Shown here: positions 1 to 64,000 of the stretch, piece by piece
How positions within the stretch are numbered: position 1 is the stretch's first letter
Layout of the letters: each line of letters starts with the position of its first letter
Virus record (IMG/VR): IMGVR_UViG_3300014208_000026
Location: 64,001-128,000 of that record
Direction: 5' to 3' (one strand)
Origin: a virus
Taxonomy: Duplodnaviria; Caudoviricetes
Length of the DNA: 64,000 bases
Made by a program: the position numbers and the translations under genes
The notes under the pieces: model-generated
The model's input: only the letters and a program-made list of their open reading frames with translations
What the model was told of the DNA's origin: nothing
The model's database searches: none

Positions 1-121
1 AGGTAGGAAAGGTCCGTTGATGGATGGCGGGGCGGACCGTGAATATGCGTTCGGGAACACCACTCCTGCAATGCTGGACGGCATGATCGAGTACGTGAAA
101 AAACACTCGAAGGGGCGGTAA
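1..121 (+). CDS. 3' end of a gene truncated by the window edge
   Basis: Frame 2 is open from the window start (GRKGPLMDGG...KHSKGR) to TAA 119-121; the next gene starts at 124. Confidence 0.5.
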   Translation, partial: GRKGPLMDGGADREYAFGNTTPAMLDGMIEYVKKHSKGR

Positions 122-123
122 CA

Positions 124-552
124 GTGGCTGCAACCCGAACTCTAGTATCTGCAACGTACCAGTCCGTCGTAGACGAAGGCACCTTTACCTTTGTCGTGAC
201 GGTGGACTCGAACTCCATTTCTGGAGTGCAGAGCATTCGGGGTCCGAACGGGACGTACTTGGATTCCATGACCTCGTTGCCTCAAACGGTCGTGCAGGAT
301 ATCCAGGACGCAATCACGCAGGTGGAGGACCAATTGGCCCAGACAAGTGATATCAATGGTCAGTTGGTGTTTGCAGGGGAAACAACGAAGGCTGTGGTTT
401 TCGTGACTCCCATGGGGAACACCAACTATCGGGTGGTTACTTCCGTAGTGGACTACGTCCCTGTTCGAGTGATTAGTAAGACGACGACCGGTTTCACGGT
501 GGAGACTGGCGTCACCTATACGGGTCGCGTTGGGTACGACGTTTTCGTATAA
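124..552 (+). CDS. Putative virion structural protein with a small C-terminal beta domain
   Basis: Thr/Val-rich. The C-terminus (GQLVFAGETTKAVVF..NYRV..SKTTTGFTV..VGYDV) parallels that of 1111..2322 (GSASFTADDTGAVAF..DYSV..TKTVSGFDI..VGYTV). Confidence 0.5.
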   Translation: MAATRTLVSATYQSVVDEGTFTFVVTVDSNSISGVQSIRGPNGTYLDSMTSLPQTVVQDIQDAITQVEDQLAQTSDINGQLVFAGETTKAVVFVTPMGNTNYRVVTSVVDYVPVRVISKTTTGFTVETGVTYTGRVGYDVFV

Positions 553-570
553 GAAAGGGAGGAAAAGACC

Positions 571-1095
571 ATGGATAACACGCTGCTTCGTAAAAATCTG
601 GTTCGGTTGGCGCATGAGAAGCCCGAGCTTCGTGAGAAGCTGGTCCCCCTGCTGAAGAAGACGGCGGGCGCAAATCGGAAGGCTTTTGCTTCCAAGGTGA
701 AGACCGAGTTCAAGATCATTGTTGATCATATTGAGAAGACTACTACAGAAGATTTCCCTGATTCGGGAGCCTCTGGAAAGTCCAGCATCGAGATTTCTAA
801 GAGCAATCTCGGGTCTTTTGGCTCTTTCAGTGAGGTCGTAGGCTTTCTTCAGAGACAGTATGATTTTCCAGGCTCTAAAGAAAATTGGAATGCTTTCGAG
901 CCAGGGCGTGTTACGACGAACCGTTCTGAGACGGACTCCGGGAGTGTCCCTGATACCACAGAGACACTGGGTTGGCAGAAAGGGGAACAACGGCTGTTCC
1001 TTGCAGACTACAATGTCTGGTTCCATTTCGCCCGGGTCTATACGCCGAGCGAGAAGGAAATTTCCAAGGTCTTCAAGATTCCGATGTATGACTAA
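571..1095 (+). CDS. Hypothetical protein with N-terminal PELR-type leader (candidate internal head protein)
   Basis: RBS GGAGG upstream; begins LRKNLVRLAHEKPELREKLVPLLKKTAG. Confidence 0.7.
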   Translation: MDNTLLRKNLVRLAHEKPELREKLVPLLKKTAGANRKAFASKVKTEFKIIVDHIEKTTTEDFPDSGASGKSSIEISKSNLGSFGSFSEVVGFLQRQYDFPGSKENWNAFEPGRVTTNRSETDSGSVPDTTETLGWQKGEQRLFLADYNVWFHFARVYTPSEKEISKVFKIPMYD

Positions 1096-1110
1096 GAGAG
1101 GTAAAAGACC

Positions 1111-2322
1111 ATGGCTCAGGGACCTTTCCAGGTAGACCAGCTTAAGATCGAGCCCTCAGCGGCCGGTACACGAACAATCGGACGCCATACGGATGGATCT
1201 ATTCTGTTCACGGACCCTGTGGCCGGAACTCTGACTCTTGCGCAGTTGGCTGGTTTGCAAACCATGACCAACGTGCTCATGGTCGGTAAGGGAGGCCCCG
1301 CTTCTCGCTACACAACCCTTACGGACGCCCTGGCCACTATCCCCCCTTCCGCGTCGAGCACGAACCCTTACGTGGTTCTGGTCGGTCCTGGGGTCTATGA
1401 AGAGAACGTGATTCTCAACAGCGACGGTGTGACTCTGTTCGCCTTGGGTTCCGTTCGAGTCACGGCTCCCTCGGGGAGTACAACGGCGGCTCTCACTATC
1501 CAGGCGGACGGTTCTGTTGTGCCGAAGGGCTGCAAGGTCATCGGGTTTTCTTTCGTCAACCCAAACAGCAATCGAGACTGTGTTCGCATTTATGGTCTGG
1601 CGGGTTCCGAAGTTGGGTCCGAGTGGCTCTCTTTCCTTGACTGTGACTTCGAAGCTTCAGGGGATGGGGCTTATCAAATTCGAGCGGACACGGCTGACTT
1701 CATCCGTGTCCAAGGGGGTTCCTGGTCGAACAGCCACGTCAACTCCCGCACCAAGTTCACGAACTGCGCTCGGGTTGTGGTTGAAGGGGTGCAGGACGCG
1801 AAAGACTTCACCCTCCTGTACGACACGACTGGTTCCGTTCCGAGTGAGGTTTCCAGTGAGTACCGCTTGGCCTATCTGAGCGGAGTTGACACCATCGCCT
1901 GCACCCTGTCTGGAGCGGGTAGCCTCTTCCTCGACAACGTGTCTCAAACTGGCAACCTCACGGTTGACGGGGACCGGCCTCTAGACGCTAGCTTCTGTAG
2001 GTTCGGAAACCTTACCGTGAACGGAACGGTAGAGGCAACACTGTCTGCCTGTTCCAGAGGAACCGCGACGGGTTCTGGTACAAGCACTCTGGCGGAATCC
2101 TATCTGAGCGGGTCCGCTTCTTTCACGGCGGATGATACAGGGGCCGTGGCTTTCGACGTGGGCCAGCCAGATACCGACTATTCCGTGTCCTTGGAACTCG
2201 GGGCAAATGCCGGAGGGTTAGTTCCTGCTTCGGTAGAGACAAAGACGGTTTCTGGTTTCGATATCGTTTTCGACGCTGCTCAGACCACGACGGTAGGCTA
2301 TACCGTGACTCGCAAGCTGTAA
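1111..2322 (+). CDS. Pectate-lyase-like right-handed beta-helix protein (tailspike/fibre-like)
   Basis: YTTLTDALATI...NPYVVLVGPGVYEENV is the typical beta-helix N-cap, followed by Gly/Ser/Thr-rich beta coils. Confidence 0.55.
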   Translation: MAQGPFQVDQLKIEPSAAGTRTIGRHTDGSILFTDPVAGTLTLAQLAGLQTMTNVLMVGKGGPASRYTTLTDALATIPPSASSTNPYVVLVGPGVYEENVILNSDGVTLFALGSVRVTAPSGSTTAALTIQADGSVVPKGCKVIGFSFVNPNSNRDCVRIYGLAGSEVGSEWLSFLDCDFEASGDGAYQIRADTADFIRVQGGSWSNSHVNSRTKFTNCARVVVEGVQDAKDFTLLYDTTGSVPSEVSSEYRLAYLSGVDTIACTLSGAGSLFLDNVSQTGNLTVDGDRPLDASFCRFGNLTVNGTVEATLSACSRGTATGSGTSTLAESYLSGSASFTADDTGAVAFDVGQPDTDYSVSLELGANAGGLVPASVETKTVSGFDIVFDAAQTTTVGYTVTRKL

Positions 2323-2339
2323 CAGGGAGACGTTGGATT

Positions 2340-3413
2340 ATGAACAAGCAAGCTGCGGCTACCGCCCTCCAGATCGTCGGGGAGTTTCTTTCTCGCGAAT
2401 GGCCCGAAGCCAAGAAGGCTATCGACGTCCAGGATTGGACCAAGGCTCTGAGCTGGGTCGACATGATGCTGTCTGCCTATTTCCACGCGGCGGGGATGAA
2501 CGAGGCTGTTCTCGACCTCTCGGACACGGACGCAGCTTCTCGCCTCTCTTCCCTGAAGCGGGCTTTGGAGCAGGGCGATCCGGACAAGATTGCTATCTGG
2601 GTGCGGTATGTTGAGCAAGAGGCGATCCCCGAGTGGAAGAAGATTCTCGTCAAGTACCGCTGGCAGTCGAAGTGGATGGGCAAAGCGGAGACCCTCATGC
2701 GGATGGCGAATCCGATTCTGAATGAGGCTGCGGGGATGAGCACTGCGATTTGGAAGAAGGTTTCGGAGAAGTATTTCACTGCGGGCCCCGAGGCGGCTCA
2801 GGAAATGCTCGACAAGATTAATGCCCGCAGGAACAAGGTAGCCCAGAAGTTCTCGTATGAGGATATGGTTGCCAACTTCTCACAGGCGAGTCTTGACGCC
2901 AAGGACTACTTCACGGACGGCGGTCAGGCTTGGAACGGCCCGAACTTCTCTCGCGTGCAGGACTACGTTCGTAAGGAGCGGGACGAAGCAACCCTGGACC
3001 TTCCGGTTATGTCGGGAACCAGAGTGGCTTTCAACCCCACCCTGGAAGCACTGTTGACCTATCCGACTCCTCCGAATGCCAAATACGCTGGAACGGTGGT
3101 TCGGGTGCGGACGGCACACGGGGATATGACAGCGGTCAAGGATCTCGTGTTCGTGAAGTGGGATACCGGTTCGTTCATGCCGGTCATGCGTCAGCACCTG
3201 CGTAGGGCGTCGACCAAGAACCAGAAGACGGCTTCCTCCTATCGTGTGGTGACGGCCTCCCTGGGGGACTTGACCGAATTCATGAAGGTTGGCGGGGCCA
3301 GCGACTCTCTCATCCACAAGGCCACTCGGGATCTGTGGAGCCTGGAGAAGTCCGGCGGGAAGTTCGTGCTGGAACGGTTGTTCACGGAATCTGGCGAGCC
3401 GCTTAAGGTGTAG
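2340..3413 (+). CDS. Hypothetical multi-domain protein (helical, SH3-like and small C-terminal domain)
   Basis: Long ORF in operon with RBS GGAG; domains separated by KTAS and KVGG linkers. Confidence 0.65.
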   Translation: MNKQAAATALQIVGEFLSREWPEAKKAIDVQDWTKALSWVDMMLSAYFHAAGMNEAVLDLSDTDAASRLSSLKRALEQGDPDKIAIWVRYVEQEAIPEWKKILVKYRWQSKWMGKAETLMRMANPILNEAAGMSTAIWKKVSEKYFTAGPEAAQEMLDKINARRNKVAQKFSYEDMVANFSQASLDAKDYFTDGGQAWNGPNFSRVQDYVRKERDEATLDLPVMSGTRVAFNPTLEALLTYPTPPNAKYAGTVVRVRTAHGDMTAVKDLVFVKWDTGSFMPVMRQHLRRASTKNQKTASSYRVVTASLGDLTEFMKVGGASDSLIHKATRDLWSLEKSGGKFVLERLFTESGEPLKV

Positions 3414-3415
3414 GG

Positions 3416-4114
3416 ATGCAGAAGAAAGCGGATGCTGGTCAGGATATTCTCTGGAGTCTGGTCGACCGGAGGGCTTATGCAAAAGTGCGTAGTCGTTTGA
3501 TTCGGGAGGACACCCAGGCTGGAGAATTTCTGTCACAGATCGCAGGCAAGCTTATCGAGCTTCTGGATCTCCCCCAGAACGAAGAGTACGCCCTCAATAG
3601 ACTCCGGAACGTGGTCACGAACCATTGGGATATGGGGAACATTCGGAATCAGGTGTTCAAGGCTGCGGATCTGTTGGGGCTGAATCTGCCCTCGGGCATG
3701 TTCGCTTCGAAGAGGGCCGGTCAGAAGAAAGGGCGCCATGCGGGCTACGATATTCTGTTCAAGCTGATCGACGAACAGAAGTACAACGCCAAGCACGATG
3801 AGATCGAGAAGGCGGGGGATGCTCAAACGGCTTCCCTATTCTTGGACATCGGGGCTACTCTGGCGGGTCTTTTCTATCGGATGGTGCCAGGGCGAGAGGC
3901 TTTGGACCATTTCCAAGATGTCGTTGAAAACGGGCTGCGTTGGGACGTGGCTCTGATTCGTGAAAAGGTGGTTTCGGCAGCAAACTCGCTTGGACTGAAG
4001 GTTTCAGGCCTTCGTCTCGCCTCTGGGGACAAACAGCTTCGTAGAGACTTGATTCGTTTGGCTTCTGCTAATCCAGGTCTGAGAAGTGCCCTTCTCCCCT
4101 TGCTTTCAAGGTAG
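3416..4114 (+). CDS. Hypothetical protein with an internally duplicated domain and C-terminal PELR-type tag
   Basis: AGQDILWSLVD and AGYDILFKLID repeats; ends LRRDLIRLASANPGLRSALLPLLSR. Confidence 0.7.
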   Translation: MQKKADAGQDILWSLVDRRAYAKVRSRLIREDTQAGEFLSQIAGKLIELLDLPQNEEYALNRLRNVVTNHWDMGNIRNQVFKAADLLGLNLPSGMFASKRAGQKKGRHAGYDILFKLIDEQKYNAKHDEIEKAGDAQTASLFLDIGATLAGLFYRMVPGREALDHFQDVVENGLRWDVALIREKVVSAANSLGLKVSGLRLASGDKQLRRDLIRLASANPGLRSALLPLLSR

Positions 4115-4120
4115 TGATCT

Positions 4121-4990
4121 ATGGACTCAAAGCAGCAGACTCACCGCATCGTAGCCCGATGGGCCCTGAGACGGGCAGTTCAAGAGGTCTGTGCCTCTCC
4201 AGATTTCCACGTCCGTACCGCTTCTCTTGTTGGATTCACCCCCGAAGTGGTAACTGCTTTTGCGGACAGTTTCATCCTGCCGGTCATTGATTTCCACGAC
4301 CGGACAGCTTTGTTTGGAGGGCTCACCCGTAGGCTATCTCAGTTTGTGGAGATGCTTCGGAAGGCTCCCGCTCTTTGGGAGAAGATCAAAGAATTCCTAG
4401 GGATCAAGAATCTGTTGGATATTCCGAGAGCCATCAAGAAGTGGGCTCAAGAAGGATTCCAGGCGATCCGGAACGTGTTCAAGAAGCTGACGCACGAGTT
4501 TCCCTTGGCTCTGTTCTTCACGGTCCCGAAGGCTATGCCTACAATCACCGATGCTGTGAATCGTATCATGGCGAAGAGCCCCTTCATCCAGCGTGCGGTC
4601 AAGAGCATTCAAGGGGCGGCGGTGAAAATCGATCAGCTACTGGATAGGGCTCTGCCGACTTTCCGGCGTCCCATCCTGGCGGCAATTTTCATTTGGTTCT
4701 GGATGAACATTGCAGAACTGTCTTTCGACCTCCCGGGGACCATCGAGGGTTTCCTGGGTGGGGTTACTCTAGGACAACTTTTCAATGAGTTGCCCGAGAA
4801 CGGTTTGAGTTTCCTGGCGGGCATGTTCGGTTTGGGTTACGAGTTCCTGCCTCTGGTCATTATTGCCCGTGTTGCATGGTTGGTGTCTAAGCGATACATG
4901 AAATGGGTGCCGGGTAAGGGGTTGATAGTTGACTGGGGTGCCGTTACGGCAGGGGCGGAACGGTCTCAAGAATTCGTGTCCGTTTTTTAG
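4121..4990 (+). CDS. Hypothetical protein with hydrophobic C-terminal helices (possibly membrane-associated)
   Basis: PILAAIFIWFWMNI, LSFLAGMFGLGYEFLPLVIIARVAWLV. Confidence 0.6.
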   Translation: MDSKQQTHRIVARWALRRAVQEVCASPDFHVRTASLVGFTPEVVTAFADSFILPVIDFHDRTALFGGLTRRLSQFVEMLRKAPALWEKIKEFLGIKNLLDIPRAIKKWAQEGFQAIRNVFKKLTHEFPLALFFTVPKAMPTITDAVNRIMAKSPFIQRAVKSIQGAAVKIDQLLDRALPTFRRPILAAIFIWFWMNIAELSFDLPGTIEGFLGGVTLGQLFNELPENGLSFLAGMFGLGYEFLPLVIIARVAWLVSKRYMKWVPGKGLIVDWGAVTAGAERSQEFVSVF

Positions 4991-5011
4991 CCTTTAGGCT
5001 TTCCTCTATAG
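4991..5011 (+). promoter_or_regulatory. Putative phage late promoter (bipartite motif)
   Basis: CCTTTAG-N10-ATAG upstream of 5026. Confidence 0.4.
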
Positions 5012-5025
5012 GAGGAGAAGCCCTC

Positions 5026-5652
5026 ATGAGCAGTACAAAACGAGTTGCTAGTCGATATCTACAGCGTCAGTGGCCTCAGAATTTCAGAACCAAGACGGCC
5101 GGTGAGGTCATCCACGTCAAGGACAAGGCGGGAGACGCTCTGGAATGGGCTTATGCCCGTGGCCCGTCCGGTCGTGAGATTTCCCCGAACTTCAAGTTCA
5201 ACGAGAAGAACGTCAAGGTGCTGGCAAAAGTGATGCGCTCCCTGTTGGCCGCCCTTGGCCACACCATGACGGGGTACCACACTTTCACCAAGATCAAGTC
5301 GGTTGGCCTCTCCCCCGACGGCAAGTTGGGTGGCAAGGGTTACGTGATAGAGATCGCCACCATCCGTAAGCACCTGACGAACTGTATCGAGGCCCTCTCT
5401 TCGATCACTGACACCCTCTATGACGAAGTGAAAGCCCCGCATTGGGCCGCCGCTTCTCGTCAGGAGACTCCAGAAGCCAAGCAGGAACTCCATGAGGTCG
5501 TGGAGCAGGCCAAAGAAATCAAAGAGGACCCTGAGGGTTGGGCCGAAGAGCAGGAAGAGGATATGGGGGACGACGTTCCAGAGATCAACGACGAACCCGA
5601 TGAGCCTGTGAACCTTAAGACCGCCAGTACACGCTATCGCAGGAGCCGCTAA
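5026..5652 (+). CDS. Hypothetical protein with N-terminal RVASRYL tag
   Basis: RBS AGGAGG; MSSTKRVASRYL..TKTAG; acidic C-terminus ending LKTAS. Confidence 0.75.
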   Translation: MSSTKRVASRYLQRQWPQNFRTKTAGEVIHVKDKAGDALEWAYARGPSGREISPNFKFNEKNVKVLAKVMRSLLAALGHTMTGYHTFTKIKSVGLSPDGKLGGKGYVIEIATIRKHLTNCIEALSSITDTLYDEVKAPHWAAASRQETPEAKQELHEVVEQAKEIKEDPEGWAEEQEEDMGDDVPEINDEPDEPVNLKTASTRYRRSR

Positions 5653-7811
5653 TGAAACCTAAGAGTGCAAAGTCCAATCTGCCGTTTGACACGACTCCGT
5701 CCCTCGGCTCCAACTACGGCCTGGATGGTTTCGATTTCGACCTGGAGTATGGCGAGGGTGTGAAGGATAAGGCTTCTCTCCCCTCTGCCAGGGGCCTGTC
5801 TGGTTTGCCTGACGGGGTTGTCATGGGCAAGCCAAATATCGAGAAGTTTCCCGTAGGAGTTGTTCGGGCCTCGGAAGGCAACTTCGATTTGACAGCGTTC
5901 ATGTCTGAGCCTCAGTTGAATGACCTGGACTGGTTGGAGTTTGCTGAGCAAGACCTGGAGCGCCTTCCGGAGAATCCCATTCATATTATCCCCGAGTTGG
6001 TCGACGCTTGGGGGGTTGAACGGCGTACTGACGGTGTGAACAAGCGTCTCCCTTACCAGACCAAGGAAGCCATTGATCAGGCCCGTCCCAAGGTTGCCAA
6101 GCCTGGAAAGACGGCCAGCGAGATCAAGGACGTTGTCCGGCAGGCTATGCGCCGGTCCGCTTACGGTGAGCCTCTGGACAAGATTCTGAGAGAAGCGGCT
6201 CTGGCCCTCGGCCCCGATGCTGAGAAGGCCAAGACGGCTATGGCGGCTCTCAGGGCGGAACACGGCTTGGTTGGCAAGGTTCATATTCGAGCCTCGGTGT
6301 TCCCTGGGTGTTGGAACGGTCGTTTTGCGGAAGAGATTCGGAAGTACGCCTCGCAGGCTAAGTACGTGGTTGCGTCTCCTCATTGTGCGGGTTGCGTTCA
6401 CGCCCAGAACAACCACTGCGCGATTTTCAAGAAGGAGATCGTGGTCGACGTTCCGTGGGAACAGGCTCGTACTGCCTATGCCCCTCGTTTGGCGGCGGCT
6501 GGTCAAAAGGTCGCTTCGGACGGCAATGCAAAAGAGGCTTTGAAGGCCGCTCTCACTTCTACCCCCCGTAAGATGCAGTCCTCGCTTGGCCAGATTTTCC
6601 CGACCATCAAGACGGCAACTGGTGTGACCCCCGAAGAGGCTTTTGCTAAGCTGGCTTCCCTTTCCGCTCCGGTCCAGGAGAAGATCGGTATTGCAGACAA
6701 GCAGGCGGCTGAAGAACGAAAGCAAGTGCAGGTCCAGATTGCCAAGTGGCATAGGGCCGGTTTGCTCCCGAGTAAGGAAGAAGCTACTCGGCTGGTGAGA
6801 TCCTCGGCGGACCCCAGGAGTATTCTGAAGGCCGGAGCTGCTTTGATTTTAGCTTCCAAGGCCACTTCGTACAGCGGGTCGGGGATTGTAGTCGACACGG
6901 GAAAGACCGCTTCGCGTGGTCTGGCTTGGAGGGAGTTGGAGCGGGCGGAGAAGGCCAAGAAGGCAATCAAGGCCCGTGTAGAGAGCGATGCTTCCGAAGC
7001 CCTCGGGAAGATGGTCAAGGCCGGACTCCTGAAGGATGAAGAAGTTCGTCGAATCGTCGCCAAGCAGTTGCCCCCCGACGAACAAATGCGGTTGGCTACG
7101 GCTGTTGTGGCTCGCAGGGCTTCCACGGTAGCCCTCCCGCAGAAGACCAAGGCTGCGGCTGACTACACCGGAGCCGGAGAAAGGGCTCTGCCCGCTCGTG
7201 TGGCAGTCCCGAAACCGGCGGCATTCTCCTCACAGCATATTGCCAAGGTCGTGTCTGAGGCAAAGCGGTTGATGAACGCCGGACACGCTGGAAAGATGCT
7301 CGATGGGCTGCTGAAGGTTCATTTCTCCGGTGGTTTGCTGAAGGCGGCTTCGGTAGCGCTCAAGGAAGCCCGGGACGCCCACGAAGGTCTGGCCGGTCAC
7401 GTTTACGTGGATGCTTCCGTTTATGCTTCCCAGCGGGGGACTACAGGCTGCGACGCGGGGGCACTCCTGCATCGTACCAAGGGCACCAAGTTCCTGTTGG
7501 CTATGGATCGGTGCAACGGTTGCACGGCCCACAACGTAGAGGGCGTGTGCCAGAGGTACGGGAAGCAAGTAACCGCTTCAGTTCCCGTGGAGAACCCGAA
7601 GGGGTTTCAGCGGGAAATGATTCGGTTGGCTAACATTTCGGATTCGGAACGAACGGCTGAGTTGTTTGTGACGGACGGCGGGCAGGTTCTCGCTGAGTTC
7701 GGCGGGCTGTCGAACGCCCCCCTGGACGATATCGACCTGGATACCGCCCCGTCGTCCAAGGACCTCGGAGAGATTTTGTTCGGCGGACTCGATGCAGGGA
7801 GTGACGAATGA
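5652..7811 (+). CDS. Large hypothetical protein with a duplicated Cys-containing domain
   Basis: EHGLVGKVHIRASVF..CAGC..NNHC and AHEGLAGHVYVDASVY..CNGC..EGVC; translationally coupled to both neighbours. Confidence 0.75.
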   Translation: MKPKSAKSNLPFDTTPSLGSNYGLDGFDFDLEYGEGVKDKASLPSARGLSGLPDGVVMGKPNIEKFPVGVVRASEGNFDLTAFMSEPQLNDLDWLEFAEQDLERLPENPIHIIPELVDAWGVERRTDGVNKRLPYQTKEAIDQARPKVAKPGKTASEIKDVVRQAMRRSAYGEPLDKILREAALALGPDAEKAKTAMAALRAEHGLVGKVHIRASVFPGCWNGRFAEEIRKYASQAKYVVASPHCAGCVHAQNNHCAIFKKEIVVDVPWEQARTAYAPRLAAAGQKVASDGNAKEALKAALTSTPRKMQSSLGQIFPTIKTATGVTPEEAFAKLASLSAPVQEKIGIADKQAAEERKQVQVQIAKWHRAGLLPSKEEATRLVRSSADPRSILKAGAALILASKATSYSGSGIVVDTGKTASRGLAWRELERAEKAKKAIKARVESDASEALGKMVKAGLLKDEEVRRIVAKQLPPDEQMRLATAVVARRASTVALPQKTKAAADYTGAGERALPARVAVPKPAAFSSQHIAKVVSEAKRLMNAGHAGKMLDGLLKVHFSGGLLKAASVALKEARDAHEGLAGHVYVDASVYASQRGTTGCDAGALLHRTKGTKFLLAMDRCNGCTAHNVEGVCQRYGKQVTASVPVENPKGFQREMIRLANISDSERTAELFVTDGGQVLAEFGGLSNAPLDDIDLDTAPSSKDLGEILFGGLDAGSDE

Positions 7812-9184
7812 TGCAGAACCGAAAAGCCTATATCACCGACCGACCTGAGATGGCAGAAGACCTAGCCGCTCTGCTTGGATTGCTTCATGCCCTGTACTGG
7901 AATGGCTGGACTTCCCACTGGCAGTCGAAGGGGCCTACTTTCCTGGCAGACCATGACCTTTTTTCTCGGGTCTATACGGCCTATCCTGACGAGATCGATG
8001 CTCTGGCAGAGAAGACGGTAGGGTACTTCGGGATTGAGGCCGTGAACGTGTTCCCCCACGTTGAGCGATTCAAGGAGTGGTTGGATTCCGCCATGGAAAC
8101 GGCCGACCCCTTTGAGCGGGCTCTTGAGGGCGAGAATTCTCTGATCCTCTTTGCGGGGACTTTGCGGGAGAAGCTTGGGGACGACTTGGGTCTGTTCCCT
8201 GGTCTTGACGATTTCCTGACGGGACTGTGTGACGCCCATGAAACGAGTGTCTACCTTCTCCAGCAGAGGATCGGGGGAGATCAGGAGCCTGTCGTTACCA
8301 TCCCCGACGTGCCTGTAGAGATGGATCTTGACTCAGAGTGGCAGTCTATCCCTGAGCCTGGGGATGGCGTCCCTCCCGTTCTCGACGACAGTGCCTTGAC
8401 CGATGAGTTGGATTCCGAATGGCAGAAGGTCGGGGCCGCAGTGGCTCCCTCGGCTGAAGGTTTGTTTTTCAACAACCCCGAGCAGCGTGAGGTTCGGGAG
8501 TTTGCTCAGACAGGGGCTCCGTCGAACAACACGGGGATCGCAAAAGCCTCTCCCTTGGAAACCGGAGACGTGCAGGCTACTCCTCCGACTCCTTCCGAGA
8601 TTTTGGAGCAGCCTGGGGCGGACCAGTTCTCGACGCTCAATCGTTACTTGATTCGGACAGAGCAGCCTACGGATGAAAAGGTTACGCAGAGTCACGATGA
8701 ATTGCCGAAGCATCCCGATATGATGCAGCTTCAGGCTTCTTTGGAGCGGGATTGGGTCAAGCTGGCTGCAGCTTACCCCTCTATCATCACCGAGGCTAAC
8801 TGGGAAGAGTTTGAGGCGGGTGAAGGCATTTGGGAACGGGACGGGTTGAAGAGGGCTTGGAAGGGCTACAACGTTTCCATGACCTACGAGATTTACCAGT
8901 CTCCGGAAGAGGATGACGATGAGCCCGCAGATCCCGAGAGGGGCTTTGAGTTCAAGGACCGAAACTACGAGTACCTCGAAGATGCTTTGGACTCCAATTC
9001 TAACCGCAATTGGTTGGAGTGGTCCTCCTCACACCCTTCGAGCGGGGATTGGATTACAAGCGAGGACAGTGAGAACTACCGCACTGGGGAGAGGACTCAG
9101 TACTCCCTTTTCATCAAGCGGGGGGACAAAAACCCCCTGACCAAGTTGGAAATCGACTATATCACCGAGCAGTTCAGGTTGTAA
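7808..9184 (+). CDS. Dps/ferritin-like domain fused via an acidic linker to an unknown C-terminal domain
   Basis: HWQSKGPTFLADHDLFSRVY..DEIDALAEK matches the Dps signature HW...G..F...H..F..Y......D.LAE; HE in the last helix. Confidence 0.65.
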   Translation: MMQNRKAYITDRPEMAEDLAALLGLLHALYWNGWTSHWQSKGPTFLADHDLFSRVYTAYPDEIDALAEKTVGYFGIEAVNVFPHVERFKEWLDSAMETADPFERALEGENSLILFAGTLREKLGDDLGLFPGLDDFLTGLCDAHETSVYLLQQRIGGDQEPVVTIPDVPVEMDLDSEWQSIPEPGDGVPPVLDDSALTDELDSEWQKVGAAVAPSAEGLFFNNPEQREVREFAQTGAPSNNTGIAKASPLETGDVQATPPTPSEILEQPGADQFSTLNRYLIRTEQPTDEKVTQSHDELPKHPDMMQLQASLERDWVKLAAAYPSIITEANWEEFEAGEGIWERDGLKRAWKGYNVSMTYEIYQSPEEDDDEPADPERGFEFKDRNYEYLEDALDSNSNRNWLEWSSSHPSSGDWITSEDSENYRTGERTQYSLFIKRGDKNPLTKLEIDYITEQFRL

Positions 9185-9186
9185 CC

Positions 9187-9687
9187 ATGAGGCATACCGG
9201 AGCCCAACCTCGATTCAGTTTGCTTGTGGCACATTTCTCAGGGGCGCATGACGCCCAAGGAAATCCTGTGAAGCTGCGTAGCGTGATCACGCAGCAGCGC
9301 CTGAGCCTCAGTAATACCACTTGGGGCACAGGGCTGATCACCAGTGCTGTCGACGCCCCGTGTACAGCGACCATTACGGTTGCGGACAACGATTTCTCTA
9401 CGGGAGCCGTAGAACTGCACCTCGACGACCACCTGTTGGTTTCCGGTGTGCATTACGCTATTGGAGCCTCAGCTACTGACACGGCACACAATCTTGCAGC
9501 CGCGATTACGAACCTGCATGGATTCAATGCAACTCATTTGCTTGGGGTTGTATCAATTACGGGTCCTGTGGGTCCCGACGGCGGTACAATTGAATTGAAA
9601 GTGTTGCACCGTGGGACGATTCTCAATGTTACATACACGCCCTTCGTTGTGGGGCAACCCCGTCTCGGGCCGCTCAGCATCGCCTAG
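9187..9687 (+). CDS. Hypothetical, probably structural (beta-rich) protein
   Basis: Compact ORF between operon genes; Thr/Gly/Ala-rich; TAHNLAAAIT motif. Confidence 0.55.
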   Translation: MRHTGAQPRFSLLVAHFSGAHDAQGNPVKLRSVITQQRLSLSNTTWGTGLITSAVDAPCTATITVADNDFSTGAVELHLDDHLLVSGVHYAIGASATDTAHNLAAAITNLHGFNATHLLGVVSITGPVGPDGGTIELKVLHRGTILNVTYTPFVVGQPRLGPLSIA

Positions 9688-9699
9688 TCCGTTTTTCAT

Positions 9700-9721
9700 C
9701 CTTTACATTCCGTCACTGTAG
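9700..9721 (+). promoter_or_regulatory. Putative late promoter
   Basis: T-tract then CCTTTAC-N11-GTAG, directly before the RBS of 9732. Confidence 0.35.
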
Positions 9722-9731
9722 GAGGAAGGCC

Positions 9732-10409
9732 ATGGCTGCGTCACCGCAGGCTATTGCAAGCAAACGTCTTTTGGTCGGTTTGGGCCCAGACGTGAAGCGT
9801 ATTCGTGTCATCAATAGCTACGGTCAAGAGACTTGGAGAACTCCGACTACCGTTGCCGATGCAGACGTGGTCATGACCAACGCCGAGGGCAAGCCCATCG
9901 TCATGCTCCAAGAGCCTGGGCGACCTAGGAAGGTTGAGGTCGAGCCGAATACCGAAGCTATTGCTGAGATGCTGCGGCTGAAGAAAGAGGAGGGGGGACG
10001 GTCCAAGATCATCAAGGCTCTGAAAGAGGACCCCGACTCCCTCAAGGGGTTGGATGCGCTCATCCTCGGTATGGCCGAAGAACAGGAATCTATCCGATTC
10101 GAACGCACGGTAGCCGAAAAGCACGGCAAGGATACGAGTACGCTGTCTATCCGCAGATCCCAGGCCCTACGTGCAATCGCTGAAACTTTGCTGAAGAAGC
10201 GGGAACTGGCTACGGCTAAGGAGATCGATCTGTCCAGTCCTACTTTCAAGGTTCTGTTGCGTTTCATCCTTGAGACTGTCCAGGAGGCCATGCGGGCGTC
10301 GGGTCTTCCAGAGGATGCAATCAACGACGTGTTCACCAAGTTCGGCAAGAAGATGAACGCTACGGAGTGGGAAGCAGATGCTAGACGGTCCATGAAGACC
10401 GCGAACTAG
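9732..10409 (+). CDS. Putative terminase small subunit
   Basis: Charged helical 225-aa protein directly upstream of the TerL cluster. Positional inference only. Confidence 0.4.
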   Translation: MAASPQAIASKRLLVGLGPDVKRIRVINSYGQETWRTPTTVADADVVMTNAEGKPIVMLQEPGRPRKVEVEPNTEAIAEMLRLKKEEGGRSKIIKALKEDPDSLKGLDALILGMAEEQESIRFERTVAEKHGKDTSTLSIRRSQALRAIAETLLKKRELATAKEIDLSSPTFKVLLRFILETVQEAMRASGLPEDAINDVFTKFGKKMNATEWEADARRSMKTAN

Positions 10410-10521
10410 GGAGGGGGAGATAGAAAGTGCTTTTCAGAGTTAGTGCCGATTCGTCCAACTGGGAGTTGGACGTTAGCTGGGCCATGGTGGCCCGGGAATG
10501 GCCTCAAGGAGGGGCCTTATA

Positions 10522-11676
10522 ATGTTGAGAGTTACAGAGTTCGTCGAGCGAGACCTGGGGTTCAAGTTGTTTCCGGTGCAGAAGTTTTTCCTCAGAATGG
10601 CTTATGGGGAGGCTCTGGACACCAAAGAGAAGTTCAAAGTCCCGCGAAGCTGGCACCTGGATAGCTTTTATGACATGACAGAGGCCGAGTATTTGCAGTT
10701 TCTGTACAACGAAGGGCGTTGCAATGCTTCGGAGCCAGACCCGTCCTTGAGAGACGTGTTTCTGGCAGGAGGCAGGCTCGGCTCCAAGTCAACCCTGAGC
10801 GCAATCCTATCGGCCTACGAGACATATAAGCTGATTCAAAAAGATAACCCACAGAAATACTACGGAATGTTGGAAGGGACGACAATTGACGTATTGTCTG
10901 TGTCTACAGACAAAGATCAAGCCGGAATGGTTTACCAAGAGGCGTCATTACTGCTGAGCCGCAGCGGGTACACCCGTCCCTATAGGGCACTTTCGACCCT
11001 GTCGTATACGAGGTTTCAGTCCCCCGCGGACGTCAGGCGTTATGGTTTTTTCCAGGGCCAGGAGGCGGGGTCTAAAGCCACTCTCCGTATGACTTTCAGG
11101 TCATGTATCGCAAAGGGTCTTAGGGGTCCTAACTGTGCCGCCGTGATTCTTGACGAGATGGCCCATTTTTGCGACGAAGGTCAGGGCTCAGCGGAAGCTG
11201 TCTACGACGCTGTGACCCCTAGTATCGCAAATTTCACTCCCAAAGACCCGACTGATCCGAGGATTGTGATCGGTCCTCGGGAGTCTAGTCTTTTTGTTCT
11301 TTCCACCCCCCTGATTGCCGTTCAAGGGGATGAGCCTGATTTCTTCTGTAGTTCGTACTCCAGTTCTTTCAAGTCTGGCGGGTGCCTATGCCTCCAGATC
11401 CCGACTTGGGAGCTTAACCCTGCTATTCCGGTTGGGGTGTATCAGAAAGCCTTTGAACGGAACCTCGCTACTTTCGAGGCAGAGTTCGGGGCGCGGTTCG
11501 TTACGCGGGAAAAAGTCGTGACCCCCTCATCCGGGATTTCTCGAATCAAGGTGCTGGTGCTCAGGTCGGGCGTAGAGACGTGGTTGCAGCTAGAAGGGCT
11601 CCAGGAGACTGACGTCATCCCCTTGAAAATTGATGGTACTCCTTTTATCGCAATGACCCGAACCGGAGATAACTAA
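10522..11676 (+). CDS. TerL ATPase-domain-only paralogue 1
   Basis: Collinear with TerL (KATLRMTFRSCIAKGLRG, VILDEMAH, QIPTWELNP, EFGARF). P-loop is GRLGSKS; no nuclease domain. Start chosen at ATG 10522 after AAGGAGG. Confidence 0.8.
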   Translation: MLRVTEFVERDLGFKLFPVQKFFLRMAYGEALDTKEKFKVPRSWHLDSFYDMTEAEYLQFLYNEGRCNASEPDPSLRDVFLAGGRLGSKSTLSAILSAYETYKLIQKDNPQKYYGMLEGTTIDVLSVSTDKDQAGMVYQEASLLLSRSGYTRPYRALSTLSYTRFQSPADVRRYGFFQGQEAGSKATLRMTFRSCIAKGLRGPNCAAVILDEMAHFCDEGQGSAEAVYDAVTPSIANFTPKDPTDPRIVIGPRESSLFVLSTPLIAVQGDEPDFFCSSYSSSFKSGGCLCLQIPTWELNPAIPVGVYQKAFERNLATFEAEFGARFVTREKVVTPSSGISRIKVLVLRSGVETWLQLEGLQETDVIPLKIDGTPFIAMTRTGDN

Positions 11677-11677
11677 A

Positions 11678-12628
11678 ATGCATGGAATCATCGAGTTCGC
11701 CGAGAAGAGCCTGAATATCCGTCTCTATCCTGTCCAGAAAGTCGTCCTCAAGACTATCTATGGAGAGCCTTTGGACGACAGGGAAGCCTTTAAGATCCCG
11801 ACCGATTGGAGACAAGAAAAGTATCTCTCCATGACAGAGGCAGGATACCTTCAGTATCTATATGAAGAGGGACGAAGCAACGTGAGGGAGCCTAATCCCG
11901 CACTCAAAAAATCCGTTCTCGTAGCCGGACGTCGGGTAGGTAAGAGTTTTCTGGAAACTATCATCATGAGGCACGAGATCCAGAAGTTGGTTTCTCCGGA
12001 TTTTGGAGATCCTCATGCTAGATATGGTTTGTCGCTGAATGACAAGATCAATGTTATATCGGTTACTCCAGGGAGTGATCTAGCCCGCTACATCAAGACA
12101 GAGTTCTGTGCTCTTGTTCCGGGAGTGCCTACTTACGGGGAGTCTGGGACAAGATTCCGGACTTCTGCTCTGAACAGTTCTCTGCGCTCCCCTGCGGAGT
12201 ATAACGTGCGGGCTATGTTCCTGTCTTCTTACTCTCCAGAAGTTTTGAGAGGTTTGAATGCCTATGTTTTGATTTTGGATGAGGCAGGGCATATGACGGA
12301 CAGGCAGTTGTGCGATATCACAAACGCTTGTGGTGCCTATGTGTTTTTTCCGAAAAAAGAGGGCAAGCCTAGCGGGCCTCTGGAGTCCAGAGTTGTCACT
12401 ATCTCCTCTCCTGGAAGGCCCTTTTACGATAAACGCAAAACACTATTCCAGCAGATATATGAGATAGATTTCAGAATGGGGACCAGTACGTGTTTCCAGA
12501 TTCCGACGTGGGAAATGAACCCCACTATCCCTGCCAAAGAGTATTCTAAGCACTATGACAAAGATCCTCTTATTTTTGAAATAGAGTTCGGGGCTAGGTT
12601 CTTGGAGTACAAGGAGACTCTTGTATAA
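11678..12628 (+). CDS. TerL ATPase-domain-only paralogue 2
   Basis: LYPVQK, Walker A GRRVGKS, LRG..VLILDEAGH, QIPTWEMNP; stops just after EFGARF. Confidence 0.8.
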   Translation: MHGIIEFAEKSLNIRLYPVQKVVLKTIYGEPLDDREAFKIPTDWRQEKYLSMTEAGYLQYLYEEGRSNVREPNPALKKSVLVAGRRVGKSFLETIIMRHEIQKLVSPDFGDPHARYGLSLNDKINVISVTPGSDLARYIKTEFCALVPGVPTYGESGTRFRTSALNSSLRSPAEYNVRAMFLSSYSPEVLRGLNAYVLILDEAGHMTDRQLCDITNACGAYVFFPKKEGKPSGPLESRVVTISSPGRPFYDKRKTLFQQIYEIDFRMGTSTCFQIPTWEMNPTIPAKEYSKHYDKDPLIFEIEFGARFLEYKETLV

Positions 12629-15600
12629 TGGCTGGTTTAGGTGACATAGCCCTCGACATTGGGCGCAAGGCTTCCACGGGGAAGGGTAGCGGCAAGATTG
12701 CCAACATCATCGACTTCGTCGAGTCTCCCTGGGGGTTGAAGGCCAGACTGTATCCTGTCCAACGGGTGATCCTCAAAGCCCACTACGGGATCCCCCTGGA
12801 TGACCGGAACAAGATTGTCAATCTCACGGATTGGCGCCGCGAAGATTCGCGCATGATGACTGAGGCTGACTATCTTAAATTTCTATTTGATGCGGGTAGA
12901 TGTAATATTAGAGAAGTAGATCATGAACGTAGAGAGATGATACTCTCGGTCGGACGTCGCTCGGGCAAGTGCAATTTGGGTGATAGTTTAATATTAACTA
13001 ATAAAGGTGTAACAAGAATAGATGCTCTAGGCGATCCTAACGGACCGGAGTTTCAGCCTCTCGAAATCGAGGTTGCCCAGGAAGCAGATAGAAAGGCGAT
13101 TTCGAAGTTTTTCTACAACGGGGGTGTGAAGCCCACCCGTACTTTGACCACTCGCTGCGGTTACAGACTTGGGGGGACGGACAACCATCGTATCAAGGTT
13201 CTGACCCAAGACGGCATAGTGGATTGGAAGTACCTTGCGGATATCCAGGTCGGGGATACCGTTTGCATTCACCGTAAGACGGACCTGTGGGCTTCCGAAT
13301 ACGTTGACTGCACCCCCTACTGGACAAGCGGGGGGTTGAAAAAACTCACTTTTCCGACTTTGTTGGACGAGGATTGGGGTTTCTTGTTGGGTCTTCTCGC
13401 GGGGGACGGAACCTGGGTTCACAAGACCGGCATAGAATTGACCGTGGCTGATATTGAAACCAAAATTCACGCTCGTGCCCTGTGGGATCAGCTTTTTGGC
13501 AGTCACAAAGAGCAGCAGGTTAAGGAATCTCCGATAACCAGTAGAGTGCAGTTTTTCAGTGTCGCTATGAGGCAGTTCCTTCACAACCTAGGCTGGGAGC
13601 TTGGCATTGCTCGGGACGCCAAGATGGTGCCCTGGTCCATCATGAGGTCCCCTAAGTCTGTTGTCCAAGCTTTCCTGCGGGGTCTGTTTGAGACGGACGG
13701 CGGGGTTGAATCTGGCGGTAAGGTCGTTTCATTCAGCACTGCGAGCGGCCGACTGGCCCGAGAAGTGCAAACTCTCCTTCTCAATCTGGGTATTGTCAGC
13801 CGTATCAAGCCGAAACCTATCAAGGGCAAGATTTACTGGATCTTGTGCGTCAGAGGGCTTCGGAGTCGGATTGCTTTTGCTGAACTCGTAGGATTCGACT
13901 CGCACAAGAAAATGGATCCCCTGCTGGCGTCGATTGAGGCGGCAGGGAAAGAAGGGAGCAATGCAGAAGGGATCCCGTACCAAAGACCCTGGTTGCGGAA
14001 ACTGTTGGAGTCTGTTCCTGCCCTTCAGGGCATTCCGGGGCACAAGCAGGAGTGGAGCCGGTCCAAGCTTCGGGCGGTATTAGGCAACACTCTCAAGCCC
14101 AGCACCGCTGAAGAAGTAACATATCCTATGTTGTTGAATGCCCTTCCCGTTGCTCGCTCCCTGGGAGCAGACCTTAGAATCATTGCCCATTTCGAGGAAC
14201 TTCAGCGCCTCGACTATTTCTTCGACCCCATCGAGACCATCGAGGAGGGGGAACATCCTGTCTACGACCTGAACGTGCCCGACGGGGAGTCTTTCGTAGC
14301 CAACGGGATGACAAACCACAACACGATGATCTCGGCTCTCATTTCCGTCTACGAGATGTACAAGCTGATCCAGAAGGGCAATCCGCAACACTACTATGCT
14401 CTTCCGCAGACCAACAACATTCAGATCATCTCGGTCGCTACGGACAAAGACCAAGCAGGAATTCTCTACAACGAGGCTTCCGGCTATTTCCGTTCGTGTG
14501 ATTTCTTCCAACCGTATACCGCCAACAACACCCTGTCCTATGCTCGTTTCCAGTCGCCCGAGGATATCCAGTTGTACGGTCCCTACGCTGAGGACCCTAC
14601 GGCCAAGGCTACTCTCCGCATGACCTTCCGGTCCTGCGTTGCGAAGGGGCTCCGTGGTGCTGGTAACCTTGTGGTCATCCTCGACGAGGTAGCCCACTTT
14701 ACGGATTCGGGGCAGTCCTCTGCTTCCGCCGTGTATGACGCTGTGCAGCCGTCTACCGCTACGTTCTTCCCGAAGGACCCGAAGGACCCTACGACCCCTC
14801 TCGGTCCTGGTGAGGGCCGTACCATTCTGATTTCTTCCCCGCTCGGTCGAGAAGGCATGTTCTACAAGCTCTTCGAGATCGGGTTCAAGGGCGGAGAGGC
14901 CGCCGAGAACATGCTTTGTGTTCAAGCCCCCACCTGGGAGGTAAACCCGACCGTTCCGGCCAGTGAGTTCAAGAAGCATTTTGCCAAGGACGCCAAGGTC
15001 TTCTTCACGGAGTTTGGGGCGGACTTCTCGGATCGTACTCGTGGTTGGATTGAACGCGAGAAAGACCTGACGGACTGTATTAAGCCGGATGCGAAACCGA
15101 CGTACAAGGCCGCTCCCAGACAGCCTCACTTCTTGGGTCTGGACGTCGGGTTGGTGAACGACGGTACCGCTATTGCCATCGGACACAATGAAGGCGACCT
15201 GATCGTCCTGGATATCATGGACTACATTCGAGCTGGAGAGGGCAAGTACGTTCACCACGAACGGTTGGAGTTTGAGGACGTGGCCCAGTGGGTTTACGAG
15301 TGGACTCGCCGTTTCCATATCAAAGAGGGCATTTTTGATAAGCACCTTGCAGACGTGATGGAGCAGTACCTGACTAAGAAGGGTATCGGGACGCTGGTTT
15401 CGCAAAGGTTCACTCCGCAGGAACGATCAGATGTGTACCAGTCGTTCAAGGATATGATGTACGACCGGAGGCTGGTCCTCTATGACGCTCCGATTGTTTC
15501 CGGAGAAATCCACTGTGCGTACATCAAGGAACTGTTGGAGTTGCAGGCAGAGACGCGCACCAAGTATATCACCGAGGTCAGAGCCCCGAATATCGAAGGC

Positions 15601-15834
15601 AAGCACGACGATATGTCGGACGCCTTGACCCGTATGGTCTGGTTGGCTTCTCAGGCGGCCTGTAAGACCCATCACATTGCTGTGACCAGCGGGGCTACCA
15701 GCAGGGACTACGTTCGTGACCCTATGTTGTCCTCATCGAGCAAAGCCGTTATGCGCCGTCACCGGATGACCCGTTCAGGGAGTTCTCCTGAGCGAATGAT
15801 TCCGAGGGGCGGGCGGCTTGGAAGGCGGTTCTAA
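12628..15834 (+). CDS. terL: Terminase large subunit with intein (617 aa after splicing)
   Basis: Walker A GRRSGK|T interrupted by an intein; Walker B VVILDE; RNase H-like nuclease HFLGLDVG..D...HDDMSDA. Confidence 0.92.
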   Translation: MAGLGDIALDIGRKASTGKGSGKIANIIDFVESPWGLKARLYPVQRVILKAHYGIPLDDRNKIVNLTDWRREDSRMMTEADYLKFLFDAGRCNIREVDHERREMILSVGRRSGKCNLGDSLILTNKGVTRIDALGDPNGPEFQPLEIEVAQEADRKAISKFFYNGGVKPTRTLTTRCGYRLGGTDNHRIKVLTQDGIVDWKYLADIQVGDTVCIHRKTDLWASEYVDCTPYWTSGGLKKLTFPTLLDEDWGFLLGLLAGDGTWVHKTGIELTVADIETKIHARALWDQLFGSHKEQQVKESPITSRVQFFSVAMRQFLHNLGWELGIARDAKMVPWSIMRSPKSVVQAFLRGLFETDGGVESGGKVVSFSTASGRLAREVQTLLLNLGIVSRIKPKPIKGKIYWILCVRGLRSRIAFAELVGFDSHKKMDPLLASIEAAGKEGSNAEGIPYQRPWLRKLLESVPALQGIPGHKQEWSRSKLRAVLGNTLKPSTAEEVTYPMLLNALPVARSLGADLRIIAHFEELQRLDYFFDPIETIEEGEHPVYDLNVPDGESFVANGMTNHNTMISALISVYEMYKLIQKGNPQHYYALPQTNNIQIISVATDKDQAGILYNEASGYFRSCDFFQPYTANNTLSYARFQSPEDIQLYGPYAEDPTAKATLRMTFRSCVAKGLRGAGNLVVILDEVAHFTDSGQSSASAVYDAVQPSTATFFPKDPKDPTTPLGPGEGRTILISSPLGREGMFYKLFEIGFKGGEAAENMLCVQAPTWEVNPTVPASEFKKHFAKDAKVFFTEFGADFSDRTRGWIEREKDLTDCIKPDAKPTYKAAPRQPHFLGLDVGLVNDGTAIAIGHNEGDLIVLDIMDYIRAGEGKYVHHERLEFEDVAQWVYEWTRRFHIKEGIFDKHLADVMEQYLTKKGIGTLVSQRFTPQERSDVYQSFKDMMYDRRLVLYDAPIVSGEIHCAYIKELLELQAETRTKYITEVRAPNIEGKHDDMSDALTRMVWLASQAACKTHHIAVTSGATSRDYVRDPMLSSSSKAVMRRHRMTRSGSSPERMIPRGGRLGRRF
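12970..14322 (+). mobile_element. Intein with LAGLIDADG endonuclease in the TerL P-loop (451 aa)
   Basis: Starts CNLGDSLI, block B GTDNH, LLGLLAGDG and FLRGLFETDG, ends YDLNV..FVANGMTNHN; +1 residue is Thr. Confidence 0.92.
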
Positions 15835-15836
15835 CC

Positions 15837-16085
15837 ATGAGCGCACTTTCCCCAAAGAGTCCTATCAGGGCGGATCACCGAGTGATCTGGAAAGTTGTGA
15901 AGCTGACAGGCGGGAACGGGGCTCTGCGAATTGACAGTGAGATGACTCGCATCTCGAACGTCTTTCGAAGGCTGGGTGGGTCCTGGACGGGTTTCTTCAA
16001 AGGGAGCATCGACGATGTGACTCTGTTGAAGAAGGTGGTGCGGTTCGCTATGAAAAAGGGATACGTGACGAAGAGTTCTGAGTAA
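15837..16085 (+). CDS. Small hypothetical protein
   Basis: ORF fills the gap between terL and 16104. Confidence 0.55.
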   Translation: MSALSPKSPIRADHRVIWKVVKLTGGNGALRIDSEMTRISNVFRRLGGSWTGFFKGSIDDVTLLKKVVRFAMKKGYVTKSSE

Positions 16086-16103
16086 GAAGGTAGAGTAGAG
16101 ACT

Positions 16104-16430
16104 ATGAGTAAGATGCGGGCCCGTCTATCTTCCATGGAAAACGATAGAGAGGTGCAAAGCCATGTAGCCGAGGCCGAAAGTGCCTTGGCGAAGGCAATGC
16201 AAGTTGCCAGGGCTGCATCGGGAGAGGCTGGTTCTGCTCAAAGGACACGTTCGGTTGCCGTGATTCGGGATATCGAGAGGGCGTTACATGCCCTGTCTGG
16301 AATCCGGAGAATCGGGGGGATTGATCTTACCGATGAGGATTTGATGGGTTCGGAGGAGAGAAAGAAGGTACGGGAGGCACGAGCGGTTGCCCGTGACGAA
16401 AAGACTCAACGTGCTCGAAGGAGTGCTTAA
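16104..16430 (+). CDS. Small helical hypothetical protein
   Basis: ORF directly upstream of the portal gene. Confidence 0.55.
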   Translation: MSKMRARLSSMENDREVQSHVAEAESALAKAMQVARAASGEAGSAQRTRSVAVIRDIERALHALSGIRRIGGIDLTDEDLMGSEERKKVREARAVARDEKTQRARRSA

Positions 16431-16432
16431 CT

Positions 16433-18304
16433 ATGGCTGTCCAAAAACCGCGTACACGTCGAGTGTCTATCGTTGGGAATCGAGGGACCCCCCGGAGGGT
16501 CGTGGCAGGGGCCATGCGGTCGAACGGGTTGGAGGGGGCTGTTGAAGTCTCTAAAGTAAAGCCTCGTCCGGCAACCCTGGGCCGTCCCGCCGTCAGGACG
16601 GGAAAGCCAGGGAAGATTGCCTCTGGCTCGATGCGGTTGGGTACTTCCGCTTTCGGCATGCCCGGGATTGGGAACTCTACGATGGGGCAGGGAGGTAACT
16701 TCTACTCCCCTGAGTTGTCGACTGACTTTTTGGAATTGCCGCAGAGCAGGGACGAAGAACGAAACTACTATCGGTTCTTCTACAAGCACGATCCTTTCGT
16801 CGGTCAGGCTATTGACCTCCAGACAGATATTCCGCTCTCGAAGATTCGATTGGGTAAGCCTGAGATTCCAGAGTTTGATTTGGACTATTTGAACAGCCCC
16901 GAAGGAAAGGAATTCTTGAAGGGGGCGGACAAACTGGCCAAGCAGTCCCAGCGGTTCTGCAAGAAGTGGAACCGTAGGATTCACTTGCTGAAACAACTTC
17001 TGGATATCTCCCATGATTTGAACCTTCTCGGTGAGGTTTTCGTTTTCATAGAGGACGACAATCCAGAGATGCCTGACGACGTGAGATACAACACGGTCCT
17101 GGCGATTGATCCCGAAGGGGGGGAGCCAGTAGAGCAGAAGCATGAGCGCGAAGACGCGGATGAGCGGGCCTACGAGTGGCTCCGGACGCATTACAAGGGA
17201 TGGACCGCCATGCGGGTTCTGCCGCCCGAGCAGATCAGTATGAAGTCTTTCCCCTTCACTGACGAGAGGCTCATCCAGCTCATTATTGATAGTAAGACCA
17301 AGGATCTCGTGAACCAAGCTATGGCGGGGGATCCCGACTCCCAGCGGATCATGGAAAGTCTGCCTGAGGATGTGGTTAATGCTGTGCTAGAAGGGGTCAA
17401 CATTCCTTTGAACACGGACCCTGAAGCAGGATCTTTCGTACATTATATATCTCGTCGTAAGTCTCAATATGAAGAGAGAGGCACTTCTGTATTATCAAGA
17501 TGTATAAGAACACTTGTTTTTATGGACAAATGCCGTCAGGCAAATACTTCGATTGCATCTCGTCATATGACACCTATGCGTATTGTTTGGGTTGAAGATG
17601 GCGATGCGGCTGATGTTGAAGAATTGCGTGAACAAGTTGATATGGCGCTTCAGGACCCCGACTATTCGATCATCACGAACTATCAGGTCAACTGGGAGGA
17701 GATGGGGGCGGAGCAGCGGCTTCTGGATCTAACTAGTGAGTACGAGCGAGCAGACCGTATGTTGTATGCCGGTCTGGGAGTTACGGAGTCGCTGTTGTCC
17801 GGTGAGTCCTCCTACTCAGGGGATAGGATCAACCTGGAGGTGATCAACACCCGTTTCATGCTCTTCCGCGAGTTGATGCAAGAGTTTGTCGAAGAGCACC
17901 TCTACGCTCCGATGTGTCGCCGGATGGGTTACGTGGTCACGGACGAGTGGGGGGACGAGATTCCGCTGGTTCCTGGACTGTCCTTTACTCGACTGGCTCT
18001 GCGGGACAATGCGGACACGTTCGACTCCATGCTGAACCTCTACCAGAAGGGCAGTTTGGATATTGACGTGATCCTGGAACTCTTGAATATCGATCCCGAG
18101 ACGACCCGCGAGAAGCTGAAGCGGGATCTGTTCACTCTCCAGGACGCCACCTTCAACGAACTTCTGCGTAGCATCTACAACGACGCGGCTCAGAAGCTCA
18201 ACGACAATTCCAACATGATCGACCTCATGGCGAAGAAGATGGGGATCGACGGGCTGGTGTACAAGAAGGCACAGGAAGAAGGCGACGGTCGGTTCGGCGG
18301 CTAG
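16433..18304 (+). CDS. Portal protein
   Basis: 623 aa just downstream of TerL; FYKHDPFVGQAIDL..IPLS, RGTSVLSRC, LGVTESLLSG.S.YS are portal-like motifs. Confidence 0.75.
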   Translation: MAVQKPRTRRVSIVGNRGTPRRVVAGAMRSNGLEGAVEVSKVKPRPATLGRPAVRTGKPGKIASGSMRLGTSAFGMPGIGNSTMGQGGNFYSPELSTDFLELPQSRDEERNYYRFFYKHDPFVGQAIDLQTDIPLSKIRLGKPEIPEFDLDYLNSPEGKEFLKGADKLAKQSQRFCKKWNRRIHLLKQLLDISHDLNLLGEVFVFIEDDNPEMPDDVRYNTVLAIDPEGGEPVEQKHEREDADERAYEWLRTHYKGWTAMRVLPPEQISMKSFPFTDERLIQLIIDSKTKDLVNQAMAGDPDSQRIMESLPEDVVNAVLEGVNIPLNTDPEAGSFVHYISRRKSQYEERGTSVLSRCIRTLVFMDKCRQANTSIASRHMTPMRIVWVEDGDAADVEELREQVDMALQDPDYSIITNYQVNWEEMGAEQRLLDLTSEYERADRMLYAGLGVTESLLSGESSYSGDRINLEVINTRFMLFRELMQEFVEEHLYAPMCRRMGYVVTDEWGDEIPLVPGLSFTRLALRDNADTFDSMLNLYQKGSLDIDVILELLNIDPETTREKLKRDLFTLQDATFNELLRSIYNDAAQKLNDNSNMIDLMAKKMGIDGLVYKKAQEEGDGRFGG

Positions 18305-18315
18305 TTTTTTTTTTG

Positions 18316-18337
18316 CCTATAGGGTCTGTCTGGGTAG
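18316..18337 (+). promoter_or_regulatory. Putative late promoter
   Basis: T-tract then CCTATAG-N11-GTAG; nearly identical to 55874..55895. Confidence 0.5.
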
Positions 18338-18361
18338 GTGAGTTTCTTAACTTGAAAGGTT

Positions 18362-18856
18362 ATGACCATGACGACCCTGAAGAGCGCGTGTGTGAAGTTG
18401 GCGTATGAGAATCCGGAACTCCGCCCTCTGCTGATGCCTCTGCTGCGAAGCAAGACGGCAACCGAATTCCCCTCAAAAGAGGCTCTTGAGAAGTACCTCA
18501 AGGATCACCCCGGGGCAAACCGGTCGAACCATAAAGTTGTCGAGAACAAGGGTAAGGGAGAGGCCAAGACTGAGGGCAAAGAGGATTCTAAGGCTGTCTC
18601 CATGTCTCGTGAAGGCTACAAGGCTATTGCAAATTCCCTCCGTGGGTTTGGCAGTTCAGGTTCTTGGGAGCACGTTATTTCCTATGCCATTTCGGATAAG
18701 CCCATGGAAAGGAAGCACGTGGATAAGGTTCTTTCCGACATCAACGGGTATCTGAAGAACTGGAAAGCAACCTCCGAGAGTAACCGTTGGGGGGACAGGG
18801 ACAAGAAGAGCCTGACTCGGGCCAAGGGCATTCTGGAGAATTGGTCCAAGAAGTAG
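18362..18856 (+). CDS. Basic hypothetical protein with N-terminal PELR leader (start may be 18368)
   Basis: TLKSACVKLAYENPELRPLLMPLLRSKTA. Confidence 0.75.
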   Translation: MTMTTLKSACVKLAYENPELRPLLMPLLRSKTATEFPSKEALEKYLKDHPGANRSNHKVVENKGKGEAKTEGKEDSKAVSMSREGYKAIANSLRGFGSSGSWEHVISYAISDKPMERKHVDKVLSDINGYLKNWKATSESNRWGDRDKKSLTRAKGILENWSKK

Positions 18857-18889
18857 TTCCCATTCTCCCCACTCTCGCGCAATAACCAG

Positions 18890-18910
18890 TCTATTCCTTT
18901 CCTCTAATAG
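18890..18910 (+). promoter_or_regulatory. Putative late promoter
   Basis: TCTATTC-CTTTCCTCTA-ATAG upstream of 18920. Confidence 0.3.
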
Positions 18911-18919
18911 AACCTCTGC

Positions 18920-20026
18920 GTGAGTTCTGCCGTGGGTGCTATTCTATACTTGACCAACGTCAAGGTTTTCGAAGAAGCCTTGGCAAACTTGAATCGGTCG
19001 ATTCTCTACCCGACTGACCGTTGGGATCTGGCTATCAACTACGACACGCTCATGAGAAACGGGAAGCGTTGGGCAGACTACATCATCGACAAGCTGTCTG
19101 TTCCTCCCGCCTATGCCAAGTCGGTGGAAATGATTTCCAGGGAGTTTGCCAAGCCTCGGCGTCCCAAGGATATTCCAGCTTGGTTCGAGAAGAACAAGAA
19201 GCGGTTGGAAGTCCTGCTCCTGGCTGACAAGTGGCCCCAGGCTTCTGAGAACGAGGGTACAGAGGGAGAGGTTTTCAAACACGGGGGGTTGACAATCCAC
19301 AACGTCATTCGAGCAAGCGGTAAGGCTCTCGAAGATGCTTTGAAGACCCTCGATATCGCGATGAGGAATGCTGCGGGTACGGGGATCTCGGATTTCCGGT
19401 CGGTGGTGTATGGGGACGTGTACCTCGTCGGGCAGTTGGGCCGAAAGAACTGGGCCGCTTGGTATATGCCCGCCAAGGATATGATTTACCTCCGACCTGG
19501 GGTCAGGGGCTTACCTCCCGAAGAGTGCGCCCAGCACCTGTTGCACGAGTTCGGGCACCGGTACTGGAAATTGAAGTTGTCTCGTGAGGTAATGGGGACT
19601 TGGAACTCACACCACTACCTCATGGAACATGGAATCGGTGCGGGTGGAGACGCTGAAGCCAAAATGCCGGAGGTCGGGGATGCACTCCCTATGAATGTGG
19701 ATAGGAAAAAGGTCAAGGTTGAAAAGATTGAGAAGTCGACTTATTCTCTTGTTGCCGTAGATACGGGGGCTCCTGCGGGCACAATATCTTTTAGTCAGCT
19801 ATTCAATTGGCTGTACAATTATTCAATAGCCGAGAAGTTTCCGACCCTGTATGCCCGCACGGATGCCGAAGAGCACTTCTGCGAAGCATTGTCCCTGAGG
19901 GCTCTGGGCAAGCTGAAGGCTCACAACCTGGAAGCATTCGACAAGATTGTTCTGGGAGAAGGGAAGGGACAGGGGGCTGTGAGGGTTGCGGGTCGGTGGT
20001 TGCGAGGAAAGGGCTGGGCAAGATGA
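18920..20026 (+). CDS. Zincin metallopeptidase (MPTase / lethal-factor-like) with C-terminal RVAGRWL tag
   Basis: LLHEFGHRY plus downstream YARTDAEEHFCEAL. Confidence 0.75.
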   Translation: MSSAVGAILYLTNVKVFEEALANLNRSILYPTDRWDLAINYDTLMRNGKRWADYIIDKLSVPPAYAKSVEMISREFAKPRRPKDIPAWFEKNKKRLEVLLLADKWPQASENEGTEGEVFKHGGLTIHNVIRASGKALEDALKTLDIAMRNAAGTGISDFRSVVYGDVYLVGQLGRKNWAAWYMPAKDMIYLRPGVRGLPPEECAQHLLHEFGHRYWKLKLSREVMGTWNSHHYLMEHGIGAGGDAEAKMPEVGDALPMNVDRKKVKVEKIEKSTYSLVAVDTGAPAGTISFSQLFNWLYNYSIAEKFPTLYARTDAEEHFCEALSLRALGKLKAHNLEAFDKIVLGEGKGQGAVRVAGRWLRGKGWAR

Positions 20027-20787
20027 ATCACGCTACATCAGTTGCTTTGATGAAGTTCCTTTCAGGGGTCGCTAGGAGACTCGGAGTGGGAAATGACACA
20101 TATATTGTGGGAGGAGCTGTGCGTAATTTTACGCTTGATCCAACAGGACTCAAGTATCCGATCAAAGATTTGGATATTGTAATAGATCCGGTATCTGTAG
20201 GCAGAAAAGATGCTTCTGATTGGTTTGCAAAGCAATTGTCTGAGAACATACCAGCAGAAACCAAGATCGTTACGAATAATTATGGAGTTGCGATATTGTC
20301 GGTAGTTGGGGAATGGGTTCTTGATGGGCAATCTATGCGCGGAGAGGTCATTGAGATTGCTAATGCTCGAAAAGAGAGTTATGGGGGTGGGGATAGTGAA
20401 AAGGATTCGGGAAAAGGATATAAACCTCATATGGTTGAACCAGCGACTATATATGAAGATATAAAAAGAAGAGAGTTCACCATGAATTATCTCCTCTGGC
20501 GTTTGTATGATCTTGCAGATGGTCCAGACAAAGCTGAGATATTGGATCTTGGGGGTTGTGGACTAAGGGATCTTAAAGAAGGTGTGTTGCGTTGCCCCTC
20601 CGATCCGGACAAGACTTTTTCCGATGATCCTAGTAGGCTTTTGAGGCTTTGTAGGTTCTCTGTGAAATACGGCTTTAAGATACCTCCTGAAATAGTAGAG
20701 TCTGCTAGAAGAAATGCGCATAAACTCAAGAACATACCTCCTAGTGCTCTTTCCAATTTACTCATTAAAATACTAGAGGGAAAATAG
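20023..20787 (+). CDS. cca: Class II tRNA nucleotidyltransferase (CCA/poly(A) polymerase family), N-terminal catalytic part of a split gene
   Basis: YIVGGAVRN, KDLDI (DxD), EIANARKESY, DIKRREFTMN, GLRDLKEGVLR, FSDDPSRLLRLCRF. ATG 20023 overlaps the upstream TGA. Confidence 0.85.
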   Translation: MNHATSVALMKFLSGVARRLGVGNDTYIVGGAVRNFTLDPTGLKYPIKDLDIVIDPVSVGRKDASDWFAKQLSENIPAETKIVTNNYGVAILSVVGEWVLDGQSMRGEVIEIANARKESYGGGDSEKDSGKGYKPHMVEPATIYEDIKRREFTMNYLLWRLYDLADGPDKAEILDLGGCGLRDLKEGVLRCPSDPDKTFSDDPSRLLRLCRFSVKYGFKIPPEIVESARRNAHKLKNIPPSALSNLLIKILEGK

Positions 20788-21822
20788 ATGCCTGCTTCAC
20801 CTGAAAAAAGATGGACTGAAGAACAAGACAGCACCCTGCGTGAAGGTTGGGCTGGTGGCGTTTCCGCAGAGGATCTCGCGTTGAAGTTGTTAAGAACGGA
20901 AACATCTATTCGCGGACGAGTTGCGATACTGGGAGTGCGGAGGAGTCCGGGATATATTTCTTCTATTCGTTCAAGTCTGAGTGTTGGTAAGCGTTTTAGT
21001 TGGACGGAAGAAGAGGAGAATATGCTACGTGTCTTTTACGAGGAGCAAGGGCTGTCTTACGAGGAGGTGGCTGTTAAATTACCTGTTGCTAAGACCTATA
21101 CTGCAATCCGGATGAAAGTACGGAAACTAGGGCTTCACCACACTAAAGAACAGTTTCTAGCAGTTTGTAGTCGTATGTCTATGGGGGACAGAAATGGCAT
21201 GTACGGAAAACCCGGGATTAATCTAGGGAAATCTCCTTCGGAAGAAACACGGAATAAGATAAGAGAGAACAAGCTGGAGGGTTTTGCTTCTGGGAGGCTA
21301 CATGGCATGGTTGGCCCTCTTAATCCTGCATTTGGTAAACCCAGCTCTATGCGCGGTAAACATCTTCCGGATTCTGCAAAGCAGACTCTTAGCCAGAAAG
21401 CCCGTGTCCGGTGGTTGGATAGGTCTGAGCAATATAAGTCAGACCATTTGTTAAAGATGCGTAAAGGCTGGATAACCTGGGCTATGAGAACGGAGGAAAA
21501 CAGAACTTGGATTGAGAAACTGGTAGCAATATGGCTGCAAGAAGAGGCTCTGGCATTTACGGAGCAGACACAGGTCGGTTTCTATATTGTGGATTTCCTA
21601 GTCGGTAATAAGGTGATCGAAACGCAAGGCGACTACTGGCATGCCAATCCTTCTGTTTACAGTCAGTTGGACTCCACGCAGAAATCAAATGTACGGAGAG
21701 ACAAGGCCAAAGCAACTTACCTGAAAAATCGAGGTTTCGGATTTCTGTCTTTGTGGGAGTTAGACCTGAAAAAGAATCCCGAGGGCTGTCGAAATCTACT
21801 ACGGGAGTTCTTAGCCTCATGA
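20788..21822 (+). mobile_element. Free-standing homing endonuclease (Myb/NUMOD3-like repeats plus Vsr/DUF559-like nuclease) inserted in cca
   Basis: WTEEQD/WTEEEE repeats; NGMYGK/NPAFGK..SEETR NUMOD3-like motifs; YIVDF..IETQGDYWHAN..RRDKAK..GFGFLSLWE. Confidence 0.8.
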
Positions 21823-23939
21823 ATACAACTGCTGCAAAAAAAGCCCTGCTCGAAATGCAAAGGCTTGGTCTGCTCGAAGTCATCAAGGAGATCGTCCAGG
21901 AGAACAAGGCGTTCCGGAACGCCCTTGGGAACTGGTCCGAGAAGACGGACCTGACGTTCTTGTTCGACCTCATGGATCTTGGTATGCCGGTAGGACGCGG
22001 GCTCTCTTTCCTCAGCAAGCCGGAGCAGGAGAGGGTTCGAGAAATCACCGTCGATATGGACGCCGCTGAAGGCCGCAAGTTCGTGACCATTCTGGAGCAG
22101 CCCGGACAGGTTATCAGCACTCCAGCTCTCATGGAAGAGTTCAATCTGAAAGGCCCCCAGGTTCGGCAAATCATGTTGACCGCGAGGGCTCTGTTGCTTG
22201 ACCGTCCAGAGTTGGCTCAGGACGCTGCAAAGTGGGAAGGGTTGGTTCGGGACCAGTTGCGGCAGGTTTTGAAGACCGCAGCGTGGGCCCCCTCAAAGAC
22301 CCCTCTTCGCAGAAGTGGCATATCCCGTTCATGGGATGCTTTCGCCAAATCCCATCGCAAGAACTTCTGGTATCTGCCCTATACCGTGGCCGCGAACGGG
22401 GAGATGATCGAAGATCAGTTGAAGCGTATGTACGTGCGGTACTGGACGGAGGACCCTACCACTGCGGACGTTACGTTGGGGGTGTTCCTACGGGGACACG
22501 AAGAGTTCCTGCGTAAGCGTGGAGAGGCAAACCAGAGGGCTCTGGACAACGCAGGCGATCAAGAGGCCCTGTTGGGCCGCTTGATGGCCGGAACGGCCTC
22601 TGCAGAAGATGTACGCGAGATCGGCAAGCTGTGGTCGAAAGACAACGTGTACACCTCCGATACCCGCAGAGCAAAAGATACGGTCAAGCGTAGAATACTT
22701 GAGCTGGCTCGACGACACCATTGGATGTCCGGTTACGGGGTGGACAAGCGGGTTACGAAGTACCCGTACATTTTGTACGTCGACACGCCCTTTGGTCAGG
22801 TGGCTTTCCACGAACAGTTGCCCTCTGTGCATCGGGAATATCCTGGGGAGTGGGACCGGAAACACGCAACGTGGGAAAGGGCCGCTAAGGTCTTGGAACG
22901 GTACGGGTTGAAAGACGGCGGCGGGGGAGCAACGATGGAGAGTAGAGTCGCATCGAGGTATCTGCAAGGCGGTGTGGGGATGGATAAGCAAAGTTCGGTT
23001 CGGCAGGCTCTTTTACATGTGACCGGTTCCCCCTCAATCACCCCCTGCCCCAAGAAACCCGACCGAGTGTGGACGATCCTGCGGGATAAGCACCCTCGAT
23101 TGCCGTTCACTCCGATCTTTGAAGTGAATGCGTTCCCCGAAGACCAGATTCATGACTGGAAGTGGTCTCAGGGGAACCTCCGGTATTTCAGCAGGATCAC
23201 TACCGAGAATCAGCCCCGGTGGTTGCTTTTGGAGTTCGGGAAGGAAGAACCGAAGATGTGCCCGAAGTGCGACAAGGATTTCCCCGCTGGTTCGAACTTC
23301 TGCCCCGATTGTGGGGTAAAGCTGGTAAGCAAAGTTGCATCGAGATACTTGTGCACAGCAGCGGCAGAAGAGGTCGTCGACTCCAACCTCAAGGGTGTCG
23401 TCGAGGTTCCCAGGAACACGTTCCCTGTGGAGGTTCTCCCTCCCAAGAAGAAGCGGAAAAAATGGCCCTTCGAAGGGTTCATTGATTTCCAGGGGTTGGA
23501 GATCGACGTAGAGAACGACAAGGGATCGGTGCGGAGCGGGGTGTCAGAAGATGGAACCCCGTGGGCTGTCGAAATGTTCTGGCCGTACGGTGAGATCAGA
23601 GGGACAGAAGGGGTCGACGCTCCTGACGCCTTGGATGCATACGTAGGCCCCAACCACGATTCCTCTCTTGTCGTGGTTATTCACCAGCATGACCCAGACA
23701 CGGGAAAGTACGACGAGGACAAGGTCATGCTGGGGTTCGACTCTACTGAGGAAGCGATCGGGGCGTACAAGAAACAGTACAGCAAGCCTGGGTTCTATGT
23801 AGAAGGTGAGTATACCGAAATGCCCATTGGGCAGTTCTGGCGGTGGGTGCATGATGACAAGAACAGGGGCAAGAAAGTGAAGGCTCGGGTTCAAAGAATC
23901 GCCTCTAGGTGGTTGAGGGAGGATTCTTTTGCAGAGTAG
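21819..23939 (+). CDS. Polyprotein: CCA C-terminal helical part, unknown domains, zinc ribbon and inorganic pyrophosphatase-like domain
   Basis: AKKALLEMQRLGLLEVI continues the CCA fold; CPKC..CPDC; FQGLEIDVEN..YGEI..DALDAYVG..DEDKVMLGF; three RVAS-type tags. ATG 21819 overlaps the endonuclease stop. Confidence 0.75.
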   Translation: MNTTAAKKALLEMQRLGLLEVIKEIVQENKAFRNALGNWSEKTDLTFLFDLMDLGMPVGRGLSFLSKPEQERVREITVDMDAAEGRKFVTILEQPGQVISTPALMEEFNLKGPQVRQIMLTARALLLDRPELAQDAAKWEGLVRDQLRQVLKTAAWAPSKTPLRRSGISRSWDAFAKSHRKNFWYLPYTVAANGEMIEDQLKRMYVRYWTEDPTTADVTLGVFLRGHEEFLRKRGEANQRALDNAGDQEALLGRLMAGTASAEDVREIGKLWSKDNVYTSDTRRAKDTVKRRILELARRHHWMSGYGVDKRVTKYPYILYVDTPFGQVAFHEQLPSVHREYPGEWDRKHATWERAAKVLERYGLKDGGGGATMESRVASRYLQGGVGMDKQSSVRQALLHVTGSPSITPCPKKPDRVWTILRDKHPRLPFTPIFEVNAFPEDQIHDWKWSQGNLRYFSRITTENQPRWLLLEFGKEEPKMCPKCDKDFPAGSNFCPDCGVKLVSKVASRYLCTAAAEEVVDSNLKGVVEVPRNTFPVEVLPPKKKRKKWPFEGFIDFQGLEIDVENDKGSVRSGVSEDGTPWAVEMFWPYGEIRGTEGVDAPDALDAYVGPNHDSSLVVVIHQHDPDTGKYDEDKVMLGFDSTEEAIGAYKKQYSKPGFYVEGEYTEMPIGQFWRWVHDDKNRGKKVKARVQRIASRWLREDSFAE

Positions 23940-26904
23940 CGCCCACAAGAGGGTCATAGGAGGGATACGTACAGCAGCTTTCTGCCACCTCGGCCCTCTC
24001 TATCATGGAACCAAGGATCCCGAAGGGCTCCTGGAAGCCCAGACCTTTGATTGGAGCCGGTTGCAGTCTCGGGATTCGGGTTTCTTCGGGAACGGCTTTT
24101 ACCTCGCAGACAGTCCGCAACATGCTCGATCCTATGGGGGGACGGTCTTGGAAGTGGCCCTGAAGCCCTCGGCCAAGATCCTGTGCGCCATGGAGCCTGG
24201 AGTCTTCTCTGGAATGACCCCCACGAAGTCTCCCTCTTACCAGGAGGAATTCGCTGTTTTCATGACCGGACGGATTGTGAAGCATCGGGGGGATATAGAA
24301 AAGGCCAAGAAAATCGTAGAGGGGGAGTACACCCCGGGAGGCACTTCTTTCGACTCCATTGGTTGGAAAAAAGATATCACAATGTGGGTACGGGACGAGA
24401 AGGTGGCCGATGCTATCAATTGGGGGTCTGAGACAATTGTCCTGAACCCCCAAGCTATCGCCAGCATCCGACGAATCCGGTACCGTAAGACTCAAGCAAG
24501 TGCGGCTGACGGCATCAAGACCGGCAAAGGCAAAGGGGTCGGTTTCTTCATCCCGCTCCCGTTAGATGAAGCCGCCAAGTTCCCCTCTCTCGGAGACCAG
24601 GATAAAAGCCCGAGCCACGTTACCTTTTTATACGTTGGTGACGTAACTCCCGAGGAGGAGCCAAAACTGCTGAGTGTCGCTCGCAACGTGTTCCGCTCTT
24701 TCGCCAGGGGTCCTGTGAGAGCCCATTCCCTGCCCGTGGAATACTTTGTCCATCCGGCCATGGGGCGTCGGGTAGCTGTCGTACCTTGGCAGTTCGACAA
24801 GGATCTGGCCGGACTCCGCTGGAAGCTGCGGGATGCTCTACAGGACGCGGGTTTCAAGGTAGAGGACAGTTTTCCTCTTGTATACCGTCCCCACACGACT
24901 CTCCGGTATTGTGAGAGCCTCCAGGAGGAGTACAAAGGCTCAGTGCCAGTTGCGGGCTGGTCTTTCGACGCGGTTGAGATTTGGGGCCTGCCATATTTGT
25001 ACCGGATTCCGTTTGGGGAAGGTTGTTCAGTGAGGGTTGCCGGAGCCCCCCTGTCCTTTGCTCCTGCGGAGGACAAGAGAGGCAAGCCCCTCTCCCCTGG
25101 GGACTATGTGCAGCTTCGAGGTCGGGACGGATGGGTGGCAATTAGCCCCAACGTCCAGGGGTTCTATTACCTCGACGAAGAAAATACGGGGATGGCACCT
25201 CAACTTGTTATCGTGACAACGGATTGGAAGGGGGCTGTTAAAACCTCTGAGGTTGTCAAGACGCAGACCGTCAGGATGTCCGCGTATAAAGATCCTCCCG
25301 AGGACGTGGCTCGGGTTCTGCAGACGCTTAGGGTAAAAGTCTCCCGTACTGCTCAGTGTGGGGGATTGGCTTCGAGAGTAGCCAGCCGATTCCTGGAGGC
25401 TTCCAAGAGTCTCCCCATGAAAGGGCGTCGTTACGGATTCTTCATCTACGGGGACAAGACCGGGGCCTGGGAGTTGGGAGATAGTGCTCGCTGGGGAGGG
25501 TTGGAAGACGGAGCGTGGCAGGCTATCCCGAGCTTCTCTTCGAAGAACGAGTGGCGCAACCTGTCTGTAGAGGGGGCTACTGAGCATCACCCTGGATTCT
25601 TGAAGGCTCTCAGGGAGATGGTTCGAGAGTATCCCGAAATGACAGATTGGTGGGTCCAGTTCGACGGGCCTTGGATTGAAGTACGGGACTTGGTAGGAAG
25701 CGGCTCCGTTTCTCCCAAGTTCAATTGGGAGTCCCTCAAGCTATACCACGGCACCAGCATGGCGGCTTGGGAGAAGATCCAAAAGCAAGGGCTCCTCCCT
25801 CGCAATCTGAGCGGGATGGGGCCTTCGTATGGGACGCTATCGCAGGCAGGGGAAGGGCATAAAGACGCTGTGTACCTCACGACCCAGATTGGCACTGCTA
25901 GAATGGCCGCCAGAGACGCGGCTCGCGTCACAAAGAGTAAGCCTATAGTTTTGCAGATAAGGGGGCTGGATGCGGAGTTCGTGGTTGCCGACGAGGATAG
26001 CCATTCGGCCAACCCTGAAGTGAGCCTCCAGACCTTGGGTTCTGTGGCTTACGTAGCCCCGATTCCTGCAAGTAGGGTGGAAATGTTCGAGTATTTAGTG
26101 GACAGCGGGTGGACTAAAACCGCTCGTTTCGATCCCGAACTGGAGGGGTTGGGCGGGTTGCTTCGGGGAGAACCGACCACTCTGTACCACGGGACCACAC
26201 GGCAGTTCAAGAAGTTCGACTTGTCCAAGTCCCGTACGGAGTTGGTGAATGATTTCTACGGGGCTGGCATTTTCCTGACTCCTTCTCAGAGTGTTGCTTG
26301 GGATTACGCCGAGGCCAATAGAAACATTGGATTACCGTCGTCGATTGTGCAGGAACTCAAGAGGAAGAATCCCGTTGCGGGGGATTTCTTGGAAGCTCTG
26401 GTCAAGCACGGGGATGCTGCTTGGGATATAAAGTTGCCTAGCGGGCGCACTTGGGCACAGTCCTTCGCCAGCGACGAGCTAGAGGCGGGGGTCGATCCGA
26501 ACAGCATCAGTGACATTGCGCAGTACGTCGAGGGCAGCAAGGTTCATCCGTTGGCCGACCAGACCGGTTTTGTTAATATCTTCAGTACCTCTACAGGAGC
26601 CCCTGAGTGGCTGTACGACCTGTTGGCAGAGGTGGGCCTGGACGACAAAAAGTACCGTCCCAAGGTCTACGCAGTATCTGTGAAGGTAGACAAGGTGTTG
26701 GTGACAGCCAAGGAGAGTGAGGCTAAGAAGGCCCACAGTCGGGGTTACGATGCGGTGATATTCCACGGGTCCAGGCTGGTGGGCGGAGTACCCGAGGTTG
26801 CAGTTTTCGACCCGAGCAAGGTTCGTATCCTGAATGTTCGTACGGGGTCCTTGGTTCAACGAGTTGCCTCCCGATACTGTGAAGGGGGTCTGAGTGGGAA
26901 GTAG
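23929..26904 (+). CDS. Polyvalent protein: three ADP-ribosyltransferase-fold domains (one Tpt1/KptA-like), a 2H phosphoesterase and an SH3-like domain
   Basis: LYHGT at ~23998, 25741 and 26182 with GFYLA, AVYLT and GIFLT strands; 2H motifs SHVT (24616) and PHTT (24892). Confidence 0.75.
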   Translation: MQSSAHKRVIGGIRTAAFCHLGPLYHGTKDPEGLLEAQTFDWSRLQSRDSGFFGNGFYLADSPQHARSYGGTVLEVALKPSAKILCAMEPGVFSGMTPTKSPSYQEEFAVFMTGRIVKHRGDIEKAKKIVEGEYTPGGTSFDSIGWKKDITMWVRDEKVADAINWGSETIVLNPQAIASIRRIRYRKTQASAADGIKTGKGKGVGFFIPLPLDEAAKFPSLGDQDKSPSHVTFLYVGDVTPEEEPKLLSVARNVFRSFARGPVRAHSLPVEYFVHPAMGRRVAVVPWQFDKDLAGLRWKLRDALQDAGFKVEDSFPLVYRPHTTLRYCESLQEEYKGSVPVAGWSFDAVEIWGLPYLYRIPFGEGCSVRVAGAPLSFAPAEDKRGKPLSPGDYVQLRGRDGWVAISPNVQGFYYLDEENTGMAPQLVIVTTDWKGAVKTSEVVKTQTVRMSAYKDPPEDVARVLQTLRVKVSRTAQCGGLASRVASRFLEASKSLPMKGRRYGFFIYGDKTGAWELGDSARWGGLEDGAWQAIPSFSSKNEWRNLSVEGATEHHPGFLKALREMVREYPEMTDWWVQFDGPWIEVRDLVGSGSVSPKFNWESLKLYHGTSMAAWEKIQKQGLLPRNLSGMGPSYGTLSQAGEGHKDAVYLTTQIGTARMAARDAARVTKSKPIVLQIRGLDAEFVVADEDSHSANPEVSLQTLGSVAYVAPIPASRVEMFEYLVDSGWTKTARFDPELEGLGGLLRGEPTTLYHGTTRQFKKFDLSKSRTELVNDFYGAGIFLTPSQSVAWDYAEANRNIGLPSSIVQELKRKNPVAGDFLEALVKHGDAAWDIKLPSGRTWAQSFASDELEAGVDPNSISDIAQYVEGSKVHPLADQTGFVNIFSTSTGAPEWLYDLLAEVGLDDKKYRPKVYAVSVKVDKVLVTAKESEAKKAHSRGYDAVIFHGSRLVGGVPEVAVFDPSKVRILNVRTGSLVQRVASRYCEGGLSGK

Positions 26905-28030
26905 AGACCTACAGGCTTCGTTGGTCTTATACCACGGCACCTCTGGAGGTTTTGGGGATCTGGACCCGGACAAGAGCGGTCTAGGGACACATTTCGGTAG
27001 TTACCGTGCGGCCACCCGGCGTTTGCGGGGGCTGAAAAACGTGCAGGGGCCGCATCCGGTTGAGGTCCGAAGGTACAAGATCCTTTCTTCGAACCCCCTG
27101 CTTCTGGATGACGTCGGGGCTTGGGACAGTCTGCCGGATGTCGAGCACGCTCTCATCAAGGTTGGGGTCATGCCCTTGGAAGAGCTTCCCAATAGCCGTC
27201 AGTTGAATGGGTCTGCTGCATGGGAACACCTTCGGGATTTGATTGAATCCGCAGGTTACGATTCCGTGGTCTACGCCAATCGGCTTGAGGACCGTGGTTC
27301 TCTGTCCTACATTGTCTGGGACCGTTCTATGGTGCAGAGACTCCCTGACGCCAAGATTCCCAAGCACCTGAAGACCGCTTCTGGCACGGTCCCCATTCTC
27401 GTCCTCCCAGCCGAAACAGTGAAGTACCGGAAAAAGTTTCCCGGATTCAAAGACACTCTGATCGTGGGCAAGTTCCTAGCGTCGGTCTCCCTATATCGGA
27501 TTTTCGACTTCGATGAGTTCCTCGGTTTGATGTACCGCTTTAACTCCGATATCAAAGGTGGTACCTTTGCGATTCCTGCTGAGAGAACTTTCGGGGCGTC
27601 CTGGAGCGGTAGTTTGCAGGATGCTTTGGACTTCGGGACTGGTTGGAAATCTCGGGGTAGATTAAAGGGGCAACTCTACATTGCAGAGATTGACGGGAAT
27701 GGCAAGACTTTCAGCCATCTGGCTCCCAACATCGATCCTATTTTTGACGGGTTTGCTCTCGATAATGCTTTTCAATCTAACATGCACGTTGATAGCTGTC
27801 GTGGTGAGTTGGGTTGCTCTGTAGTCCACGTTCGTCCCTCCAAGGTGAAGACGTGGTATAGGGTGGACGAGAGCGGGCACCCTGAGAAAGTTTCTGTCCA
27901 GGAGTTGCAGGCGGAATTCAAGGAATGGGAAGAGAACCGGAAGAAGGAGTACATGACGGCCTCTGCGGACAAAACCGCAGCGACGCTCACGAAAGCTTGG
28001 ATCATGTCTGTCCGGCGAGGTTGGAAGTAG
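26894..28030 (+). CDS. Polyvalent protein with two ADP-ribosyltransferase-like domains
   Basis: LYHGT..GTHFG..AGYDSVVY..E; after a KTAS linker, SLYR..ASWSGSLQDALDF. Confidence 0.6.
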   Translation: MGSRDLQASLVLYHGTSGGFGDLDPDKSGLGTHFGSYRAATRRLRGLKNVQGPHPVEVRRYKILSSNPLLLDDVGAWDSLPDVEHALIKVGVMPLEELPNSRQLNGSAAWEHLRDLIESAGYDSVVYANRLEDRGSLSYIVWDRSMVQRLPDAKIPKHLKTASGTVPILVLPAETVKYRKKFPGFKDTLIVGKFLASVSLYRIFDFDEFLGLMYRFNSDIKGGTFAIPAERTFGASWSGSLQDALDFGTGWKSRGRLKGQLYIAEIDGNGKTFSHLAPNIDPIFDGFALDNAFQSNMHVDSCRGELGCSVVHVRPSKVKTWYRVDESGHPEKVSVQELQAEFKEWEENRKKEYMTASADKTAATLTKAWIMSVRRGWK

Positions 28031-29323
28031 TTACGGGTAGCATAGACTTTTATCCAAGCTACACATTTCTTGGGTATCAGGGACTACATGCTCCTGACCG
28101 ATCTCCGCCCAATAAAATCCACGTCTATTGTCCAAAGATCGCCAGCCTTCCCCCAGAGGGGTTAGGTTCAGGCTAATATTCCGGGAGGCGTTCAAGTCAG
28201 CATTTGCGGCGAAGCCGCATTTCTTGCACTTGAACATCTCTCCTTTTCTATTAGCCTTCTGGACCCATCCACAACACGAACATCTCTGGCTCGTAAAAGC
28301 TGGGGGGACTTTAATGATCTGGACACCAGTGTCTTCACAAAGTCTACCCAGCTTACCAAAGATCTCCGTATATGTCCAACTCCTCATGGACTTGGACGTT
28401 CTCACGCCTAATCTAAGATTCTTGATCGCCTCGATCTTAAGTGTTTTTACTCCCCGTAGGTTTAGCTGGTTCAACGACCAGTTGATGTAGTTGGTCCTGT
28501 GGGCTTGAGCCCTCGCGAAAGCTTTAGACCCCTTCTTCTTATGGTTCATCTCAGCGATGATCTTGGGCAGGGTCCAACCATGCACGTCTTCCTGGGACTG
28601 AACCCCGTCGCTCGAAGAGAACACTTTCTTATAACCTATATCCACCCCAACTGTTGTTCCCTGAGATACGGGTTCGGGTTTGGGAATAGAAAATACACAC
28701 GTTACAGAGTTTGAGTTTAGTCTAAGCCCAGGTCTGATCTCACCTCTGGACTTCATCTCGTTAAAGTGCTTAGTTAGTTTGATCGGGAACACGATCTTTA
28801 GGGAGTGGTCCCAACCAGGAGGAGTACCTAAACAGGTTAGATTTACATAAGCATCGAACGAGGTCTCGGACTCCCAGTCGATCTTGACGAATCTTGAGTC
28901 CAGTTGGGGATTCATGTTCTTGAGATCCGGCTTGGACATTTTGGTCTTATCTATGACCTTCTTGAGCTTCTGGGCTTGTTTGGTCTTACCCTCAGCTAAA
29001 AGTTTAGCATAGACGAACTCACGCCTTTTCTGCTTTTCACGAGTTCCTCTCACGATCCCAGAAGCCTGTTTAGCTGCGGCTTGGACAGCACGAGCCGAGA
29101 GCCAAGTCTGGGTCGAGACTTGATCTGTAAAGTTTTTCGAAAACAACCTCTGGATCTCAGCGTCCTCTCCGAGAGTCCAGAGAGGGTCGACGAACAGAGC
29201 GGTTACTCGCCAGTACTCTTCAGTAAAGAGATCGATGAGATCTCGTTTTCCTGGGTTGGTGAATTTGAGGGACAGTTTAGAGGACCGGATCAGGGAGTAT
29301 TTGTCTTTCTTGGATCGAGCCAT
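28031..29323 (-). CDS. tnpB: TnpB-like RNA-guided endonuclease (IS200/IS605/IS607 superfamily), no tnpA
   Basis: RuvC-I VGVDIG, RuvC-II KIE, TSQRCSCCG..FKCKKCG zinc finger, NADLNAS RuvC-III. Confidence 0.88.
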   Translation of the reverse strand: MARSKKDKYSLIRSSKLSLKFTNPGKRDLIDLFTEEYWRVTALFVDPLWTLGEDAEIQRLFSKNFTDQVSTQTWLSARAVQAAAKQASGIVRGTREKQKRREFVYAKLLAEGKTKQAQKLKKVIDKTKMSKPDLKNMNPQLDSRFVKIDWESETSFDAYVNLTCLGTPPGWDHSLKIVFPIKLTKHFNEMKSRGEIRPGLRLNSNSVTCVFSIPKPEPVSQGTTVGVDIGYKKVFSSSDGVQSQEDVHGWTLPKIIAEMNHKKKGSKAFARAQAHRTNYINWSLNQLNLRGVKTLKIEAIKNLRLGVRTSKSMRSWTYTEIFGKLGRLCEDTGVQIIKVPPAFTSQRCSCCGWVQKANRKGEMFKCKKCGFAANADLNASRNISLNLTPLGEGWRSLDNRRGFYWAEIGQEHVVPDTQEMCSLDKSLCYP

Positions 29324-29360
29324 CGGGTCCTGGACTCCTTCAGTTCCTTCGGAAAACCGG

Positions 29361-29389
29361 TTGACAAAAAATCCATCCCTGTCTATAGT
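29361..29389 (+). promoter_or_regulatory. Sigma70-type promoter
   Basis: TTGACA (29361-66), 17-nt spacer, TATAGT (29384-89). Confidence 0.55.
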
Positions 29390-29404
29390 ACCCTATAGAC
29401 AGGG
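29377..29404. repeat. Perfect 12-bp inverted repeat (possible IS end hairpin or operator)
   Basis: CCCTGTCTATAG-TACC-CTATAGACAGGG. Confidence 0.85.
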
Positions 29405-29412
29405 TATTGGAA

Positions 29413-29459
29413 CACGATACTTTAGTAAACTCACGATACTCTGGTAAACCAGAGTAAAC
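29413..29459 (+). repeat. Short direct repeats
   Basis: CACGATACTTTAGTAAAC / CACGATACTCTGGTAAAC / partial AGAGTAAAC. Confidence 0.7.
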
Positions 29460-29490
29460 TGCCTACACTTCTTTCAAACCCGCTAAGTTC

Positions 29491-29511
29491 CCTATAGCCT
29501 CGCTATGGTTA
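29491..29511 (+). promoter_or_regulatory. Putative late promoter
   Basis: CCTATAG-N10-GTTA upstream of 29536. Confidence 0.35.
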
Positions 29512-29535
29512 GGAGCCTATCTAAGGGACTGCCTT

Positions 29536-29925
29536 ATGCCCGACCGGAATCTTACAACCCGAATTGCCCAAAGGCACTTGCAGGCTCGCAAGTTTGTCTT
29601 GACTCCGCAGGTAGTCGCCGAGTTCCGCAAAGAATTCCTGATGTTGATGAAGAACCTGAAGCGAGTTCAGGATTACGAAGGGGCGATGGCCCTGAAGGAG
29701 GCTCTCCGTACCTGGAACCAGGACATGGATTTCTTTTTCGAGCAAATCCGTGATTTCCTCGAAGATCTGGTTCGAACCGAGAAAGACTCCGGTACAGGTA
29801 AATGGGCGGAGCATTACCTCAAGGAGTTAGGTCCGAGTTTCGGGGCTTTTCTGCATTGGGTTCCACATCTTCCGGTGACTAGGGTGGGGACGGTAACTTT
29901 TGATTTTGATTTCGATTTTAGATAG
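29536..29925 (+). CDS. N-terminal fragment of the giant polyvalent gene, cut by the IS607-like insertion
   Basis: Starts with a RIAQRHLQA tag; its last codons (VTFDFDFDFR*) lie in T-rich IS left-end-like sequence; joins in frame to the 31131 ORF at CGG. Confidence 0.6.
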   Translation: MPDRNLTTRIAQRHLQARKFVLTPQVVAEFRKEFLMLMKNLKRVQDYEGAMALKEALRTWNQDMDFFFEQIRDFLEDLVRTEKDSGTGKWAEHYLKELGPSFGAFLHWVPHLPVTRVGTVTFDFDFDFR

Positions 29926-31143
29926 GAAATTTCATATGATCTTGGCACACCGCATACAGCTTGACCCGACTTTCAAACAGGTCCGGTATTTTGTCCAAGC
30001 CAGCGGTACGCACAGATTCGTTTCTAACTGGGCTTTGGCTGAGTGGAATCGGCTTTACGAAGCCGGAGAGAAGCCAGACGGAATGAAGTTGAGGAAATCT
30101 TTCAACTCCCGTTACCCCAAGGAGTTCCCTTGGATCTCGGAACTCCACAGGGACTGTCATTCACAGCCTTTTAACGATCTCCAAGTGGCATTCTCTAGGT
30201 ATTTCAAAGGCGAGGCCAAGCATCCTGTATTCAAGAAAAAGGGAGAGCACGATTCTTTCTATGTAGCAAATGACATTATCTCTTTGGATGAGTCAAGAGT
30301 TCGAATTCCACGTTTGGGTTGGGTTCGGATGACGGAGCCCCTCCGGTTCGCGGGGAAAATTATGAGTGCCCGAGTCACGAGAACCGCTGACAAGTGGTTT
30401 ATTTCTGTCCAGGTGGACATAGGAGATCCCGCTCAAAGTGGTCAGTGGGAGCGAATTTCTGACGGGACAGTCGGGGTAGACCTGGGAATCAAGCATGCAG
30501 TGGTCACCTCCGACAATGAGGTATTCGACGGCCCTAAGCCTCTGAAGAAGAACTTGGAGAAGCTTAAACGTTTGCAGCGACAACACGCCCGTAAGCAGAA
30601 GGGCTCCAAGAACAGGCACAAACTCACGATGCGGCTGGCTCGGCTCCACGCCAAGATCGCGAACATCCGGAAGGACTTTCTACACAAAGTGACGACCAAG
30701 ATCTGTCGTGAGAACCAAACGATAGTTCTTGAGGATCTGAACGTAGCGGGGATGATCAAGAATCATAAGCTAGCTCGGGCGATCATGGATATTGGGTTTG
30801 GAGAGTTCAGGAGGCAGGTTGAGTACAAGTCCGGCCTCTACGGGAACACCCTAATTCTGGCGGACCGGTTCTATCCTTCTTCTAAGTTGTGTTCAAAGTG
30901 TGGACACAAAAAAGAGGATCTGACTCTAAAGGATCGGACGTATTGTTGTGAAGCTTGTGGTGCTGAGATCGACCGGGATCTCAATGCGGCTTTGAATTTG
31001 CGTAATCTAAGTACCCTCGGCTTGAGGGGAGCTTCCGGAGGCGATCTACCTCCGGTAAAAGCCTGTGGACCGAAAGAGCCTCGGAGCGTCGGGAAGAAGC
31101 AGGAACCGAAACGTGTGAAGGGATAAATCCATGCACAAGTCGG
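29894..31143 (+). mobile_element. Non-autonomous IS607-like element (tnpB only); boundaries inferred
   Basis: CGG at both junctions (ACGG 29890-93 or CCGG 29872-75; TCGG 31140-43); T-rich repeats at the left end; omegaRNA-like hairpin at the right end. Confidence 0.6.
29936..31126 (+). CDS. tnpB: TnpB RNA-guided endonuclease
   Basis: MILAHRIQLDP HTH_OrfB-like start, VGVDLG, IVLEDLNV, PSSKLCSKCG..CEACG..DRDLNAA; start at ATG 29936. Confidence 0.92.
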   Translation: MILAHRIQLDPTFKQVRYFVQASGTHRFVSNWALAEWNRLYEAGEKPDGMKLRKSFNSRYPKEFPWISELHRDCHSQPFNDLQVAFSRYFKGEAKHPVFKKKGEHDSFYVANDIISLDESRVRIPRLGWVRMTEPLRFAGKIMSARVTRTADKWFISVQVDIGDPAQSGQWERISDGTVGVDLGIKHAVVTSDNEVFDGPKPLKKNLEKLKRLQRQHARKQKGSKNRHKLTMRLARLHAKIANIRKDFLHKVTTKICRENQTIVLEDLNVAGMIKNHKLARAIMDIGFGEFRRQVEYKSGLYGNTLILADRFYPSSKLCSKCGHKKEDLTLKDRTYCCEACGAEIDRDLNAALNLRNLSTLGLRGASGGDLPPVKACGPKEPRSVGKKQEPKRVKG

Positions 31144-34100
31144 ATGAGCAGTATCAGTACGCCGATTTTCTGAAGGAACTGCCAACCTGGGAGAACCGAA
31201 TCCGCGCCAAGTCCTCGACCGCTTGGAAGTATCTCGCCGAGTTGGCGGAGTGGGCTGTACGGGATGATTTCGGCGGAGGTGGCGGGAAGCCCGTAGTCCT
31301 ACGGAGGAGAGAGAAAGAGAACGTCCGGTTGGAGGGGTTTGCAACCCAACTCGTAGGATACGAGGACGATGAAGAATGGCACAGAGATAATCTTGCACGC
31401 CTGAAGGCGGGTCTTGCCCTGTACCGGAAACGGGCTCAGGCGGTCTATCCTTGGCTGCTGAAGTACCAACTCCCCCTGGTCGTGAACTTCGAAGAGTCTT
31501 CTCGGGAGGACTCCGCCGCTAGTTACGAACGCTCTTTCATTCGGATTGGGGTTTGGGCTGTCTCCGACCTCCCCATGGATTTTGTTCATGCCCTAGCTCA
31601 CGAGATGGGGCACCACATGTTCAAGACCCTGGTGACAGCCCAAGGTCGGGAAGCATGGACTGCTTTCATCAAGGGGTCTTACAAGGCGCTTGACCTCCGG
31701 GACGTGCTAGCAAAGTCACGTCCAGATGAAACTCTGTTCCGGTTGGACGATAGGATTCAGCGGGAGGATCCCATCCTCCACATTCAGCTACAGACCCTTA
31801 TCTATGACCCGCGGTACAAAGAGTACGATTTGATCAGCACTACGAGCATCAAGGAGTACCTGGACGCGGGGAAAGACCCGATCGTCCAGGTTCCGGCCCA
31901 TGCCATTTCGGGCTACGCAGGGAAGAACCAAGAGGAAGCGTTCTGCGAGGCGTTCGGGAACCTTGTGGGCTATGGTTCTCGTTCCGTACTGCTTGAGGTT
32001 CGTGGGTTCCTTCAGTCTCTGTTGCCAGGGCTCAAGACGGCTTCAAAGACGGCCGGATTGGCGGATGATCTCGAAAACAGGGTCCAGGTTCTAATCAAGG
32101 ACTATGAAGCAGCCCTGTCCGATCCCAAGGTCCGTAACAACTATCAGGCCATGGTTTCAATCGGGCAGGCTTTTAAGGATTGGTTCCTGTCGAAGTTCCA
32201 AACAGGGTTGGCGAGGACTCCAGTAGGGGGTAAGACGGTCAAGAAGGCCGTTGATATGTTCCTGTGGATGGCTACGGCTGCTGTACACCAGGACGGGAAG
32301 ACCAAGCGTTTGCGTGAGGGCTGGGACGAGTTCAAGCCTTTCGTTCCGGAACTGCTGAGGCTCTTTTCTCCCGAGGGACACCTTTCGGTCGAGACCGAGA
32401 TCCAAGGAATCCATGCCGCGTACCTGAATCCAAAGGGACTGGCCACGCCCACTTTCAAGAAGTACGTGAAGGCCCTGGACGTCCTGTTTGGTTCCCTGCA
32501 GGGCTGGAGAAAGAGGGCTCTCGTTGGAAACTTGAAAGTCGCCCTGGCTGGGGCGGATAGTTTCCGCGGGACCGCCTCTGGCAAGTACGTTACGGCCGAG
32601 GATACCCTGTACGTGCGAGCTACACCCAACGTTCTGAAAAGAACTCCCGGGAAGTACGCCTCTCCCGACTACATTCTCATCCACGAGTTGGGGCACCGGT
32701 ACGAAAAGAAGGTTGGGGCCAGTGTGGATTTCGACAGGGAAGCATGGCGCACGACTAGGTATAGCCTCACAGAGAGCATGTCCGGCCACTCTGAAGCTTT
32801 TGCAGAACTGTTTGCCCTCGGGCATTTCGGTATCACCGAGTTGTCAGGCAAAGATTTCGGGAGCACTCTGGAGAAGTTCGAGAAGCTCATGACTACGGGA
32901 AAGATGGCGTCCGTTACAGACAAGCTGTTCCGTCTGTACGAACGGCGGGGCGAGCTTCATTCGCAGTGCGGAATGCCGGACGGGGATGAGAGGTTCGTTT
33001 GTCCTGAGTGCGGCAAAGTGATTCAAGCAAAGTGCCCGGGTCCGCCCGAAGGAAAAACGGATAGGGCGGTGGTTTGCCGTGACTGTGAGCAGAACCTCAG
33101 GGGCACGACCGGACAGGTAAAAGTCGGAGGGATCATTGAGGCCCCTCCCAAGTTGGTGGAAGAGATCACGAAGTGGGCGTTCCACGTCACGGCGGAGAGC
33201 CGGATTCAGAATATCGATGAGACCCTAGAGTACCAGTTCAGGAACACCCCTCCGGAGAAACGCTCGAAAGGGCATAACGATCTGATAGCAAAAGAACGAC
33301 AGGAACAAGATTTCCTCAAAAAGTACCTCTCTAGCGAATATGCCGGTTGGGGGACCAAGCACCATTTCCGTGTGGCCGAGTACCTAGCAGGATGGAAATA
33401 CTTAGGACTTGGAAAGAAATCGGGTGGGTCTAGGGAGTACAACGACCAGACAACAATCGAAGTCATCCTAGTCCGTTATAACTACAAAGGCTACAATAAT
33501 GGCAGGGGTGGTTCCTGGGACAAAGATGCAAAAACTCTTCGGGTGTTCCTGCCCTATAGTTTGAAGCTTCAGCAGGACATCAGCGGTCTGGAGAATATGG
33601 TTGAGCATGAGTGCCGACATTTTGCTCAGTCCTACCTCCAAGATGCCATAGGGGTTGCGGAGGCAGGGTTTCCCCCCAGGAAGATTCGGACACCACAGTA
33701 CCAGCAGAACACCTCTCAACCTGGGCATAGGGGAGATCCCTCTCTCGAAGATCACAACCTCGATGATGTTGAGTTTTTCACGGACCTGGGGAGTGCGATC
33801 CGGGAGTTTAAGTTAGGGGTTTCTTTGAACAAGATTCCCAAGAAATCGTGGGATGAGGCTTTGGACGTATTCACGGGCGTAAAGGATAGGGTGTCGGGGG
33901 CTGCTGTTCTTGAGTCTGTCTTTTTCTATCACCTCAAGCACAATGAGAAGGCTCGTGGTAAATACCTCCGTGCGATCAAAGAAATCCGAAAAGCCATGCA
34001 GTACAAAGGTGGTAGGGCTGTCCTGGCTTCTACCGCTTCTCCTTTGCTCCAACTGAACGCCTCTGCCAGCAACCTGGAAACTCTCCTGGCCCAGTTGATT

Positions 34101-37100
34101 GAAGGAGCCCAGGACGCCAAGGCACTCGAAACTTCAATCGGGTTTAACCTTCGTGATCTCCCCAAAATGCTGGCCGAGGCAGTCCACAGCGACGATGATT
34201 ATCACAACGGGGAGTCTGTCCTCCAGCACACCAAGGAGGTTTTATCGGACCTGGAAGAGCATCTCGAAGGGCTCGACGCCATCCAGAAGCAAGTGTTCCG
34301 GCTGGTGGCGGTGCTCCATGACCTGGGTAAGCCCGTGACCCACGAGTTCGTGGAAGGGCACCACAGGTTCCAGGGACACGCTGATGTATCTTTGGAGATT
34401 GCCAAGGCCCTTCTCCAATCGTTCGAGGCGGAAGCCTCCGATCTGGTTAAGCAGATTCTGTTGCTCGTGAAGCACCACGATACCTTCCTCACCCTCATCA
34501 ACAACCGCGGGAACGCCACTTCCCCCGCCTACTTGAAGAAGTTCATGGCTAAGGAGATCGGGACGAAAGAGATCCTGTTGGACCTCGCTCGGTTTGCAAA
34601 GGCGGACTCCGCCCGAAGCAAGACCCTGGACAAAACCCTCAGCGATATCGCGGTTGTGCTGGGGGACGTAGACCGGTGGTTCGTCTTACAAGCGGAGAGG
34701 GAAGCCCAGAGGATTGAGCAAGAAGCACTGGCCTCAAAGAATCTTGTCGAGAGAAAGGACGAGATTCTGACCCTCTTGGAGTCTGCTGTGCCAGGGTCTT
34801 CGCAGCACTACCCCAATATCCAGGCTATCAAACGCGCTCTGGGGATGGCTAAGCAGTTTAAGGCCATTCGAGAGCTGGAGGACGTTTTGGGGCATAGGAA
34901 GACCGCAGCAGAGAGAGTCGCCTCCAGGTTCTTGAAACAGGCTACGAAGACGCCCGCCGAGAAAGAGGATGAGGCTGTTTCCGATCTGGTCAAGCCGGAC
35001 CCTAAATTAAAACCCCCCCGCTATGACCTTCGTAAGAGGCGGTTGGATACGGCGGACCCTGACCTGGATACCAGCAAAGAGGACAAGGACCTCTCTTTGA
35101 ACTATAAGAGGGTGGCTTTCGAGTGGTACACGGGACTCCCTGCGCTAGCCTCCCCTGCGAGGATTGCTTCCGCTTGGGTCTCAGCCGGAGTTGGAAAGAC
35201 CAAGCCCAAACAGACCGGTAAGAGCCAGAAGCGTTTGGAGAAGAAACAACGCAAGAACCCTTTGGCTTTGAAACCCGTCCCAGGATCTCCGCCTCCGCCT
35301 GCTCCTGGTTCGGCTAAGAAGACGGAAGAGCCGGAGCACAAGGCCGGAGACGTGTGGGAGACGGAAAAGGGCTGGACGGCCAAGAATCCAGACGGTAAGG
35401 CCCACGTCTTTACGGAAGAGGACGGTAAGGATCGGGCCCAGGCTTACGCCAAGGGCAAGGAGTACGAGGAAGAGGAAGATAAGAAGCCCGGATCCGAAGA
35501 GATGAAGCCCCCTGGAACGCTCAGCGCTAAAACCTGGGCTAAGCTGAGCCCTCTTCTAAAGAAGGACACCATCACAGAGGAAGATTTCCGGACAGCGTTG
35601 GGTACGGATAATATCTGGGGAACCATCAATCAACTAGATGGTCATATGACGGAGGATGCTGATGGTAACTGGCACCCTAAAACTCCGAAAGAATCTGAGA
35701 AGCCTAAACCTGAAAGCGAAACCAAGGAGCCGGATGAAGTAGCGCCGGAGGACAAGGCCCTCGATGATTTAGACAAGGATCAAGACGACAAGGATCTCGA
35801 TGATCTTGACAAGGAAGAACCCTCTGTCGAGGATTGGGTTCGAGGGATGAAGGATAAGGCCGGGTTCAAAGAGACGGTTAAGAGTTTGAAGAAGGTGTTT
35901 GATTCTGCAAAAGGTGAACTGTCAGGGGCAGAGGACTCCCTGTCTGTAGATAACGATATGGTCAGGGTCGTTCTTGAAGGTTTGGCTGTCCCTAAAGGGG
36001 TGTTTAAGACGGTTGGTGACATTCGTGATTTTGTGCAATCTGAGAAGACGCACGCCAAGCTGGTAGGAAAGCCGAAGGAGCCTGAGAAGAAACAAGAGCC
36101 TGAGAAGAAACAAGAGCCTGAGAAGAAACAAGAGCCTGAGAAACAGCTCCTCCCAGACACTAAGACGGAACAAGATAAGGGGAAGGGCGCTCCCGATACC
36201 GGTAACCCTGACAAGACCGAGCAAGATAAGGGGAAAGGTGCTCCCGCTTCCACTAACCCCAATGAGGATCCGGACCTCGATTCGTTGGACGATGAGCATT
36301 CCAAGAAAAGTAAGATAGGGGATTGGGTTGACTGGATGCCCAATGAGAAAGAGTTTGTCAAAGCAGTGGCTGGTCTCCATAAGGCTTTCGACCCGAAAGA
36401 GGGTCCGTTGGCTGCTTTGTCTACGGACACCTCCACGGAGGATCCTACTGTAGAAAAGGCTCTCGACGAGATCGGTGTTCCCAAGGGGACTTTCAAGACG
36501 GTCGGGGACGTAGCAGAGTTTCTCCAGAGTGAGAAATCCTATGCTGCCCGAGCCGGAAAGGCTCGCGCTAAGGCCGAAAAACACCTTTCGAAACTGGATG
36601 CTTTGGATAAGAAGAATATTGTCCTGAAGGGGCGAATGTTCCTAGAAGAGCAGGCGGAAGCTGGAAAAACAGACGAAGATCCGTTTAACGAAAGTGAGTA
36701 TGCTTTCGAGTTGGGGTTGCCTGACTCTGCATTCAAGACCTTGGGGCAGGTTAAACGTTTCATCGACGAACTCAGCGCCAAGGAAGGCGGCGAGCCTACA
36801 GAGGCTCAGAAAGAGAACCGTAAACGCCAGAAACAAAGAGACAAAGAGGTTAAGCAGAAAGCGTGGGACAGTCAGGTGAAGCAGCAAGAGTCTATCGGGA
36901 AAATCCTGAAGGGGATCGTTCCTGGCCCACGGTCCAGCGAAGACATGCATGCTCTGTCCAACCAGACTTTCGAGGCCGCCCATGCCCTGAACACAGAGGG
37001 CCGAACCGCTATGCTGTCGGAACTCAACAGCGAAGCCGCCCGTTACGACAAAGACTCTCCGGAGCACAAGCAGGTACAGAGGGCGATTGACGGTGTGTGT

Positions 37101-37820
37101 CTAGCACAGATTCTGAAGAACGAGGACGTCTCAGGGAGGCCCGAACCTTCGGAGTCTTTCATCCAACTCGCCAAAGTCCTTCATAGGAACGGTCATGCAG
37201 ACACTCTTCTGAATACAGTCGAGGACTTCACCTCTGCCGACAGTCGGAAGTACATTCACGACGCGATGGCAAATATGAGCGAAGCCGAGTTCGTCAAGTT
37301 CGCCGGAGGACACGACGGTCCGATGAAGGAACTTATCTCGACCATGACCGACCCGATGCTTTCAGAGGAACAGCGGGGCATGGCTCGCGAGTTCATGCAG
37401 GATGCAGCCCTTACCAACATGACTCTAGGGCATGCCCTAGTAGTTACCCACCTCAGGGGCCAGGAAGAAGGGGGCCAAGAAAGCCAAAGCAAAAAGAAGG
37501 CGCCTCAGTCTCAAGAGCAGAGGAGAGAAGCCGTCGCTAAGGTTGTCAACGCGGCCATGCAAGACCCTGCGTACACGCATTCTCGGGATCAGTGGCTTAC
37601 CTGCACCAAGACCGGTAAGTTCTTCGATGAGTGCAACGAACTCGCAGGCGAGACAAAACTTCGTCATGCAGCAGTTCTTCTGAAACATGCAGAAAAAGAG
37701 TTCGGTCCTATGTCTGACACGAATCCTGCCAAAGCCTTGATAGATAAGGCAATTAAGGACCACGATCCCACCGTTTTGGACATGGATACAGAGCCCGGCC
37801 TGATCAAACCCGCCGCCTAG
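31131..37820 (+). CDS. Giant polyvalent protein (2229 aa): three HExxH zincin-like domains, zinc finger, HD phosphohydrolase, low-complexity and repeated C-terminal domains
   Basis: HEMGH (31599), HELGH (32682), HECRH (33606); CPEC..CRDC; H..H..LHDLGK..HADVS..HHD; RVASRFL at 34914. Confidence 0.85.
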   Translation: MHKSDEQYQYADFLKELPTWENRIRAKSSTAWKYLAELAEWAVRDDFGGGGGKPVVLRRREKENVRLEGFATQLVGYEDDEEWHRDNLARLKAGLALYRKRAQAVYPWLLKYQLPLVVNFEESSREDSAASYERSFIRIGVWAVSDLPMDFVHALAHEMGHHMFKTLVTAQGREAWTAFIKGSYKALDLRDVLAKSRPDETLFRLDDRIQREDPILHIQLQTLIYDPRYKEYDLISTTSIKEYLDAGKDPIVQVPAHAISGYAGKNQEEAFCEAFGNLVGYGSRSVLLEVRGFLQSLLPGLKTASKTAGLADDLENRVQVLIKDYEAALSDPKVRNNYQAMVSIGQAFKDWFLSKFQTGLARTPVGGKTVKKAVDMFLWMATAAVHQDGKTKRLREGWDEFKPFVPELLRLFSPEGHLSVETEIQGIHAAYLNPKGLATPTFKKYVKALDVLFGSLQGWRKRALVGNLKVALAGADSFRGTASGKYVTAEDTLYVRATPNVLKRTPGKYASPDYILIHELGHRYEKKVGASVDFDREAWRTTRYSLTESMSGHSEAFAELFALGHFGITELSGKDFGSTLEKFEKLMTTGKMASVTDKLFRLYERRGELHSQCGMPDGDERFVCPECGKVIQAKCPGPPEGKTDRAVVCRDCEQNLRGTTGQVKVGGIIEAPPKLVEEITKWAFHVTAESRIQNIDETLEYQFRNTPPEKRSKGHNDLIAKERQEQDFLKKYLSSEYAGWGTKHHFRVAEYLAGWKYLGLGKKSGGSREYNDQTTIEVILVRYNYKGYNNGRGGSWDKDAKTLRVFLPYSLKLQQDISGLENMVEHECRHFAQSYLQDAIGVAEAGFPPRKIRTPQYQQNTSQPGHRGDPSLEDHNLDDVEFFTDLGSAIREFKLGVSLNKIPKKSWDEALDVFTGVKDRVSGAAVLESVFFYHLKHNEKARGKYLRAIKEIRKAMQYKGGRAVLASTASPLLQLNASASNLETLLAQLIEGAQDAKALETSIGFNLRDLPKMLAEAVHSDDDYHNGESVLQHTKEVLSDLEEHLEGLDAIQKQVFRLVAVLHDLGKPVTHEFVEGHHRFQGHADVSLEIAKALLQSFEAEASDLVKQILLLVKHHDTFLTLINNRGNATSPAYLKKFMAKEIGTKEILLDLARFAKADSARSKTLDKTLSDIAVVLGDVDRWFVLQAEREAQRIEQEALASKNLVERKDEILTLLESAVPGSSQHYPNIQAIKRALGMAKQFKAIRELEDVLGHRKTAAERVASRFLKQATKTPAEKEDEAVSDLVKPDPKLKPPRYDLRKRRLDTADPDLDTSKEDKDLSLNYKRVAFEWYTGLPALASPARIASAWVSAGVGKTKPKQTGKSQKRLEKKQRKNPLALKPVPGSPPPPAPGSAKKTEEPEHKAGDVWETEKGWTAKNPDGKAHVFTEEDGKDRAQAYAKGKEYEEEEDKKPGSEEMKPPGTLSAKTWAKLSPLLKKDTITEEDFRTALGTDNIWGTINQLDGHMTEDADGNWHPKTPKESEKPKPESETKEPDEVAPEDKALDDLDKDQDDKDLDDLDKEEPSVEDWVRGMKDKAGFKETVKSLKKVFDSAKGELSGAEDSLSVDNDMVRVVLEGLAVPKGVFKTVGDIRDFVQSEKTHAKLVGKPKEPEKKQEPEKKQEPEKKQEPEKQLLPDTKTEQDKGKGAPDTGNPDKTEQDKGKGAPASTNPNEDPDLDSLDDEHSKKSKIGDWVDWMPNEKEFVKAVAGLHKAFDPKEGPLAALSTDTSTEDPTVEKALDEIGVPKGTFKTVGDVAEFLQSEKSYAARAGKARAKAEKHLSKLDALDKKNIVLKGRMFLEEQAEAGKTDEDPFNESEYAFELGLPDSAFKTLGQVKRFIDELSAKEGGEPTEAQKENRKRQKQRDKEVKQKAWDSQVKQQESIGKILKGIVPGPRSSEDMHALSNQTFEAAHALNTEGRTAMLSELNSEAARYDKDSPEHKQVQRAIDGVCLAQILKNEDVSGRPEPSESFIQLAKVLHRNGHADTLLNTVEDFTSADSRKYIHDAMANMSEAEFVKFAGGHDGPMKELISTMTDPMLSEEQRGMAREFMQDAALTNMTLGHALVVTHLRGQEEGGQESQSKKKAPQSQEQRREAVAKVVNAAMQDPAYTHSRDQWLTCTKTGKFFDECNELAGETKLRHAAVLLKHAEKEFGPMSDTNPAKALIDKAIKDHDPTVLDMDTEPGLIKPAA
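36078..36142 (+). repeat. 18-bp coding tandem repeat (EPEKKQ x3 plus a partial copy)
   Basis: GAGCCTGAGAAGAAACAA occurs three times, then a partial copy. Confidence 0.9.
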
Positions 37821-37843
37821 AACAAAATTCTTTCAATATCTTC

Positions 37844-37864
37844 TCTATAAAGTCTCCGTAGTAG
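37844..37864 (+). promoter_or_regulatory. Putative late promoter of the head operon
   Basis: TCTATAA-N10-GTAG. Confidence 0.4.
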
Positions 37865-37929
37865 TGAAGGGCTTTGTGGTTTTGAGCCACGAGCACGTTC
37901 TAACCATGACTTCAAGAAGGAGATTTCGA

Positions 37930-38517
37930 ATGGGAAAGCTGACGCAGAAGGGGGCGCTCCTCGTGACTCGTGACATCAACAAGCTTGCGGCTCTCTTGGA
38001 GGCGGACCACGCGACCCTCGGGATTTCCCAGAAGGTTGCCGCCAATATGGTCGAGCGGCTGGATCGTGTCGCGGACCATATCGAGCGTGTTGCCGGTCTC
38101 GACCCGCAGGACGAAGAGAAGAAGGACGCTATCCTGGCGTCGTTCGACCCCAGCAATATCGGCGAAGAGCAGTCCGGTCCGATCGAGACGGTCGAAGCGG
38201 ATGAGCCGTTCATGCAGGGTGAGTTTACCCAGCAGGAGAATCGTGAGCTGGCCGACCGTCAGGAAGCGGGCGCTTTGGGCACCACTCCGATTCTCACTCC
38301 GCGGGCTCCGACTCCTGGCAAGCAGGCCGAGCTGAAGACCGCCGCTGAGGCGTTCCTTCGCCTCGCCAATGCCGAGAACGTCAAGGTCGGTGCCTATCTG
38401 AAGCAGCACATGGCTGCTGAGAAGGCCGCTGCTGAGGCTAAGGCCAAGACGGCCGCCGAACTCAAGTCGAAGCAGGCTGCTCAGGGTAGCGGTCACGGTT
38501 ATCGGCTGGACGCCTAG
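37930..38517 (+). CDS. Hypothetical head-associated protein
   Basis: Highly biased C/G-ending codons like the capsid genes; KTAA motifs. Confidence 0.65.
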   Translation: MGKLTQKGALLVTRDINKLAALLEADHATLGISQKVAANMVERLDRVADHIERVAGLDPQDEEKKDAILASFDPSNIGEEQSGPIETVEADEPFMQGEFTQQENRELADRQEAGALGTTPILTPRAPTPGKQAELKTAAEAFLRLANAENVKVGAYLKQHMAAEKAAAEAKAKTAAELKSKQAAQGSGHGYRLDA

Positions 38518-38542
38518 TCTCTTTCTTTTGGGAGGTTCCCTT

Positions 38543-39160
38543 ATGAGGGAAACTAAGAACAAGAAGAGAGCACAACTGATCACCGACTACCAAGCTCGGG
38601 CCTCCGAGTTTGCGGTTGGTACCAGGGTGGCGCCGATCGGCGTGGACGTCTATTCCCATACGGGAGAGGTGAAAGCCGTTTTCCCCGCTATCGGTATGGT
38701 GGACGTGGAGTTCGCTTGGGGCTCGCAGCGTTTCCCTGTTGAGGACCTCAATATCATCGAAGACGCTCCGCTGGCCGCCCCTCAGCACGATTCTATTCCT
38801 GGCGGTCCGGCAAAGGTTTCCGTTCCTGGCGGTCCGACTCCCAAGACTGCGGCCCAGCGGCAGAAGACCGCCAAGCGGGTTGCCGAGGCTTTCGTAATGG
38901 CTTCCATCACGAAGAACGCTCTCTACTGGGGTGACAGGGATCGGAAGTACCGTGCGACCAAGAGGGAACTGGGTGAGGGCAATTACTTCTGCCCGAAGCA
39001 TCGTGACGTCCCGCTGCGTCCCGCCGTGTTCATGCGGGAGAACGGTAAGAGCCTGCGTCTCATGGGTTGCCCCGAGTGCATGTTCCTTATCCGTCGAGAC
39101 GATATCTGTCACGAGAAGCCCGTGGTGAACGTGACTGTGGAAATCGAGGGGGCTGAATAG
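38543..39160 (+). CDS. Hypothetical protein (SH3-like plus C-terminal zinc ribbon)
   Basis: FAVGTRV..VDVEF SH3-like segment; CPKH..GCPEC; RBS GGAGG. Confidence 0.65.
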   Translation: MRETKNKKRAQLITDYQARASEFAVGTRVAPIGVDVYSHTGEVKAVFPAIGMVDVEFAWGSQRFPVEDLNIIEDAPLAAPQHDSIPGGPAKVSVPGGPTPKTAAQRQKTAKRVAEAFVMASITKNALYWGDRDRKYRATKRELGEGNYFCPKHRDVPLRPAVFMRENGKSLRLMGCPECMFLIRRDDICHEKPVVNVTVEIEGAE

Positions 39161-42100
39161 ATGGCTTTCCTGAAGTTCGCAAATGCACGAATCATCACGC
39201 CGGACCTTGGTGGTCAGGCGGGGTGGAAAAAAGTGCGTACCGCGGCTAAGAAAGCTGACGTGTCCCCCGACCTTTTGGAGCAGGCCAGCGGTATTCTCGG
39301 GAAGCCTTTCAATCCCGATGACTACCTGCTGACTCACTGCACCATCGTTTCGAGCGTCGACGTGGAGCCTGTTCCTGGGGCCAAGATCGGTAAGATCAAG
39401 GAGAACGGCTTTACTGTCAATCGTATCTACGGTGACTACAGGATCACTGAAGACACTTTGGAGCAGATCAACGCGAACAAGGATGCATGGGCCCGTGGTG
39501 TCATTCTGAAGTCCTACCAGACGTTCAGGGGTGGCCAGAATTTCTGTTTTGCTCCTGGCACTGAAGTTCTGATGGCTGACGGAACTTACCGTCCTATCGA
39601 GAAGGTAGTGGCAGGGGACGAAGTGATCACGCATACGGGTGAGGCTCATAAGGTCACTCAGACTTTTGTTAGGGATTTCGAAGGCCCGATTCAGGCTCTC
39701 TACGTAGACCGATTCAAGGATCCTCTTCTCGTTACGGGAAATCATCCGTTCAGAGCCATTTCTGTCACAGCTTCTCAGTTGACCTCTTACTCTGGAGCTA
39801 AGCTTTCTAGTCAGGTTCGCTATCGAAGAGATCAGATAGTAGACTCCCTTCGGGATGGAGAGGGTCATTTTGGTAAGGCGTTTCCGGCAGTCCGCGAGAT
39901 CAAAACTCTCCTGGCTAAAAGCGCTATGCTAGCCGGGGACATTGCAGAAGCGATGGGCCATAAGAGAACTTATTCTTCTGTCATCATTCAGAGAGTTCTA
40001 AAGCGGCACACAGACCAGTTTTTTTCCCGTCCTTTGCTTGTTTCAGAGTATCCGTCTTTACAGAAGGGGCGGTGGTGCAGTCGAGTGTGGGCTGTTAGAG
40101 AAGACGCCCCTGATTTGCCGGATACTGACGTGAAGGCAGACAAAGATTGGGTAGCTGCTGAGCATTTCAAAGCCGGGGATTTCATTCTCGGCCCAGAGCA
40201 AAAGTTAGGGCAGATATCCGAACCTGAGAAGGCCACTCTTCTTGGTTATTACCTTGCAGAAGGGTGCCGTCTTGATCCTCATAAGGATTATGGGGTGTGT
40301 TTGGTTTTCGGGGCACATGAGCGAAATCTCGTAGAGCATGCTGCGAAGCTGGCTGAAGGGTGTTTCCCGGGAACTACGGCTCATATTCAGAATCCTAAAA
40401 ATGGGGCTTTGAGAGTAGATTTGCGCGGTTCTGAGATTTGTAAGTGGATGGTTCGAAACGGCGGCATTTATTCTGAATCAAAGCGTCTCCATCCGGACGT
40501 TTTCTCTTGGGACAGAGAATCTCTTTTGAGAATGTTTGCCGCGTGGATGGCTGGAGACGGGGATCATCACAAAGGAACCTTACGTCTTCGTGGAGTTTCC
40601 GTGTCTCATGAGCTTGCACAGCAAATGCACAGAGTTGCTGAGTTGTGTGGGATAAAATCTTCTGTTGTTTTTACGCGCCAAAAAATTGGCGAGGTTTGTA
40701 GTCAAGTGACAATGGTTATTGGGGGTGAGCCTCGCGTTTTCAACGTGATTCCTCGGCACCACGTGTGGACTGTTTTGGTATCTAAAGACTCCACTCCTGA
40801 AGTTACTTGCCGGAATATTCGGTGGGGGGTTCCTCTACACGTTGTTGAAGATGTGCACAAACGTCAGGAGTTTGCTTGGTGGGGTGGTTGCAGGGTTCAT
40901 AGGGTAGATTCTAATGAGTCTATCCCCTATAAAGGTAAAGTGCATAATATAGAGGTTGAGGAAGATCATTCCTATGTAGTCGATTATGGTATTGCGGTAC
41001 ATAATTGTGAGCACATACAAATCACGGAACTTTCCAAGGGCCGCATCATCGATGCCGTAGCCCGTGACGTTGGGAATTCGATTTACGTGGATATCCTGAT
41101 TGCTACGGACAGGAAGCACACGGACCTCATTCGGGATATCAAGTCGGGTAAGATGGGCACCCTCTCAATGGGTTGTTTCCTCCCCGGGACTCAGGTGTCT
41201 CTGGCTGACGGTAGTCGTGTAGCAATCGAAAACGTGCAGGCTGGAGACAAGGTTCTGACGCATAAGGGCCGTGCTCGCGAAGTGCTGAACAAGCAGGTTC
41301 GTGAGGGCGTGTGGAACATCCGGCGTATTCAGGTAGCCGGGGTTTCGGCTGTGATCACTGCAACGGACAATCACCCCTTCTACGTGCTTCGTGACGAGTG
41401 GGAGTGGATTCGGGCCGACGAACTTCAGGCAGGAGATCTCCTGTGTGTTCCTGTGGGGGATCAGACCGCTTCTGTTGTTCTTTCTATTGAGTCTGGTACC
41501 TACGAAGGTCCTGTCCATAACATGGAAGTGGCGGAGGACAACTCCTATGTTGTGGAGGGAGTCGCTGTTCACAACTGCACGACCGATTTTACTATCTGCA
41601 CCAAGTGCGGGCACGTCGCTGTCGACGATACTGACCTCTGCAGCCACATTAAATACGAGAAGGGCAACACCTTCTATTACCCCGATGGGAAGAAAGGTAT
41701 TGTTGCAGAGTTATGTGGGCATTCTTCAATCGATCCGACCGGAGGCGTCTATTTCATCGAAGCCTCTTGGGTTGGTAAGCCCGCATTCCTTGGCGCTGTG
41801 CTCCGTAACATCATCGAGGCCAGGGAAGTGTCGCCCTCTACCCGTAAGAAGGCTATGGAGGTTCTCTCCTCCCTGCCCCCGCAGTGGACTACGAATGGCC
41901 GTAAGAAGGCCGCCAGCATGTACCTCAGTGCTTTCGACGACGGGATGGATGAAGGGACCGAAGAGGCTCCGGCTGAATCCGAAGGAGCCCCTGCAGAGTC
42001 CGAAGGAGCCGCGTCTCCCTGGTCCGATCTCGAAGACAAGATGGTCCAGAAGATTCTCCAGAACGTCGAGAAGAAGCTGTCCGACCAGCTAGGTCCGGAC

Positions 42101-42475
42101 GGTAAGTCTGTGCCTTCTGCTCAGTCTGAGACGGCCCCGAACAACAACATCATCAAGCAGGCTGTCAAGAAGACGGCGGCTCAGTTCTACAACAACACTC
42201 TCTCCGCCATGCTCCGTACCGCTTCTTCGGATGCGGATCTCATGGATCGTGTGGCTGCATTGAATACTGCGTTCGGGATTTCCATCCCCGTGCCTCTGTA
42301 TCGTGCGGCTTTGAAATTCAGCGGTAGGAATACCACGCTGAAGGGTTATGTCGCCTCGTGCGAACGTGCTTTAGGCAGAAAGGTCGAAGCCGGGGAGGCC
42401 AAGACTTTAGTGCGTTTGGGGAAACTGCTGGAGCAGTTCTCCAATAAAACGGCAGCGAAACAGCAATCACGGTAG
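39161..42475 (+). CDS. Prohead (capsid maturation) protease, HK97/assemblin-like, with two inteins (483 aa after splicing)
   Basis: Spliced exteins read QNF-CEH..SKGRIIDA..LSMG-CTTD..FIEASWVGKPAFLGA (His, Ser and E.S.V..PA motifs); directly upstream of scaffold and capsid genes. Confidence 0.75.
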   Translation: MAFLKFANARIITPDLGGQAGWKKVRTAAKKADVSPDLLEQASGILGKPFNPDDYLLTHCTIVSSVDVEPVPGAKIGKIKENGFTVNRIYGDYRITEDTLEQINANKDAWARGVILKSYQTFRGGQNFCFAPGTEVLMADGTYRPIEKVVAGDEVITHTGEAHKVTQTFVRDFEGPIQALYVDRFKDPLLVTGNHPFRAISVTASQLTSYSGAKLSSQVRYRRDQIVDSLRDGEGHFGKAFPAVREIKTLLAKSAMLAGDIAEAMGHKRTYSSVIIQRVLKRHTDQFFSRPLLVSEYPSLQKGRWCSRVWAVREDAPDLPDTDVKADKDWVAAEHFKAGDFILGPEQKLGQISEPEKATLLGYYLAEGCRLDPHKDYGVCLVFGAHERNLVEHAAKLAEGCFPGTTAHIQNPKNGALRVDLRGSEICKWMVRNGGIYSESKRLHPDVFSWDRESLLRMFAAWMAGDGDHHKGTLRLRGVSVSHELAQQMHRVAELCGIKSSVVFTRQKIGEVCSQVTMVIGGEPRVFNVIPRHHVWTVLVSKDSTPEVTCRNIRWGVPLHVVEDVHKRQEFAWWGGCRVHRVDSNESIPYKGKVHNIEVEEDHSYVVDYGIAVHNCEHIQITELSKGRIIDAVARDVGNSIYVDILIATDRKHTDLIRDIKSGKMGTLSMGCFLPGTQVSLADGSRVAIENVQAGDKVLTHKGRAREVLNKQVREGVWNIRRIQVAGVSAVITATDNHPFYVLRDEWEWIRADELQAGDLLCVPVGDQTASVVLSIESGTYEGPVHNMEVAEDNSYVVEGVAVHNCTTDFTICTKCGHVAVDDTDLCSHIKYEKGNTFYYPDGKKGIVAELCGHSSIDPTGGVYFIEASWVGKPAFLGAVLRNIIEAREVSPSTRKKAMEVLSSLPPQWTTNGRKKAASMYLSAFDDGMDEGTEEAPAESEGAPAESEGAASPWSDLEDKMVQKILQNVEKKLSDQLGPDGKSVPSAQSETAPNNNIIKQAVKKTAAQFYNNTLSAMLRTASSDADLMDRVAALNTAFGISIPVPLYRAALKFSGRNTTLKGYVASCERALGRKVEAGEAKTLVRLGKLLEQFSNKTAAKQQSR
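39545..41005 (+). mobile_element. Intein 1 with LAGLIDADG endonuclease (487 aa)
   Basis: CFAPGTEV..VTGNHPF..LLGYYLAEG..FAAWMAGDG..HNIEV..GIAVHN; +1 residue is Cys. Confidence 0.92.
41174..41575 (+). mobile_element. Mini-intein 2 (134 aa)
   Basis: CFLPGTQV..ATDNHPF..HNMEV..GVAVHN; +1 residue is Cys. Confidence 0.92.
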
Positions 42476-42490
42476 AAGGAGGAACGAGCA

Positions 42491-43870
42491 ATGAAACGAC
42501 AGCGTAGTACCTGGGTCAAGAAGGCTTCGGCCGCCCCGGCGGTCCCGTTTGAGTCCGGCGGTCACCCTGCTGAGCAGCCCGATCCGAACGAGCACGATTA
42601 CGAGAACGGGGACACCTCGTCTTGGAACGAAGATCCCAAGCCCGGCCCCTACACGCAGAGCGGTCACCCTGCGACCCCCGATGAGGGCATTACTCATCCG
42701 GCCGCCAAGAAGGCTCGCCTTACTCCGAAGCAGGCTGCTGTCATGCAGAAGCGTGCTGAGGTGAAGGCCGCCAAGTGCGTGAAGATGGCGACTGCTTTCC
42801 TCGGCGAAGACGCCGACGAAGGCGACGTTGAGGATCAGGCTCTCGCGTTCATGGATCTCGACGACGCCAAGGTTGAGGCTTCCCTGAATCGCCTGAGCGA
42901 GGATGTCCCTGAGGACGAGGAAGCGGACGACGACGAAGAGGCCATGCTCGCCGCCATGCTCGCCGAGGAAGAGGAGAAGGACGACGAGGCCGACGACGTC
43001 GAGGAAGAGCCTGAGCCCGAGACGGACAAGACCGCTTCGCTGAAGCGGCGTCTCGCCAAGGCGGAAGCTCAGCTTCGCAAGCTGGCCGAAGAGGATGAGC
43101 CTGAGGAAGAGGACGACCCCGAGGTTGCCTCCCTGAAGAAGCGTCTCGCCAAGGTTGAGGCTCTTTTGAAGAAGGCTACCCGTAAGGCCGCCGACGACGA
43201 GCCCGAAACCGAGGAAGAGACCGAGGACAAGACTGCCGGTCAGAACGAGCCCGACGCTTTCTATACCGACAAGGGTAAGGAAGCCGATGATGGCAACGAG
43301 GATCTCGACGACGAAGAGAAGGCCATGCTGGCCGAGATGACCGCTGAGGAAGACGACGGCGACGAGGATCTCGACGACGAAGAGAAGGCCATGCTCGCTG
43401 AGATGCTGGCTGAGGAAGAGACCGAAGAGAAGCCCGAGGAGACTGAGGCTGAGGAGCCCGAGGAAGCCGAAGGCAAAGAAGCCTGCGACGCTTGTGACGG
43501 TACCGGCGAAGACCTCGACGGGATCGATGACATCTTCATCGACGACGCCGATATGGTCCCCGAACTGGAAGAGCCGATTGTCCTTGACGGCGACCCCATG
43601 GGCATGCTGGCCGATGACGTCGAGTTCACCCCGGAAGACGAAGCCGATCTGGCTTCCCTGTACGCTTCTGACGAGACCGAGGAAGTTCCTGTCGAGAAGA
43701 CGGCCCGTGCCAAGACGGCTTCCCGTAAGGTTGCCCCGAAGCCCGTTCCGAAGAAGGTCAGCACTGGTGCCAAGAAGCTCGGTAGCGTCCGTACGGCGTC
43801 GACCGAAGCCAGCTCGCTTGAGAACATCTGGGAAAGCGCTCCGGACGTTTCGGACGTGTTCAACCAGTAG
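42491..43870 (+). CDS. Acidic capsid scaffold-like protein
   Basis: Very Asp/Glu-rich coiled coil between protease and capsid genes; internal repeats (EDLDDEEKAMLAEM x2, SLKxRLAKxE x2); many KTAS/KTAG sites. Confidence 0.65.
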   Translation: MKRQRSTWVKKASAAPAVPFESGGHPAEQPDPNEHDYENGDTSSWNEDPKPGPYTQSGHPATPDEGITHPAAKKARLTPKQAAVMQKRAEVKAAKCVKMATAFLGEDADEGDVEDQALAFMDLDDAKVEASLNRLSEDVPEDEEADDDEEAMLAAMLAEEEEKDDEADDVEEEPEPETDKTASLKRRLAKAEAQLRKLAEEDEPEEEDDPEVASLKKRLAKVEALLKKATRKAADDEPETEEETEDKTAGQNEPDAFYTDKGKEADDGNEDLDDEEKAMLAEMTAEEDDGDEDLDDEEKAMLAEMLAEEETEEKPEETEAEEPEEAEGKEACDACDGTGEDLDGIDDIFIDDADMVPELEEPIVLDGDPMGMLADDVEFTPEDEADLASLYASDETEEVPVEKTARAKTASRKVAPKPVPKKVSTGAKKLGSVRTASTEASSLENIWESAPDVSDVFNQ

Positions 43871-44087
43871 TCCTACGACTTTTCGAAATCGGGGCTGAAG
43901 CCTAGTAAGCCCCGAAGTTCGAAGAATCGACAGATGCAAATCAGATTTCGATAAATACCTTCAATTAGATGCCTATAAGACAGACGTATTAGTGGAGAGG
44001 ATGACCTGCTTGGGGTGGGTCACTGGGGAGGGTTGAAAGACCCAAACCACCTCGTACTTCGCTGGTGAACAATGTTCGGAGGAAATC

Positions 44088-44756
44088 ATGCCCCTGAATG
44101 GACAGCCAAGCGGAGGGTGGACTGAGTCGAGTTCGTCTCTTAGGCTTCTGCACGTCGGAGTCCGTAACTCCGTCGGCGAGCTGTGCGACGACGCTTTCAC
44201 GCAGACTAACCCCCCCAACGTGGCAACTGCTGCTGGTGTGAGTGCTCAAGCGGACACTTCGGTGTTTGGTGTCCTGTCCGGCTCGGTCGCGTTCGCGCGT
44301 CCCGACGTCGGATCCAACTTCATTGGTGGACCTGCTCCGATGACCGTCGATGGAACGATCAATCAGACCTTCGTCCGCCCCCTCGGCTGCTTCCTGAATC
44401 ACGCTGTCGGTTATGCGTGGGAAAACCAGCCGGGTCTTGCTTCGGGTAAGGGTCCCTACGTTTCGGCGTGCGGCACTTACGCGAACGCCCTGTTCGAGGA
44501 CAAGTGCATCGCGACGGCGGGTGCCGTCACGGTCGGCGACCCGCTGTACTACATCACGGGTGCCCAGCTTGTCGCTTCGCTGAACGGCTACCTGATGCCC
44601 GCCAACGGGCACACGGGTGGCGTCCTGATCGCCTATGACATTGATGGTCTGGCGTTCCAGGCGACGTTCGGTGCGGCTGCCACCACTGTAATCGGCGTTC
44701 TCAAGATGCCCGCGGATAGCGAGCAGAATGAGATCGTCTATGATCAGCGCATCTAG
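44088..44756 (+). CDS. Putative head decoration / minor capsid protein
   Basis: Gly/Ala/Thr-rich, highly biased codons, immediately upstream of the MCP. Confidence 0.55.
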   Translation: MPLNGQPSGGWTESSSSLRLLHVGVRNSVGELCDDAFTQTNPPNVATAAGVSAQADTSVFGVLSGSVAFARPDVGSNFIGGPAPMTVDGTINQTFVRPLGCFLNHAVGYAWENQPGLASGKGPYVSACGTYANALFEDKCIATAGAVTVGDPLYYITGAQLVASLNGYLMPANGHTGGVLIAYDIDGLAFQATFGAAATTVIGVLKMPADSEQNEIVYDQRI

Positions 44757-44767
44757 GGAGGTATAAG

Positions 44768-45643
44768 ATGACTAACGTAAGTACCGCCCAGAAGCAAGAG
44801 ATCATCAGTCGCTACATCACCAGCCCCCAGGGCCGCGTCAAGCTGGCTGCCAGCATGACCCAGCCGCTTCGTACTCGGCGTGATTACACGTCGGTCGGCC
44901 GCAAGACTTTCCTGGTCGAGCAGCTTCCCGATGGCGCCTTGCCGCTGTACGATAAGGACCCCGACGTCACGGCGTTCGTGGTCGGCGAAGAAGGCGAGAA
45001 CATCCTGGCGGTCACGAAGCCTCGGCGCGTGATCTTCCCGCTGTTCGAGATCGCTTCGCTCCCCGAGATTCCTCTGACGCAGATCAAAGAACGTCGCTTC
45101 GATCTCATCGAGCGTGCTCAGGATCTGGCCCGTGCTCAGATCCAGGCCGCTGAGGATGAGCGCGTGTTCGCAATTCTGGACGCCATTGCCGTGGCGGGCT
45201 TTGATAGCCTTCCTGGCCAGATGAACCCTGACATCCCCGTCATTGCCCCCATCAGCCCGGCCGTCCTCGCGGATGCGTTCGCTCTGATCGAGGCTCATGA
45301 CCTTCGGGTTGCTCGTGTGTTCATGAATGCCCGCGATTACTCGGACCTGCGTAAGTGGGGCCGTGACATCCTGGACATCGAGTCCCAGGCTGCGCTGCTG
45401 AAGACTGGCCTGATGGCGACCCTCTGGGGCGCTCAGATCATCGTCAGCCGCCTTGTCCCCGTGGGCACCGTGTATGTCACTTGTGAAAGTGACATGTTTG
45501 GACGCATCCCCGTGCGTACGGAACTTACGGTTTTGAGTGCGGACGATCCCCGTGCGCGCACGATTGGGTTCTCCTGCTTCGAAAACCTGGGCATCGGGGC
45601 GTACAACCCCCGTGGCCTCACCCGTCTCACCGTAACCCGCTAG
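44768..45643 (+). CDS. Major capsid protein (HK97 fold)
   Basis: GRVKLAASMTQPLR..DY..VGRK..VEQLPDGALPLYDKD; strong RBS; strongest codon bias in the window; terminator follows. Confidence 0.8.
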   Translation: MTNVSTAQKQEIISRYITSPQGRVKLAASMTQPLRTRRDYTSVGRKTFLVEQLPDGALPLYDKDPDVTAFVVGEEGENILAVTKPRRVIFPLFEIASLPEIPLTQIKERRFDLIERAQDLARAQIQAAEDERVFAILDAIAVAGFDSLPGQMNPDIPVIAPISPAVLADAFALIEAHDLRVARVFMNARDYSDLRKWGRDILDIESQAALLKTGLMATLWGAQIIVSRLVPVGTVYVTCESDMFGRIPVRTELTVLSADDPRARTIGFSCFENLGIGAYNPRGLTRLTVTR

Positions 45644-45686
45644 TCGGCGTTATTGTTGGGGTTTTTGACCCCGACTGGTGAAACCA

Positions 45687-45722
45687 AGAAAGCCCGGTGG
45701 CTTCGGTCACCGGGCTTTTTTG
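45687..45722 (+). terminator. Rho-independent terminator
   Basis: AGCCCGGTGGC-TTCG-GTCACCGGGCT followed by a T-tract. Confidence 0.9.
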
Positions 45723-45974
45723 TGTCTGAAATAGGGACTCGCTATCCGGGCCTGTTCTTCAAAATCCCCTCATAGCATTTTCCGGTAGATGTTTGTTTAG
45801 ATCCCGATCCGTGCGGGCAGGTTTTAAGCCAGAGCCTCTCAAGGGTCCGGTCTTATTTGTTATCGGATGTTGAACTTTTTTCTGTTGCCCTGCCCCGCTA
45901 TAGAGTATAGTTATAACGGAACAGGAAACCGTCGGTGCCAGTTCAGCCGAGCCCGACCAGGAAAAGGAGTTCAC

Positions 45975-48900
45975 ATGAAGTTGACCCCCGAAATTCTCAA
46001 GGACCTGTATCTGGTGCAGTTGAAAACGGAGACTGAAATTGCCGGTATGTTCGGAACTTCCCAAGTCCAAGTTGGGCGCCTTCGTAAGAAGTGGGGCATA
46101 CCGACTTTGGGTAAGACAGGACGCCTGGAAAAATTGCTGCCTCCAGTTCTAACTTCCGAACAGGAAGAGGTTCTAATAGGGTCTCTGTTAGGGGATGGTT
46201 GTCTTAAAGGTATTTCGGAAAAGACGGCTCTGTACACGGAGACTCACGGACCTTCCCAATACGCCTATCTCGATTGGAAAGCCGAAATATTAGGTCCTTT
46301 TGCTCTAAGTGTTTATCCGACGATGAAAAGAGTAGGGGATAAAGAGTTTCCAGGTAGAGGCTTTACTACGCATGCTAGCACTGTTCTCAGGCCCTATTAC
46401 GATATGTTCTATCCTGCTCCGTCCCGTAAAAAGGTTTTTCCGGTTGATCTCTCCAAGAGGTTGACCCCTCTGGCTCTGGCAGTTTGGTATATGGACGACG
46501 GAAGTCTGGCAGGCACACACACTGCACGAATAGCTTTCGGACTGGACCCTTTAAGTCTGGAAAGGGCTTTACAGGCGCTACGTGATTTAGGGTTCAATCC
46601 TGTAGCCTACGGTAAAAAGGGCAATCAGGCTATTTGGCTCACGGGGGATACTCATCTGTTTTTGGACTTGACCGGCAAATACGTCTCAGAGCACATGCCT
46701 CAAAAGCTACCCTGTTGGACGGAAAGGCAGAAAGGAGATTTGAATGCCGAGAAATTAACACCGGAGCTGGCGGCTGAATTGTATTCTGGAAACTCTACAG
46801 TTGAGGATATTGCTGAAAAGTTCGGTGTCGGTACAAGCACCGTGAAACGCCGTTTGCGGGATGCTGAAACTCCGATGAGACGGTCTGGCCCACGTGATGC
46901 AGAGCCGGGGGATACTGCCATGCAGCCCCTTAGAGTTAAACCGAGTTTTCAGGAATGCGGGGTGGTTTTACCATGCCCTGACTACAACGGCCCTATAGAC
47001 AAGAGCAATTATCAGTGGGCAAAGAAAGCCGGATTGACTCCAGATACTCTACGGGTGATATATGCTAAGTACGGTGATGAAGAGATAGCTGAGCTATTCG
47101 GGGTTTCAGGTGTAGCCGTTGGAGTTCAGCGTAAGAAATGGGGCATTGAAAGTATCAGTGCCAGACAAAGAAGAGACAAGGTGGAACGCAAGGGTTTGCC
47201 CTCGCTCGACAACCTCACGCCTGAAGGGTTGAAGGTTCTTTCCAAAACTATGGGGGACCAGAAGATCGCTGCTATGCACGGAGTACAAAAGCCTGCGGTT
47301 TCTCGACTGAGGGAGCAGTGGGATATAGCGGCAACGTCTAAGTCTGAACGGGCCACTTCTGAAACGATACTGACGGATGAACAGAAAGAAGCCTGTATTG
47401 GAACACTTCTAGGGGACGCTCATCTTACAGAAAGCGGTAGCTTGAGAGTTTCGCACAGCCACGATCAGATCGGGTATCTGAAAGCTTTACGCGCTATTCT
47501 GGTTCCTTACGCTAGACCGATTCATTATTCTGAGTCTAGTATGCCTAGTGGCCAAGTGTGTTTCACTTTCGGTTTCAAGACGGTTCAGCATATGTGGTTG
47601 AAAGAACTCCGTAACATCTTCTATCCAGAGCCGGAAAAGGTGAAAGTATTCCCAGAGAGTATTATCCGCACTTTAACACCCCTATCACTGGCATACTGGT
47701 ATTTCGATGACGGTCACTGGGGTGATGTTCTATATATAGCCTTGGGTCCCATCTCAGATTATGAAAAAGAGTACATTCCAGTTTGGCTGAAAGACCGTTT
47801 TGGCTTTGACTCCTACATAAAGGGGAAACCCAACTGTCGACTGCTGTTCATTCGTGGGGCTTCTCATGAGATTTTCTTCAATCTGATCCGAAACTACGCC
47901 ATTCCAGATATGCTGTACAAGTTCCCGCCGAAGTACCGTCCTGCGGGTATTCTTCCCATCCACCCCGTTAGGACAACGCCGCAAATCAAGATCCCTCCCG
48001 ATCTGCTGGAGGGTTGTGAGGACTGGCTCTCTAAGACCTCTGTACAGCAAGAACAGACAGTCGATGATCTGTGCGGTTTCTGGCGGAGCCAGGGTTTCCC
48101 CCACTGTGAAATCCGCCCCGAGGAGCTGATTACTCTTTTGGAAGTTACTCCGGATCAGATAATCCATGAAGGTGTGATTCGACCCCGACAAGTCGGGCAA
48201 TCCCTTTGTCATGCTTTCATGCCTCATATCTGGAAGGCCCGTTCCAGGAGCAGTGAGCAAAGTCCTTTCGACCTATTCTCTGATGACACTACGCTCAAGG
48301 GAGCTTTGCGGTATCTGTTGGAGAAAGGCAGTAAGCCAACGGCTGCGGGATTGCGCGGGGCTCTTCGTTACTGGAGGTACTCAGGAGTTTACAATTTCCG
48401 GCCCTCCGCAGCTAAGGCTTTGGTGGACACCTATTGCGTTCCTGGAGGCACAGTGTGGGATCCCTGCGCTGGTTACGGCGGGCGTCTCTTGGGTACTTTG
48501 CTGTCCAGGAACTCCCCGAAGTACATTGCTTGCGAACCACAGTCTGAGACCTTCTGCCGACTGCAAGAGTTGGCAGGCTGGTTAGAGAAGTATCTCCCTG
48601 ACATTTCTTCCCGAGTGCAGTTGAACCACGTTCCCGCTGAGGAGTTCAAGTTGCCCGAGTACGTCGACATGGTTTTCACTTCTCCGCCGTACTGGCAGCA
48701 GGAGGTTTACGGAGAGGAAGAGACCCAATCTGGGATTCGGTACAAGACCTATGAGGCGTGGTTAGAGGGCTTCTGGAAGCCCGTGCTTCGACAGGCGGTA
48801 GCAAAGCTGAAAGCTGGTGGCTGGTTGGTTTTGAACGTCGACACTTTCGTTGCCAACCACAAGACCTATGACCTGCCTGGGGACACGATCGCTATCTGCA

Positions 48901-49667
48901 AATCGTTCGGGTTCGACAGGGAGCCGGAGACGTTGCGTTATGCTATGAACGGGGACAATTACGAATCAGTATTGTGTTGGAAGAAAGCGGTGGCTGTGGT
49001 TGAGGATTCTGTTCCCGTTCCCATTCCGTCGGTTCCGAATCAAGTGATTGTTTCCCGTTGTGAAAACTGCGGGATTACGGTTCCTATTGGTGGGATCAAG
49101 GACGGTAAGTGCCCTGAGTGCCGTGTTCCAGGAGGGCACCGGACGTGCTGTAAGGGCTGTGGCGAAGTGTTCCAAGCCGTTCGAAAGGACCGAGAGTTCT
49201 GCGATGAAGCTTGTAGGGCTCGTTGGCGTCGCAGAGAATTCCGCAAAGTCCATCCAGCCAAGACCACCCGCACCTTCACATGCCAGTTCTGTGGCAAGAA
49301 GTGGGAGTCCTCGGAACTTGGATCGCCAAACAAGTGTACCGAGTGTAAGGCCGCCAAGGAACTCGCGAGCCGAACCAAGGTCTGCCAGTACCGTCATTGC
49401 GGCCAGACTTTCGTCGACACGTCGGAAAAGAACAGCATGAGTTACTGTCACGTGGAACACCGCCGCAGAGAGAAGCTTCTTCGTTCCGGAATGGCCCCTG
49501 ATCTGAGCTATTTCACGAAGCCGGATCCCGTGCTCGACACGGCTACTCCTGCAATGCCCGCAAGCACTGACAGCCCGACAAGTCAGCCCAGCGTGTCTGA
49601 CTTGTTTGGCATGCCTCCCCGCTCGGACCCTAAGATCCACAGTTCTGATTCCGACTACTCCATTTAG
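45975..49667 (+). CDS. Fusion protein: two LAGLIDADG endonuclease-like domains with HTHs, an amino-DNA methyltransferase and C-terminal zinc fingers
   Basis: LIGSLLGDG..LAVWYMDDG and CIGTLLGDA..LAYWYFDDG; VWDPCAGYGGR (motif I); FTSPPY (motif IV); many CxxC. Start at ATG 45975 after AAGGAG. Confidence 0.8.
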   Translation: MKLTPEILKDLYLVQLKTETEIAGMFGTSQVQVGRLRKKWGIPTLGKTGRLEKLLPPVLTSEQEEVLIGSLLGDGCLKGISEKTALYTETHGPSQYAYLDWKAEILGPFALSVYPTMKRVGDKEFPGRGFTTHASTVLRPYYDMFYPAPSRKKVFPVDLSKRLTPLALAVWYMDDGSLAGTHTARIAFGLDPLSLERALQALRDLGFNPVAYGKKGNQAIWLTGDTHLFLDLTGKYVSEHMPQKLPCWTERQKGDLNAEKLTPELAAELYSGNSTVEDIAEKFGVGTSTVKRRLRDAETPMRRSGPRDAEPGDTAMQPLRVKPSFQECGVVLPCPDYNGPIDKSNYQWAKKAGLTPDTLRVIYAKYGDEEIAELFGVSGVAVGVQRKKWGIESISARQRRDKVERKGLPSLDNLTPEGLKVLSKTMGDQKIAAMHGVQKPAVSRLREQWDIAATSKSERATSETILTDEQKEACIGTLLGDAHLTESGSLRVSHSHDQIGYLKALRAILVPYARPIHYSESSMPSGQVCFTFGFKTVQHMWLKELRNIFYPEPEKVKVFPESIIRTLTPLSLAYWYFDDGHWGDVLYIALGPISDYEKEYIPVWLKDRFGFDSYIKGKPNCRLLFIRGASHEIFFNLIRNYAIPDMLYKFPPKYRPAGILPIHPVRTTPQIKIPPDLLEGCEDWLSKTSVQQEQTVDDLCGFWRSQGFPHCEIRPEELITLLEVTPDQIIHEGVIRPRQVGQSLCHAFMPHIWKARSRSSEQSPFDLFSDDTTLKGALRYLLEKGSKPTAAGLRGALRYWRYSGVYNFRPSAAKALVDTYCVPGGTVWDPCAGYGGRLLGTLLSRNSPKYIACEPQSETFCRLQELAGWLEKYLPDISSRVQLNHVPAEEFKLPEYVDMVFTSPPYWQQEVYGEEETQSGIRYKTYEAWLEGFWKPVLRQAVAKLKAGGWLVLNVDTFVANHKTYDLPGDTIAICKSFGFDREPETLRYAMNGDNYESVLCWKKAVAVVEDSVPVPIPSVPNQVIVSRCENCGITVPIGGIKDGKCPECRVPGGHRTCCKGCGEVFQAVRKDREFCDEACRARWRRREFRKVHPAKTTRTFTCQFCGKKWESSELGSPNKCTECKAAKELASRTKVCQYRHCGQTFVDTSEKNSMSYCHVEHRRREKLLRSGMAPDLSYFTKPDPVLDTATPAMPASTDSPTSQPSVSDLFGMPPRSDPKIHSSDSDYSI

Positions 49668-49705
49668 GTTCCCTGGCCTCCTGGCACCTAACCTCCGGTT
49701 ATCCG

Positions 49706-49726
49706 CCTATCCTTTCCTCTCTGTAG
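49706..49726 (+). promoter_or_regulatory. Putative late promoter
   Basis: CCTATCC-TTTCCTCTCT-GTAG upstream of 49751. Confidence 0.35.
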
Positions 49727-49750
49727 GGCCACCTCCCGGGTACTTCGTAA

Positions 49751-50905
49751 ATGCTCCTGTCCGACCGAGTTGCTTCTCGCTGGTTATCGGAGATATCGAA
49801 GAGATCTAAAGTGTCTCTCCATGCCCTCTTCTCCCAGGCAGTGGAAACTTACGAAAAAGCCGGTAATCCCGAACCCCTGTTGGCTTTTCTGCCGGTGTTC
49901 AAGACCACTCTTGGCGTAACTGAGACCGCTCAGGAGATCGGGTATTCTCGTTCTATCGGGGCAGATTGGTACTACGCTCTCGGCCCGCAGAAGCGGAACA
50001 AGATTAAAGACGTTGTGCGGACTCTGTTTGACCTCGAACGGAACCTAGGGAGCACGTTCTATACGCATCCGATTCCTTCTACGCTCAAGGCTCTGCAAGG
50101 GCTGGTGCCTACGATGTTGTGGCTGGAAACTCAGGTTCAGGAACAGGACTCTGAAGTTCCTCACGGTCCTTTCGTGCTTGTCCAGATGCCTGGAGTTTCT
50201 CAGAAGGCTTGGGGCGGGGCCCTTGAAGCCCTGGACAAAGCCACCGAACTCATCCGTAAGAAGTTCCCGCAGCTTCTGTACGGTAAGGTGTTCGTCACTC
50301 CTAGCGTCAAGGGCGGTAAGGCGGGGACCGTGGCCATGTACATGCCCTCTACCGATATCATTTACCTGTCTTTGCGGGCTCAGAAGACTGTCGGGGACGT
50401 CCTAGCTTTGGTTCATGAGTTCGGGCACAGGTACGACTATCGGTTCTGGCGGGATAAGGATGCGAAGCAGGAGTTTTTCAGTCTGTCGTCTGACACCGTG
50501 TACGAGAAGATTCCGATAGACCCCGCTCTTAAGAAGAAGCTGGTTGAAGAGTTCCTGGTAGCTATGCGATCGTACCGCTCGGGTAAGAAGCCTGTCCATT
50601 GGTCTGATCTGCTTACGCAGTTCACTCAGGAGTCCAACAAGGATTCTAGGAGGCGGTATATTCTGCGGGACTTGTCACAGAAGGCTATCAAGGGAGGGAC
50701 CGCCGAAGAGAAGGCCCTACGGGACAAGTTCTTGGAGATCGGGCCTAACGAGATCGTGACGGACAAGATTCTTCGGGGACCGCTGGCCGTGACCCCCTAT
50801 GGTGCGACGGATTGGAAAGAGAACTTCTGTGAGGCGTTTGCCCATTTCTTGGTGGGTAAGCCTCTCCCTCCTGAGATTCAGTCTTTCATGGAACATCTGA
50901 AGTAA
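49751..50905 (+). CDS. Zincin metallopeptidase with N-terminal RVASRWL tag
   Basis: LVHEFGHRY..YGATDWKENFCEAFA; paralogous to 18920..20026. Confidence 0.75.
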   Translation: MLLSDRVASRWLSEISKRSKVSLHALFSQAVETYEKAGNPEPLLAFLPVFKTTLGVTETAQEIGYSRSIGADWYYALGPQKRNKIKDVVRTLFDLERNLGSTFYTHPIPSTLKALQGLVPTMLWLETQVQEQDSEVPHGPFVLVQMPGVSQKAWGGALEALDKATELIRKKFPQLLYGKVFVTPSVKGGKAGTVAMYMPSTDIIYLSLRAQKTVGDVLALVHEFGHRYDYRFWRDKDAKQEFFSLSSDTVYEKIPIDPALKKKLVEEFLVAMRSYRSGKKPVHWSDLLTQFTQESNKDSRRRYILRDLSQKAIKGGTAEEKALRDKFLEIGPNEIVTDKILRGPLAVTPYGATDWKENFCEAFAHFLVGKPLPPEIQSFMEHLK

Positions 50906-50986
50906 CCCGTCATTTCTTTTTTATCTCCCAAAAAGCACTCTCTCACCGGTACAGTAAGGCTACTCGCCGATTTTGGGTATACTTAT

Positions 50987-51328
50987 ATGAGCAGGTCGAA
51001 TAAAGTCCAGAACAGCCAAATTGATTGTGAAGTAGCGGTCCCTGACCCTCTGGTTATGGGGGTCTATGCCAATGCATTCCGCGTGGTCGGTGAAGTAGGG
51101 CACGATTGCCTGTTGGATTTTGCTGTCTACTCAGCCGACAAGCAACGAGCGGAGGTTGTGTCGAGGGTACGGGTTCACCGCAGTTTCCTGGCCGACTTGC
51201 ATCGTAGGCTGGGAACGGTGCTTTCGCCGGACGCTTCCGTTTTGCCTGGAGATAGCGATAGCGACTATCCAGACCAAGAAACGGCGGAGGGGATTTTGAT
51301 CATGCCCGGGAGCAGCAAGAAAAACTGA
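50987..51328 (+). CDS. DUF3467-like protein
   Basis: GVYANAFRV...CLLDF..VVSRV pattern. Confidence 0.5.
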   Translation: MSRSNKVQNSQIDCEVAVPDPLVMGVYANAFRVVGEVGHDCLLDFAVYSADKQRAEVVSRVRVHRSFLADLHRRLGTVLSPDASVLPGDSDSDYPDQETAEGILIMPGSSKKN

Positions 51329-51389
51329 GGCTCGGTCGGGCGGTTTGGTGGGTACAGTAGAAAACGAGAACTTGGGAGGAAAGAAGATC

Positions 51390-53024
51390 ATGCCAGTAGC
51401 TATTCAGTTCGTGACCGGACAGTTCCAGGAGTTTCGGGTTGCCAAGGGGTTCCATTTTGGGCCTCTCGCTCGGGACATGGCCCTGGACGAGGTGTTTGAG
51501 TTCGACGGGCGGACTCTCAAGGTTGGCGGTGAGACGTGGCCTGCGGAGAAGCTGAAAGGCGCTATCCTGGCGGGTTGGATTGTGTTGTCCAGCGACGTGG
51601 ATTATGTGCCCCCCCGTCCGCAGCCTGCGGGTGTATCAGTCCGTCCGGCGGACAACAGTGTGAAGGGTAAGGCTCCCTCGGATATGACGACGGTGGGTCA
51701 TGAGGAGCGTGAGGTCGGGCTTCTGAAGGACTTTACGGAGAGAAGCAAAGCGGCACTGACGGGGGCTCAGCAGAAGGCCACGCGGATGGTTGCGGCCCAT
51801 GCCCGTGCGGGGGACACTGCTGAAGAGATCCTGGGCGGTGAGGTTGCTGTCTCGCCTAGGGGTACTTCTAAGTACGCGATGAGTTCGCAGGATGATGAGC
51901 GGCAGGTTCGGCGTTTGACTCCTTGCACCCCGCAGGGGGTTGCGAGGGCGGCGGCAGAAGCGGCCCAGGGGGGTGGCAGGGCTAGGACGGCTTCTCGGAG
52001 CAGCACTATGATTGAACCCCAGGAAGGGGTTCCGGTGCGTTCGGTGACTTCTTTGCGTTCCAAGCAGGACAGCACCCTGATTACCGGCACCTCTGACATT
52101 CAGCGGGGGATTCGGGAAGCCCACGATACGGCTGTGGCCTCTACGACGCAGACGGTTCGTCGAGAGCTTACTCCGCAGGAGTACGCCAAGGTGCTGGCGG
52201 CTCAGAAGGGGAGGGAGGCTGCTTTCAATGCTGCCAAGGCCTCGGGTATGACGGCGGAGCAGGCCAAGGAACTGTTGGCTCAGCACGCTCGGGTTGGGGA
52301 TGATCTGGCTGAGATCATCGATGAGCGCCCTGTTGCTACCGAGGCAAAGCCCGTGCTCGACGCTGCTTACTGGCAGGCCTTGATGAACATGGCCTTCACG
52401 AAGTGTGGCGGGGATCCCGACACTCTCCAGAAGGTCATGGGAATCATCATGCAGTGGCGGGAAGCCGAAAGTGCGGATCCCGACCTGGAGAAGGCGTGGG
52501 CGGCTATCGAGGATATCCTGAATCCTCCGGCGTTCGTGCCCGACGCGGTTTACTGGCAGGGTTTGATGAGCAAGGCGTTCCAGGAGTGTAGCGGGGATCC
52601 TGCCAAGCTTCAGAAAGCCATGGGGCTGATTATGCAGTGGCAGAAGGAAGGTTCGGCGGCTGATCCTGACGTCGGTATGGCGTGGGAGATTGTCGAAGTT
52701 GCCATTGCGGAACCGGATATCGAAGTGGCTCCGGCTTCCTCCCTGCCTCAGGGCGGGGACATTTCTGAAGAGCTTTACGAAGAGGGTGAGCCGGTCGACG
52801 AAGAAAACCATAGCGAGTGGGATACGAACCTCCAGTATGCTAAGCGCATCAAGCTGGCCTTGGAGAAGTTCGGCAATGACCAGAAGGCCCTCACGCACAT
52901 CATCTCCGTAGAGACTCGGGACGGCAACGGTTCCAAGAGTTCGGCGGCTGTGGTTGAAGCCCTCCGCAAGCGTCTTCAGGAGCTTCTGACTTCCGACGTG
53001 GTCATGACCCCCGCCGTTTCCTAG
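51390..53024 (+). CDS. Hypothetical protein with a tandem ~55-aa helical repeat
   Basis: DAAYWQALM..KCGGDP..LQKVMGIIMQW and DAVYWQGLM..ECSGDP..LQKAMGLIMQW; RBS GGAGG. Confidence 0.7.
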   Translation: MPVAIQFVTGQFQEFRVAKGFHFGPLARDMALDEVFEFDGRTLKVGGETWPAEKLKGAILAGWIVLSSDVDYVPPRPQPAGVSVRPADNSVKGKAPSDMTTVGHEEREVGLLKDFTERSKAALTGAQQKATRMVAAHARAGDTAEEILGGEVAVSPRGTSKYAMSSQDDERQVRRLTPCTPQGVARAAAEAAQGGGRARTASRSSTMIEPQEGVPVRSVTSLRSKQDSTLITGTSDIQRGIREAHDTAVASTTQTVRRELTPQEYAKVLAAQKGREAAFNAAKASGMTAEQAKELLAQHARVGDDLAEIIDERPVATEAKPVLDAAYWQALMNMAFTKCGGDPDTLQKVMGIIMQWREAESADPDLEKAWAAIEDILNPPAFVPDAVYWQGLMSKAFQECSGDPAKLQKAMGLIMQWQKEGSAADPDVGMAWEIVEVAIAEPDIEVAPASSLPQGGDISEELYEEGEPVDEENHSEWDTNLQYAKRIKLALEKFGNDQKALTHIISVETRDGNGSKSSAAVVEALRKRLQELLTSDVVMTPAVS

Positions 53025-53045
53025 TCTATAGCTTTCCTCTTGTAG
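53025..53045 (+). promoter_or_regulatory. Putative late promoter
   Basis: TCTATAG-CTTTCCTCTT-GTAG. Confidence 0.45.
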
Positions 53046-53067
53046 GACCTACGAGAGGAAATTTCCA

Positions 53068-53463
53068 GTGAAGCCTGCCAATGCAAGTAGTCAAAGTGCC
53101 TGGGCTCTCCTGACAAACGGAGTGACTTCGGCCAGAGTTAGGACTCACCGTCTCCAGCAGCTTGTCAGTCGAGTGTTGAAGATGATCGAAGATTCGGAGG
53201 AGAAAGAGCATCTCTACGAAGTGGCGGGGGATATTATCATCGCCCTGCCCGAAGGTCTTACGGCGGTAGCTTCCGAGCTGGATCAGACTTCGTACGCTCT
53301 CTCCCTGTTGGGGCAGGAGTTCCTGAAGGATCGGCTCCCCCTGGCAGACAAGAAAGAGATTGAGGACGCGGTGGAGTCTGTTACCATGACTCCCCCAAAG
53401 CAGGATAGCCCTGCTAGCTCCGCTAAGCGGGTTGCCAGTCGATTCCTCAAAGGCCAGGAGTGA
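53068..53463 (+). CDS. Helical hypothetical protein with C-terminal RVASRFL tag
   Basis: Ends SSAKRVASRFLKGQE. Confidence 0.7.
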   Translation: MKPANASSQSAWALLTNGVTSARVRTHRLQQLVSRVLKMIEDSEEKEHLYEVAGDIIIALPEGLTAVASELDQTSYALSLLGQEFLKDRLPLADKKEIEDAVESVTMTPPKQDSPASSAKRVASRFLKGQE

Positions 53464-53469
53464 CTAGCG

Positions 53470-53784
53470 ATGACTGACCCCCACGGGCTCCAATTGGAAC
53501 AAGAGGGCAGGGCCCTTCTTCTGGAGGGAGATGAGGACCTTGTTCTCAGGTTGCGGATCCTCGAAGGGCACTTTGACGACGACGGCAAAGAAATGCGGGT
53601 GATCAAGGTTCTCCTGGTAGGCCCCTTGGAGGGTCCTCTGCACCACAAGCAGATTGCGGAAGAGTTAGTGAATGCGGCTCAAGATGTTTATCAGCGGCAC
53701 ATGGACGATTTCCATCCTACCGAGGGGTTTTCCCAGAAGCTTCTAACGGTGGCCGTTAAACAAGGGGCTGGTAAAAAGAAGTGA
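53470..53784 (+). CDS. Hypothetical protein
   Basis: ORF in operon, overlapping the next start codon. Confidence 0.55.
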   Translation: MTDPHGLQLEQEGRALLLEGDEDLVLRLRILEGHFDDDGKEMRVIKVLLVGPLEGPLHHKQIAEELVNAAQDVYQRHMDDFHPTEGFSQKLLTVAVKQGAGKKK

Positions 53785-55430
53785 GTCGACGTAGAGCCTA
53801 TTCGCCTCCTACCTCTGAGTTGCCTGGGTACAAGACTCTGGTAACGGAGGATTCCGAGAAGGGGTTGCCAGGGACTACCTCTCTGCCTTCTTCCGAAGAT
53901 TCGGGGGGGAAACAGGACCCGGAGCATATCGAGCGGGCTCTTCCTATGCCCCCGAAGCGCCGAAACTTGGAGGTCAAGAAACAGGAGTTCAACACCCCTT
54001 ACCGTCCTGACGACAAACCTGTTCAGCCTCGTACCCGTTCTACTCCCGGGGAAGAGTATGATCATCCTTACATGGAACAGGGGACGGGGATTATTCAGCG
54101 TCGTCCTGGTATCACTGCCGGACTGACTACTCCGTACCCTTCGGCTACGGACAGACAACGTGACCAGAAGGGGGATGCAAAGAGATTTTATCGGCGGAAC
54201 TACCGAAAGAACCGTGGCAAGATTCTCCAGAGGGCCCGAAAGCGGTATCTGAAAATGAAGCACCGTCCTGCATACAAGAGGGACGTCGTAAGGCGTAGGG
54301 ATCATCCTGAGAAGTTCGAGCGGAGACCTTCGGGAGGATTCAGTTCGCCTGCTGAACGGGCTCGGGAACAAAGAGAAGAAGCCAAGAAGGTTGCCTCCCT
54401 ACAGCAGTTGCAGGGACTTTGGTTCAATGACCTTCCCCTTCTTAGCTTGGACGTGGATTCCGACACGGGGGCTGTTCGTTTCACGACTTCAGAAGGCTCT
54501 TACGACCTCCCCCTCGACAGCTTCGTCAATCAGGTGGATTTCGAGTCTCGTGGGATCATGAAAGGGTTCTTTGAGTACGTCGACACTCTCTTCGAATATA
54601 CTGAGAACGGGGACGACGCTTGGTGGCTAGAAGAGGATACTCCTTCTATGGTCGAACGGGTCGCCAGAAAGTACGCGGGAGACGTTATGTTGTTCGACCG
54701 GAAGCCTCCCGAGGATCGGGACGGGGCTGAGATGGACATTCCGAACGGAGGGACTACCTGGGTGGTTCCTACCCACACCCAACCGAACGTGAATGAGAAG
54801 CCGGACAAGCAGATTCCGGCTTACGACTTGAACATAGACCACGAGGTCATGGACAACCCTGGCTCCGCTCGGGTAATCCCTGACAATCACGACTTCGTGA
54901 ACAACAAGGGGGCCTCTGCTGTCCAGAGGTTATCCAAGATTGCTGTTCGAATGGCAGAGATTGTGGAAGCTACGAGTCCGAAGGTTAGAGCAAAGTCCGT
55001 TGGATTGAGGGTCGTGCTTTCCCGAGTGAACCGGAAGAGCTTGTCGTGGCGGTTCACGGTGCAAGGGTCTGACGAGCCTTACACGGTGTTGATGAAGGCT
55101 CTCCCGAAGGGTCCTGGAATACGGAACCTGAAGAACACGGACGTGTTGGTTTCCTGTTCCTGTCCTTTCTGGCGTTGGCAGGGGCCTGAGTATCATGCCA
55201 AGCAGAAGGGTTATCTGTACGGGACGCCTGTTGGAACTGCTTCGACGCCGGATATCAAGGACCCGAACAGGGAACACCTTGCATGTAAACACACAATTGC
55301 CGTCCTGGCTTTCGCTGAGAACTACCGACTGCCTGGACGCGATTGGAAACTAGGGTCGGTGCTAATCGACCTGGAACGGGTTTGGAGAATCGCGGCTCGC
55401 GTTGCCGGCCGGTATAATAGAGGGGAGTGA
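53781..55430 (+). CDS. Multi-domain protein with a C-terminal SWIM zinc finger and RVAGRY tag
   Basis: VSCSCPFWRWQ...ACKH is the SWIM CxC..CxH pattern. Confidence 0.7.
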   Translation: MSRRRAYSPPTSELPGYKTLVTEDSEKGLPGTTSLPSSEDSGGKQDPEHIERALPMPPKRRNLEVKKQEFNTPYRPDDKPVQPRTRSTPGEEYDHPYMEQGTGIIQRRPGITAGLTTPYPSATDRQRDQKGDAKRFYRRNYRKNRGKILQRARKRYLKMKHRPAYKRDVVRRRDHPEKFERRPSGGFSSPAERAREQREEAKKVASLQQLQGLWFNDLPLLSLDVDSDTGAVRFTTSEGSYDLPLDSFVNQVDFESRGIMKGFFEYVDTLFEYTENGDDAWWLEEDTPSMVERVARKYAGDVMLFDRKPPEDRDGAEMDIPNGGTTWVVPTHTQPNVNEKPDKQIPAYDLNIDHEVMDNPGSARVIPDNHDFVNNKGASAVQRLSKIAVRMAEIVEATSPKVRAKSVGLRVVLSRVNRKSLSWRFTVQGSDEPYTVLMKALPKGPGIRNLKNTDVLVSCSCPFWRWQGPEYHAKQKGYLYGTPVGTASTPDIKDPNREHLACKHTIAVLAFAENYRLPGRDWKLGSVLIDLERVWRIAARVAGRYNRGE

Positions 55431-55454
55431 TCAACTCCCAAGGACCTTTCAAAA

Positions 55455-55853
55455 ATGCCAGTCTACGAATTCAAGTGCCAGAACGAAGAGTGTGCTTCTG
55501 ATTTCGAGGTTGTTCTCAAACTTTCCGCTTACGACACACCTCAGGTCTGTCCGGAGTGTGGTTGCGAAAAGACGCAGCGGAAGATTTCCAATGTGGGATT
55601 CATCTTGCAAGGTCCTGGCTGGCCCAGCAAAGCGGACCGCGTGAACAAGCAAATGCTCGCTCGACGGGAGAAGGTCGGACGAAGAGAGAACCAGTTGAGG
55701 AACGAGGCTCCTGGTGTGGCTCTGGTACCTAATGTCGACGGGGAGCGGACGGATTCCTGGTCTGAGGCTCAGAAGTTGGCCAAGGATAAGGGTAAGGATA
55801 CTAAGAGCTACACTCCGATGATCGAGAAAGAGAAGGCCAAGAAGCTCATCTAG
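55455..55853 (+). CDS. FmdB-family zinc ribbon protein
   Basis: MPVYEFKC..C..FE...CPECG..TQRKIS..GFIL.G.GW. Confidence 0.85.
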   Translation: MPVYEFKCQNEECASDFEVVLKLSAYDTPQVCPECGCEKTQRKISNVGFILQGPGWPSKADRVNKQMLARREKVGRRENQLRNEAPGVALVPNVDGERTDSWSEAQKLAKDKGKDTKSYTPMIEKEKAKKLI

Positions 55854-55873
55854 TCGGACAGCCCCCTTTTTTC

Positions 55874-55895
55874 CCTATAGAGCCTGTCTGGGTAG
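55874..55895 (+). promoter_or_regulatory. Putative late promoter
   Basis: T-tract then CCTATAG-N11-GTAG. Confidence 0.5.
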
Positions 55896-55923
55896 TGGAT
55901 CTAACTACCTGGAGACGATTCAA

Positions 55924-56373
55924 ATGGCTACTCTGAGAAGTGCGTGTGTGAAGTTGGCTTACGAGAATCCGGAACTTCGTCCTCTGTTGATGCCTTTGAT
56001 CAAGTTGGCAGGGAATCCGCCTAAGTACCAGGACTATGCGAAGGATAAGCAGAAGGCCGGAGAGAAGCCGTTGGACAAGGATGTCTGGGAGAGGAAGGTT
56101 CTCCACAAGAAGGGCCCTGTTAGTCCCTCCGGTCAGACGAAGGTAAAGATCCCCTGGGAGTTAGAGGATGTTCTGCACGAGTGGGGTGGCACAGGAGGCC
56201 CTCTGGATGATTTGGTTTCCAATAGGGCCATCACGTCTGACTCGCTGGACAGGGCAGTCAAGCACATCAAAAAGACATTGGCAGATCCGGATACCTCAAA
56301 AGGGGAGATTCGAGCTTTGAATAAGGCCATGCAGCTACTGAAGCCCGTTTTGGACAAGCACGAAAAGAAGTAA
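55924..56373 (+). CDS. Hypothetical protein with N-terminal PELR leader
   Basis: MATLRSACVKLAYENPELRPLLMPLIKLAG. Confidence 0.75.
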   Translation: MATLRSACVKLAYENPELRPLLMPLIKLAGNPPKYQDYAKDKQKAGEKPLDKDVWERKVLHKKGPVSPSGQTKVKIPWELEDVLHEWGGTGGPLDDLVSNRAITSDSLDRAVKHIKKTLADPDTSKGEIRALNKAMQLLKPVLDKHEKK

Positions 56374-56385
56374 CTCGTTTTTCAG

Positions 56386-56406
56386 CCTATGGGCGCTCTT
56401 AGGTAG
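56386..56406 (+). promoter_or_regulatory. Putative late promoter
   Basis: CCTATGG-N10-GTAG. Confidence 0.45.
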
Positions 56407-56427
56407 AGACTGTGTGAGGGCTTCGAA

Positions 56428-57117
56428 GTGTTGAACGTCGTTCAAAGACTTCCGAACTTTGTGGATCTGGCGATCCCGCGTAAAGCGGGGGTTACAGAGT
56501 ACCGTATCTCAGGGCACTATGACTTGGACACGGCTTTTTCGGCGCCGGTCCCTTTCATCACGATTGCTGCAGGCGGAAGTTTCCGGTCCCCTGCTCTGTG
56601 CAAAACGAAGAGGGGTCAGATCGCTGAATCGAATCGCGGGCTCACTCGTGTCAAGTTTGACCCCGACGATTATGCAAATCCCGTGACGGGACTTCCGGCT
56701 GACCCTGAGACAATTTATCTGGTGTTGGAAGAGTGGTCTACTGCCGCAGGTGCCTGGGTTCGCGATGGGGGTGTAAAGATCGTGCCCTGGGTGGGGTTCT
56801 TCAACACCCCCAGGCCTCTGTTGACGTACCAAGGGACTGCTCCTGTTGTGGCTGGGGTGACTATCGGGGATCTACCTCCCGTGGGTTCTTTGTGGGTTAC
56901 CATGCCCCGTATGACACGGTGGGGCAAGCTCCGGAACCAGGACGAGGATGTTACGCTGCTTTTCTCTCAGAGCCCCACGGAACAGCTTATTGAGCTGGAT
57001 CCCGAGGAACATTTTGAGTTCTTCGAATCGGGGCCGAAAGAGATTTTGCTGGTGTCCGGTGGGCCGACTGCGGTGAGCTTCACTGCAAGGTTTGCCATCG
57101 AGAATGGTGGTCAATAG
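56428..57117 (+). CDS. Hypothetical, probably structural protein
   Basis: Beta-rich ORF in a run of structural-type genes. Confidence 0.6.
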   Translation: MLNVVQRLPNFVDLAIPRKAGVTEYRISGHYDLDTAFSAPVPFITIAAGGSFRSPALCKTKRGQIAESNRGLTRVKFDPDDYANPVTGLPADPETIYLVLEEWSTAAGAWVRDGGVKIVPWVGFFNTPRPLLTYQGTAPVVAGVTIGDLPPVGSLWVTMPRMTRWGKLRNQDEDVTLLFSQSPTEQLIELDPEEHFEFFESGPKEILLVSGGPTAVSFTARFAIENGGQ

Positions 57118-57121
57118 TTGG

Positions 57122-57142
57122 CCTATAGTTGCCATGTAGTAG
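57122..57142 (+). promoter_or_regulatory. Putative late promoter
   Basis: CCTATAG-N10-GTAG. Confidence 0.5.
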
Positions 57143-57161
57143 AGAACTGACCGAGAGGTGA

Positions 57162-57902
57162 ATGATGCTCTACAGTGTATACGTGAATTTGGCTCGGGCG
57201 GATGTACCGCCCGGGATTCTCCAGCTTCTGGACCTTGATCCCAACACCTCTCAGCCGCATGGTGTTATCGATCCTCCGGGGCAGACACGGTACGTGTCGT
57301 TCCCGATGGAAAACGACGTAATCCATGTGGTCTCCAGCGGTGGCGGTGGTGCAACCAAGACGACATACCAGACCACTTGGGGTCTGGCTACTTATCTGAT
57401 GGACAAGGTGAACGGCGGTGGTTTGGGTGCGGGGCCAAACTTCCCTGCTCTGACGCCTACTCAGGCACGTACTGCGGCCCTGGCGCTTCAGACTCGGGCT
57501 GCCAGCGGACTGGCTTTGACCCTTACGGATATCAATGCCGTGCTTGCGGCAGTGCTTGCAGCTACGGCGTTGACGACGGGTGGTTCGGTCGGTACGGTTG
57601 AAGAGGTTTTGCGTATTCTGGCGGGCGAGCGTTTCTATCTCCCCGCCGGAACGGTTGTGCAGCTCGTTGGCCCCCCGATTGCATGGCAGGGTTCACATGG
57701 TGCTTTCGTCGGTATCGACGGCACTTCTGCTATCACTCTGCACAATCCTCCGAGGATTCGGAATCTCGTGATTAGCGGGGCTCTTTACGCTTCCATCGCC
57801 AATGGACACATCTATGAACTCACTCAGGCCACGTACACTTACCTGGGTGTTACGGGGCGTGCAATCACGGTTTATGACGTCAGCGGCAACGTGCTGGCGT
57901 AA
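57162..57902 (+). CDS. Putative structural protein, paralogue of 57920..58687
   Basis: Shared DL.PN.SQ..V....GQT.Y, GTVEE.L.ILAG.RYYLP.G and YLG.TGRAI.VYD..GNV motifs. Confidence 0.7.
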   Translation: MMLYSVYVNLARADVPPGILQLLDLDPNTSQPHGVIDPPGQTRYVSFPMENDVIHVVSSGGGGATKTTYQTTWGLATYLMDKVNGGGLGAGPNFPALTPTQARTAALALQTRAASGLALTLTDINAVLAAVLAATALTTGGSVGTVEEVLRILAGERFYLPAGTVVQLVGPPIAWQGSHGAFVGIDGTSAITLHNPPRIRNLVISGALYASIANGHIYELTQATYTYLGVTGRAITVYDVSGNVLA

Positions 57903-57919
57903 GAAGGGAGTAGAAAATC

Positions 57920-58687
57920 ATGGCAGTACCCCAGTTCTACATTTGCAAGGTTCGCAGTGACGTCCCCGCGGCCCTCCTTCAGACGAAGGATCTCAAGCCG
58001 AATTCTTCTCAGCGCCATCCGGTGTATGAGAGTGCAGGGCAGACGGGCTACCAGAGTTACATGCCGGACAATACCGCCCTGGGCACGCTGGTTGTAGGTC
58101 CGCCCAAGGCGACTTCCTCGGCGGCTTACGGCCTGTCCGCGTACCTGCTCAACAACGTCGAGAATGTTCACGTTGTGATGGGTGTTCCTGAAGCTTTGAA
58201 CCTGACGATCGTTCAGGCGGCTGCGATTGCGACGGCTCTCATTGCCCGTAAGAATGCTGGAACGGCTCTGGCTCTGGCAAACATCAACACGGTGATCAAT
58301 GCCGCAGCGGGCGTGACGGACTCCGACCTCAATGGTGTTGTTGCGGATTCGCACTCGACGGGCACTGTCGAAGAGATCCTCAAGATCCTCGCGGGCCATC
58401 GTTACTATCTCCCGTCCGGTGTTGAGATTTCGGACGGCGGTGGCAACTTCGATCCTGACGCGACCCGCGGTTGGTTCGTGGGTGTGGATAACCTGACGGC
58501 AGTTACGAATGTTGAGCCGGGGCATGCATCGAACCCCAGCCGCATCCGCCCGATTTACATCAGCGGTTCGGCTTGTTCCTCGCTGGTCTCCGGTGATCTC
58601 GCGAAGATGCAGTCCGCGTCGTTCTCTTACCTGGGCACCACGGGTCGGGCCATCTCGGTGTACGACTACCTGGGCAACGTTGTGTAG
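57920..58687 (+). CDS. Putative structural protein, paralogue of 57162..57902
   Basis: Same shared motifs as 57162..57902; strong codon bias. Confidence 0.7.
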   Translation: MAVPQFYICKVRSDVPAALLQTKDLKPNSSQRHPVYESAGQTGYQSYMPDNTALGTLVVGPPKATSSAAYGLSAYLLNNVENVHVVMGVPEALNLTIVQAAAIATALIARKNAGTALALANINTVINAAAGVTDSDLNGVVADSHSTGTVEEILKILAGHRYYLPSGVEISDGGGNFDPDATRGWFVGVDNLTAVTNVEPGHASNPSRIRPIYISGSACSSLVSGDLAKMQSASFSYLGTTGRAISVYDYLGNVV

Positions 58688-58769
58688 TTGCGGTTAGAGG
58701 GGGTGTCTGACAAGGTGTTATTCACCCCCCCTGGATTTAGAACAGACAGATGAAAGGGCCTGAAAAATC

Positions 58770-59012
58770 ATGAGCACTACCATTCCATTCAAGACCTCGG
58801 ACCTGCACTTCGCCGCTTTCCTCAAGGTGGCCGAAGTCCCCTTCCTCGAAGCCAAGGCGGACCCGGGCGAGCGTCGGGTGTACTTCTACTTTGAGGCCAT
58901 CGCCGATATCCTGGACTTCAAGCGGGACTACTTCAACCGCACCGCGAAGGTGAGTGCTTTGACGTTCGGCGAAGAGATCAAGGCCCTCAAGAGCCTTATC
59001 CACAACCTCTAA
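58770..59012 (+). CDS. DUF5659-like small protein
   Basis: FKTSDLHFAAFLK...RVYFYF..EIKALKSLIH pattern. Confidence 0.55.
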   Translation: MSTTIPFKTSDLHFAAFLKVAEVPFLEAKADPGERRVYFYFEAIADILDFKRDYFNRTAKVSALTFGEEIKALKSLIHNL

Positions 59013-59030
59013 GAGGCAGGTACTACGTAA

Positions 59031-59375
59031 TTGTCGACTACAGCCGTCATAGGTAGGGCGTTCACCTTCCAAGTCCGGTTTGTAGACGGCACAGGCACCC
59101 CTATTGACCCTCCCGATCCGACCATTACTGTTTTCCGGTTTTCTGGGGATAGTAAGGTCCTGTTGATTGATGCGGCTGCTATGTTCCCTGCGGACCCCGT
59201 AGAGGTGGGCCGGTACGTTTACCCCTACACGATTCCTGACACTCTGGAAGACGGGGATACTATCTATGGGGATATGGCGGGAACGGGTGCGGAGTTCGTT
59301 GAGGTAGAGGTATCCCTGCTGGCTCCCGACGCGGAAAGGGGCAGGGTGATTTCTAGATTCGTGCGGGGCGGCTAG
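59031..59375 (+). CDS. Ig-like virion protein
   Basis: F.D..G.PIDP..P.ITV...GRYVYPYTIP pattern; resembles the N-terminal part of 60366. Confidence 0.5.
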   Translation: MSTTAVIGRAFTFQVRFVDGTGTPIDPPDPTITVFRFSGDSKVLLIDAAAMFPADPVEVGRYVYPYTIPDTLEDGDTIYGDMAGTGAEFVEVEVSLLAPDAERGRVISRFVRGG

Positions 59376-59433
59376 TTTCTGAGCGGTACAGTAGACAGGC
59401 AAGAAATCCGACCTCTCTACTGGAGACGTTTCT

Positions 59434-60264
59434 ATGACCATTCAGCAGCTCTTTGGTTCTAATCCCGATTCCATCGGAGTCCGTTTACAGGAATCCTCCG
59501 AGCTTCTCGATTCCCTTCCGGATGCTTCTGTCCAGTTGATCGTGACGGATCCTCCGTACGGAATTTCCTACCAGTCGAACTACTGCAAAGCCGGAAAAAG
59601 AAAGCCGATATCGGCGGACTGGAATTTTCAGATCGGCCCGTTCCTCCGTTCTGCCGAGAGGGTTCTGAAACCAGGAGGGGCGATTTACCTGTTTAGTAGA
59701 TGGGACGTGTATCCTCTCTGGACCCTGAATATGCCCGCAGAACTGAAGCTGAAGAACGTGATCGCCTGGGTGAAGGATAACCACTCGGCGGGGGACTTGA
59801 CGGGGAACTTCGGGTTCAAGTGGGAGGCTATCCTGTTCATGGTGAAGGGCAGGCACCAACTCAGAGGTACCCGTTGGCCTAACGCTTGGGAGTTCCCGAG
59901 AGTTCCTTTTGCACGACAGATTCATCCAGCAGAGAAACCCGTGGCTCTACTGGAGAGGGCCATTACAGCTTCATCAGACGTAGGGGATATGGTGGTCGAC
60001 CCATTCTGCGGGTCGGGCTCTACAGGAGCGGCGGCTTGCAACCTAGGCCGTAAAGCAATCCTGGGGGACGTAGACGCCGATTACGTGCGGAGGGCTAGGG
60101 AGAGGTTGGGGTTGCCTGTTGAGCAGGTGGAGACGGAGAAAGAGATCCCTAAGGATCCGAATTGGGGCAAGGGCTCTATCGGGGTCTGTACGGATGCCCT
60201 TGAAGGTGTTCATCCTGAAGACGTGGCGGCTCTGGTCGAGTGGTTCCGGTCGACGAGGGCCTAA
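59434..60264 (+). CDS. DNA amino-methyltransferase (N4-C/N6-A, beta order)
   Basis: VTDPPYG (motif IV) precedes HPAEKP and VDPFCGSG (motif I). Confidence 0.9.
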   Translation: MTIQQLFGSNPDSIGVRLQESSELLDSLPDASVQLIVTDPPYGISYQSNYCKAGKRKPISADWNFQIGPFLRSAERVLKPGGAIYLFSRWDVYPLWTLNMPAELKLKNVIAWVKDNHSAGDLTGNFGFKWEAILFMVKGRHQLRGTRWPNAWEFPRVPFARQIHPAEKPVALLERAITASSDVGDMVVDPFCGSGSTGAAACNLGRKAILGDVDADYVRRARERLGLPVEQVETEKEIPKDPNWGKGSIGVCTDALEGVHPEDVAALVEWFRSTRA

Positions 60265-60293
60265 GTCTGTCTGACTCCTTTCACGTTTTTCAT

Positions 60294-60315
60294 CCTCTAG
60301 AATCGGTACAGTAGA
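60294..60315 (+). promoter_or_regulatory. Putative late promoter also containing GGTACAGTAG
   Basis: CCTCTAG-AATCGGTACA-GTAG. Confidence 0.45.
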
Positions 60316-60365
60316 GAACACGGATTCTTAGCGGAGTCCTGTTTAGACTAAGGGAGTGAGGCACC

Positions 60366-61145
60366 ATGGGCGTAATTTTTTCGCAGGGAGACATTTTGGG
60401 CCGTGGGGACCTGGATGCGTTTTTCCAAAATTCTCTCGGGAATCCCCAGAATTTATTCGAGATCACCTATGCCATCTACTACGTGACCCCCGTCACCGAG
60501 GTAGAGGTTCTCATTGGTTCTGCCGCCCGTGTCCCCGTGAATCCCGCCGTGGGGGAATACTACGCGGCTCTCCAGGTTCCCGCCAGTGCCGCCGCTGGGG
60601 ATTACCGTATCCGGTGGACGTTCAGGGAGTTCGCAGGAGCACCCCAGCAGTTGATCGTCCAGGAGTGGGGGGTTGTGCTGGCAGGTACCACTACGGGGAC
60701 GAGTACGTTTTCTACGGGTGAAACAGAGATGATCTGGAAGTTGAGAGTATTTTTAAGAGATTCCAACCCAGATCGCAACTACCATTTCAGACCACCTGAA
60801 GCAGAAGGCTCGGTCGGCCAGTACAATCAAGTGTTCGGGCAGATATGGGAAGATGATGAGTTGCTTATGTATCTCGAAGCAGCTCTCGACTGGTTCAACA
60901 TGTTCCCGCCCGAGACAGAAGCATACAGCACGCTTGACCTGCTGTTACAAAGAAAGCCTGTCTGGCGAACTGCTATCATAACAGGTGCAATTGCACATGC
61001 TTGTACAGCATTAGCATTAAATTGGATCTCGGACGAATTTTCCGTGGAAGAGAATACTAATATAAAAGTACATTTAGATAGTGATTATTCGTTAGCTATT
61101 CCGATTGGGGAGCTATGGGATATTATTTATGGAGATACTAAATGA
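60366..61145 (+). CDS. N-terminal half of a fractured putative neck/head-tail adaptor: N-extein plus 34-aa N-intein
   Basis: Ig-like start, then KLRVFLRD..WEDDELLMYL..NWISDEF followed by SVEENTNIKV (intein block A). Confidence 0.7.
   Translation: MGVIFSQGDILGRGDLDAFFQNSLGNPQNLFEITYAIYYVTPVTEVEVLIGSAARVPVNPAVGEYYAALQVPASAAAGDYRIRWTFREFAGAPQQLIVQEWGVVLAGTTTGTSTFSTGETEMIWKLRVFLRDSNPDRNYHFRPPEAEGSVGQYNQVFGQIWEDDELLMYLEAALDWFNMFPPETEAYSTLDLLLQRKPVWRTAIITGAIAHACTALALNWISDEFSVEENTNIKVHLDSDYSLAIPIGELWDIIYGDTK
61041..61142 (+). mobile_element. Split intein N-fragment (34 aa, Ser1)
   Basis: SVEENTNIKVHLDSDYSLAIPIGELWD resembles intein block A plus the 'I.EL' motif; stop codon follows. Confidence 0.65.
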
Positions 61146-62149
61146 ATAAAAAGCAAGCTCTTTCAGTATTGAAAATGAATTTCAAATTACTTGAGACTCT
61201 TATAGAGGAGGGCATTCTTGCCTGTGATTCTTCTGGAGACATAGATCCGGAGTCTTTTGTTTGTCTTGAAGAAAACTTCCATTTTGTGTTCTGTTTAGAG
61301 TGCGGGGCTAGGGTGGCTCTTCTGAACGGTAAGCATCTTAAAAGCTGTTCAGGCATGACACAGGCTGCTTATTTAGAGAAACATCCAGGGGCCGCTGTGC
61401 TGTCGGGCATGTCCGCCGCATTCAAAACCAAGACCGAAGACCAGAAACGGGCTCAGTCCGAAAAGCTCAAGGCCAGATTCCAAACTCCCGAGGGGGAGGT
61501 TACTCGACAGCAGATTTCAGAAGCCTCAAAGAAAATGCAGGCGTCAGAATACGGGGAGATAGCTGCTGAGCACCTTCGAACAATGACCCGCAGTCCTGAA
61601 GGGCGTGCTCGTATTAGTAAGCAAATGTTTGCACGGTACGCTTCTGGGTGGAATCCTGTAAAAGACTGGCATGCTGCAAACAAAGAGGAGTCTAAGCAGA
61701 GGGCTTTTCATGCCAGGAGCTTTATCCAGAAAAAGAAATCAAAGCCTCATCTCGCTTTCAAAGCTGCGATGGAAGAAGCAGGGTTATTGGGTTTCGAGAC
61801 TGAGTGTCCTGTGGGGTATTACCACATAGATGAAGCTCGGCCCGATCTTAAGTTGTCCGTGGAAATTGATGGATGTTTCTGGCATGGTTGTGTAGATTGT
61901 GGTTTTCCAGGAACTCCTGGAATAAAGAAAACAGATAAGCGGAAAACGACTTTTCTGCTTAATAGAGGATGGACGATACTCCGCTTCAACGTGTGCGTCA
62001 TTAAAAAAGACTTGGCCGGTTGTCTAGATAAAGTAAGGCAGAGCGTGGAATCCTTGTCACAGCAGAAAACCACTCTCAAAGTACGTGCTACAATCTGCGA
62101 CATTTTCGGAGCCCATAAAGAGGAGGTGTCCAATGGCACTAAGCCCTGA
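61142..62149 (+). mobile_element. Free-standing Vsr/DUF559-like homing endonuclease between the split-intein halves
   Basis: CLECG..GKHLK.C zinc finger; YHIDEA..SVEIDGCFWHGC..DKRK..NRGWTILRF. Confidence 0.8.
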
Positions 62150-62546
62150 AGTCAGAAAGGCCATTCGAGAAGCCTATGAGGCAGGTACCCTGCAAGTTGA
62201 TTCCGTCGACGCCGCTACCGGTAAGGTGTTCCGTGCTGTAGTTGCGGACGTTCTGCGGCACCGGACTCCCCATAAGCCTCTTGTCAGAGTAGAGGTTGAT
62301 ACGGGGCAGTGGGTCGAGTGTACTAAGGACCATAGCCTGTTTGGCAGGGATGCTGAGGGGCAGATTGTTCCGGTAGAAGCTGGAACCTTGCAGCCTGGGG
62401 CTTCGATTGTGGTGGTGAAGGACGGGCAGGCGGTAGACGTCCAGGTGATTTCCTATGAGGAAGGCGCACCCGCGGAATTTACCTTTGACTTGGCCGTTCC
62501 GGGGCCGGAGAACTTTGTACTCTCCAACGGTATTTTGGCTCACAAC
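62133..62546 (+). mobile_element. Split intein C-fragment (blocks B, F, G; ends HN, +1 Ser)
   Basis: Carries TxxH and terminal HN but lacks block A, which is encoded at 61041. Confidence 0.85.
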
Positions 62547-62774
62547 TCCTATTCGTGTGGTGGAATATCATTAGACCTAGAGAAGTCATCTAAGTATGAA
62601 TCAATCAAACAGAACGCTGAGAGTCAATTTGATAAGGCTACGGAAGCTAAAGCTAGAACAACAAAGTATGTTAGAGGATTAAAACAACAACGTTTCGGAA
62701 TGGGTGTGCGCAGTTCCTTTGGTCCGGCAACAGGTCATGGTATATTATCACCCCGCTCGTTTACGGGCGGTTAG
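62133..62774 (+). CDS. C-terminal half of the fractured gene: 138-aa C-intein plus 75-aa C-extein
   Basis: RBS AGGAGG then ATG 62133; block B ECTKDHSLF; FTFDLAVPGPENFVLSNGILAHN then SYSCGGISLDLEKSSKY. Confidence 0.85.
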   Translation: MALSPEVRKAIREAYEAGTLQVDSVDAATGKVFRAVVADVLRHRTPHKPLVRVEVDTGQWVECTKDHSLFGRDAEGQIVPVEAGTLQPGASIVVVKDGQAVDVQVISYEEGAPAEFTFDLAVPGPENFVLSNGILAHNSYSCGGISLDLEKSSKYESIKQNAESQFDKATEAKARTTKYVRGLKQQRFGMGVRSSFGPATGHGILSPRSFTGG

Positions 62775-62861
62775 TAGTAAAAATCAATAGTATAGAGTAG
62801 ACTCCGGTAGGGGTGTGTTAGATGTGTGCAATCAAAGCTGGTACTATATTTTCAATTTTTC

Positions 62862-62882
62862 CCCATAGCCCTTTCTAAGTAG
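62862..62882 (+). promoter_or_regulatory. Putative late promoter
   Basis: T-tract then CCCATAG-N10-GTAG. Confidence 0.35.
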
Positions 62883-63072
62883 AAACCACGGCGTCTGCGC
62901 GAACAGACCCGGGGCGTGACCGACAACCCTGAGAAGGGGGCTACTGATGTTCCCTTCTACCGGAAAAAATCTGCCCCCATGCCGAATCTACTTTGTTCTA
63001 TCGGGTATACTTAAGAGGCACCCTCTCGAACGAGGGTCTCTGACGCCACAAACAAGTTCGGCGAGGTGAGTC

Positions 63073-63849
63073 ATGCCTGTTACGTGCCCTTACTGTTCCA
63101 GAGAATTTTCAGGGGACAAGCTTAGTGCAAGGCATCTTTCTATATGCGATCCTTCGTGCCGTATTCCGATATTCCCCTGTCTCTGCGGACACGAAGCTAC
63201 AAGCAATACCCAAATGAAACGGCACCACAAAGTCTGTCCTGTTTGGCAGGCTCGTGATGTCGAGGCTGTCAAAAGAGCCCGTATGCGTGAAACGAGTTTG
63301 GCCCGTTACGGGGTAGAGAACGCGAATCAGACAGAGGAGGCTCTGGCCAAGAGGGCGCGTACCAATCTGGAGAGATATGGCGCAGAGAACCCTTTTTGTC
63401 GGGAGTCTTCTCTTTTTGAAGAGGTTCAGATTGGTTCTAAGGAAAACAGAGTTTATGCCACAGGGGAAGATTGCGTGTTCTCCCGTCCGGAAGTGAAAGA
63501 GAAGATTCGGAACTACTGGCAAGAGAACCATGGTGTTGTTGGGCCCCAGCAGGTTCCTGAGATTCGAGAGGCTACGCGACAGACGAACCTGGAACGTTAT
63601 GGTACGGAAGAGGTTCTGGCCGCTCCCGAAATCCGTCAGAGGATTCGAGATACTTGTGAGGCTGTTTATGGCGGCCCTGCTCCTTCGTGCAGTCCGGAGG
63701 TGATAGCGAAGCAGCTAGAAACTAAGCTGTCTCGTTGTGAAGTGCCTTGGGCGGAGGACTTGCTTGTGTCTGATACTCCGCCCGTTGAATCGGTATCTGC
63801 CCCAACCATCCTCGATCTCTTCTCCTCTTCTAAGAACCCTGCCAAGTAG
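63073..63849 (+). CDS. Zinc finger plus (L/W)xxYGxEN repeat protein (homing-endonuclease-associated DNA-binding repeats); no nuclease domain seen
   Basis: CPYC..HL..C; LARYGVEN, LERYGAEN, WQENHGVV, LERYGTEE, EAVYGGP. Confidence 0.6.
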   Translation: MPVTCPYCSREFSGDKLSARHLSICDPSCRIPIFPCLCGHEATSNTQMKRHHKVCPVWQARDVEAVKRARMRETSLARYGVENANQTEEALAKRARTNLERYGAENPFCRESSLFEEVQIGSKENRVYATGEDCVFSRPEVKEKIRNYWQENHGVVGPQQVPEIREATRQTNLERYGTEEVLAAPEIRQRIRDTCEAVYGGPAPSCSPEVIAKQLETKLSRCEVPWAEDLLVSDTPPVESVSAPTILDLFSSSKNPAK

Positions 63850-64000
63850 ATAGGGCCCCGTCGACCCTTTCCATCTTTGCCGCACAGCCCGTTTGCTAAT
63901 TGCTTTTTGCAGAAAGGGCAGACAGCCACAGCCTCCGGCTCTGCATCTTCGTGCTTAGCACCTGACCTCAACCGGCTCTGCATCGTCGTGCTCAGCGCCC

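Follow-up and report, generated by a model that had tools for sequence, protein, structure and literature searches.

What does a short motif do that recurs at the N- or C-termini of otherwise different proteins of a single phage? This question was raised by a stretch of 64,000 nucleotides (hereafter the window), positions 64,001 to 128,000 of the IMG/VR record IMGVR_UViG_3300014208_000026, which represents a huge uncultured phage of the Caudoviricetes. The four copies pointed out in the initial annotation, on P0001, P0002, P0003 and P0004, were all re-found at their positions (Table 1), and a regular-expression scan of the window detected no others. When a profile of these four copies, iterated once, was searched against the six-frame translation of the whole 257,181-bp genome, eight copies were detected, of which seven are N-terminal and one lies at the extreme C-terminus, and the count of four thus holds for the window and rises to eight for the genome. 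With the iterated profile all eight gave E values between 4e-16 and 2.5e-6, and the best non-tag match gave E 0.34. The four additional copies are located at genome positions 62628 (tagged protein A, P0005, which precedes P0008), 63309, 128578 and 154539 (minus strand). As judged from these sequences, the tag is a self-contained module of ~23-26 residues with the consensus L-R-x-x-L-I-R-L-A-H-x-x-P-E-L-R-x-x-L-L-P-L-L, predicted to form an amphipathic helix followed, past a break, by a second one. Seven of the eight tag-bearing genes lie within genome 62-129 kb, among the genes for terminase, portal, protease, scaffold, capsid and neck proteins, and the predicted mature bodies are basic in seven of the eight proteins (pI 9.1-9.6). 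The gene for P0001 is preceded by a Shine-Dalgarno-like GGGAGG, that for P0003 is situated immediately 3' of the portal gene, and the tag of P0002 ends two residues before the C-terminus. The best explanation, to which we assign a probability of about 55%, is that the tag serves as a prohead-targeting leader excised by the head maturation protease.

Table 1. Tagged genes, tag-flanking motifs and head genes in window coordinates
Feature	Position	Strand	Remarks
Tagged protein B (P0008, 270 aa), C-terminal end	1..118	+	N-terminal tag just upstream of window, genome 63309
Tagged protein C (P0001, 174 aa)	571..1095	+	tag residues 6-28, nt 586-654
P0001 KKTAG	655-669	+	residues 29-33, straight after tag
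Tagged protein D (P0002, 232 aa)	3416..4114	+	tag residues 208-230, nt 4037-4105
P0002 RLAS	4013-4024	+	residues 200-203, N-terminal side of tag
Portal protein	16433..18304	+	phrog_16240, E 6e-31
Promoter-like block CCTATAGGGTCTGTCTGGGTAG	18316..18337	+	behind T-run, ~25 nt upstream of gene E
Tagged protein E (P0003, 164 aa)	18362..18856	+	tag residues 6-28, nt 18377-18445
P0003 KTAT	18452-18463	+	residues 31-34
Head maturation protease P0168, two inteins inserted	39161..42475	+	Tunturi_5 gp331 match; Hint/intein Pfam
Acidic scaffolding protein P0009, pI 4.1	42491..43870	+	gene order as in Tunturi_5
Decoration-protein position, P0010	44088..44756	+	by gene order only, directly before capsid gene
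Major capsid protein P0011, 291 aa, HK97 fold, phage G gp27 type	44768..45643	+	PDB 6WKK chain A
Promoter-like block, second copy	55874..55895	+	upstream of gene F; common to genes E and F
Tagged protein F (P0004, 149 aa)	55924..56373	+	tag residues 4-26, nt 55933-56001
P0004 KLAG	56002-56013	+	residues 27-30

A portable tag at either terminus of unrelated proteins had been claimed from the sequence alone, and comparison of the bodies bore this out. After removal of the tags, the best E value among the eight proteins in all-against-all BLASTP was 0.11, in agreement with the claim that the bodies lack visible similarity, and profiles of the P0003 and P0002 bodies detected no other tagged body. 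The sole pair with any resemblance was P0003 and P0004, for which a single comparison gave a faint 33-residue match (E 0.011). Their tags are alike in 21 of 23 residues, the tag-coding DNA is ~90% identical, and the upstream block is shared; this pair may represent a duplication. These likenesses would be expected if the eight proteins were diverged paralogues of one family, the motif being its best-conserved segment rather than a portable tag. Against such a family, the motif is found at opposite ends of homologous bodies and in several copies inside long proteins, it is attached to bodies spanning 100 to 1780 residues, the body profiles find no other body, and homologous bodies carry different leaders; we regard common descent of the eight as hardly credible.

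The exchange of leaders was observed for the body of P0002, which consists of a helical domain in two repeats. This body is homologous to residues 35-136 of P0296 (E 4e-18), the tag of which is located at residues 4-26, and also to P0297 (E 5e-20) and P0295, at whose N-termini the other tag of the genome (RVASR-aromatic) is found instead, as RVATKHL and RVAARHL, respectively. The tag is thus portable, being N-terminal, C-terminal or internal, and exchangeable with a second tag on homologous bodies. The initial annotation had taken it for the mark of a second cargo class, but the two tags do not clearly define separate classes, since homologous bodies bear either one, and this suggests one shared destination. 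The RVASR-type tag is borne by ART-PolyVal, InPase and possibly MPTase-PolyVal domains. Iyer and co-workers are said to have described such domains, in 2017, as typical of proteins that are packaged in virions and injected.

KTAG, KTA or KLAG had been noted directly after the N-terminal copies, and these were indeed recognized, as KKTAG, SKTAT and KLAG. In the genome, six of the seven N-terminal tags are followed by [KR]TA[GSAT] at a distance of no more than 10 residues, and the seventh by KLAG. The background of this motif in the proteome was 0.55 per 1000 residues, as counted in a greedy ORF set in which longer antisense frames had taken the place of P0001 and the scaffold; by Poisson estimate, ~0.04 occurrences were expected against the six observed (P of order 1e-11). 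Among 183 tags in N-terminal or internal position, taken from 150 cluster representatives, (K/R)-x-A was present within six residues past the tag in 127 (69%), as against 9% of background windows, and internal and C-terminal tags have K-x-A-S on the N-terminal side. For five aligned homologues of the P0002 body, (K/R)-x-A stands right before the shared body in all five whatever the leader (QKKA, NKVA, SKEA, SRTA and PKVA), and the flanks of the RVASR-type tag are likewise KTAG, RTAS and KTAA. Outside the tagged proteins, (K/R)xA(S/G/A) was counted seven times in the scaffold P0009 against 1.6 expected (p 5e-4), 10 times in the scaffold of a relative against 0.9 expected, and six times in the C-terminal tail of the head protease against 1.15 expected. 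P0168 also has RTAA at residue 26, and Tunturi_5 gp331 has KTAA at a similar place. The putative cleavage site of the initial annotation, K-T/L-A-G/A, is an instance of a more general junction motif, (K/R)-x-A, and this motif is enriched in the scaffold and the protease tail, where a prohead protease would be expected to cut. A motif so short could be a mere helix cap or linker preference, as it would be if the tag were a docking or oligomerisation sticker that builds a complex unrelated to the capsid interior. Against such a sticker, the motif is enriched in scaffold and protease tail, which linker preference does not lead one to expect, it stands at one alignment column before a shared body under any leader, and seven of eight tagged genes are located in the structural region of this genome.

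The head genes themselves were identified by comparison with phage G and Tunturi_5. The extein pieces of P0168 matched Tunturi_5 gp331, annotated as 'head maturation protease', with E values of 2e-23, 9e-14 and 1e-10; a protease fragment gave no sequence match in PDB, and no match to Peptidase_S77 (PF03420), Peptidase_S78, CLP_protease or Phage_capsid (PF05065) was obtained in the whole genome. The capsid protein P0011 matched PDB 6WKK chain A (E 8e-62) as well as PF25209, and its relatives are encoded on 563 IMG/VR stretches, the best 80 of 563 being 83-88% identical. In phage G, gp26 ('capsid decoration') likewise directly precedes the capsid gene.

In the mechanism that we propose for the leader, the tag would dock on a conserved part of the prohead, such as the inner surface of the capsid, the scaffold core or the portal, and the tagged protein would be trapped inside. 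The head maturation protease would then cut at the tag-flanking (K/R)-x-A, here K/R-T/L-A followed by G, A, S or T, and the body would be freed inside the head, with tag and scaffold fragments leaving. Cleavage, packaging, receptor and fate of the cargo are what we infer in this scheme. Counting against it, the scaffold of the phage itself is devoid of the tag, P0009 giving no match with the tag profile.

The closest precedent is the capsid targeting sequence (CTS) of the T4 internal proteins IPI-III and Alt (Mullaney & Black 1996, as reviewed in PMC9026906), which are basic proteins (PMC9026906). Like the tag, the CTS is a short portable leader common to otherwise dissimilar small basic proteins and is directly followed by a short site that matches other presumed substrates of the head protease; for both it has been proposed that they direct proteins to the prohead and are cut off afterwards, and the T4 cargo set likewise varies between relatives. 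The CTS differs in that it consists of 10 residues and is N-terminal only, whereas the tag has ~23-26, is predicted to form a helical hairpin and occurs at any position in up to six copies. By inspection the two do not resemble each other in sequence, the T4 site is L/I-x-E instead of (K/R)-x-A, and the T4 protease belongs to the gp21 family (Peptidase_S77), while that of the present phage is of Tunturi_5 gp331 type, with no PF03420 match in the genome. The function of the CTS is proven; that of the tag is a proposed one. phiKZ-like giant phages such as SPN3US also carry propeptides on head and ejection proteins (PMC10052503, PMC5694885). As giant phages in which many head proteins are internal or ejected, they remove N-terminal propeptides, comparable to the tag, at a short consensus site that is also frequent in scaffold-like regions, and their protease trims its own C-terminal tail, comparable to the motif-rich protease tail found here. 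Their propeptides, however, are mostly long (111-254 residues) and do not share one portable motif, the cleavage motif is A/G/S-x-E, and lineage, capsid protein and protease are different.

The tag had also been proposed to form a helix-turn-helix. AlphaFold2 placed two helices over every tag modelled, with a break at the conserved Pro region (for instance, helices 205-218 and 220-231 of P0002, and 2-16 plus 18-30 and 101-114 plus 116-129 of P0034), and thereby agreed with the proposal at moderate confidence only (pLDDT 50-70). Foldseek search with the P0002 model yielded nothing in PDB at E <= 0.001, and an ESM Atlas look-up of the tag returned generic helical hairpins only. In a model of two tags, the packing of tag to tag was not confident (pTM 0.20), which is at best weak evidence against a sticker, and the predicted complex between capsid protein and tag, each entered as an alignment, scored 0.00, a value that speaks neither for nor against binding. 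Encapsulin cargo-loading peptides resemble the tag in being short, in standing at the N- or C-terminus of unrelated proteins and in docking, as the tag is proposed to do, inside an HK97-fold shell. They differ from it in that they are extended motifs instead of predicted helical hairpins, are not removed, as the tag would be, and serve bacterial compartments rather than virus heads.

The size and the predicted shape also match those of the hairpin formed by the C-terminal 30 residues of P22 scaffolding protein, a helix-turn-helix of which each copy binds one coat subunit (PMC9965877) and which is used as an encapsulation tag in nanotechnology (PMC9962691). The P22 domain, like the tag as predicted, is a helix-turn-helix of ~30 residues, among which basic and hydrophobic ones are conserved; it binds an HK97-fold capsid protein on the inner face and, when fused to foreign proteins, suffices for loading of the procapsid. 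It remains part of the scaffold, is not cut off, and its use for cargo is man-made, whereas the scaffold here is without the tag and diverse natural proteins bear it next to presumed cut sites. If the tag were a capsid-binding element of P22 type, the tagged proteins could be auxiliary scaffolds or assembly chaperones of a very large shell that leave later. In accordance with such a role, acidic multi-tag proteins of relatives resemble scaffolds, and the tag flanks share their motif with the bona fide scaffold. We consider it improbable, however: a tag-free scaffold is already present that is conserved and ends in a conserved motif of its own (W-E-S-A-P-D-V in P0009), the bodies are small, diverse and basic, not acidic and coiled, the tag swaps with one borne by enzymes (ADP-ribosyltransferase and pyrophosphatase domains), and complete relatives manage without it.

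A profile search detected the tag in 3,777 protein clusters, all metagenomic, at N-terminal, C-terminal or internal positions and in up to six copies per protein. In relatives the tag is often internal and repeated 2-6 times, and therefore is not a strictly terminal leader. No Pfam or PHROG model covered the tag in the window proteins or in another 103 proteins of relatives that bear it, the only near matches being to DUF6193 below threshold; the tag is a widespread domain without a Pfam model. It was not described in the literature searched, the coverage of which was incomplete, so that novelty is not proven. The tag was found in 12 of 16 related huge-phage records with an 80-88% identical phage-G-type capsid protein, in all of five large records with that protein (1-25 copies each), and was missing from four of 11 further records with it, two of which are rated 100% complete. 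Conversely, of five tag contigs collected from an independent seed, three encoded the capsid protein and the two misses were fragments of 5-12%. Cultured phage G and Tunturi_5 gave no tag in the same search that re-found all eight copies in the genome of origin. A large clade of uncultured huge phages with phage-G-type capsid fuses the tag to many small, mostly basic proteins. The complete relatives without it indicate that the capsid does not need tagged proteins and that conservation of the capsid protein is not creditable to the tag. Almost no tagged body has a recognizable function, and therefore the cargo nature of the bodies is unsupported.

The same relatives provide the main arguments for a sticker. 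Many of them encode proteins with 2-6 tags separated by acidic low-complexity spacers, a sticker-and-spacer layout, the tagged genes of other huge phages are often located amid nucleotide-metabolism and other non-structural genes, and complete relatives with the same capsid protein are tag-free. The complex so built might be a factory for replication or assembly, a site at the membrane or a hub of multi-tag proteins. A sticker appears to us unlikely, though worth keeping in mind. Counting against the leader as well, tags that are internal and repeated between acidic linkers would suit a part in assembly or as a scaffold no less than one as cargo. The tag might also act as a signal elsewhere in the cell, for instance in export, in the recruitment of chaperones or in regulated degradation, given its terminal position, the Ala-rich K-T-A-A ending behind some tags, and the Cpn10 and ClpP-like genes of related huge phages (phage G: PMC12484599). 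Such a signal is very doubtful: the tag is amphipathic and charged with no hydrophobic core, unlike Sec or Tat signals, internal and repeated copies are ill-suited to a degron or signal peptide, and a ClpP-family gene was not found in this genome fragment.

Returning to the prohead leader, one may speculate, with considerable reserve, that the tag, the RVASR-aromatic tag and the (K/R)-x-A site together form a clade-wide, readable 'packaging code', in which multi-tag proteins constitute a multivalent internal core. This core, with its acidic spacers, would be the counterpart of the phiKZ inner body, and single-tag cargo would condense onto it. If so, the proteins that thousands of uncultured huge phages inject could be listed from sequence alone, by a principle of head loading not described for any phage. 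Nearly all that is known of huge phages comes from metagenomes, and to most of their genes no function has been assigned. If verified as an address label, the tag would mark head-loaded and probably injected proteins, including likely counter-defence and take-over factors, and could be recognized, without any culture, across thousands of genomes; together with its removal site, it would also provide a natural, compact, either-end encapsulation tag for the engineering of protein-filled capsids. For finding its receptor, the complete relatives without the tag offer a natural comparison. A candidate docking helix in the scaffold, acidic and amphipathic (E-E-x-M-L-x-x-M-L-A-E), was found as a strict pattern in 13 of 46 distinct scaffolds; several tag-positive phages are without this pattern, yet the scaffolds that have it, as far as their records were searched for the tag, all came from tag-positive phages.

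The four tag sequences of the initial annotation lie where they had been placed, each inside a clear plus-strand open reading frame. The source is a single viral contig of 257,181 bp, about 49% complete by CheckV, of which the window covers positions 64001-128000. A profile built from these four copies was run, with one iteration, over all six reading frames of the full contig and found four further copies, all N-terminal, in the same genome. The eight copies scored between E 4e-16 and 2.5e-6 with the iterated profile, the next match on the contig being at 0.34, and an independent tool returned the identical eight. Two Leu, Ala, Pro, Arg and Leu are invariant in all of them.

Positions of the tagged proteins, the second tag, the head genes and neighbouring elements
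Feature	Position	Strand	Remark
P0001, tagged	window 571-1095	+	tag = residues 6-28
P0002, tagged	window 3416-4114	+	tag = residues 208-230 of 232
P0003, tagged	window 18362-18856	+	tag = residues 6-28
P0003, module after tag	window 18452-18560
P0004, tagged	window 55924-56373	+	tag = residues 4-26
P0005, tagged	genome 62628		N-terminal tag; profile match
P0008, tagged	genome 63309		N-terminal tag; profile match; protein ends in window at ~118
P0006, tagged	genome 128578		N-terminal tag; profile match
P0007, tagged	genome 154539	-	N-terminal tag; profile match; gene at genome 153586-154539 (L003:7586-8539)
RVASR-aromatic tag copies	window 4121-55430; genome 16036, 229015
T-run + CCTAT(A/C)	window 18305-18337, 55863-55895; genome ~128520, ~154600 (-)
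Large terminase, possibly split	window 10498-15834
Portal	window 16433-18304
Transposase gene	window 29900-31126		phrog_506, E 2e-117
P0168, protease	window 39161-42475		1104 residues
P0009, scaffold	window 42491-43870		very acidic, pI 4.1
Decoration-position gene	window 44088-44756
P0011, capsid protein	window 44768-45643		phage G gp27 match (PDB 6WKK), E 8e-62; PF25209
1266-residue ORF	window 45867-49667

The bodies, that is, the tagged proteins without their tags, had been described as lacking visible similarity. This was borne out by all-against-all BLASTP, in which no pair of bodies was significant (best E 0.11), and profiles of the P0003 and P0002 families detected none of the other tagged bodies. 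For the bodies of P0003 and P0004 a 33-residue match was observed at E 0.011. The tags of this pair are nearly identical, their coding DNA is about 90% identical, and both genes carry a 22-nt upstream block that is absent elsewhere in the genome. A promoter-leader cassette that was duplicated or transplanted may be the origin of the pair. The genes for P0006 and P0007 have another upstream block in common. All four tagged genes outside the upstream operon carry a T-run followed by CCTAT(A/C), a candidate late promoter, 40-60 nt before the start codon.

Portability of the tag was most apparent for the body of P0002, which consists of a helical domain in duplicate (first copy pLDDT 78-90 in the AlphaFold2 model). 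This domain recurs in four metagenomic proteins. In P0296 it occupies residues 35-136 (E 4e-18) behind an N-terminal helical tag at residues 4-26, and in P0298 it is accompanied by a degenerate helical tag. In P0297 (E 5e-20) and P0295 it stands behind N-terminal RVATKHL and RVAARHL, respectively, which are copies of the other tag of this genome, the RVASR-aromatic tag. One body is thus found with a helical tag on its N- or C-terminal side, or else with an RVASR-aromatic tag. By these sequences simple paralogy of the tagged proteins is excluded, and they suggest a common purpose for the two tags. The RVASR-aromatic tag (R-V/I-A-S/A/G-R-aromatic-L) is present in 13 copies in the genome, at N-terminal, C-terminal and internal positions. 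Domains of the ART-PolyVal and InPase types, and possibly of the MPTase-PolyVal type, are found in some of the proteins that bear it, and it is flanked by KTAG, RTAS and KTAA, as is the helical tag.

A putative cleavage site had been noted directly behind the N-terminal tags, and such a site was recovered within 10 residues past all seven of them (RTAA, RTAA, KTAG, KTAT, KLAG, KTAA and KTAG), where about 0.04 would be expected from the proteome frequency of 0.55 per 1000 residues. Among 183 N-terminal or internal tags of other phages, 69% were followed within 6 residues by (K/R)-x-A, against 9% of background windows. Since K-x-A-S also precedes internal and C-terminal tags of other phages, an internal tag has the motif at each of its ends. 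The C-terminal tag of P0002 is preceded by RLAS, and in the P0002-family alignment (K/R)-x-A stands in the columns just before the common body in five of five members, whatever the leader. Enrichment of (K/R)xA(S/G/A) was then measured against composition-preserving shuffles. The motif was found 7 times in the scaffold (1.6 expected, p 5e-4), 10 times in the scaffold of one relative (0.9 expected), 6 times in the C-terminal tail of the protease (1.15 expected) and 6 times in P0007 (1.85 expected); the capsid protein showed no enrichment over its shuffles. Prohead proteases classically cleave scaffolds and protease tails (PMC9026906, PMC10052503), and because of its enrichment in these two we infer that (K/R)-x-A is a putative head-protease site.

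By AlphaFold2, two helices with a one-residue break were predicted over each modelled tag at moderate confidence (pLDDT 50-70), namely at residues 205-218 and 220-231 of P0002 and at 2-16/18-30 and 101-114/116-129 of P0034, a two-tag protein; no confident tag-to-tag packing was seen in the models. The leaders are basic (pI 9.2-11.8), and seven of the eight tagged bodies have a pI of 9.1-9.6. The most economical reading is that the tag would be a prohead-targeting leader, to which we assign a probability of roughly 0.55. The proposed logic of a short leader plus a protease site is that of the T4 capsid targeting sequence, 10 residues on small basic internal proteins with the protease site behind them, which can also be transferred to foreign proteins (PMC9026906). 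The predicted shape of the tag has its analogue in the 30-residue helix-turn-helix with which the scaffolding protein of P22 holds on to the capsid protein (PMC9965877), a hairpin also in artificial use as an encapsulation tag (PMC9962691). The tag differs from both in length and sequence, and unlike them it can stand at the N-terminus, at the C-terminus or inside a protein, and more than once, with a (K/R)-x-A site and a different protease family. A targeting leader with a protease site is a device already known in kind; for the tag motif itself our literature search found no paper describing it, and no model in Pfam or PHROG covers it.

A 38-column profile derived from all eight copies, searched against 1.84 billion cluster representatives, matched 3,777 proteins at E ≤ 1e-3, of which 295 reached E ≤ 1e-10. 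The best 150 of the 3,777 carry 2-6 copies each, with 121 N-terminal, 176 internal and 57 C-terminal tag domains. Ten representatives were looked up, and all of them come from metagenome, sequencing-run or draft assemblies, several of the ten on contigs of 140-530 kb; the single match among GenBank phage records was an uncultured 485-kb phage. The multi-tag proteins with acidic spacers, together with the fact that tagged genes of other huge phages have non-structural neighbours, speak for two other readings: the tag as a docking module for a non-capsid assembly, which we consider unlikely, and the tagged proteins as auxiliary scaffolds, which appears quite improbable.

The capsid protein was 83-88% identical in the best 80 of 563 IMG/VR stretches. 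The clade as a whole comprises these 563 stretches and 1,973 protein clusters. All five large records of this capsid clade carried the tag, in 1, 9, 25, 19 and 11 copies. From an unrelated seed, the same capsid protein was found on three of five tag-bearing contigs, the two misses being 5-12% fragments. In a second set of same-capsid records the tag was present in 7 of 11, and for both searches pooled in 12 of 16 records and in 4 of the 6 that are ≥90% complete. Two 100%-complete same-capsid records (312 kb with terminal repeats, and 376 kb) had zero tags, and no tag was detected in the cultured relatives phage G and Tunturi_5. Such complete tag-free relatives likewise favour the docking-module and auxiliary-scaffold readings. 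Given this patchy occurrence, the tag is a frequent but dispensable trait of the phage-G-type capsid clade. The scaffolds of tag-free relatives (L047, L059, L088) form a separate subtype: their Asp/Met/His-rich repeats are long, and an internal N-x-R-V-A-S/R motif resembles the other tag.

The three genes upstream of the capsid gene follow the order of Tunturiibacter phage Tunturi_5. Three extein pieces of P0168 match gp331 of that phage, annotated as 'head maturation protease' (E 2e-23, 9e-14 and 1e-10), with two inteins between them, and by these matches P0168 is assigned as a head maturation protease interrupted by two inteins. Both inteins (approximately residues 129-616 and 672-805) start with Cys-Phe and end with His-Asn, the next residue being Cys; by its size the first could accommodate a homing endonuclease. 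The terminase region comprises three successive ORFs of 392, 316 and 1068 aa, each matching large-terminase families and starting with a similar segment (…YPVQK/R…L…YG…PLDD…); a terminase that is split or interrupted by inteins is possible, as are tandem paralogues. A transposase gene lies within the structural region, and directly downstream of it is the gene for a 2229-residue HD-domain protein. Directly after the capsid gene, the 1266-residue ORF has LAGLIDADG endonuclease and helix-turn-helix matches and a sub-threshold DNA-methylase match, and may be a fusion or an intervening element.

Right after the tag of P0003 is a short module, E-F-P-S-x-E-A-L-x-K-Y-L-x-x-H-P-x-A-(N/D), also present after the tags of larger proteins in relatives (354, 845 and 350 aa; L099, L108 and L109); it probably represents a small conserved domain. 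P0007 resembles a polyprotein. It contains two copies of a 29-residue module, DPT-x-(N/S)-MSPEAKAKWEANKGKIEDIAKKA, and three hydrophobic helical modules that are related to each other; V-K-T-A-G stands immediately before two of these three.

Follow-up and report, generated by a model that had tools for sequence, protein, structure and literature searches.

A short helical tag, R-V-A-x-R-aromatic-L, on head-module effector proteins of an uncultivated phage and its possible role in capsid loading

The window analysed here is a stretch of 64,000 nucleotides (positions 64,001 to 128,000 of the IMG/VR record IMGVR_UViG_3300014208_000026) from the 257,181-bp genome of an uncultivated phage. Its head genes and the copies of a seven-residue peptide, R-V-A-x-R-[Y/F/W]-L (hereafter the tag), are listed below in window coordinates.

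5041..5061, +, tag RVASRYL, residues 6-12 of the 208-aa protein 5026-5652
16433..18304, +, portal protein, untagged (phrog_16240, E 6e-31)
19982..20002, +, tag RVAGRWL, 7 residues ahead of the stop of the 368-aa HExxH (HEFGHRY) protein 18920-20026
20023..20787, +, CCA-adding / poly(A) polymerase head-domain protein (PF01743, E 1.3e-11)
22944..22964, +, tag RVASRYL, internal, residue 398 of the 728-aa protein 21753-23939
23331..23351, +, tag KVASRYL, internal, residue 527 of the 728-aa protein 21753-23939
23895..23915, +, tag RIASRWL, 7 residues ahead of the stop of the 728-aa protein, directly after InPase
25375..25395, +, tag RVASRFL, internal, residue 483 of the 991-aa protein 23929-26904
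26860..26880, +, tag RVASRYC, 7 residues ahead of the stop of the 991-aa ART-PolyVal / PARP-like protein
29560..29580, +, tag variant RIAQRHL, residues 9-15 of the 129-aa ORF 29536-29925
34914..34934, +, tag RVASRFL, internal, residue 1262 of the 2229-aa HD-domain protein 31131-37820
38876..38896, +, weak variant RVAEAFV in the conserved 210-aa protein 38528-39160
39161..42475, +, putative head maturation protease gene, split by two inteins (Hint/intein domains)
42491..43870, +, scaffold-like acidic 459-aa protein, untagged
44768..45643, +, major capsid protein, untagged (phrog_2522, E 3e-50)
49766..49786, +, tag RVASRWL, residues 6-12 of the 384-aa HExxH protein 49751-50905
53428..53448, +, tag RVASRFL, 4 residues ahead of the stop of the 131-aa protein 53068-53463
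55398..55418, +, tag variant RVAGRYN, 3 residues ahead of the stop of the 549-aa protein 53781-55430

The major capsid protein is 37% identical to gp27 of Bacillus phage G and 49% identical to the major head protein of Tunturi_5, and a search with it retrieved 563 related contig stretches, some of them on contigs of more than 600 kb. The portal protein is 60% identical to that of a relative, G001. The gene at 39161-42475 is assigned as the head maturation protease from one PHROG match and synteny: its orthologue in G001, which has no inteins, matches phrog_18299 'head maturation protease' (E 1.4e-8), and the gene is syntenic with the annotated protease of Tunturi_5. Profile searches of this protein against solved structures returned no match and gave no assemblin-fold assignment. 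The scaffold-like protein directly downstream holds three EE-AML-x-x-ML-x-EE repeats.

Genes of the polyvalent type lie downstream of the portal (16433) and upstream of the protease (39161), with several effector domains per chain, family-specific ones included. The tagged head-module proteins bear ART-PolyVal (E 1.2e-16, with a PARP-like region), InPase (E 3.6e-35), HD, C39 peptidase, and SAM-lyase-like domains, while the modules of the relative include PolyA_pol/CCA, HAD_SAK_1, and 2H (RNA repair). No MuF or portal fusion was found here. Passages of Iyer, Burroughs, Anand, de Souza, and Aravind (2017, PMC5512222) describe polyvalent proteins as predicted to be packaged and injected, and propose that their metallopeptidase domains autoprocess them. 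The likeness extends to the ART-PolyVal, InPase, HD, metallopeptidase, and RNA-repair modules described there, and to genes that adjoin portal and terminase; the same passages describe no common short tag at module borders or termini, and a term search of the paper gave no instance of 'linker'. Since the domain types of the cargo fit proteins predicted to be packaged and injected, they are counted here in favour of the tag being an address label. The HExxH proteins are putative peptidases, with no Pfam match, one weak PHROG match (E 1.7e-4), and Foldseek zincin matches all at E > 0.01.

The pattern [RK][VI]A-x-[RK][YFWH][LAVMIC] occurs in 16 copies on 12 called proteins of the genome. Thirteen of the copies fall in genes at 62-120 kb, the head-gene region, and three of the tagged proteins have their genes at 16, 224, and 229 kb, beyond the head module. 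When the proteins called in this genome and in 100 kb of one relative were scanned with a profile, 28 matches reached a score of at least 10, compared to 0.2 in shuffled proteins. Across 1.44 Mb of sequence from this phage and its relatives, a regular expression with position 4 left free found 59 distinct copies on the + strand versus one on the - strand. The motif is thus not a product of chance. The nine near-identical heptamers reported in the initial annotation (5041, 22944, 23331, 23895, 25375, 26860, 34914, 49766, and 53428) are all present, in frame and on the + strand, as are the variants at 19982, 55398, and 29560; of its weaker variants, the one at 38876 is kept in most orthologues, but those at 4145, 35160, and 54657 are singly indistinguishable from chance.

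Both the Arg codons (CGA/AGA/CGG/AGG/CGC) and the Ser codons (AGT/TCG/TCT/AGC/TCC) vary among the copies, so the repeat lies in the peptide and not in the DNA, which supports the peptide-level selection originally proposed. Five copies are N-terminal, six C-terminal, and five internal. As many as 11 of the 16 lie no more than 12 residues from a protein end (1.48 expected; none of 200,000 simulations reached 11), and the internal ones sit between domains, as in the 728-aa and 991-aa proteins, in keeping with the placement at termini or domain junctions first described. Likewise, the reported absence of the tag from TerL, portal, major capsid protein, TnpB, and methyltransferases was borne out among the called proteins of the genome, where no copy was found in TerL, portal, major capsid protein, scaffold, protease, either TnpB, or the methylase ORF.

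The 728-aa protein illustrates how tags delimit modules: it holds a zinc ribbon (residues 503-524) and InPase (575-699), which is flanked by the tags at 527 and 715, and the InPase-plus-tag unit is found again, with 63.6% identity and the tag RVALRWA, within a 2130-aa polyprotein of G001. The 991-aa protein carries its tags at residues 483 and 978, and the module that follows tag 34914 in the 2229-aa HD protein is tag-flanked in G001 also. The 129-aa ORF sits between two TnpB genes, and a family search with it gave no match. Of the types of tagged protein first named, the CCA enzyme is untagged in this genome: the tag at 19982 belongs to the end of the preceding HExxH ORF, and the stop of that ORF and the start of the CCA gene share the ATGA at 20023-20026. 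The equivalent tag in G001 lies 10 residues ahead of the CCA domain within a polyprotein, and by this comparison 19982 clearly represents a former polyprotein junction, divided by a stop/start; as the split falls directly after the tag, the CCA enzyme was left without one. The SWIM domain attributed to the 549-aa protein has a Pfam match solely in its G001 orthologue, which ends in RVAQRHL plus 5 residues.

Comparison with homologues indicates how persistent and how movable the tag is. The HExxH protein 49751-50905 has 45 database homologues, 29-67% identical, and R-V-[AV]-x-R-aromatic occurs in the first ~24 residues of most of those that are not obviously N-terminally shortened, so that the N-terminal tag of this family persists to about 30% identity. 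Pairs of orthologues with G001 retain N- and C-terminal tags, as in the case of the 208-aa protein, whose ATG is preceded by a strong Shine-Dalgarno (AGGAGGAG) and whose orthologue keeps an N-terminal RVAVRFA followed by KTAG. Conservation of the tag across a large clade is shown by these alignments. In the 18920-20026 family, the tag is N-terminal in P0052, P0053, and P0055, which have no C-terminal extension, and C-terminal in the window copy, which has no N-terminal tag; this end swap supports a tag that would be usable at either end. A SAM-lyase-like protein (PF23780) begins M-x6-RVASRFL-ALRTA↓S (the arrow marks the probable cut), and its homologue P0003 has in the same place another leader of ~28 residues, ending PLLRQA↓T, a replacement which shows, at the level of the alignment, that the tag is interchangeable with another leader. 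Portability among unrelated proteins is likewise supported by such comparisons. The protein database's gene calls for two N-terminally tagged proteins of this genome, P0001 and P0005, begin downstream of the tag, so tags of this kind are easily overlooked.

The conservation pattern of the tag is that of a helix, and AlphaFold2 places the motif in helices, supporting the helical nature first proposed for it. Position 4 is S in 23 of the 59 copies, A in 5, G in 3, and large or charged in 28 (R, L, H, K, E, Q, and others); on a helical wheel it faces away from V2 and the aromatic residue 6, and its freedom is what a helix would predict. Residues resembling a cap, S-P-[S/E], often come before the motif in the relative. 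The N-terminal helix of the 384-aa HExxH protein (residues 3-18) is modelled at pLDDT ~63, compared to body blocks mostly >90. In the 210-aa protein, encoded directly upstream of the protease gene, the variant falls within a modelled helix (108-129) after a disordered linker; of 15 orthologues, most retain RVA-x-A-[FY]-[VM] and two have it deleted.

A second motif, [KR]TA[ASGQ], is present 50 times where 11.3 copies were expected (z 10.5), with mainly A, S, or G after [KR]TA, and lies within 25 residues of 5 of the 16 tags (1.43 expected, P 0.004). The form [KR]-T-A-[AS], more widely [KR]-x-A-[SAG], is probably the cut site of the head protease; in scaffold and protease the wider form is enriched and keeps its position. 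The protease has probable sites of its own, one reading RTA↓A at residue 26 and, near the C-terminus, three KTA/RTA; almost all of the 27 listed relatives have the N-terminal one as R[TVI]A[SG]. The scaffold-like protein holds four [KR]TA[SG] sites, one of them 23 residues from the C-terminus, and in 25 of 25 distinct relatives [KR]xA[SAG] lies 21-27 residues from that end. Some tags are overlapped or flanked by [KR]-T-A-[AS], and related sites follow the tag of the 208-aa protein (KTA↓G at residues 23-25), precede tag 25375 by 10 residues in the 991-aa protein (RTA↓Q) and tag 34914 by 5 residues in the 2229-aa protein (KTA↓A), and stand, as two KTA sites, ahead of RVAEAFV in the 210-aa protein. 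Where a [KR]TA site comes after an N-terminal tag or before a C-terminal one, cutting would take the tag off. The first four residues of the tag, R-V-A-S, themselves match [KR]-x-A-[SAG], a match which the initial annotation had overlooked, and 31 of the 59 copies, those with S, A, or G at position 4, fit this consensus.

We give about an even chance to the reading that R-V-A-x-R-[Y/F/W]-L is an amphipathic helix that serves as a portable address label on the polyvalent effectors of the head module, for their predicted loading into the capsid. The label would be attached at the N-terminus, the C-terminus, or module borders of the effectors, and its hydrophobic face (V2, A3, aromatic 6, and L7), flanked by R1 and R5, would dock on a component of the prohead interior, so that the cargo becomes enclosed in the assembling prohead. 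The head maturation protease would then cut [KR]-x-A↓[S/A/G] beside the tag, or inside its S/A/G variants (RVA↓S), freeing the cargo for ejection with the DNA.

Such a scheme would follow the logic of the capsid targeting sequence (CTS) of the T4 internal proteins IPI-III and Alt, reportedly the subject of work by Mullaney and Black in 1996. As with the CTS, a short peptide is common to otherwise unrelated head-module proteins (12 proteins here), and the targeting residues and prohead-protease site, which share one stretch of ~10 residues in T4, may likewise overlap or adjoin here. The T4 cargo and the predicted cargo here both include an ADP-ribosyltransferase. T4 Alt has propeptides at both termini (PMC9026906) and is processed at both, so the description of the tag as unlike the T4 signal was overstated. 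T4 targeting has been demonstrated with an N-terminal peptide, whereas a single motif appears here at either end and between modules. Furthermore, the T4 sequence ends in L/I-x-E and has no similarity to R-V-A-x-R-aromatic-L with its [KR]-x-A↓small sites, and the function proven for the CTS is inferred for the tag.

Encapsulins load diverse enzymes into an HK97-fold shell through a short C- or N-terminal peptide, depending on the family, and a short terminal peptide on diverse enzymes is what the tag shares with them. However, encapsulins are non-phage systems with no portal, scaffold, or protease, whereas TerL, portal, protease, scaffold, and major capsid protein are all present here, and their extended Gly/Ser/Leu-rich peptides differ from a basic helix. 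A herpesvirus parallel is the maturation (M) site of assemblin, together with the scaffold tail that binds the major capsid protein. The M site is of the x-A↓S type and lies about 25 residues from the scaffold C-terminus; the similar position of the conserved scaffold site in the relatives suggests, by analogy, the same logic of release by cleavage, although the M site concerns scaffold and not cargo and the protease here carries no assemblin-fold assignment.

The tag could instead be a processing site and nothing else, at which the protease cuts RVA↓S to separate polyprotein modules, terminal copies being remnants of split genes. Because tags punctuate polyproteins like beads on a string and R-V-A-S fits the cleavage consensus, processing alone could explain the internal copies, and the HExxH/CCA junction, split directly after its tag, has the expected form. 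In addition, two sites of conserved position accept T, V, I, E, or Q at P2: the one at the protease N-terminus reads RTA↓A, RVA↓A, or RIA↓G, and the C-terminal scaffold site reads RVAS in one relative. This explanation is nevertheless unlikely: the would-be P1' is large or charged in 28 of the 59 tags, unlike the small residues that mainly follow [KR]TA; the R-aromatic-L half is conserved in tags and missing from ordinary sites; copies 3-9 residues from an end are kept to ~30% identity, unlike a relic; the tag substitutes for another leader although RTA↓S is already present; and [KR]TA sites are numerous in scaffold and protease, where the tag is absent.

A recognition element of the two HExxH (zincin-like) families, cut as RVAxR↓aromatic-L, with their own copies autoprocessing or autoinhibitory, appears very improbable. 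Zincins usually select a hydrophobic P1', which the motif would offer, and it is present on both families themselves. The autoprocessing proposed for polyvalent metallopeptidase domains in passages of PMC5512222 also fits. However, the lower pLDDT of the N-terminal helix relative to the body means that the model gives no confident docking of it on the catalytic domain, peptidase activity itself is putative, and this reading does not account for the move of the motif from end to end within one family. Similarly remote is an action after injection or outside the capsid, as a linear motif recruiting a hub or through self-assembly of cargo into an inner body, since, although a terminal helix that works irrespective of position is typical for a hub-binding motif and the genes of three tagged proteins are distant from the head genes, most copies lie in the head-gene region, no candidate hub was found, and several proteins have a probable maturation-protease site between tag and body, so that the tag would be gone before injection.

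A broader form of the address-label reading, to be taken as tentative, is that the seven-residue position-independent helix is the general capsid-loading code of a globally distributed clade of huge phages, many of whose anchors contain the scissile bond; with the bond inside the anchor helix, cutting would destroy the anchor and release the cargo. If so, seven residues added at either end would make any enzyme a packaged, injected effector, and the code would account for how rapidly anti-defence modules are shuffled among polyproteins. How large phages choose the proteins that their capsids carry is understood in detail mainly for T4. If the tag is an address label, the cargo, likely injected counter-defence enzymes, would become readable from sequence across a large clade of uncultivated phages, the gain, loss, and exchange of modules in polyvalent proteins would find an explanation, and the tag would provide a minimal handle to load foreign proteins into phage heads.

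The virus record is a single one of 257,181 bp with 54.8% G+C, and its bases 64,001–128,000, which form the window, contain a huge tailed phage's head module. The landmarks of this module are the following:

Window 12628–15834: TerL, with intein and LAGLIDADG.
Window 16433–18304: portal.
Listed between portal and protease: a run of large multidomain proteins.
Window 39161–42475: head maturation protease, split by two inteins (Hint/intein domains; phrog_18299 and synteny).
Window 42491–43870: acidic scaffold-like protein.
A 222-aa protein, in the place of gene 26 of phage G.
Window 44768–45643: major capsid protein (MCP).

Among deposited records, MCP identity is highest to the uncultured 485-kb phage LR745208.1 (85%), followed by the Tunturiibacter phage Tunturi_5 (49%) and by Bacillus phage G (37%). 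In IMG/VR there are 563 related stretches, of which the best 80, on contigs of up to 618 kb, share 83–88% MCP identity; a 24-kb query gave no megablast match in the phage collection. The protease is assigned through phrog_18299 (E 1.4e-8) and synteny with Tunturi_5, and searches against solved structures with Pfam, phmmer, and a 20-sequence profile found nothing. Its two Hint/intein insertions leave an extein of ~500 aa, and the orthologues in the relative G001 and in 27 further relatives are intein-free. Two additional ORFs (10498–11676 and 11678–12628), immediately upstream of the intein- and LAGLIDADG-bearing TerL, resemble its N-terminal (ATPase) part, with 32–37% identity to residues 25–389 of the G001 TerL. 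Two TnpB-type genes with Cas12f1-like TNB and OrfB_IS605 domains (28031–29323, minus strand, and 29900–31126, plus strand) interrupt the run of cargo genes, with a tagged 129-aa ORF between them, and a 1266-aa ORF directly after MCP (45867–49667) has LAGLIDADG_2 homing-endonuclease repeats together with an HTH and a weak match to N6/N4 DNA methylases.

Unrelated proteins of this module share the heptapeptide R-V-A-x-R-aromatic-L (RVASRYL, for example), an observation that is solid, and all the coordinates listed for it in the initial annotation are correct. The strict pattern occurs 11 times in the whole genome, on the plus strand only and each time within a real ORF; if any residue is allowed at position 4, the count is 16, spread over 12 called proteins, and 13 of these copies are in genes at 62–120 kb. 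A profile built from the copies, run over the proteins of this genome and 100 kb of one relative, found 28 sites with a score of at least 10, compared with 0.2 in shuffled proteins, so that the tag is not a random occurrence. Across 1.44 Mb of the phage and its relatives, 59 distinct copies lie on the plus strand and one on the minus strand. The copies vary freely in their codons, as had been proposed, which rules out a repeat maintained at the DNA level. The proposed confinement to termini and domain junctions is also borne out: for 11 of the 16 copies, a protein end is no more than 12 residues away (1.48 expected; none of 200,000 simulations reached 11), and the five internal copies fall between recognisable domains. 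The tag is indeed absent from TerL, portal, MCP, both TnpB genes, and the methylase ORF, and scaffold and protease hold no copies either. Whole-genome counts of the strict DNA pattern in relatives are low (none in Tunturi_5 or G003, three in LR745208, and five in G001) because these phages use looser variants.

All seven positions of the tag are conserved except position 4, which is unconstrained: it is S in 23 copies, A in 5, G in 3, and another residue in 28 (R, L, H, K, E, and Q among them). Projected onto a helical wheel, V2, A3, the aromatic residue 6, and L7 form one face, with R1 and R5 at its borders and position 4 pointing away, whereas an extended strand would put position 4 on the same side as V2 and the aromatic residue. 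In the AlphaFold2 model of the HExxH protein, the tag is part of a helix at residues 3–18 (pLDDT ~63, compared with mostly >90 for the 10-residue blocks of the body), and in that of the 210-aa protein (38528–39160), a weak variant falls in a helix at 108–129, behind a disordered linker. Conservation and models thus agree with the helical nature first proposed for the tag. Phosphorylation of a serine at R-x-x-S is ruled out, since many other residues (A, G, Q, E, L, R, and H among them) can take its place. A Foldseek search of the HExxH model against the PDB yielded nothing beyond weak zincin matches (E > 0.01 throughout).

The putative tagged cargo comprises ART-PolyVal with a PARP-like region, InPase, and HD domains, a C39 peptidase, and a SAM-lyase-like enzyme, together with CCA-adding, HAD, and 2H RNA-repair modules in a relative. 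A 2H-phosphoesterase-like region is also among the types, recognised by eye from HxT motifs in the 991-aa protein (23929–26904) and by a Pfam 2H match in the relative. In G001 (288 kb, portal 60% identical), the 100 kb examined hold 14 plus-strand copies of RVA-[SAQE]-[RA]-[YFWH]-x, often directly after S-P-[S/E] or S-S-x. Orthologues retain the tagged end, N-terminal in both genomes for the 208-aa protein (5026–5652) and C-terminal in both for the 549-aa protein (53781–55430). The HExxH family of 49751–50905 has 45 database homologues at 29–67% identity; leaving aside those with an evidently shortened N-terminus, most start M-x(2-17)-R-V-[A/V]-x-R-[Y/F/W]-[L/V]. In a second HExxH family (18920–20026), the window copy lacks the N-terminal tag and holds a C-terminal one, whereas the homologues P0052, P0053, and P0055 carry it at residues 3–13 and end where the C-terminal extension of the window copy starts. 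InPase with its C-terminal tag closes the 728-aa protein in the window (21753–23939) and lies in the interior of a 2130-aa polyprotein in G001, where the module that follows is tag-flanked, as it is in the window. Judged by these arrangements, modules move together with their tags.

The database calls P0001, P0005, and P0050, for genome 229060–229638 (L097:9060–9638), window 49751–50905, and window 18920–20026, respectively, begin 10–34 residues downstream of the starts used here, which removes the N-terminal tag from the first two. The upstream starts are backed by homologue alignments and, for genome 229060–229638, also by a Shine-Dalgarno-like GGAG.

A second motif, [KR]-T-A-[A/S/G/Q], is found 50 times in the whole genome compared with 11.3 expected (z 10.5), and each of its positions is specific (P3 K/R, P2 T, P1 A, P1' mainly A/S, with G also counted). 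There are four such sites in the scaffold, one at residue 26 of the protease and three close to its C-terminus, and others at residues 14–33 of many head-module proteins. Two positionally conserved sites vary at P2: nearly all of the 27 listed relatives have RTA, RVA, or RIA at the protease N-terminus, and each of 25 distinct relatives has a site 21–27 residues from the scaffold C-terminus, in the forms KTAS, REAS, KVAS, KQAS, and, once, RVAS. Tunturi_5 has KVA/S (the slash marking the putative cut) 16 residues from the protein end. From this pattern, we infer that [KR]-x-A/small is probably the site of the maturation protease. Sites of the [KR]-T-A type lie within 25 residues of five of the 16 tags (1.43 expected, P 0.004), and in three small proteins the site sits between tag and body, so that cutting would remove the tag.

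The SAM-lyase-like protein (PF23780), encoded elsewhere in the genome, begins M-x6-RVASRFL-ALRTA/S. Its 47% identical homologue P0003 has another leader of ~28 residues in the same place (...LVRLAH...PLLRQA/T), and therefore the two leaders are interchangeable; four further proteins in this genome start with the P0003-type leader. This second, longer N-terminal leader, M..LRK.LVRLAH..PELR..L.PLL.[KR]TA/, is present on several small proteins (window 571–1095; genome 63309–64121, 128578–129120, and 153583–154539 on the minus strand), with a similar one at genome 62535–63296. One similar-leader protein has a Pfam match to the Fusellovirus VP2-like (DNA-binding) family.

The best available reading of the tag is docking and loading, on which we place intermediate confidence. 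A role as nothing but a cleavage site is improbable. R-V-A-S, the first four tag residues, also matches the site consensus, and cleavage would account for the internal copies and for one terminal copy, that at 19982. It leaves unexplained why the R-aromatic-L half is conserved, why large side chains occur at position 4, why copies a few residues from protein ends are strictly conserved at ~30% identity, and why the tag switches ends within one family. The copy at 19982 closes the HExxH ORF, whose stop overlaps the start of the CCA-adding enzyme gene (ATGA, 20023–20026); in G001, the equivalent tag precedes the CCA domain by 10 residues, continuous within one polyprotein (919 aa, with PolyA_pol, HAD_SAK_1, and 2H domains). 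On this comparison, the copy is a relic of gene fission, an origin ruled out for the tag in general by its conservation at ~30% identity. Recognition by the HExxH proteins and a role after injection are alternatives with lower odds.

For docking and loading, a candidate receptor might be the three acidic amphipathic repeats, EE-AML-x-x-ML-x-EE, of the scaffold-like protein, an idea based on complementary charge and shape and on their absence from the tagless Tunturi_5. G001 has two or three such repeats and LR745208 has one, and in Tunturi_5 gp332 none was seen; the protein also has a conserved C-terminal LWESAPDVS tail. A complex prediction for MCP, scaffold, and the C-tagged 131-aa protein (53068–53463) scored 0.00, with folds of low confidence, and so weighs neither for nor against docking.

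A possible second cargo operon lies far from the head genes, on the plus strand at genome 15197–22854 (stretch L096). It encodes a C39-like peptidase that contains RLAQRYA internally, a 429-aa protein with RVAARFL followed by its last six residues, and an intein-bearing SNF2 helicase.

The simplest account would be that the tag is a capsid-targeting peptide like that of T4. There, the determinants of targeting and of cleavage share ten residues, and the Alt protein is trimmed at both ends (PMC9026906). Iyer et al. predicted a set of proteins to be packaged and injected (PMC5512222), and the types of tagged cargo fit this set.

Follow-up and report, generated by a model that had tools for sequence, protein, structure and literature searches.

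Two nuclease-less TerL ATPase paralogues lie between a small-terminase candidate and the intein-bearing TerL of a huge groundwater phage

Results

Organization of the terminase locus

The window (the whole 64,000-nucleotide stretch of DNA that was analysed) belongs to a huge groundwater phage in which two intact copies of the large-terminase (TerL) motor domain, here termed P1 and P2, are placed between a small-terminase (TerS) candidate gene and the TerL gene. The genes and features of this packaging module are as follows.

9732..10409, + strand: conserved 225-aa gene, TerS candidate (on position only)
10506..10512, + strand: Shine-Dalgarno-like AAGGAGG, read directly in the sequence, 9 nt 5' of the P1 ATG at 10522
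10522..11676, + strand: P1, ATPase-only TerL paralogue, 384 aa (similarity, profile, motifs, model)
11678..12628, + strand: P2, ATPase-only TerL paralogue, 316 aa (similarity, motifs, AlphaFold model, structure match)
12628..15834, + strand: true large terminase TerL, 1068 aa (similarity, Pfam, nuclease-domain profile)
12628-12969, + strand: ATPase N-extein of TerL, within ORF 12628..15834
12970..14322, + strand: intein, 451 aa, Cys115 to Asn565, with Thr as +1 residue (Pfam, NCBIfam, alignment with intein-free TerLs)
14323-15030, + strand: C-part of the TerL ATPase, within ORF 12628..15834
~15028-15831, + strand: RNase H-like nuclease domain of TerL, with basic C-terminal tail (nuclease-domain profile)
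16433..18304, + strand: portal protein, end of the packaging module (phrog_16240 portal protein, E 6e-31)

The AAGGAGG motif 9 nt before the ATG supports the P1 start at 10522 that an earlier reader had chosen. A single base separates the TAA stop of P1 from the ATG of P2, and the P2 stop and TerL start overlap in the sequence TAATG. The three ORFs occupy different reading frames, with a separate Shine-Dalgarno site for each, which rules out a read-through or frameshift fusion; a split TerL is likewise ruled out, as a complete TerL lies downstream of P1 and P2. Independent contigs from two groundwater studies span the region, including the P1/P2 junction, with zero differences. Thus, the region is no assembly artefact, and a chimera can be dismissed. 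Contigs of the same phage in the second study are identical over P1 and P2, giving zero polymorphism for pN/pS, and the listing of data sets that contain the phage included none of RNA.

The 225-aa protein had no match in Pfam, PHROG, NCBIfam or PADLOC. It is homologous to the gene upstream of the L007 terminase genes, and its homologues adjoin the TerL start at 63 of 83 loci in the IMG/VR set and at most metagenome loci.

Among the three ORFs, only TerL matched the Pfam families Intein_splicing (1.2e-11) and LAGLIDADG_3 (6.5e-21), and it also matched NCBIfam intein_Cterm. Boundaries set by alignment with intein-free TerLs place the insertion just after the Walker A lysine, so that the P-loop is split as GRRSGK/C...HN/T (slashes mark the intein ends). 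The insert has the splicing blocks, Cys1, the terminal His-Asn, a +1 nucleophile and a LAGLIDADG homing endonuclease domain, and neither P1 nor P2 carries it.

P1 and P2 are bare ATPase domains

P1 aligns with TerL at 46% identity over 290 aa (E 3e-76) and at 40% over the N-extein, whereas P2 aligns on either side of the intein at 32% (E 4e-29) and 43% (E 1e-23); P1 and P2 are 35% identical to each other (E 3e-58). The likeness to TerL stops at the EFGA.F boundary in every comparison, and the nuclease-domain profile matches ORF 12628-15834 only, not P1 or P2. The ATPase domain of P1 covers aa 1-328, and the remaining 56 aa form a tail of the kind that characterises its subfamily; P2 extends only 6 residues beyond the domain. 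P1 and P2 are not complete large terminases, as both lack the C-terminal RNase H-like nuclease domain. The following motifs were read in the two proteins.

10768-10791, + strand: P1 P-loop, GGRLGSKS
11116-11133, + strand: P1 arginine finger, GLRG
11143-11160, + strand: P1 Walker B, VILDEM
11299-11310, + strand: P1 C motif, STP
11482-11499, + strand: P1 domain end, EFGARF
11924-11947, + strand: P2 Walker A, AGRRVGKS, canonical
12242-12259, + strand: P2 arginine finger, VLRG
12269-12286, + strand: P2 Walker B, LILDEA
12401-12412, + strand: P2 C motif, SSP
12584-12601, + strand: P2 domain end, EFGARF

Both proteins keep the adenine-binding LxPVQ, the Walker B Asp-Glu, the trans arginine finger and the C motif. 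In the alignment their LRG arginine corresponds to Arg139 of P74-26 TerL, with the Asp-Glu pair 10 and 11 residues further on. P2 conforms to the Walker A pattern GxxxxGK[ST], whereas P1 has serine for the glycine before the lysine, reading GSKS where SGKT is expected. Of four other P1-subfamily members examined, three have GRR[SG]GKT; the remaining one (P0038) reads GRRGGAT, in which the lysine is missing.

The AlphaFold model of P2 has a mean pLDDT of 93, and its best matches among solved structures are the TerL ATPase domains of P74-26, then HK97, PhiV-1 and T4. P1 is identical to the database protein P0011, and its model exceeds a pLDDT of 90 over the ATPase domain and falls to ~50 over the tail. 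Local Pfam, NCBIfam and PADLOC scans returned no match for either protein. Precomputed matches to PF27249 (MJ0330_N) exist for P2, for the short proteins related to it and for the clade's TerLs; this family is absent from the local Pfam output, which gives no family at all for P1 or P2.

An earlier note on this DNA had described, upstream of the true TerL, two TerL paralogues that are intact, coupled and free of both intein and nuclease, aligning from the N-terminus and losing likeness at EFGA.F, the first with an altered P-loop and the second keeping GRRVGKS. ORFs, alignments and profiles agree with each part of that description.

P1 and P2 belong to a large family of short forms

Of the top 150 database clusters, roughly 80 consist of ATPase-only proteins 290-390 aa long, which cover the ATPase profile from end to end and stop 0-20 aa beyond it. 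In the tree, 73 short forms and zero full-length TerLs make up one clade (support 0.96) beside the clade of the window phage's TerL, with an evolutionary rate ~2.4 times that of TerL. The earlier note took P1 to be close to its own TerL, implying local paralogy; the tree instead puts P1 and P2 in two different old subfamilies of the short-form clade, away from that TerL. Members of the P1 subfamily have a conserved C-terminal tail in common, and neither the conserved N-terminal peptide of TerL nor its basic C-terminal tail is present in the short forms as a whole. Domain boundaries are exact across short forms less than 50% identical. The nearest relatives are at most 48% identical, a distance at which saturation of synonymous sites is expected, and IMG/VR pattern searches with either protein alone found no close relatives. 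The Walker A lysine is retained in 69, the Walker B glutamate in 63 and the arginine finger in 48 of 80 short forms. As catalytic residues are lost in many of these 80 proteins, an ATP-driven ring function cannot be general. We found no description of the family in publications on TerL paralogues of jumbo or huge phages, or on 'MJ0330'.

The distribution of the family is patchy. The earlier note held that absence or decay in close relatives would mark the two genes as duplication debris. They are indeed mostly absent: the nearest relative (LR745208), whose single TerL is 58% identical to that of the window, lacks both, and a short form is missing from 9 of 10 large related genomes and from nearly all of ~150 TerL loci, where TerL stands alone. 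However, the family is large, ancient and intact, and the note's view that P1 and P2 exceed debris is upheld. We conclude that the short forms constitute an accessory gene family in huge phages, one that is large and old, evolves fast and is optional.

The window, L007, L102, the P0033 contigs and L169 all have a short form wedged in between TerL and the TerS-like gene. L102 and P0033 form a subclade (support 0.99), and the wedge position is stably inherited in at least one subclade. The L169 copy matches the N-terminus of its neighbouring TerL at 73% identity, has that TerL's insertion and groups with TerLs; this duplication is younger and independent, which indicates that short copies arise repeatedly. 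L007 also has a 148-aa piece of nuclease domain. Many short forms lie far from TerL, among nucleotide-metabolism or uncharacterised genes, and free-standing members, which have no TerL in their vicinity, adjoin UDG, NUDIX, NADAR, 2OG-Fe(II) oxygenase or methyltransferase genes.

Discussion

To our knowledge, TerL is the one protein common to all tailed phages. It is assumed to act as a homo-pentamer, and is one of the main targets of pattern-recognition immunity in bacteria. Huge groundwater phages, phages of the P2/186 type and phages of the T4 type have each independently gained copies of its motor domain that lack the nuclease, and the large, long-maintained family in huge phages points to a general use for a TerL look-alike. 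The window offers a good test case: its two copies represent different subfamilies, P2 with an intact and P1 with an altered P-loop, and both are co-translated with an intein-bearing TerL. What the short forms do bears on whether packaging motors are regulated or mixed, or whether phages shield the terminase from immune sensing.

Among the functions proposed, a regulatory or look-alike role is the best remaining guess. We tentatively suggest, with a probability of about 0.38, that P1 and P2 are genuine, selected, nuclease-less TerL ATPase paralogues acting as optional terminase modulators. As bare ATPase cores they would mimic TerL and may bind whatever its ATPase core binds, chiefly the interface between neighbouring TerL subunits. 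Because the three genes are translationally coupled, P1 and P2 would be made together with TerL, and could modulate, late in infection, how the terminase assembles, hydrolyses ATP or cuts, without being obligatory motor parts. The recurrent wedge position, the Shine-Dalgarno sites and the overlapping stop and start, all read from sequence, suggest a link to packaging and count in favour of this role, as does the recurrent origin seen in the L169 copy and an analogous gene of phage 186. Against it, the gene is optional, and many members are distant from TerL, which would equally fit a packaging-independent or conflict role; the ~2.4-fold faster evolution, the departure of the P1 P-loop from consensus and the loss of motifs among the 80 short forms also weigh against it. 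A complex prediction for the L007 short form P0005 with TerL P0009 (intein-free, with alignment inputs), made without controls, scored 0.01 and carries no weight either way. It would be a long shot that ATPase-only paralogues, arising repeatedly in unrelated phage lineages, dock onto TerL by way of the native ring interface and place their arginine-finger face on the TerL ATP site; they would then restrain the terminase and hide the face read by immune sensors of the Avs2 type, and P1 and P2 would serve as co-translated guards of TerL.

An immune-evasion role, in which look-alikes soak up sensors of the TerL ATPase (Avs1-3, Upx) but leave them inactive, or else mask TerL on its ATP-site face, seems unlikely to us but draws on several observations. 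EcAvs2 and Upx sense the ATPase domain of TerL (PMC13601566); the family combines patchy occurrence, rapid evolution, repeated invention and frequent loss of catalytic residues, as is typical of conflict genes; and co-translation would make P1 and P2 present exactly as the trigger appears. However, EcAvs2 is activated by lone TerL ATPase domains and by T4 vs.8, and Upx likewise responds to ATPase domains by themselves (PMC13601566). Thus, a plain extra ATPase copy would be a liability rather than a shield, which weakens the simple decoy that the earlier note had put forward. Additionally, P1 and P2 matched no PADLOC or known anti-defence family, and no neighbouring anti-defence genes were identified. 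We find it rather improbable that the short forms are stand-alone ATPases outside packaging, acting in a DNA- or nucleotide-dependent replication, repair or injection step, with TerL adjacency a relic of the duplication site. The many free-standing members and the mostly retained nucleotide-binding motifs would fit such a role, but short tails excepted there is no added domain for a new substrate, a sizeable minority lacks catalytic residues, and the wedge position is inherited in at least one subclade and was re-created in L169.

The earlier note also raised heteromeric motor subunits. Mixed rings of TerL, P1 and P2 would be consistent with the arginine finger and Walker B of both proteins and with the coupling of the three genes. 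Yet packaging proceeds with no short form in relatives that have the same TerS-like gene and a TerL 58% identical to this one, and the conserved terminal peptides of TerL are missing from short forms; as the gene is optional and absent from most relatives, an obligate heteromeric motor is very unlikely. Even less credible is neutral duplication debris heading to decay. The off-consensus P-loop of P1, the lack of both genes in LR745208 and the nuclease-domain fragment in L007 could be taken that way, but the P1 and P2 ORFs run full length, have ribosome-binding sites, give confident fold models and sit in old, species-rich subfamilies whose domain boundaries stay exact; family-wide conservation has already largely refuted this reading.

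P1 and P2 can be set beside several known systems. They have the fold of TerL ATPase domains (P74-26, PDB 4ZNI/4ZNL; HK97; T4 gp17) with a Foldseek E of 1e-8 and a profile match at E 3e-9, and have the same Arg139-type finger, Walker B Asp-Glu and C motif, with a canonical Walker A in P2. They differ from TerL in lacking the RNase H-like nuclease and the terminal peptides, and in being separate genes beside a complete TerL. Packaging ATPases of the phi29 gp16 type also have no active nuclease, but gp16 is the sole motor ATPase, with a vestigial C-terminal domain, whereas the short forms are optional and, in this phage, accompany a complete TerL.

T4 vs.8 (219 aa) is a TerL-ATPase-like protein reported to trigger EcAvs2 (PMC13601566). 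Like P1 and P2, it is a free-standing paralogue of its own phage's TerL ATPase domain, with Walker A and B, and is limited to some phage taxa; it is shorter, however, and is encoded among early or non-structural genes. It shows no significant homology to the short-form family (hhalign probability 7.5%), and we therefore reject P1 and P2 as vs.8 family members and regard vs.8 as an analogue, not a relative. Phage 186 has a 248-aa gene, annotated 'similar to Orf12', between its terminase (Orf12) and portal genes. It is a stand-alone TerL ATPase copy, 37% identical to TerL residues 125-371, and overlaps the TerL gene in the packaging operon. In contrast to P1 and P2, which lie upstream of TerL, this gene is a single copy from another TerL lineage (phage P2 type) and lies downstream.

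Results

The packaging module of the window phage carries two ATPase-only paralogues of the large terminase, P1 and P2, immediately ahead of the true TerL. The window covers bases 64001-128000 of its parent IMG/VR virus record, which is 257 kb long with a CheckV completeness of 49%, and is thus a fragment of a huge phage.

Gene order of the packaging module (window positions)
9732-10409: conserved 225-aa gene, a small-terminase (TerS) candidate by position
10522-11676: P1, 384 aa
11678-12628: P2, 316 aa
12628-15834: TerL, 1068 aa
between TerL and portal: two small ORFs
16433-18304: portal (phrog_16240, E 6e-31)

The sequence AAGGAGG lies 9 nt 5' of the P1 ATG at 10522, a one-base spacing separates the P1 stop from the P2 start, and the stop codon of P2 shares bases with the start codon of TerL. 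Public runs place this phage in groundwater metagenomes of two studies, and contigs from these independent studies span the region without differences, including at the P1/P2 junction. The second study, from a different year, holds the same phage with identical sequence over the covered parts of window 9700-18400. Just upstream of the module, a 458-aa ORF (window 7808-9184) has an N-terminus similar to a PHROG 'DNA binding protein' family (E 2e-7) and, after it, a long stretch of acidic, low-complexity sequence.

The TerL paralogy of both ORFs, proposed in the earlier note, was borne out by BLASTP: P1 matches TerL at 46% over 290 aa (E 3e-76) and at 40% over the N-extein, P2 matches it at 32% and 43% on either side of the intein, and P1 and P2 are 35% identical (E 3e-58). 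All three alike match PHROG terminase-large-subunit families. The claim that P1 and P2 lack the nuclease also held, as both match end to end an ATPase-domain profile made from the TerL/short-form family, and the nuclease-domain profile made from the same family has no match in either. In TerL, profile search finds the nuclease domain behind an ATPase domain that is interrupted by 451 aa. This insert, an intein carrying a LAGLIDADG endonuclease (Pfam; NCBIfam), is located behind the lysine of Walker A (GRRSGK|C...HN|T).

Alignment identified the motifs GGRLGSKS, GLRG, VILDEM and STP in P1, and AGRRVGKS, VLRG, LILDEA and SSP in P2. In profile-to-PDB alignment the LRG arginine corresponds to Arg139 of P74-26 TerL, which is mutated in entry 4ZNJ, and the Asp-Glu pair lies 10 and 11 residues C-terminal to it. 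AlphaFold models are confident for P2 (mean pLDDT 93) and for P1 through residue 330 (pLDDT >90; tail ~50), and the top Foldseek ranks are the TerL ATPase domains of P74-26, HK97, PhiV-1 and T4.

P2 recovered 507 hits in a full-library phmmer search. Among the best 150 clusters of these matches (representatives at 50% identity), about 80 are short forms of 290-390 aa, whose match to the ATPase profile starts at position 11-13, runs through 336-338 and leaves 0-20 residues beyond it. Another 64 or so are full TerLs, either 590-680 aa long or, with inteins, 900-1700 aa. Many TerLs fall in this last size class, which points to between one and three inteins in each gene. On the contig encoding the short form P0033, a 1085-aa downstream gene has a faint LAGLIDADG match.

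An ATPase-domain tree places 73 short forms and zero TerLs in one clade (SH-like support 0.96), sister (0.99, first tree) to the TerL clade of the window phage, locus L007 and LR745208. P1 belongs to a basal subfamily (members 365-384 aa), and P2 lies away from it, adjoining a stand-alone protein; thus, neither is a recent duplicate of the window phage's TerL. Since their common ancestor, short forms have accumulated ~1.9 substitutions per site versus 0.78 in TerLs. The P1 subfamily has a common C-terminal tail with the motif LGxDGIxVxKxPGGxWxVTTG. In P1 this tail (window 11506-11673) bears a faint resemblance to the first beta-hairpin of TerL's nuclease domain (LGLDVGLVNDGTAIAIGH) and may be a vestige of that domain, in a low-confidence part of the model.

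As a rule TerL directly follows the 225-aa gene: their spacing is -3 to +14 nt at 63 of 83 IMG/VR-set loci, and the two also adjoin in most of 80 metagenome loci. In the majority of loci of the TerL family (window 9732-10409; L009-L175), the gene that adjoins the TerL start is 190-290 aa; it has zero matches in Pfam, PHROGs, NCBIfam and PADLOC, and is likely the small terminase, so far unrecognised, of these huge phages. Short forms are wedged into this TerS-like/TerL junction at several loci.

Wedged short forms
window: two copies, P1 and P2
L007: P0005, 319 aa, before a 641-aa intein-free TerL
L102: 324 aa
P0033 contigs: 317 aa, before an intein-bearing TerL
L169: 373 aa

The L102 short form and P0033 share one subclade (support 0.99), and the wedge position is thus inherited. 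Other short forms are free-standing, beside UDG, NUDIX/NADAR, 2OG-Fe(II) oxygenase or methyltransferase genes, and one lies 54 kb away from TerL in a 381-kb genome. Nine out of ten large genomes with a TerL of this family carry it without a short form; completeness is rated at 90% or more for seven of the ten. LR745208, the nearest GenBank relative (TerL 58% identical), has a TnpB-like ORF at the junction instead (433 aa, L001 5596-6897, with RDLNAAINL), and this site looks like a hotspot for insertions.

Two further arrangements were observed. Loci L091 (6109-8143) and L090 carry tandem short forms, a degenerate 280-aa and a P1-type 380-aa copy, with no TerL downstream. Downstream of the L007 TerL, a 148-aa ORF (11140-11586) is 38% identical to nuclease-domain residues 408-508, including the GxDVG stretch. 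This ORF is a partial paralogue of the nuclease domain, alongside the ATPase-only paralogue of the same phage.

Short forms have also arisen elsewhere in the tree. The L169 copy (region 154-1584) is 73% identical to the N-terminal start of the TerL 10 nt downstream, has the same lineage-specific insertion, and falls among TerLs outside the big short clade; lysine already replaces its finger arginine. It is a young duplicate of the adjacent TerL and looks like a snapshot of short-form gene birth. A few further short forms are nested within other TerL clades.

Discussion

Over 80 short forms, the structural and nucleotide-binding motifs LxPVQ, PTWExNP and E[FY]GAxF are kept in 85-96%, the Walker A lysine in 69, the Walker B glutamate in 63 and the arginine finger in 48. 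In the free-standing copy of the 381-kb genome, His occupies the finger position and Walker B reads Asp-Gly. Every TerL sequence that aligns at Walker B, the arginine finger and the C motif keeps the residues there, and misaligned inteins blur the Walker A counts. Because catalytic residues are missing from many short forms, many members probably act through binding rather than hydrolysis, judging by sequence.

Two features are common to TerLs of the clade, a GLxxIALxxGR peptide at the N-terminus and a basic tail at the C-terminus. Short forms have neither, and their median length ahead of LxPVQ is 18 residues versus 42 in TerLs. TerS and portal dock onto the termini of TerL in phage lambda. 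If these roles apply here, P1 and P2 would be bare cores, for which TerL-style docking would be out of reach and contact with ATPase cores, ATP and DNA still feasible.

Copies immediately upstream of TerL have been created and inherited repeatedly, with translational coupling, which suggests a role together with TerL. We therefore favour, at a confidence of roughly 0.4, a TerL look-alike that is optional and has the terminase complex as its target. Neutral debris is largely excluded by family-wide conservation. An obligate mixed motor of TerL and short forms is unlikely, because close relatives manage without short forms. We also disfavour a simple decoy for immune sensors, as EcAvs2 responds to isolated TerL ATPase domains and to T4 vs.8, and for Upx the ATPase domain alone is a sufficient activator (PMC13601566). 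Immune evasion by a masking or non-activating binder, which would suit the patchy, fast-evolving distribution of short forms, is a main rival to the terminase-acting look-alike, as is a job unrelated to packaging.

Stand-alone TerL ATPase paralogues are already on record, so that the kind is known. In phage 186, the product of a 248-aa gene located between those for TerL and portal shares 37% identity with residues 125-371 of TerL. T4 vs.8 is described as a TerL-ATPase-like protein (PMC13601566); it has no sequence relationship to P1 or P2. As far as the searched literature shows, what is new is the family's size, age and patchiness in huge phages, its wedge position at the TerS-like/TerL junction, the evidence of repeated origin, and the tandem of two subfamilies beside an intein-bearing TerL in one genome.

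Follow-up and report, generated by a model that had tools for sequence, protein, structure and literature searches.

In the DNA analysed here, a window of 64,000 nucleotides from a huge groundwater phage, an endonuclease gene lies mid-way inside a gene of the tRNA-nucleotidyltransferase type. Three ORFs follow one another on the + strand: the 5' portion of the nucleotidyltransferase gene (N-half; positions 20023-20787, 254 aa), which encodes a class II head and neck, a free-standing homing endonuclease gene (20788-21822, 1035 nt, 344 aa) and a 706-aa ORF (21819-23939), the N-terminus of which provides the body and tail of the nucleotidyltransferase (C-half; 21819-22298, ~155-160 aa by alignments A1 and A3). 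The sequence-only reading had taken the C-half for a small ORF ending at 22050; the ORF in fact runs to 23939 and its nucleotidyltransferase part to about 22290-22298. Beyond the C-half, the 706-aa protein comprises, in order, an unknown domain, the sequence RVASRYL, a zinc ribbon, a second RVASRYL, an InPase pyrophosphatase domain and the sequence RIASRWL. At the related locus L017, a syntenic 935-aa protein also combines a C-half with InPase. Upstream, a 368-aa ORF (18920-20026, + strand) displays a weak match to the zincin MPTase-PolyVal and a C-terminal RVAGRWL tag; its stop codon, TGA, and the N-half start codon overlap in an ATGA. The GC3 of this upstream ORF, 0.64, is host-like, and the ORF showed no detectable similarity either to its upstream counterpart in L017 or to the modules at the N-termini of polyvalent homologues.

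The endonuclease ORF touches both halves. At the 5' junction (20775-20790, + strand) the N-half C-terminus (...LIKILEGK) is closed by a TAG stop at 20785-20787, which abuts the endonuclease ATG at 20788, and a Shine-Dalgarno-like AGAGGGA (20775-20781) is coded by the final codons of the N-half (E-G-K); this design (..EGG stop/start) is common to L003, L007 and L017. At the 3' junction (21803-21822, + strand) a GGGAG (21803-21807) within the end of the endonuclease ORF precedes an ATGA in which the C-half ATG (21819) overlaps the endonuclease TGA stop. The Shine-Dalgarno spacing ahead of this ATG is long (11 nt), and translation of the C-half ORF might instead begin at an in-frame GTG at 21753. 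The equivalent of the ATGA is a GTGA in L003, while in L007 the ATG lies shortly ahead of the endonuclease stop. On re-reading of the sequence, both junctions were exactly as first described (TAG-ATG at 20787/20788 and ATGA at 21819), and the insert is indeed ORF from its first base to its last. A promoter and terminator scan of 19700-22300 revealed nothing above chance, and the phage collection contained no blastn match to the locus. The phage with its endonuclease was found in the groundwater DNA runs of a second study too. An alternative genetic code was ruled out, table 11 keeping very long ORFs open. N-half and endonuclease are in one frame both here and in L003, with one stop between them, but a read-through fusion of the two was dismissed as a conserved feature, since in L006 the frames differ.

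The N-half displays the motifs GGAVRN, DLD, IEIANAR, RRE and DDPSR and matches PF01743 (E 6e-12) and positions 1-25 of PF12627, terminating in a variable loop within the PF12627 region. In alignment A1, full-length homologues (390-445 aa) are covered first by the N-half and then, with zero residues missing, by the peptide beginning MNTTAAKKALLEMQRLGLL; more than 100 uninterrupted homologues of ~400 aa are matched from one end to the other, with no loss, by the N-half together with the opening ~155 aa of 21819-23939. That the C-half resumes the class II enzyme where the N-half stops, as proposed from the sequence, is thus borne out by alignment A1. Homologues number 406 for the N-half (E<=1e-3) and 219 for the C-half, of which 128 at E<=1e-10, so the colinear match is far above chance. 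Across these 219 matches, in intact and polyvalent proteins, the C-half domain occupies positions ~250-400 or later. Every family-invariant residue is kept in both halves, and relative to intact homologues the N-half ends with a surplus of ~3 residues and the C-half begins with one of ~5. The split gene of L007 and its closest unsplit relative, L013, are 84% identical in the N part and 77% in the C part, with ~3 residues added and none deleted. Between split and unsplit relatives, identity drops from 18-19/20 to 7-10/20 solely across the ~60 residues flanking the site.

Judged by its sequence, the enzyme represents a divergent form of class II nucleotidyltransferase, within the PolyA_pol/CCA superfamily. 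The PolyA_pol head with its GG..R and DxD carboxylates is present, and these head motifs, together with the neck motifs, are common to class II tRNA nucleotidyltransferases and PcnB (PF01743/PF12627). The phage clade is nevertheless divergent: its head carries an insert, RRE replaces RRD and DDPxR replaces EDxxR. Its members often lie inside polyvalent proteins of up to 3381 aa. The "CCA-type" assignment of the sequence-only reading therefore stands at the level of the superfamily, to which the head motifs point, and does not extend to CCA specificity: RRE stands where CCA enzymes have the canonical RRD of motif B and DDPSR (DDPxR) where they have the EDxxR of motif D, and the score fell short of every curated NCBIfam equivalog cut-off. 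The top NCBIfam match was the PcnB subfamily (89 bits against a cut-off of 306), the CCA models falling far under their cut-offs, and the best match in a PDB sequence search was E. coli PAP I (PcnB poly(A) polymerase; E 1e-16), followed by CCA-adding enzymes. CCA addition by the phage enzyme is putative and unproven.

In the endonuclease, a Vsr-like (EDxHD) nuclease domain at the C-terminus is accompanied by two HTH repeats of the Myb/GcrA type and a pair of NUMOD3-like GxxNGMYGK motifs; the Pfam matches of the protein are GcrA, DUF559 and MTES_1575. Across 23 homologues, E243, D269, E278 and GDYWH at 281-285, including D282 and H285, are invariant and D305 is near-invariant, the EDxHD motif being assigned via alignment to Vsr and not residue by residue to I-Bth0305I. 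A Foldseek search with the AF2 model, which displays pLDDT >90 within the Vsr-like domain, returned the catalytic domain of I-Bth0305I as top PDB match (PDB code 3r3p; E 8e-6 and TM 0.84), followed by the Vsr structures 1cw0 and 1vsr. By its modelled fold and its catalytic residues, the insert is a free-standing Vsr-like homing endonuclease of the EDxHD, I-Bth0305I type.

The same split, in the same loop, occurs in at least five further metagenomic phage contigs, of which L003, L006, L007 and L017 display the order N-half, endonuclease, C-half and L018 displays it in part, and at least nine additional stand-alone proteins start at the same point as the C-half. An endonuclease-based search of viral contigs for related loci yielded one match only, which was distant. 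In a tree of 148 N-domain rows, split genes are scattered, with six state changes, at least four of them forced by well-supported branches. The intragenic endonucleases form one 99/99 clade, in which those of L006 and L007 are sisters; the host genes of these two are not. Remoter relatives of the endonuclease lie directly upstream of intact nucleotidyltransferase-family genes (L008, L009, L010 and L011). From the presence of one insertion site in at least four lineages and the incongruence of endonuclease and host trees, we infer site-specific cleavage and homing by the endonuclease.

The base composition of the three ORFs is uneven, GC3 being 0.35 in the N-half, 0.45 in the endonuclease and 0.70 in the C-half, compared with 0.626 +/- 0.071 over 166 ORFs of the genome, where the value of the N-half is the lowest of all. 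This low-GC3 island spans exactly the N-half and the endonuclease, and the gap relative to C-half and genome points, on the basis of composition, to a recent import of both. In the trees the N-half groups with L003 and the C-half beside the unsplit P0146, with congruence not rejected by the AU test (p = 0.36).

As the sequence-only reading had suggested, the two halves were modelled together, giving a heterodimer that passes the controls, with a score of 0.71 against 0.01 for the best control; 58 of 80 solved complexes attain this mark, as do 2 of 110 mismatched pairs. Contact agreement between runs was at least 95% and partner pLDDT at least 83, the predicted interface joining N-half residues 206-253 to C-half residues 1-39. 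The score may merely echo the model's memory of single-chain family structures, since the halves belong to one fold. Taken together, colinearity, the lack of a splicing element, recurrence, purifying selection and the predicted heterodimer support the initial view of a genes-in-pieces enzyme. We consider it likely that a free-standing Vsr-like homing endonuclease gene splits the nucleotidyltransferase gene without intron or intein and that the halves are translated separately and re-associate. The endonuclease gene occupies the variable loop just past the catalytic head-neck part of the class II module, and the locus would probably give a single message and three proteins through its coupled stop/start junctions. 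These junctions the cassette appears to bring with it, as a Shine-Dalgarno in the final codons of the N-half and a Shine-Dalgarno plus ATGA at the 3' end. The 254-aa catalytic N-half and the RNA-binding C-half would then re-join non-covalently via a helical interface, the C-half partner being the N-terminus of the 706-aa multi-module protein with its pyrophosphatase domain. From selection on a split N-half (dN/dS 0.07) and from the modelled complex, both of them indirect evidence, we infer that the halves are expressed and assemble and that the enzyme is active; its most likely form is a pair of separately made proteins that come together again.

Alternatively, the insertion may have killed the gene, leaving the halves as undecayed relics at a locus whose importance is confined to the endonuclease and the downstream modules. 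By GC3, the N-half and the endonuclease gene seem newly arrived, and there would therefore have been little time for the copy to decay; in addition, the P0131 contig carries an N-half and endonuclease with no adjacent C-half, and enzyme activity is a prediction from sequence and model. We nonetheless regard gene death as unlikely, given that no family-invariant residue has been lost from either half and that the split layout, intact ORFs and coupled junctions persist across lineages just 35-67% identical. Purifying selection is also indicated by a dN/dS of 0.07 (dS 1.08) between two split N-halves, most other pairs being saturated (dS undefined), and the gene is the only PolyA_pol gene in the genome record.

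The exact coincidence of the compositional island with N-half and endonuclease, and the P0131 contig, where these two genes stand without a C-half downstream, would also suit a two-gene mobile cassette, in which the N-half acts alone or with another partner and the C-half is just a domain of the 706-aa protein. A head-neck part on its own is a class II nucleotidyltransferase without the RNA-binding body and tail. This consideration, the retention of the C-half immediately downstream in five independent loci and the extensive predicted interface of about 70 contacts make such a cassette improbable.

Vsr-like endonucleases are known from group I introns, as exemplified by I-Bth0305I in recA (PMC3239194, PMC2677866), and the endonuclease could in principle reside within a self-splicing intron of group I or II, with a core that coincides in part with coding sequence, splicing restoring a single ORF. 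An Rfam scan of 19800-22600 detected no group I or II intron even at E<=10, and none was found at gathering score in four related loci. The claimed absence of an intron, for which the search for a group I core came up empty, is hence upheld, and contigs assembled from two groundwater DNA runs contained no joint skipping the endonuclease. Moreover, the insert is coding throughout, each of the pieces carries start and stop signals that are conserved from locus to locus, and the endonuclease changes in the manner of a protein-coding gene (synonymous change at 49% identity; dN/dS 0.10 in the 5' part of the endonucleases of the same pair), so that an intron is very hard to credit. Hardest of all to accept is a "fractured gene" (Dassa et al. 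2009), in which split-intein halves flank the endonuclease and trans-splicing ligates the products: the endonuclease family is the same and such a locus, an endonuclease with split intein, seems present elsewhere in the window (61142-62774), but neither half contains an intein/Hint domain by Pfam, a library that detected an intein in the same window, the ~3 and ~5 surplus residues are far too few for intein halves, in agreement with the absence of an intein first proposed, and the junction lacks a C/S/T-...-HN-C/S/T signature.

For the split gene re-assembling as two proteins, the precedent originally cited was Aeromonas phage Aeh1, in which nrdA, split by mobE, is a genes-in-pieces ribonucleotide reductase (Friedrich et al. 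2007; Crona et al., PMC3045599). The precedent is apt for the kind of gene organisation, and in both systems endonuclease relatives adjoin an intact gene in other phages; it does not extend to the endonuclease family, which is Vsr-like/EDxHD here by fold and residues and HNH-type in mobE. The host gene differs too, the split here recurs in several lineages with the C-half fused to further modules, and activity has been shown for Aeh1, whereas the phage nucleotidyltransferase is known from sequence and prediction. One SbcD-like locus split by a Vsr-like endonuclease gene without an intein has also been described (Dassa et al. 2009, PMC2677866). The endonuclease shares with the Vsr-like/EDxHD family (I-Bth0305I; PMC2677866, PMC3239194) its catalytic fold and conserved residues, along with N-terminal NUMOD/HTH modules, phage habitat and insertion in enzyme genes (Dassa et al. 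2009; Taylor et al. 2011). Most described members reside in group I introns or split inteins and are directed at genes of DNA replication and repair, whereas the present lineage has repeats of the Myb/GcrA type and is linked to genes for nucleotidyltransferases, in both upstream and intragenic positions. The splitting of a gene by a homing endonuclease gene without a splicing element is thus a known event, for which a nucleotidyltransferase-type host gene has not been reported.

Most likely, the endonuclease spreads when it cleaves alleles that lack it in relatives infecting the same cell and its gene is then copied into them with its flanks, and in this phage the entire N-half seems to have been imported along with it. 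A tentative extension, which we put forward as possible rather than probable, is that this endonuclease lineage, dedicated to phage nucleotidyltransferase genes, acts as a domain shuffler, one-sided co-conversion moving the head-neck half independently of the RNA-binding half. If so, the product would be a natural chimeric heterodimeric enzyme, in which a low-GC catalytic half joins a resident high-GC body fused to a pyrophosphatase-bearing polyvalent protein and the translation signals of the cassette keep both halves expressed.

With the present locus, a putative RNA-end-modifying enzyme probably joins the short list of genes, including Aeh1 nrdA and the metagenomic SbcD-like gene, that survive splitting by a homing endonuclease gene without a splicing element. 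The junction of catalytic and RNA-binding parts would represent a natural permissive split point in class II nucleotidyltransferases, usable for split-enzyme or domain-swap work on nucleotide specificity. For annotation, ORFs of ~250 aa labelled "PolyA_pol" in large phages are halves and not truncated pseudogenes. Finally, the loci constitute a ready-made series of a homing endonuclease gene passing from beside a gene to inside it, comprising copies upstream of an intact gene, intragenic copies and close unsplit relatives.

Four ORFs follow one another without gaps on the + strand at 18920-23939. The viral record, from a groundwater metagenome, is 257 kb long with an estimated completeness of about half, and therefore represents a very large phage. 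An upstream ORF (18920-20026, 368 aa) precedes the N-half ORF (20023-20787, 254 aa), whose ATG overlaps the upstream stop as ATGA. The endonuclease ORF (20788-21822, 344 aa) begins with an ATG right after the N-half TAG (20785-20787), and the ORF bearing the C-half occupies 21819-23939 (706 aa counted from the ATG overlapping the endonuclease TGA). The N-half comprises a PolyA_pol head domain (PF01743, E 6e-12) and positions 1-25 of 64 of PF12627, and its 406 homologues are mostly of 390-445 aa with ~60% identity across the whole query. When aligned with full-length homologues, the N-half spans their first part, ending in a short variable loop, while the peptide from 21819 picks up in the next columns and spans their last ~155 residues. 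The sequence-only reading had described a gene split by an endonuclease ORF; its coordinates and junctions proved exact when ORF and junction sequences were checked, and the split is confirmed, since the halves are consecutive on intact homologues.

Residues 1-374 of the 706-aa ORF, searched exhaustively with phmmer, gave 219 matches, 128 at E<=1e-10, in which the C-half domain lies at positions ~250-400 of ordinary-length proteins or deeper inside proteins of up to 3381 aa; the enzyme is thus often a polyvalent-protein module in this phage group. In the 706-aa protein Pfam also finds a zinc ribbon and the pyrophosphatase domain InPase fused to the C-half, an arrangement that is normal for the group, and the related locus L017 encodes a syntenic 935-aa protein composed of C-half and InPase. 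Between the C-half and the first internal RVASRYL-type tag, residues 283-354 (22665-22880) form a domain without a Pfam match; its similarity is to the small stand-alone proteins P0289 and P0291 (E about 1e-8).

An Rfam scan of 19800-22600 at E<=10 revealed no intron, just two chance-level matches to eukaryotic small-RNA families, and nothing was found at gathering thresholds in four related loci. Pfam identified no intein domain in the N-half, endonuclease or 706-aa ORFs, although it can recognise one in this genome, as a hit at another place in the window shows. Set against its close unsplit relative L013 (84% identity in the N part, 77% in the C part), the split L007 gene has lost nothing and gained only ~3 residues at the junction, leaving no room for split-intein halves. 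No splicing element was thus detected, in line with the sequence-only reading. A read-through fusion of N-half and endonuclease was rejected as a feature of the system, as a common frame is not conserved and L006 is out of frame.

The N-half terminus in several loci reads ..K-(I/L)-(L/F)-E-G-(G/K/R), and in the loci read at the DNA level the codons for E-G-x make up a Shine-Dalgarno sequence that lies 5-8 nt ahead of the endonuclease start codon (in the window AGAGGGA, 20775-20781, + strand; GGAGGGGGG in L003; GAAGGAGG in L007). Near its 3' end the endonuclease ORF has a purine-rich run and contains the C-half start codon, which overlaps the endonuclease stop or comes just before it (ATGA in the window, GTGA in L003). 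No promoter-like or terminator-like site beyond chance was found inside the locus, which would be read as one transcript with coupled translation of its ORFs.

The endonuclease displays two Myb/GcrA-like helix-turn-helix repeats, two GxxNGMYGK-type NUMOD3-like motifs (PF07460 is recorded in several homologues) and a C-terminal DUF559/Vsr-like domain. Residues E243, D269, E278, G281-D-Y-W-H285 and W323-E324 are invariant in 23 homologues, and D305 nearly so. The AlphaFold2 model (mean pLDDT 82.8; >90 in the nuclease domain) best matches the I-Bth0305I catalytic domain (PDB code 3r3p; E 8e-6, TM 0.84), with E. coli Vsr next. The inserted ORF belongs to the Vsr-like/EDxHD family of homing endonucleases (Dassa et al. 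2009, PMC2677866; Taylor et al. 2011, PMC3239194).

The three-part layout recurs in L003 (a 132-kb contig; 49%, 66% and 47% identity to the window in endonuclease, N-half and C-half, respectively), L006, L007 and L017, and in part in L018. Stops and starts abut or overlap in these loci (partly in L018), and in L006 and L007 the C-half is a stand-alone 151-aa protein. At least nine more proteins in the representative library start at the C-half split point. In a tree of 148 N-domains the split state requires six changes, at least four of them forced by well-supported branches, while the intragenic endonucleases form one clade (support 99/99). The L006 and L007 endonucleases are sisters (100/99), whereas their host genes fall in different clades, that of L007 being sister to an unsplit gene; such a mismatch between sequence trees would be expected from horizontal homing into one site. 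Over most of its length the L007 protein matches its unsplit relative at 18-19 of every 20 residues, and only in the ~60 residues flanking the insertion does this drop to 7-10, the pattern that import of sequence along with the endonuclease, or change at the target, would leave. More distant endonuclease relatives (30-41% identity) lie directly upstream of intact enzyme-family genes, overlapping their starts, in L008, L009, L010 and L011, and this position beside rather than inside the gene mirrors the mobE/nrdA relation. In L010 (2501-4754) a homologue of 41% identity, within the intragenic clade, directly precedes a canonical CCA enzyme with an HD domain; this contig, on which a glutathione S-transferase gene also lies, may be cellular, not viral. 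The 13-kb ENA contig of protein P0131 encodes a 231-aa PolyA_pol N-half and then a homologous endonuclease, with no adjacent C-half; the next gene, on the opposite strand, encodes a NUDIX/ART-PolyVal protein.

Genome ORFs have a GC3 of 0.626 +/- 0.071 (n=166). The N-half (0.349) lies below every one of the 166 and the endonuclease is at 0.449, while the upstream ORF (0.64) and C-half (0.70) are host-like, placing the composition breaks at the N-half start and the endonuclease end. In L003 all three parts are host-like. Most simply, the endonuclease and the entire catalytic half would have entered this phage together, and recently, from a relative of lower GC. In sequence trees the N-half pairs with that of L003 and the C-half adjoins the unsplit protein P0146; with an AU p of 0.36, they are compatible with import and do not prove it. 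Endonuclease genes are several of the phage's lowest-GC3 ORFs, including two more nuclease genes with a DUF559/Vsr-like domain. One (61142-62149; GC3 0.46) has a ROS/MucR-type zinc finger; within 60366-62774 it is flanked on one side by an ORF that ends ...SVEENTNIKVHLDSD... and on the other by one in which Pfam recognises an intein splicing domain, the intein part ending ...LAHNS. This region looks like the split-intein "fractured gene" of Dassa et al. 2009 and shares its genome with the intein-less split. The other, outside the window (C1:254233-255216; L015 811-1794; GC3 0.41), has HNH_3 and MTES_1575/DUF559 domains.

Both halves keep all residues invariant in their alignments. Between L017 and L018, dN/dS is 0.07 for the split N-halves (dS 1.08) and 0.10 for the first 152 codons of the endonucleases, and the genome record holds no PolyA_pol gene besides the split one. 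Prediction of the complex of the two halves, proposed by the sequence-only reading, scored 0.71 when both chains were given alignments, and the highest of three controls scored 0.01; 58 of 80 solved complexes attain this mark, as do 2 of 110 mismatched pairs. Contact agreement between runs was >=95%, partner pLDDT was >=83, and the predicted interface comprises N-half residues 206-253 and C-half residues 1-39. Because single-chain structures have been solved for the fold that the halves together make up, this pass may reflect likeness to those structures and not independent evidence of binding. The proposed genes-in-pieces arrangement is supported, with corrections. Of the "CCA-type" label, membership of the CCA/poly(A) superfamily stands. 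Among PDB sequences E. coli poly(A) polymerase I scores best (E 1e-16) and CCA-adding enzymes come after it, the PcnB subfamily is the top-ranked NCBIfam model but no model approaches its cut-off, and motifs B and D are RRE and DDPSR throughout the clade; the enzyme is therefore named a putative class II nucleotidyltransferase of that superfamily.

A peptide tag, [RK]-V-A-[SG]-R-[YWF]-[LC] ("RVASRYL"), occurs in ten in-frame copies on the + strand of the window (5044, 19985, 22947, 23334, 23898, 25378, 26863, 34917, 49769 and 53431), with 13 on the + strand of the genome versus 4 in a reversed-protein control. In large multi-domain proteins the copies stand at either end of the chain or at the borders between modules, and enzyme homologues in other phages bear the tag at either terminus. 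Its codons vary at synonymous sites, indicating a protein-level signal; it may serve in packaging, docking or processing.

Splits of this kind are already known, the closest intein-less precedents being Aeh1 nrdA/mobE and the one SbcD-like gene that Dassa et al. 2009 (PMC2677866) found split by a Vsr-like/EDxHD-type ORF. For the host gene, the recurrent single site and an endonuclease lineage tied to one enzyme family at two positions, the searchable literature seems to offer no earlier description. An intact homologue in L008 (4325-6151) carries a 2H-phosphoesterase-like domain fused at its C-terminus, weakly similar to the fungal tRNA ligase cyclic phosphodiesterase domain, which suggests an RNA-end repair context for the enzyme clade. 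Together with InPase in the window, these neighbouring modules would fit a role in RNA-end repair or modification.
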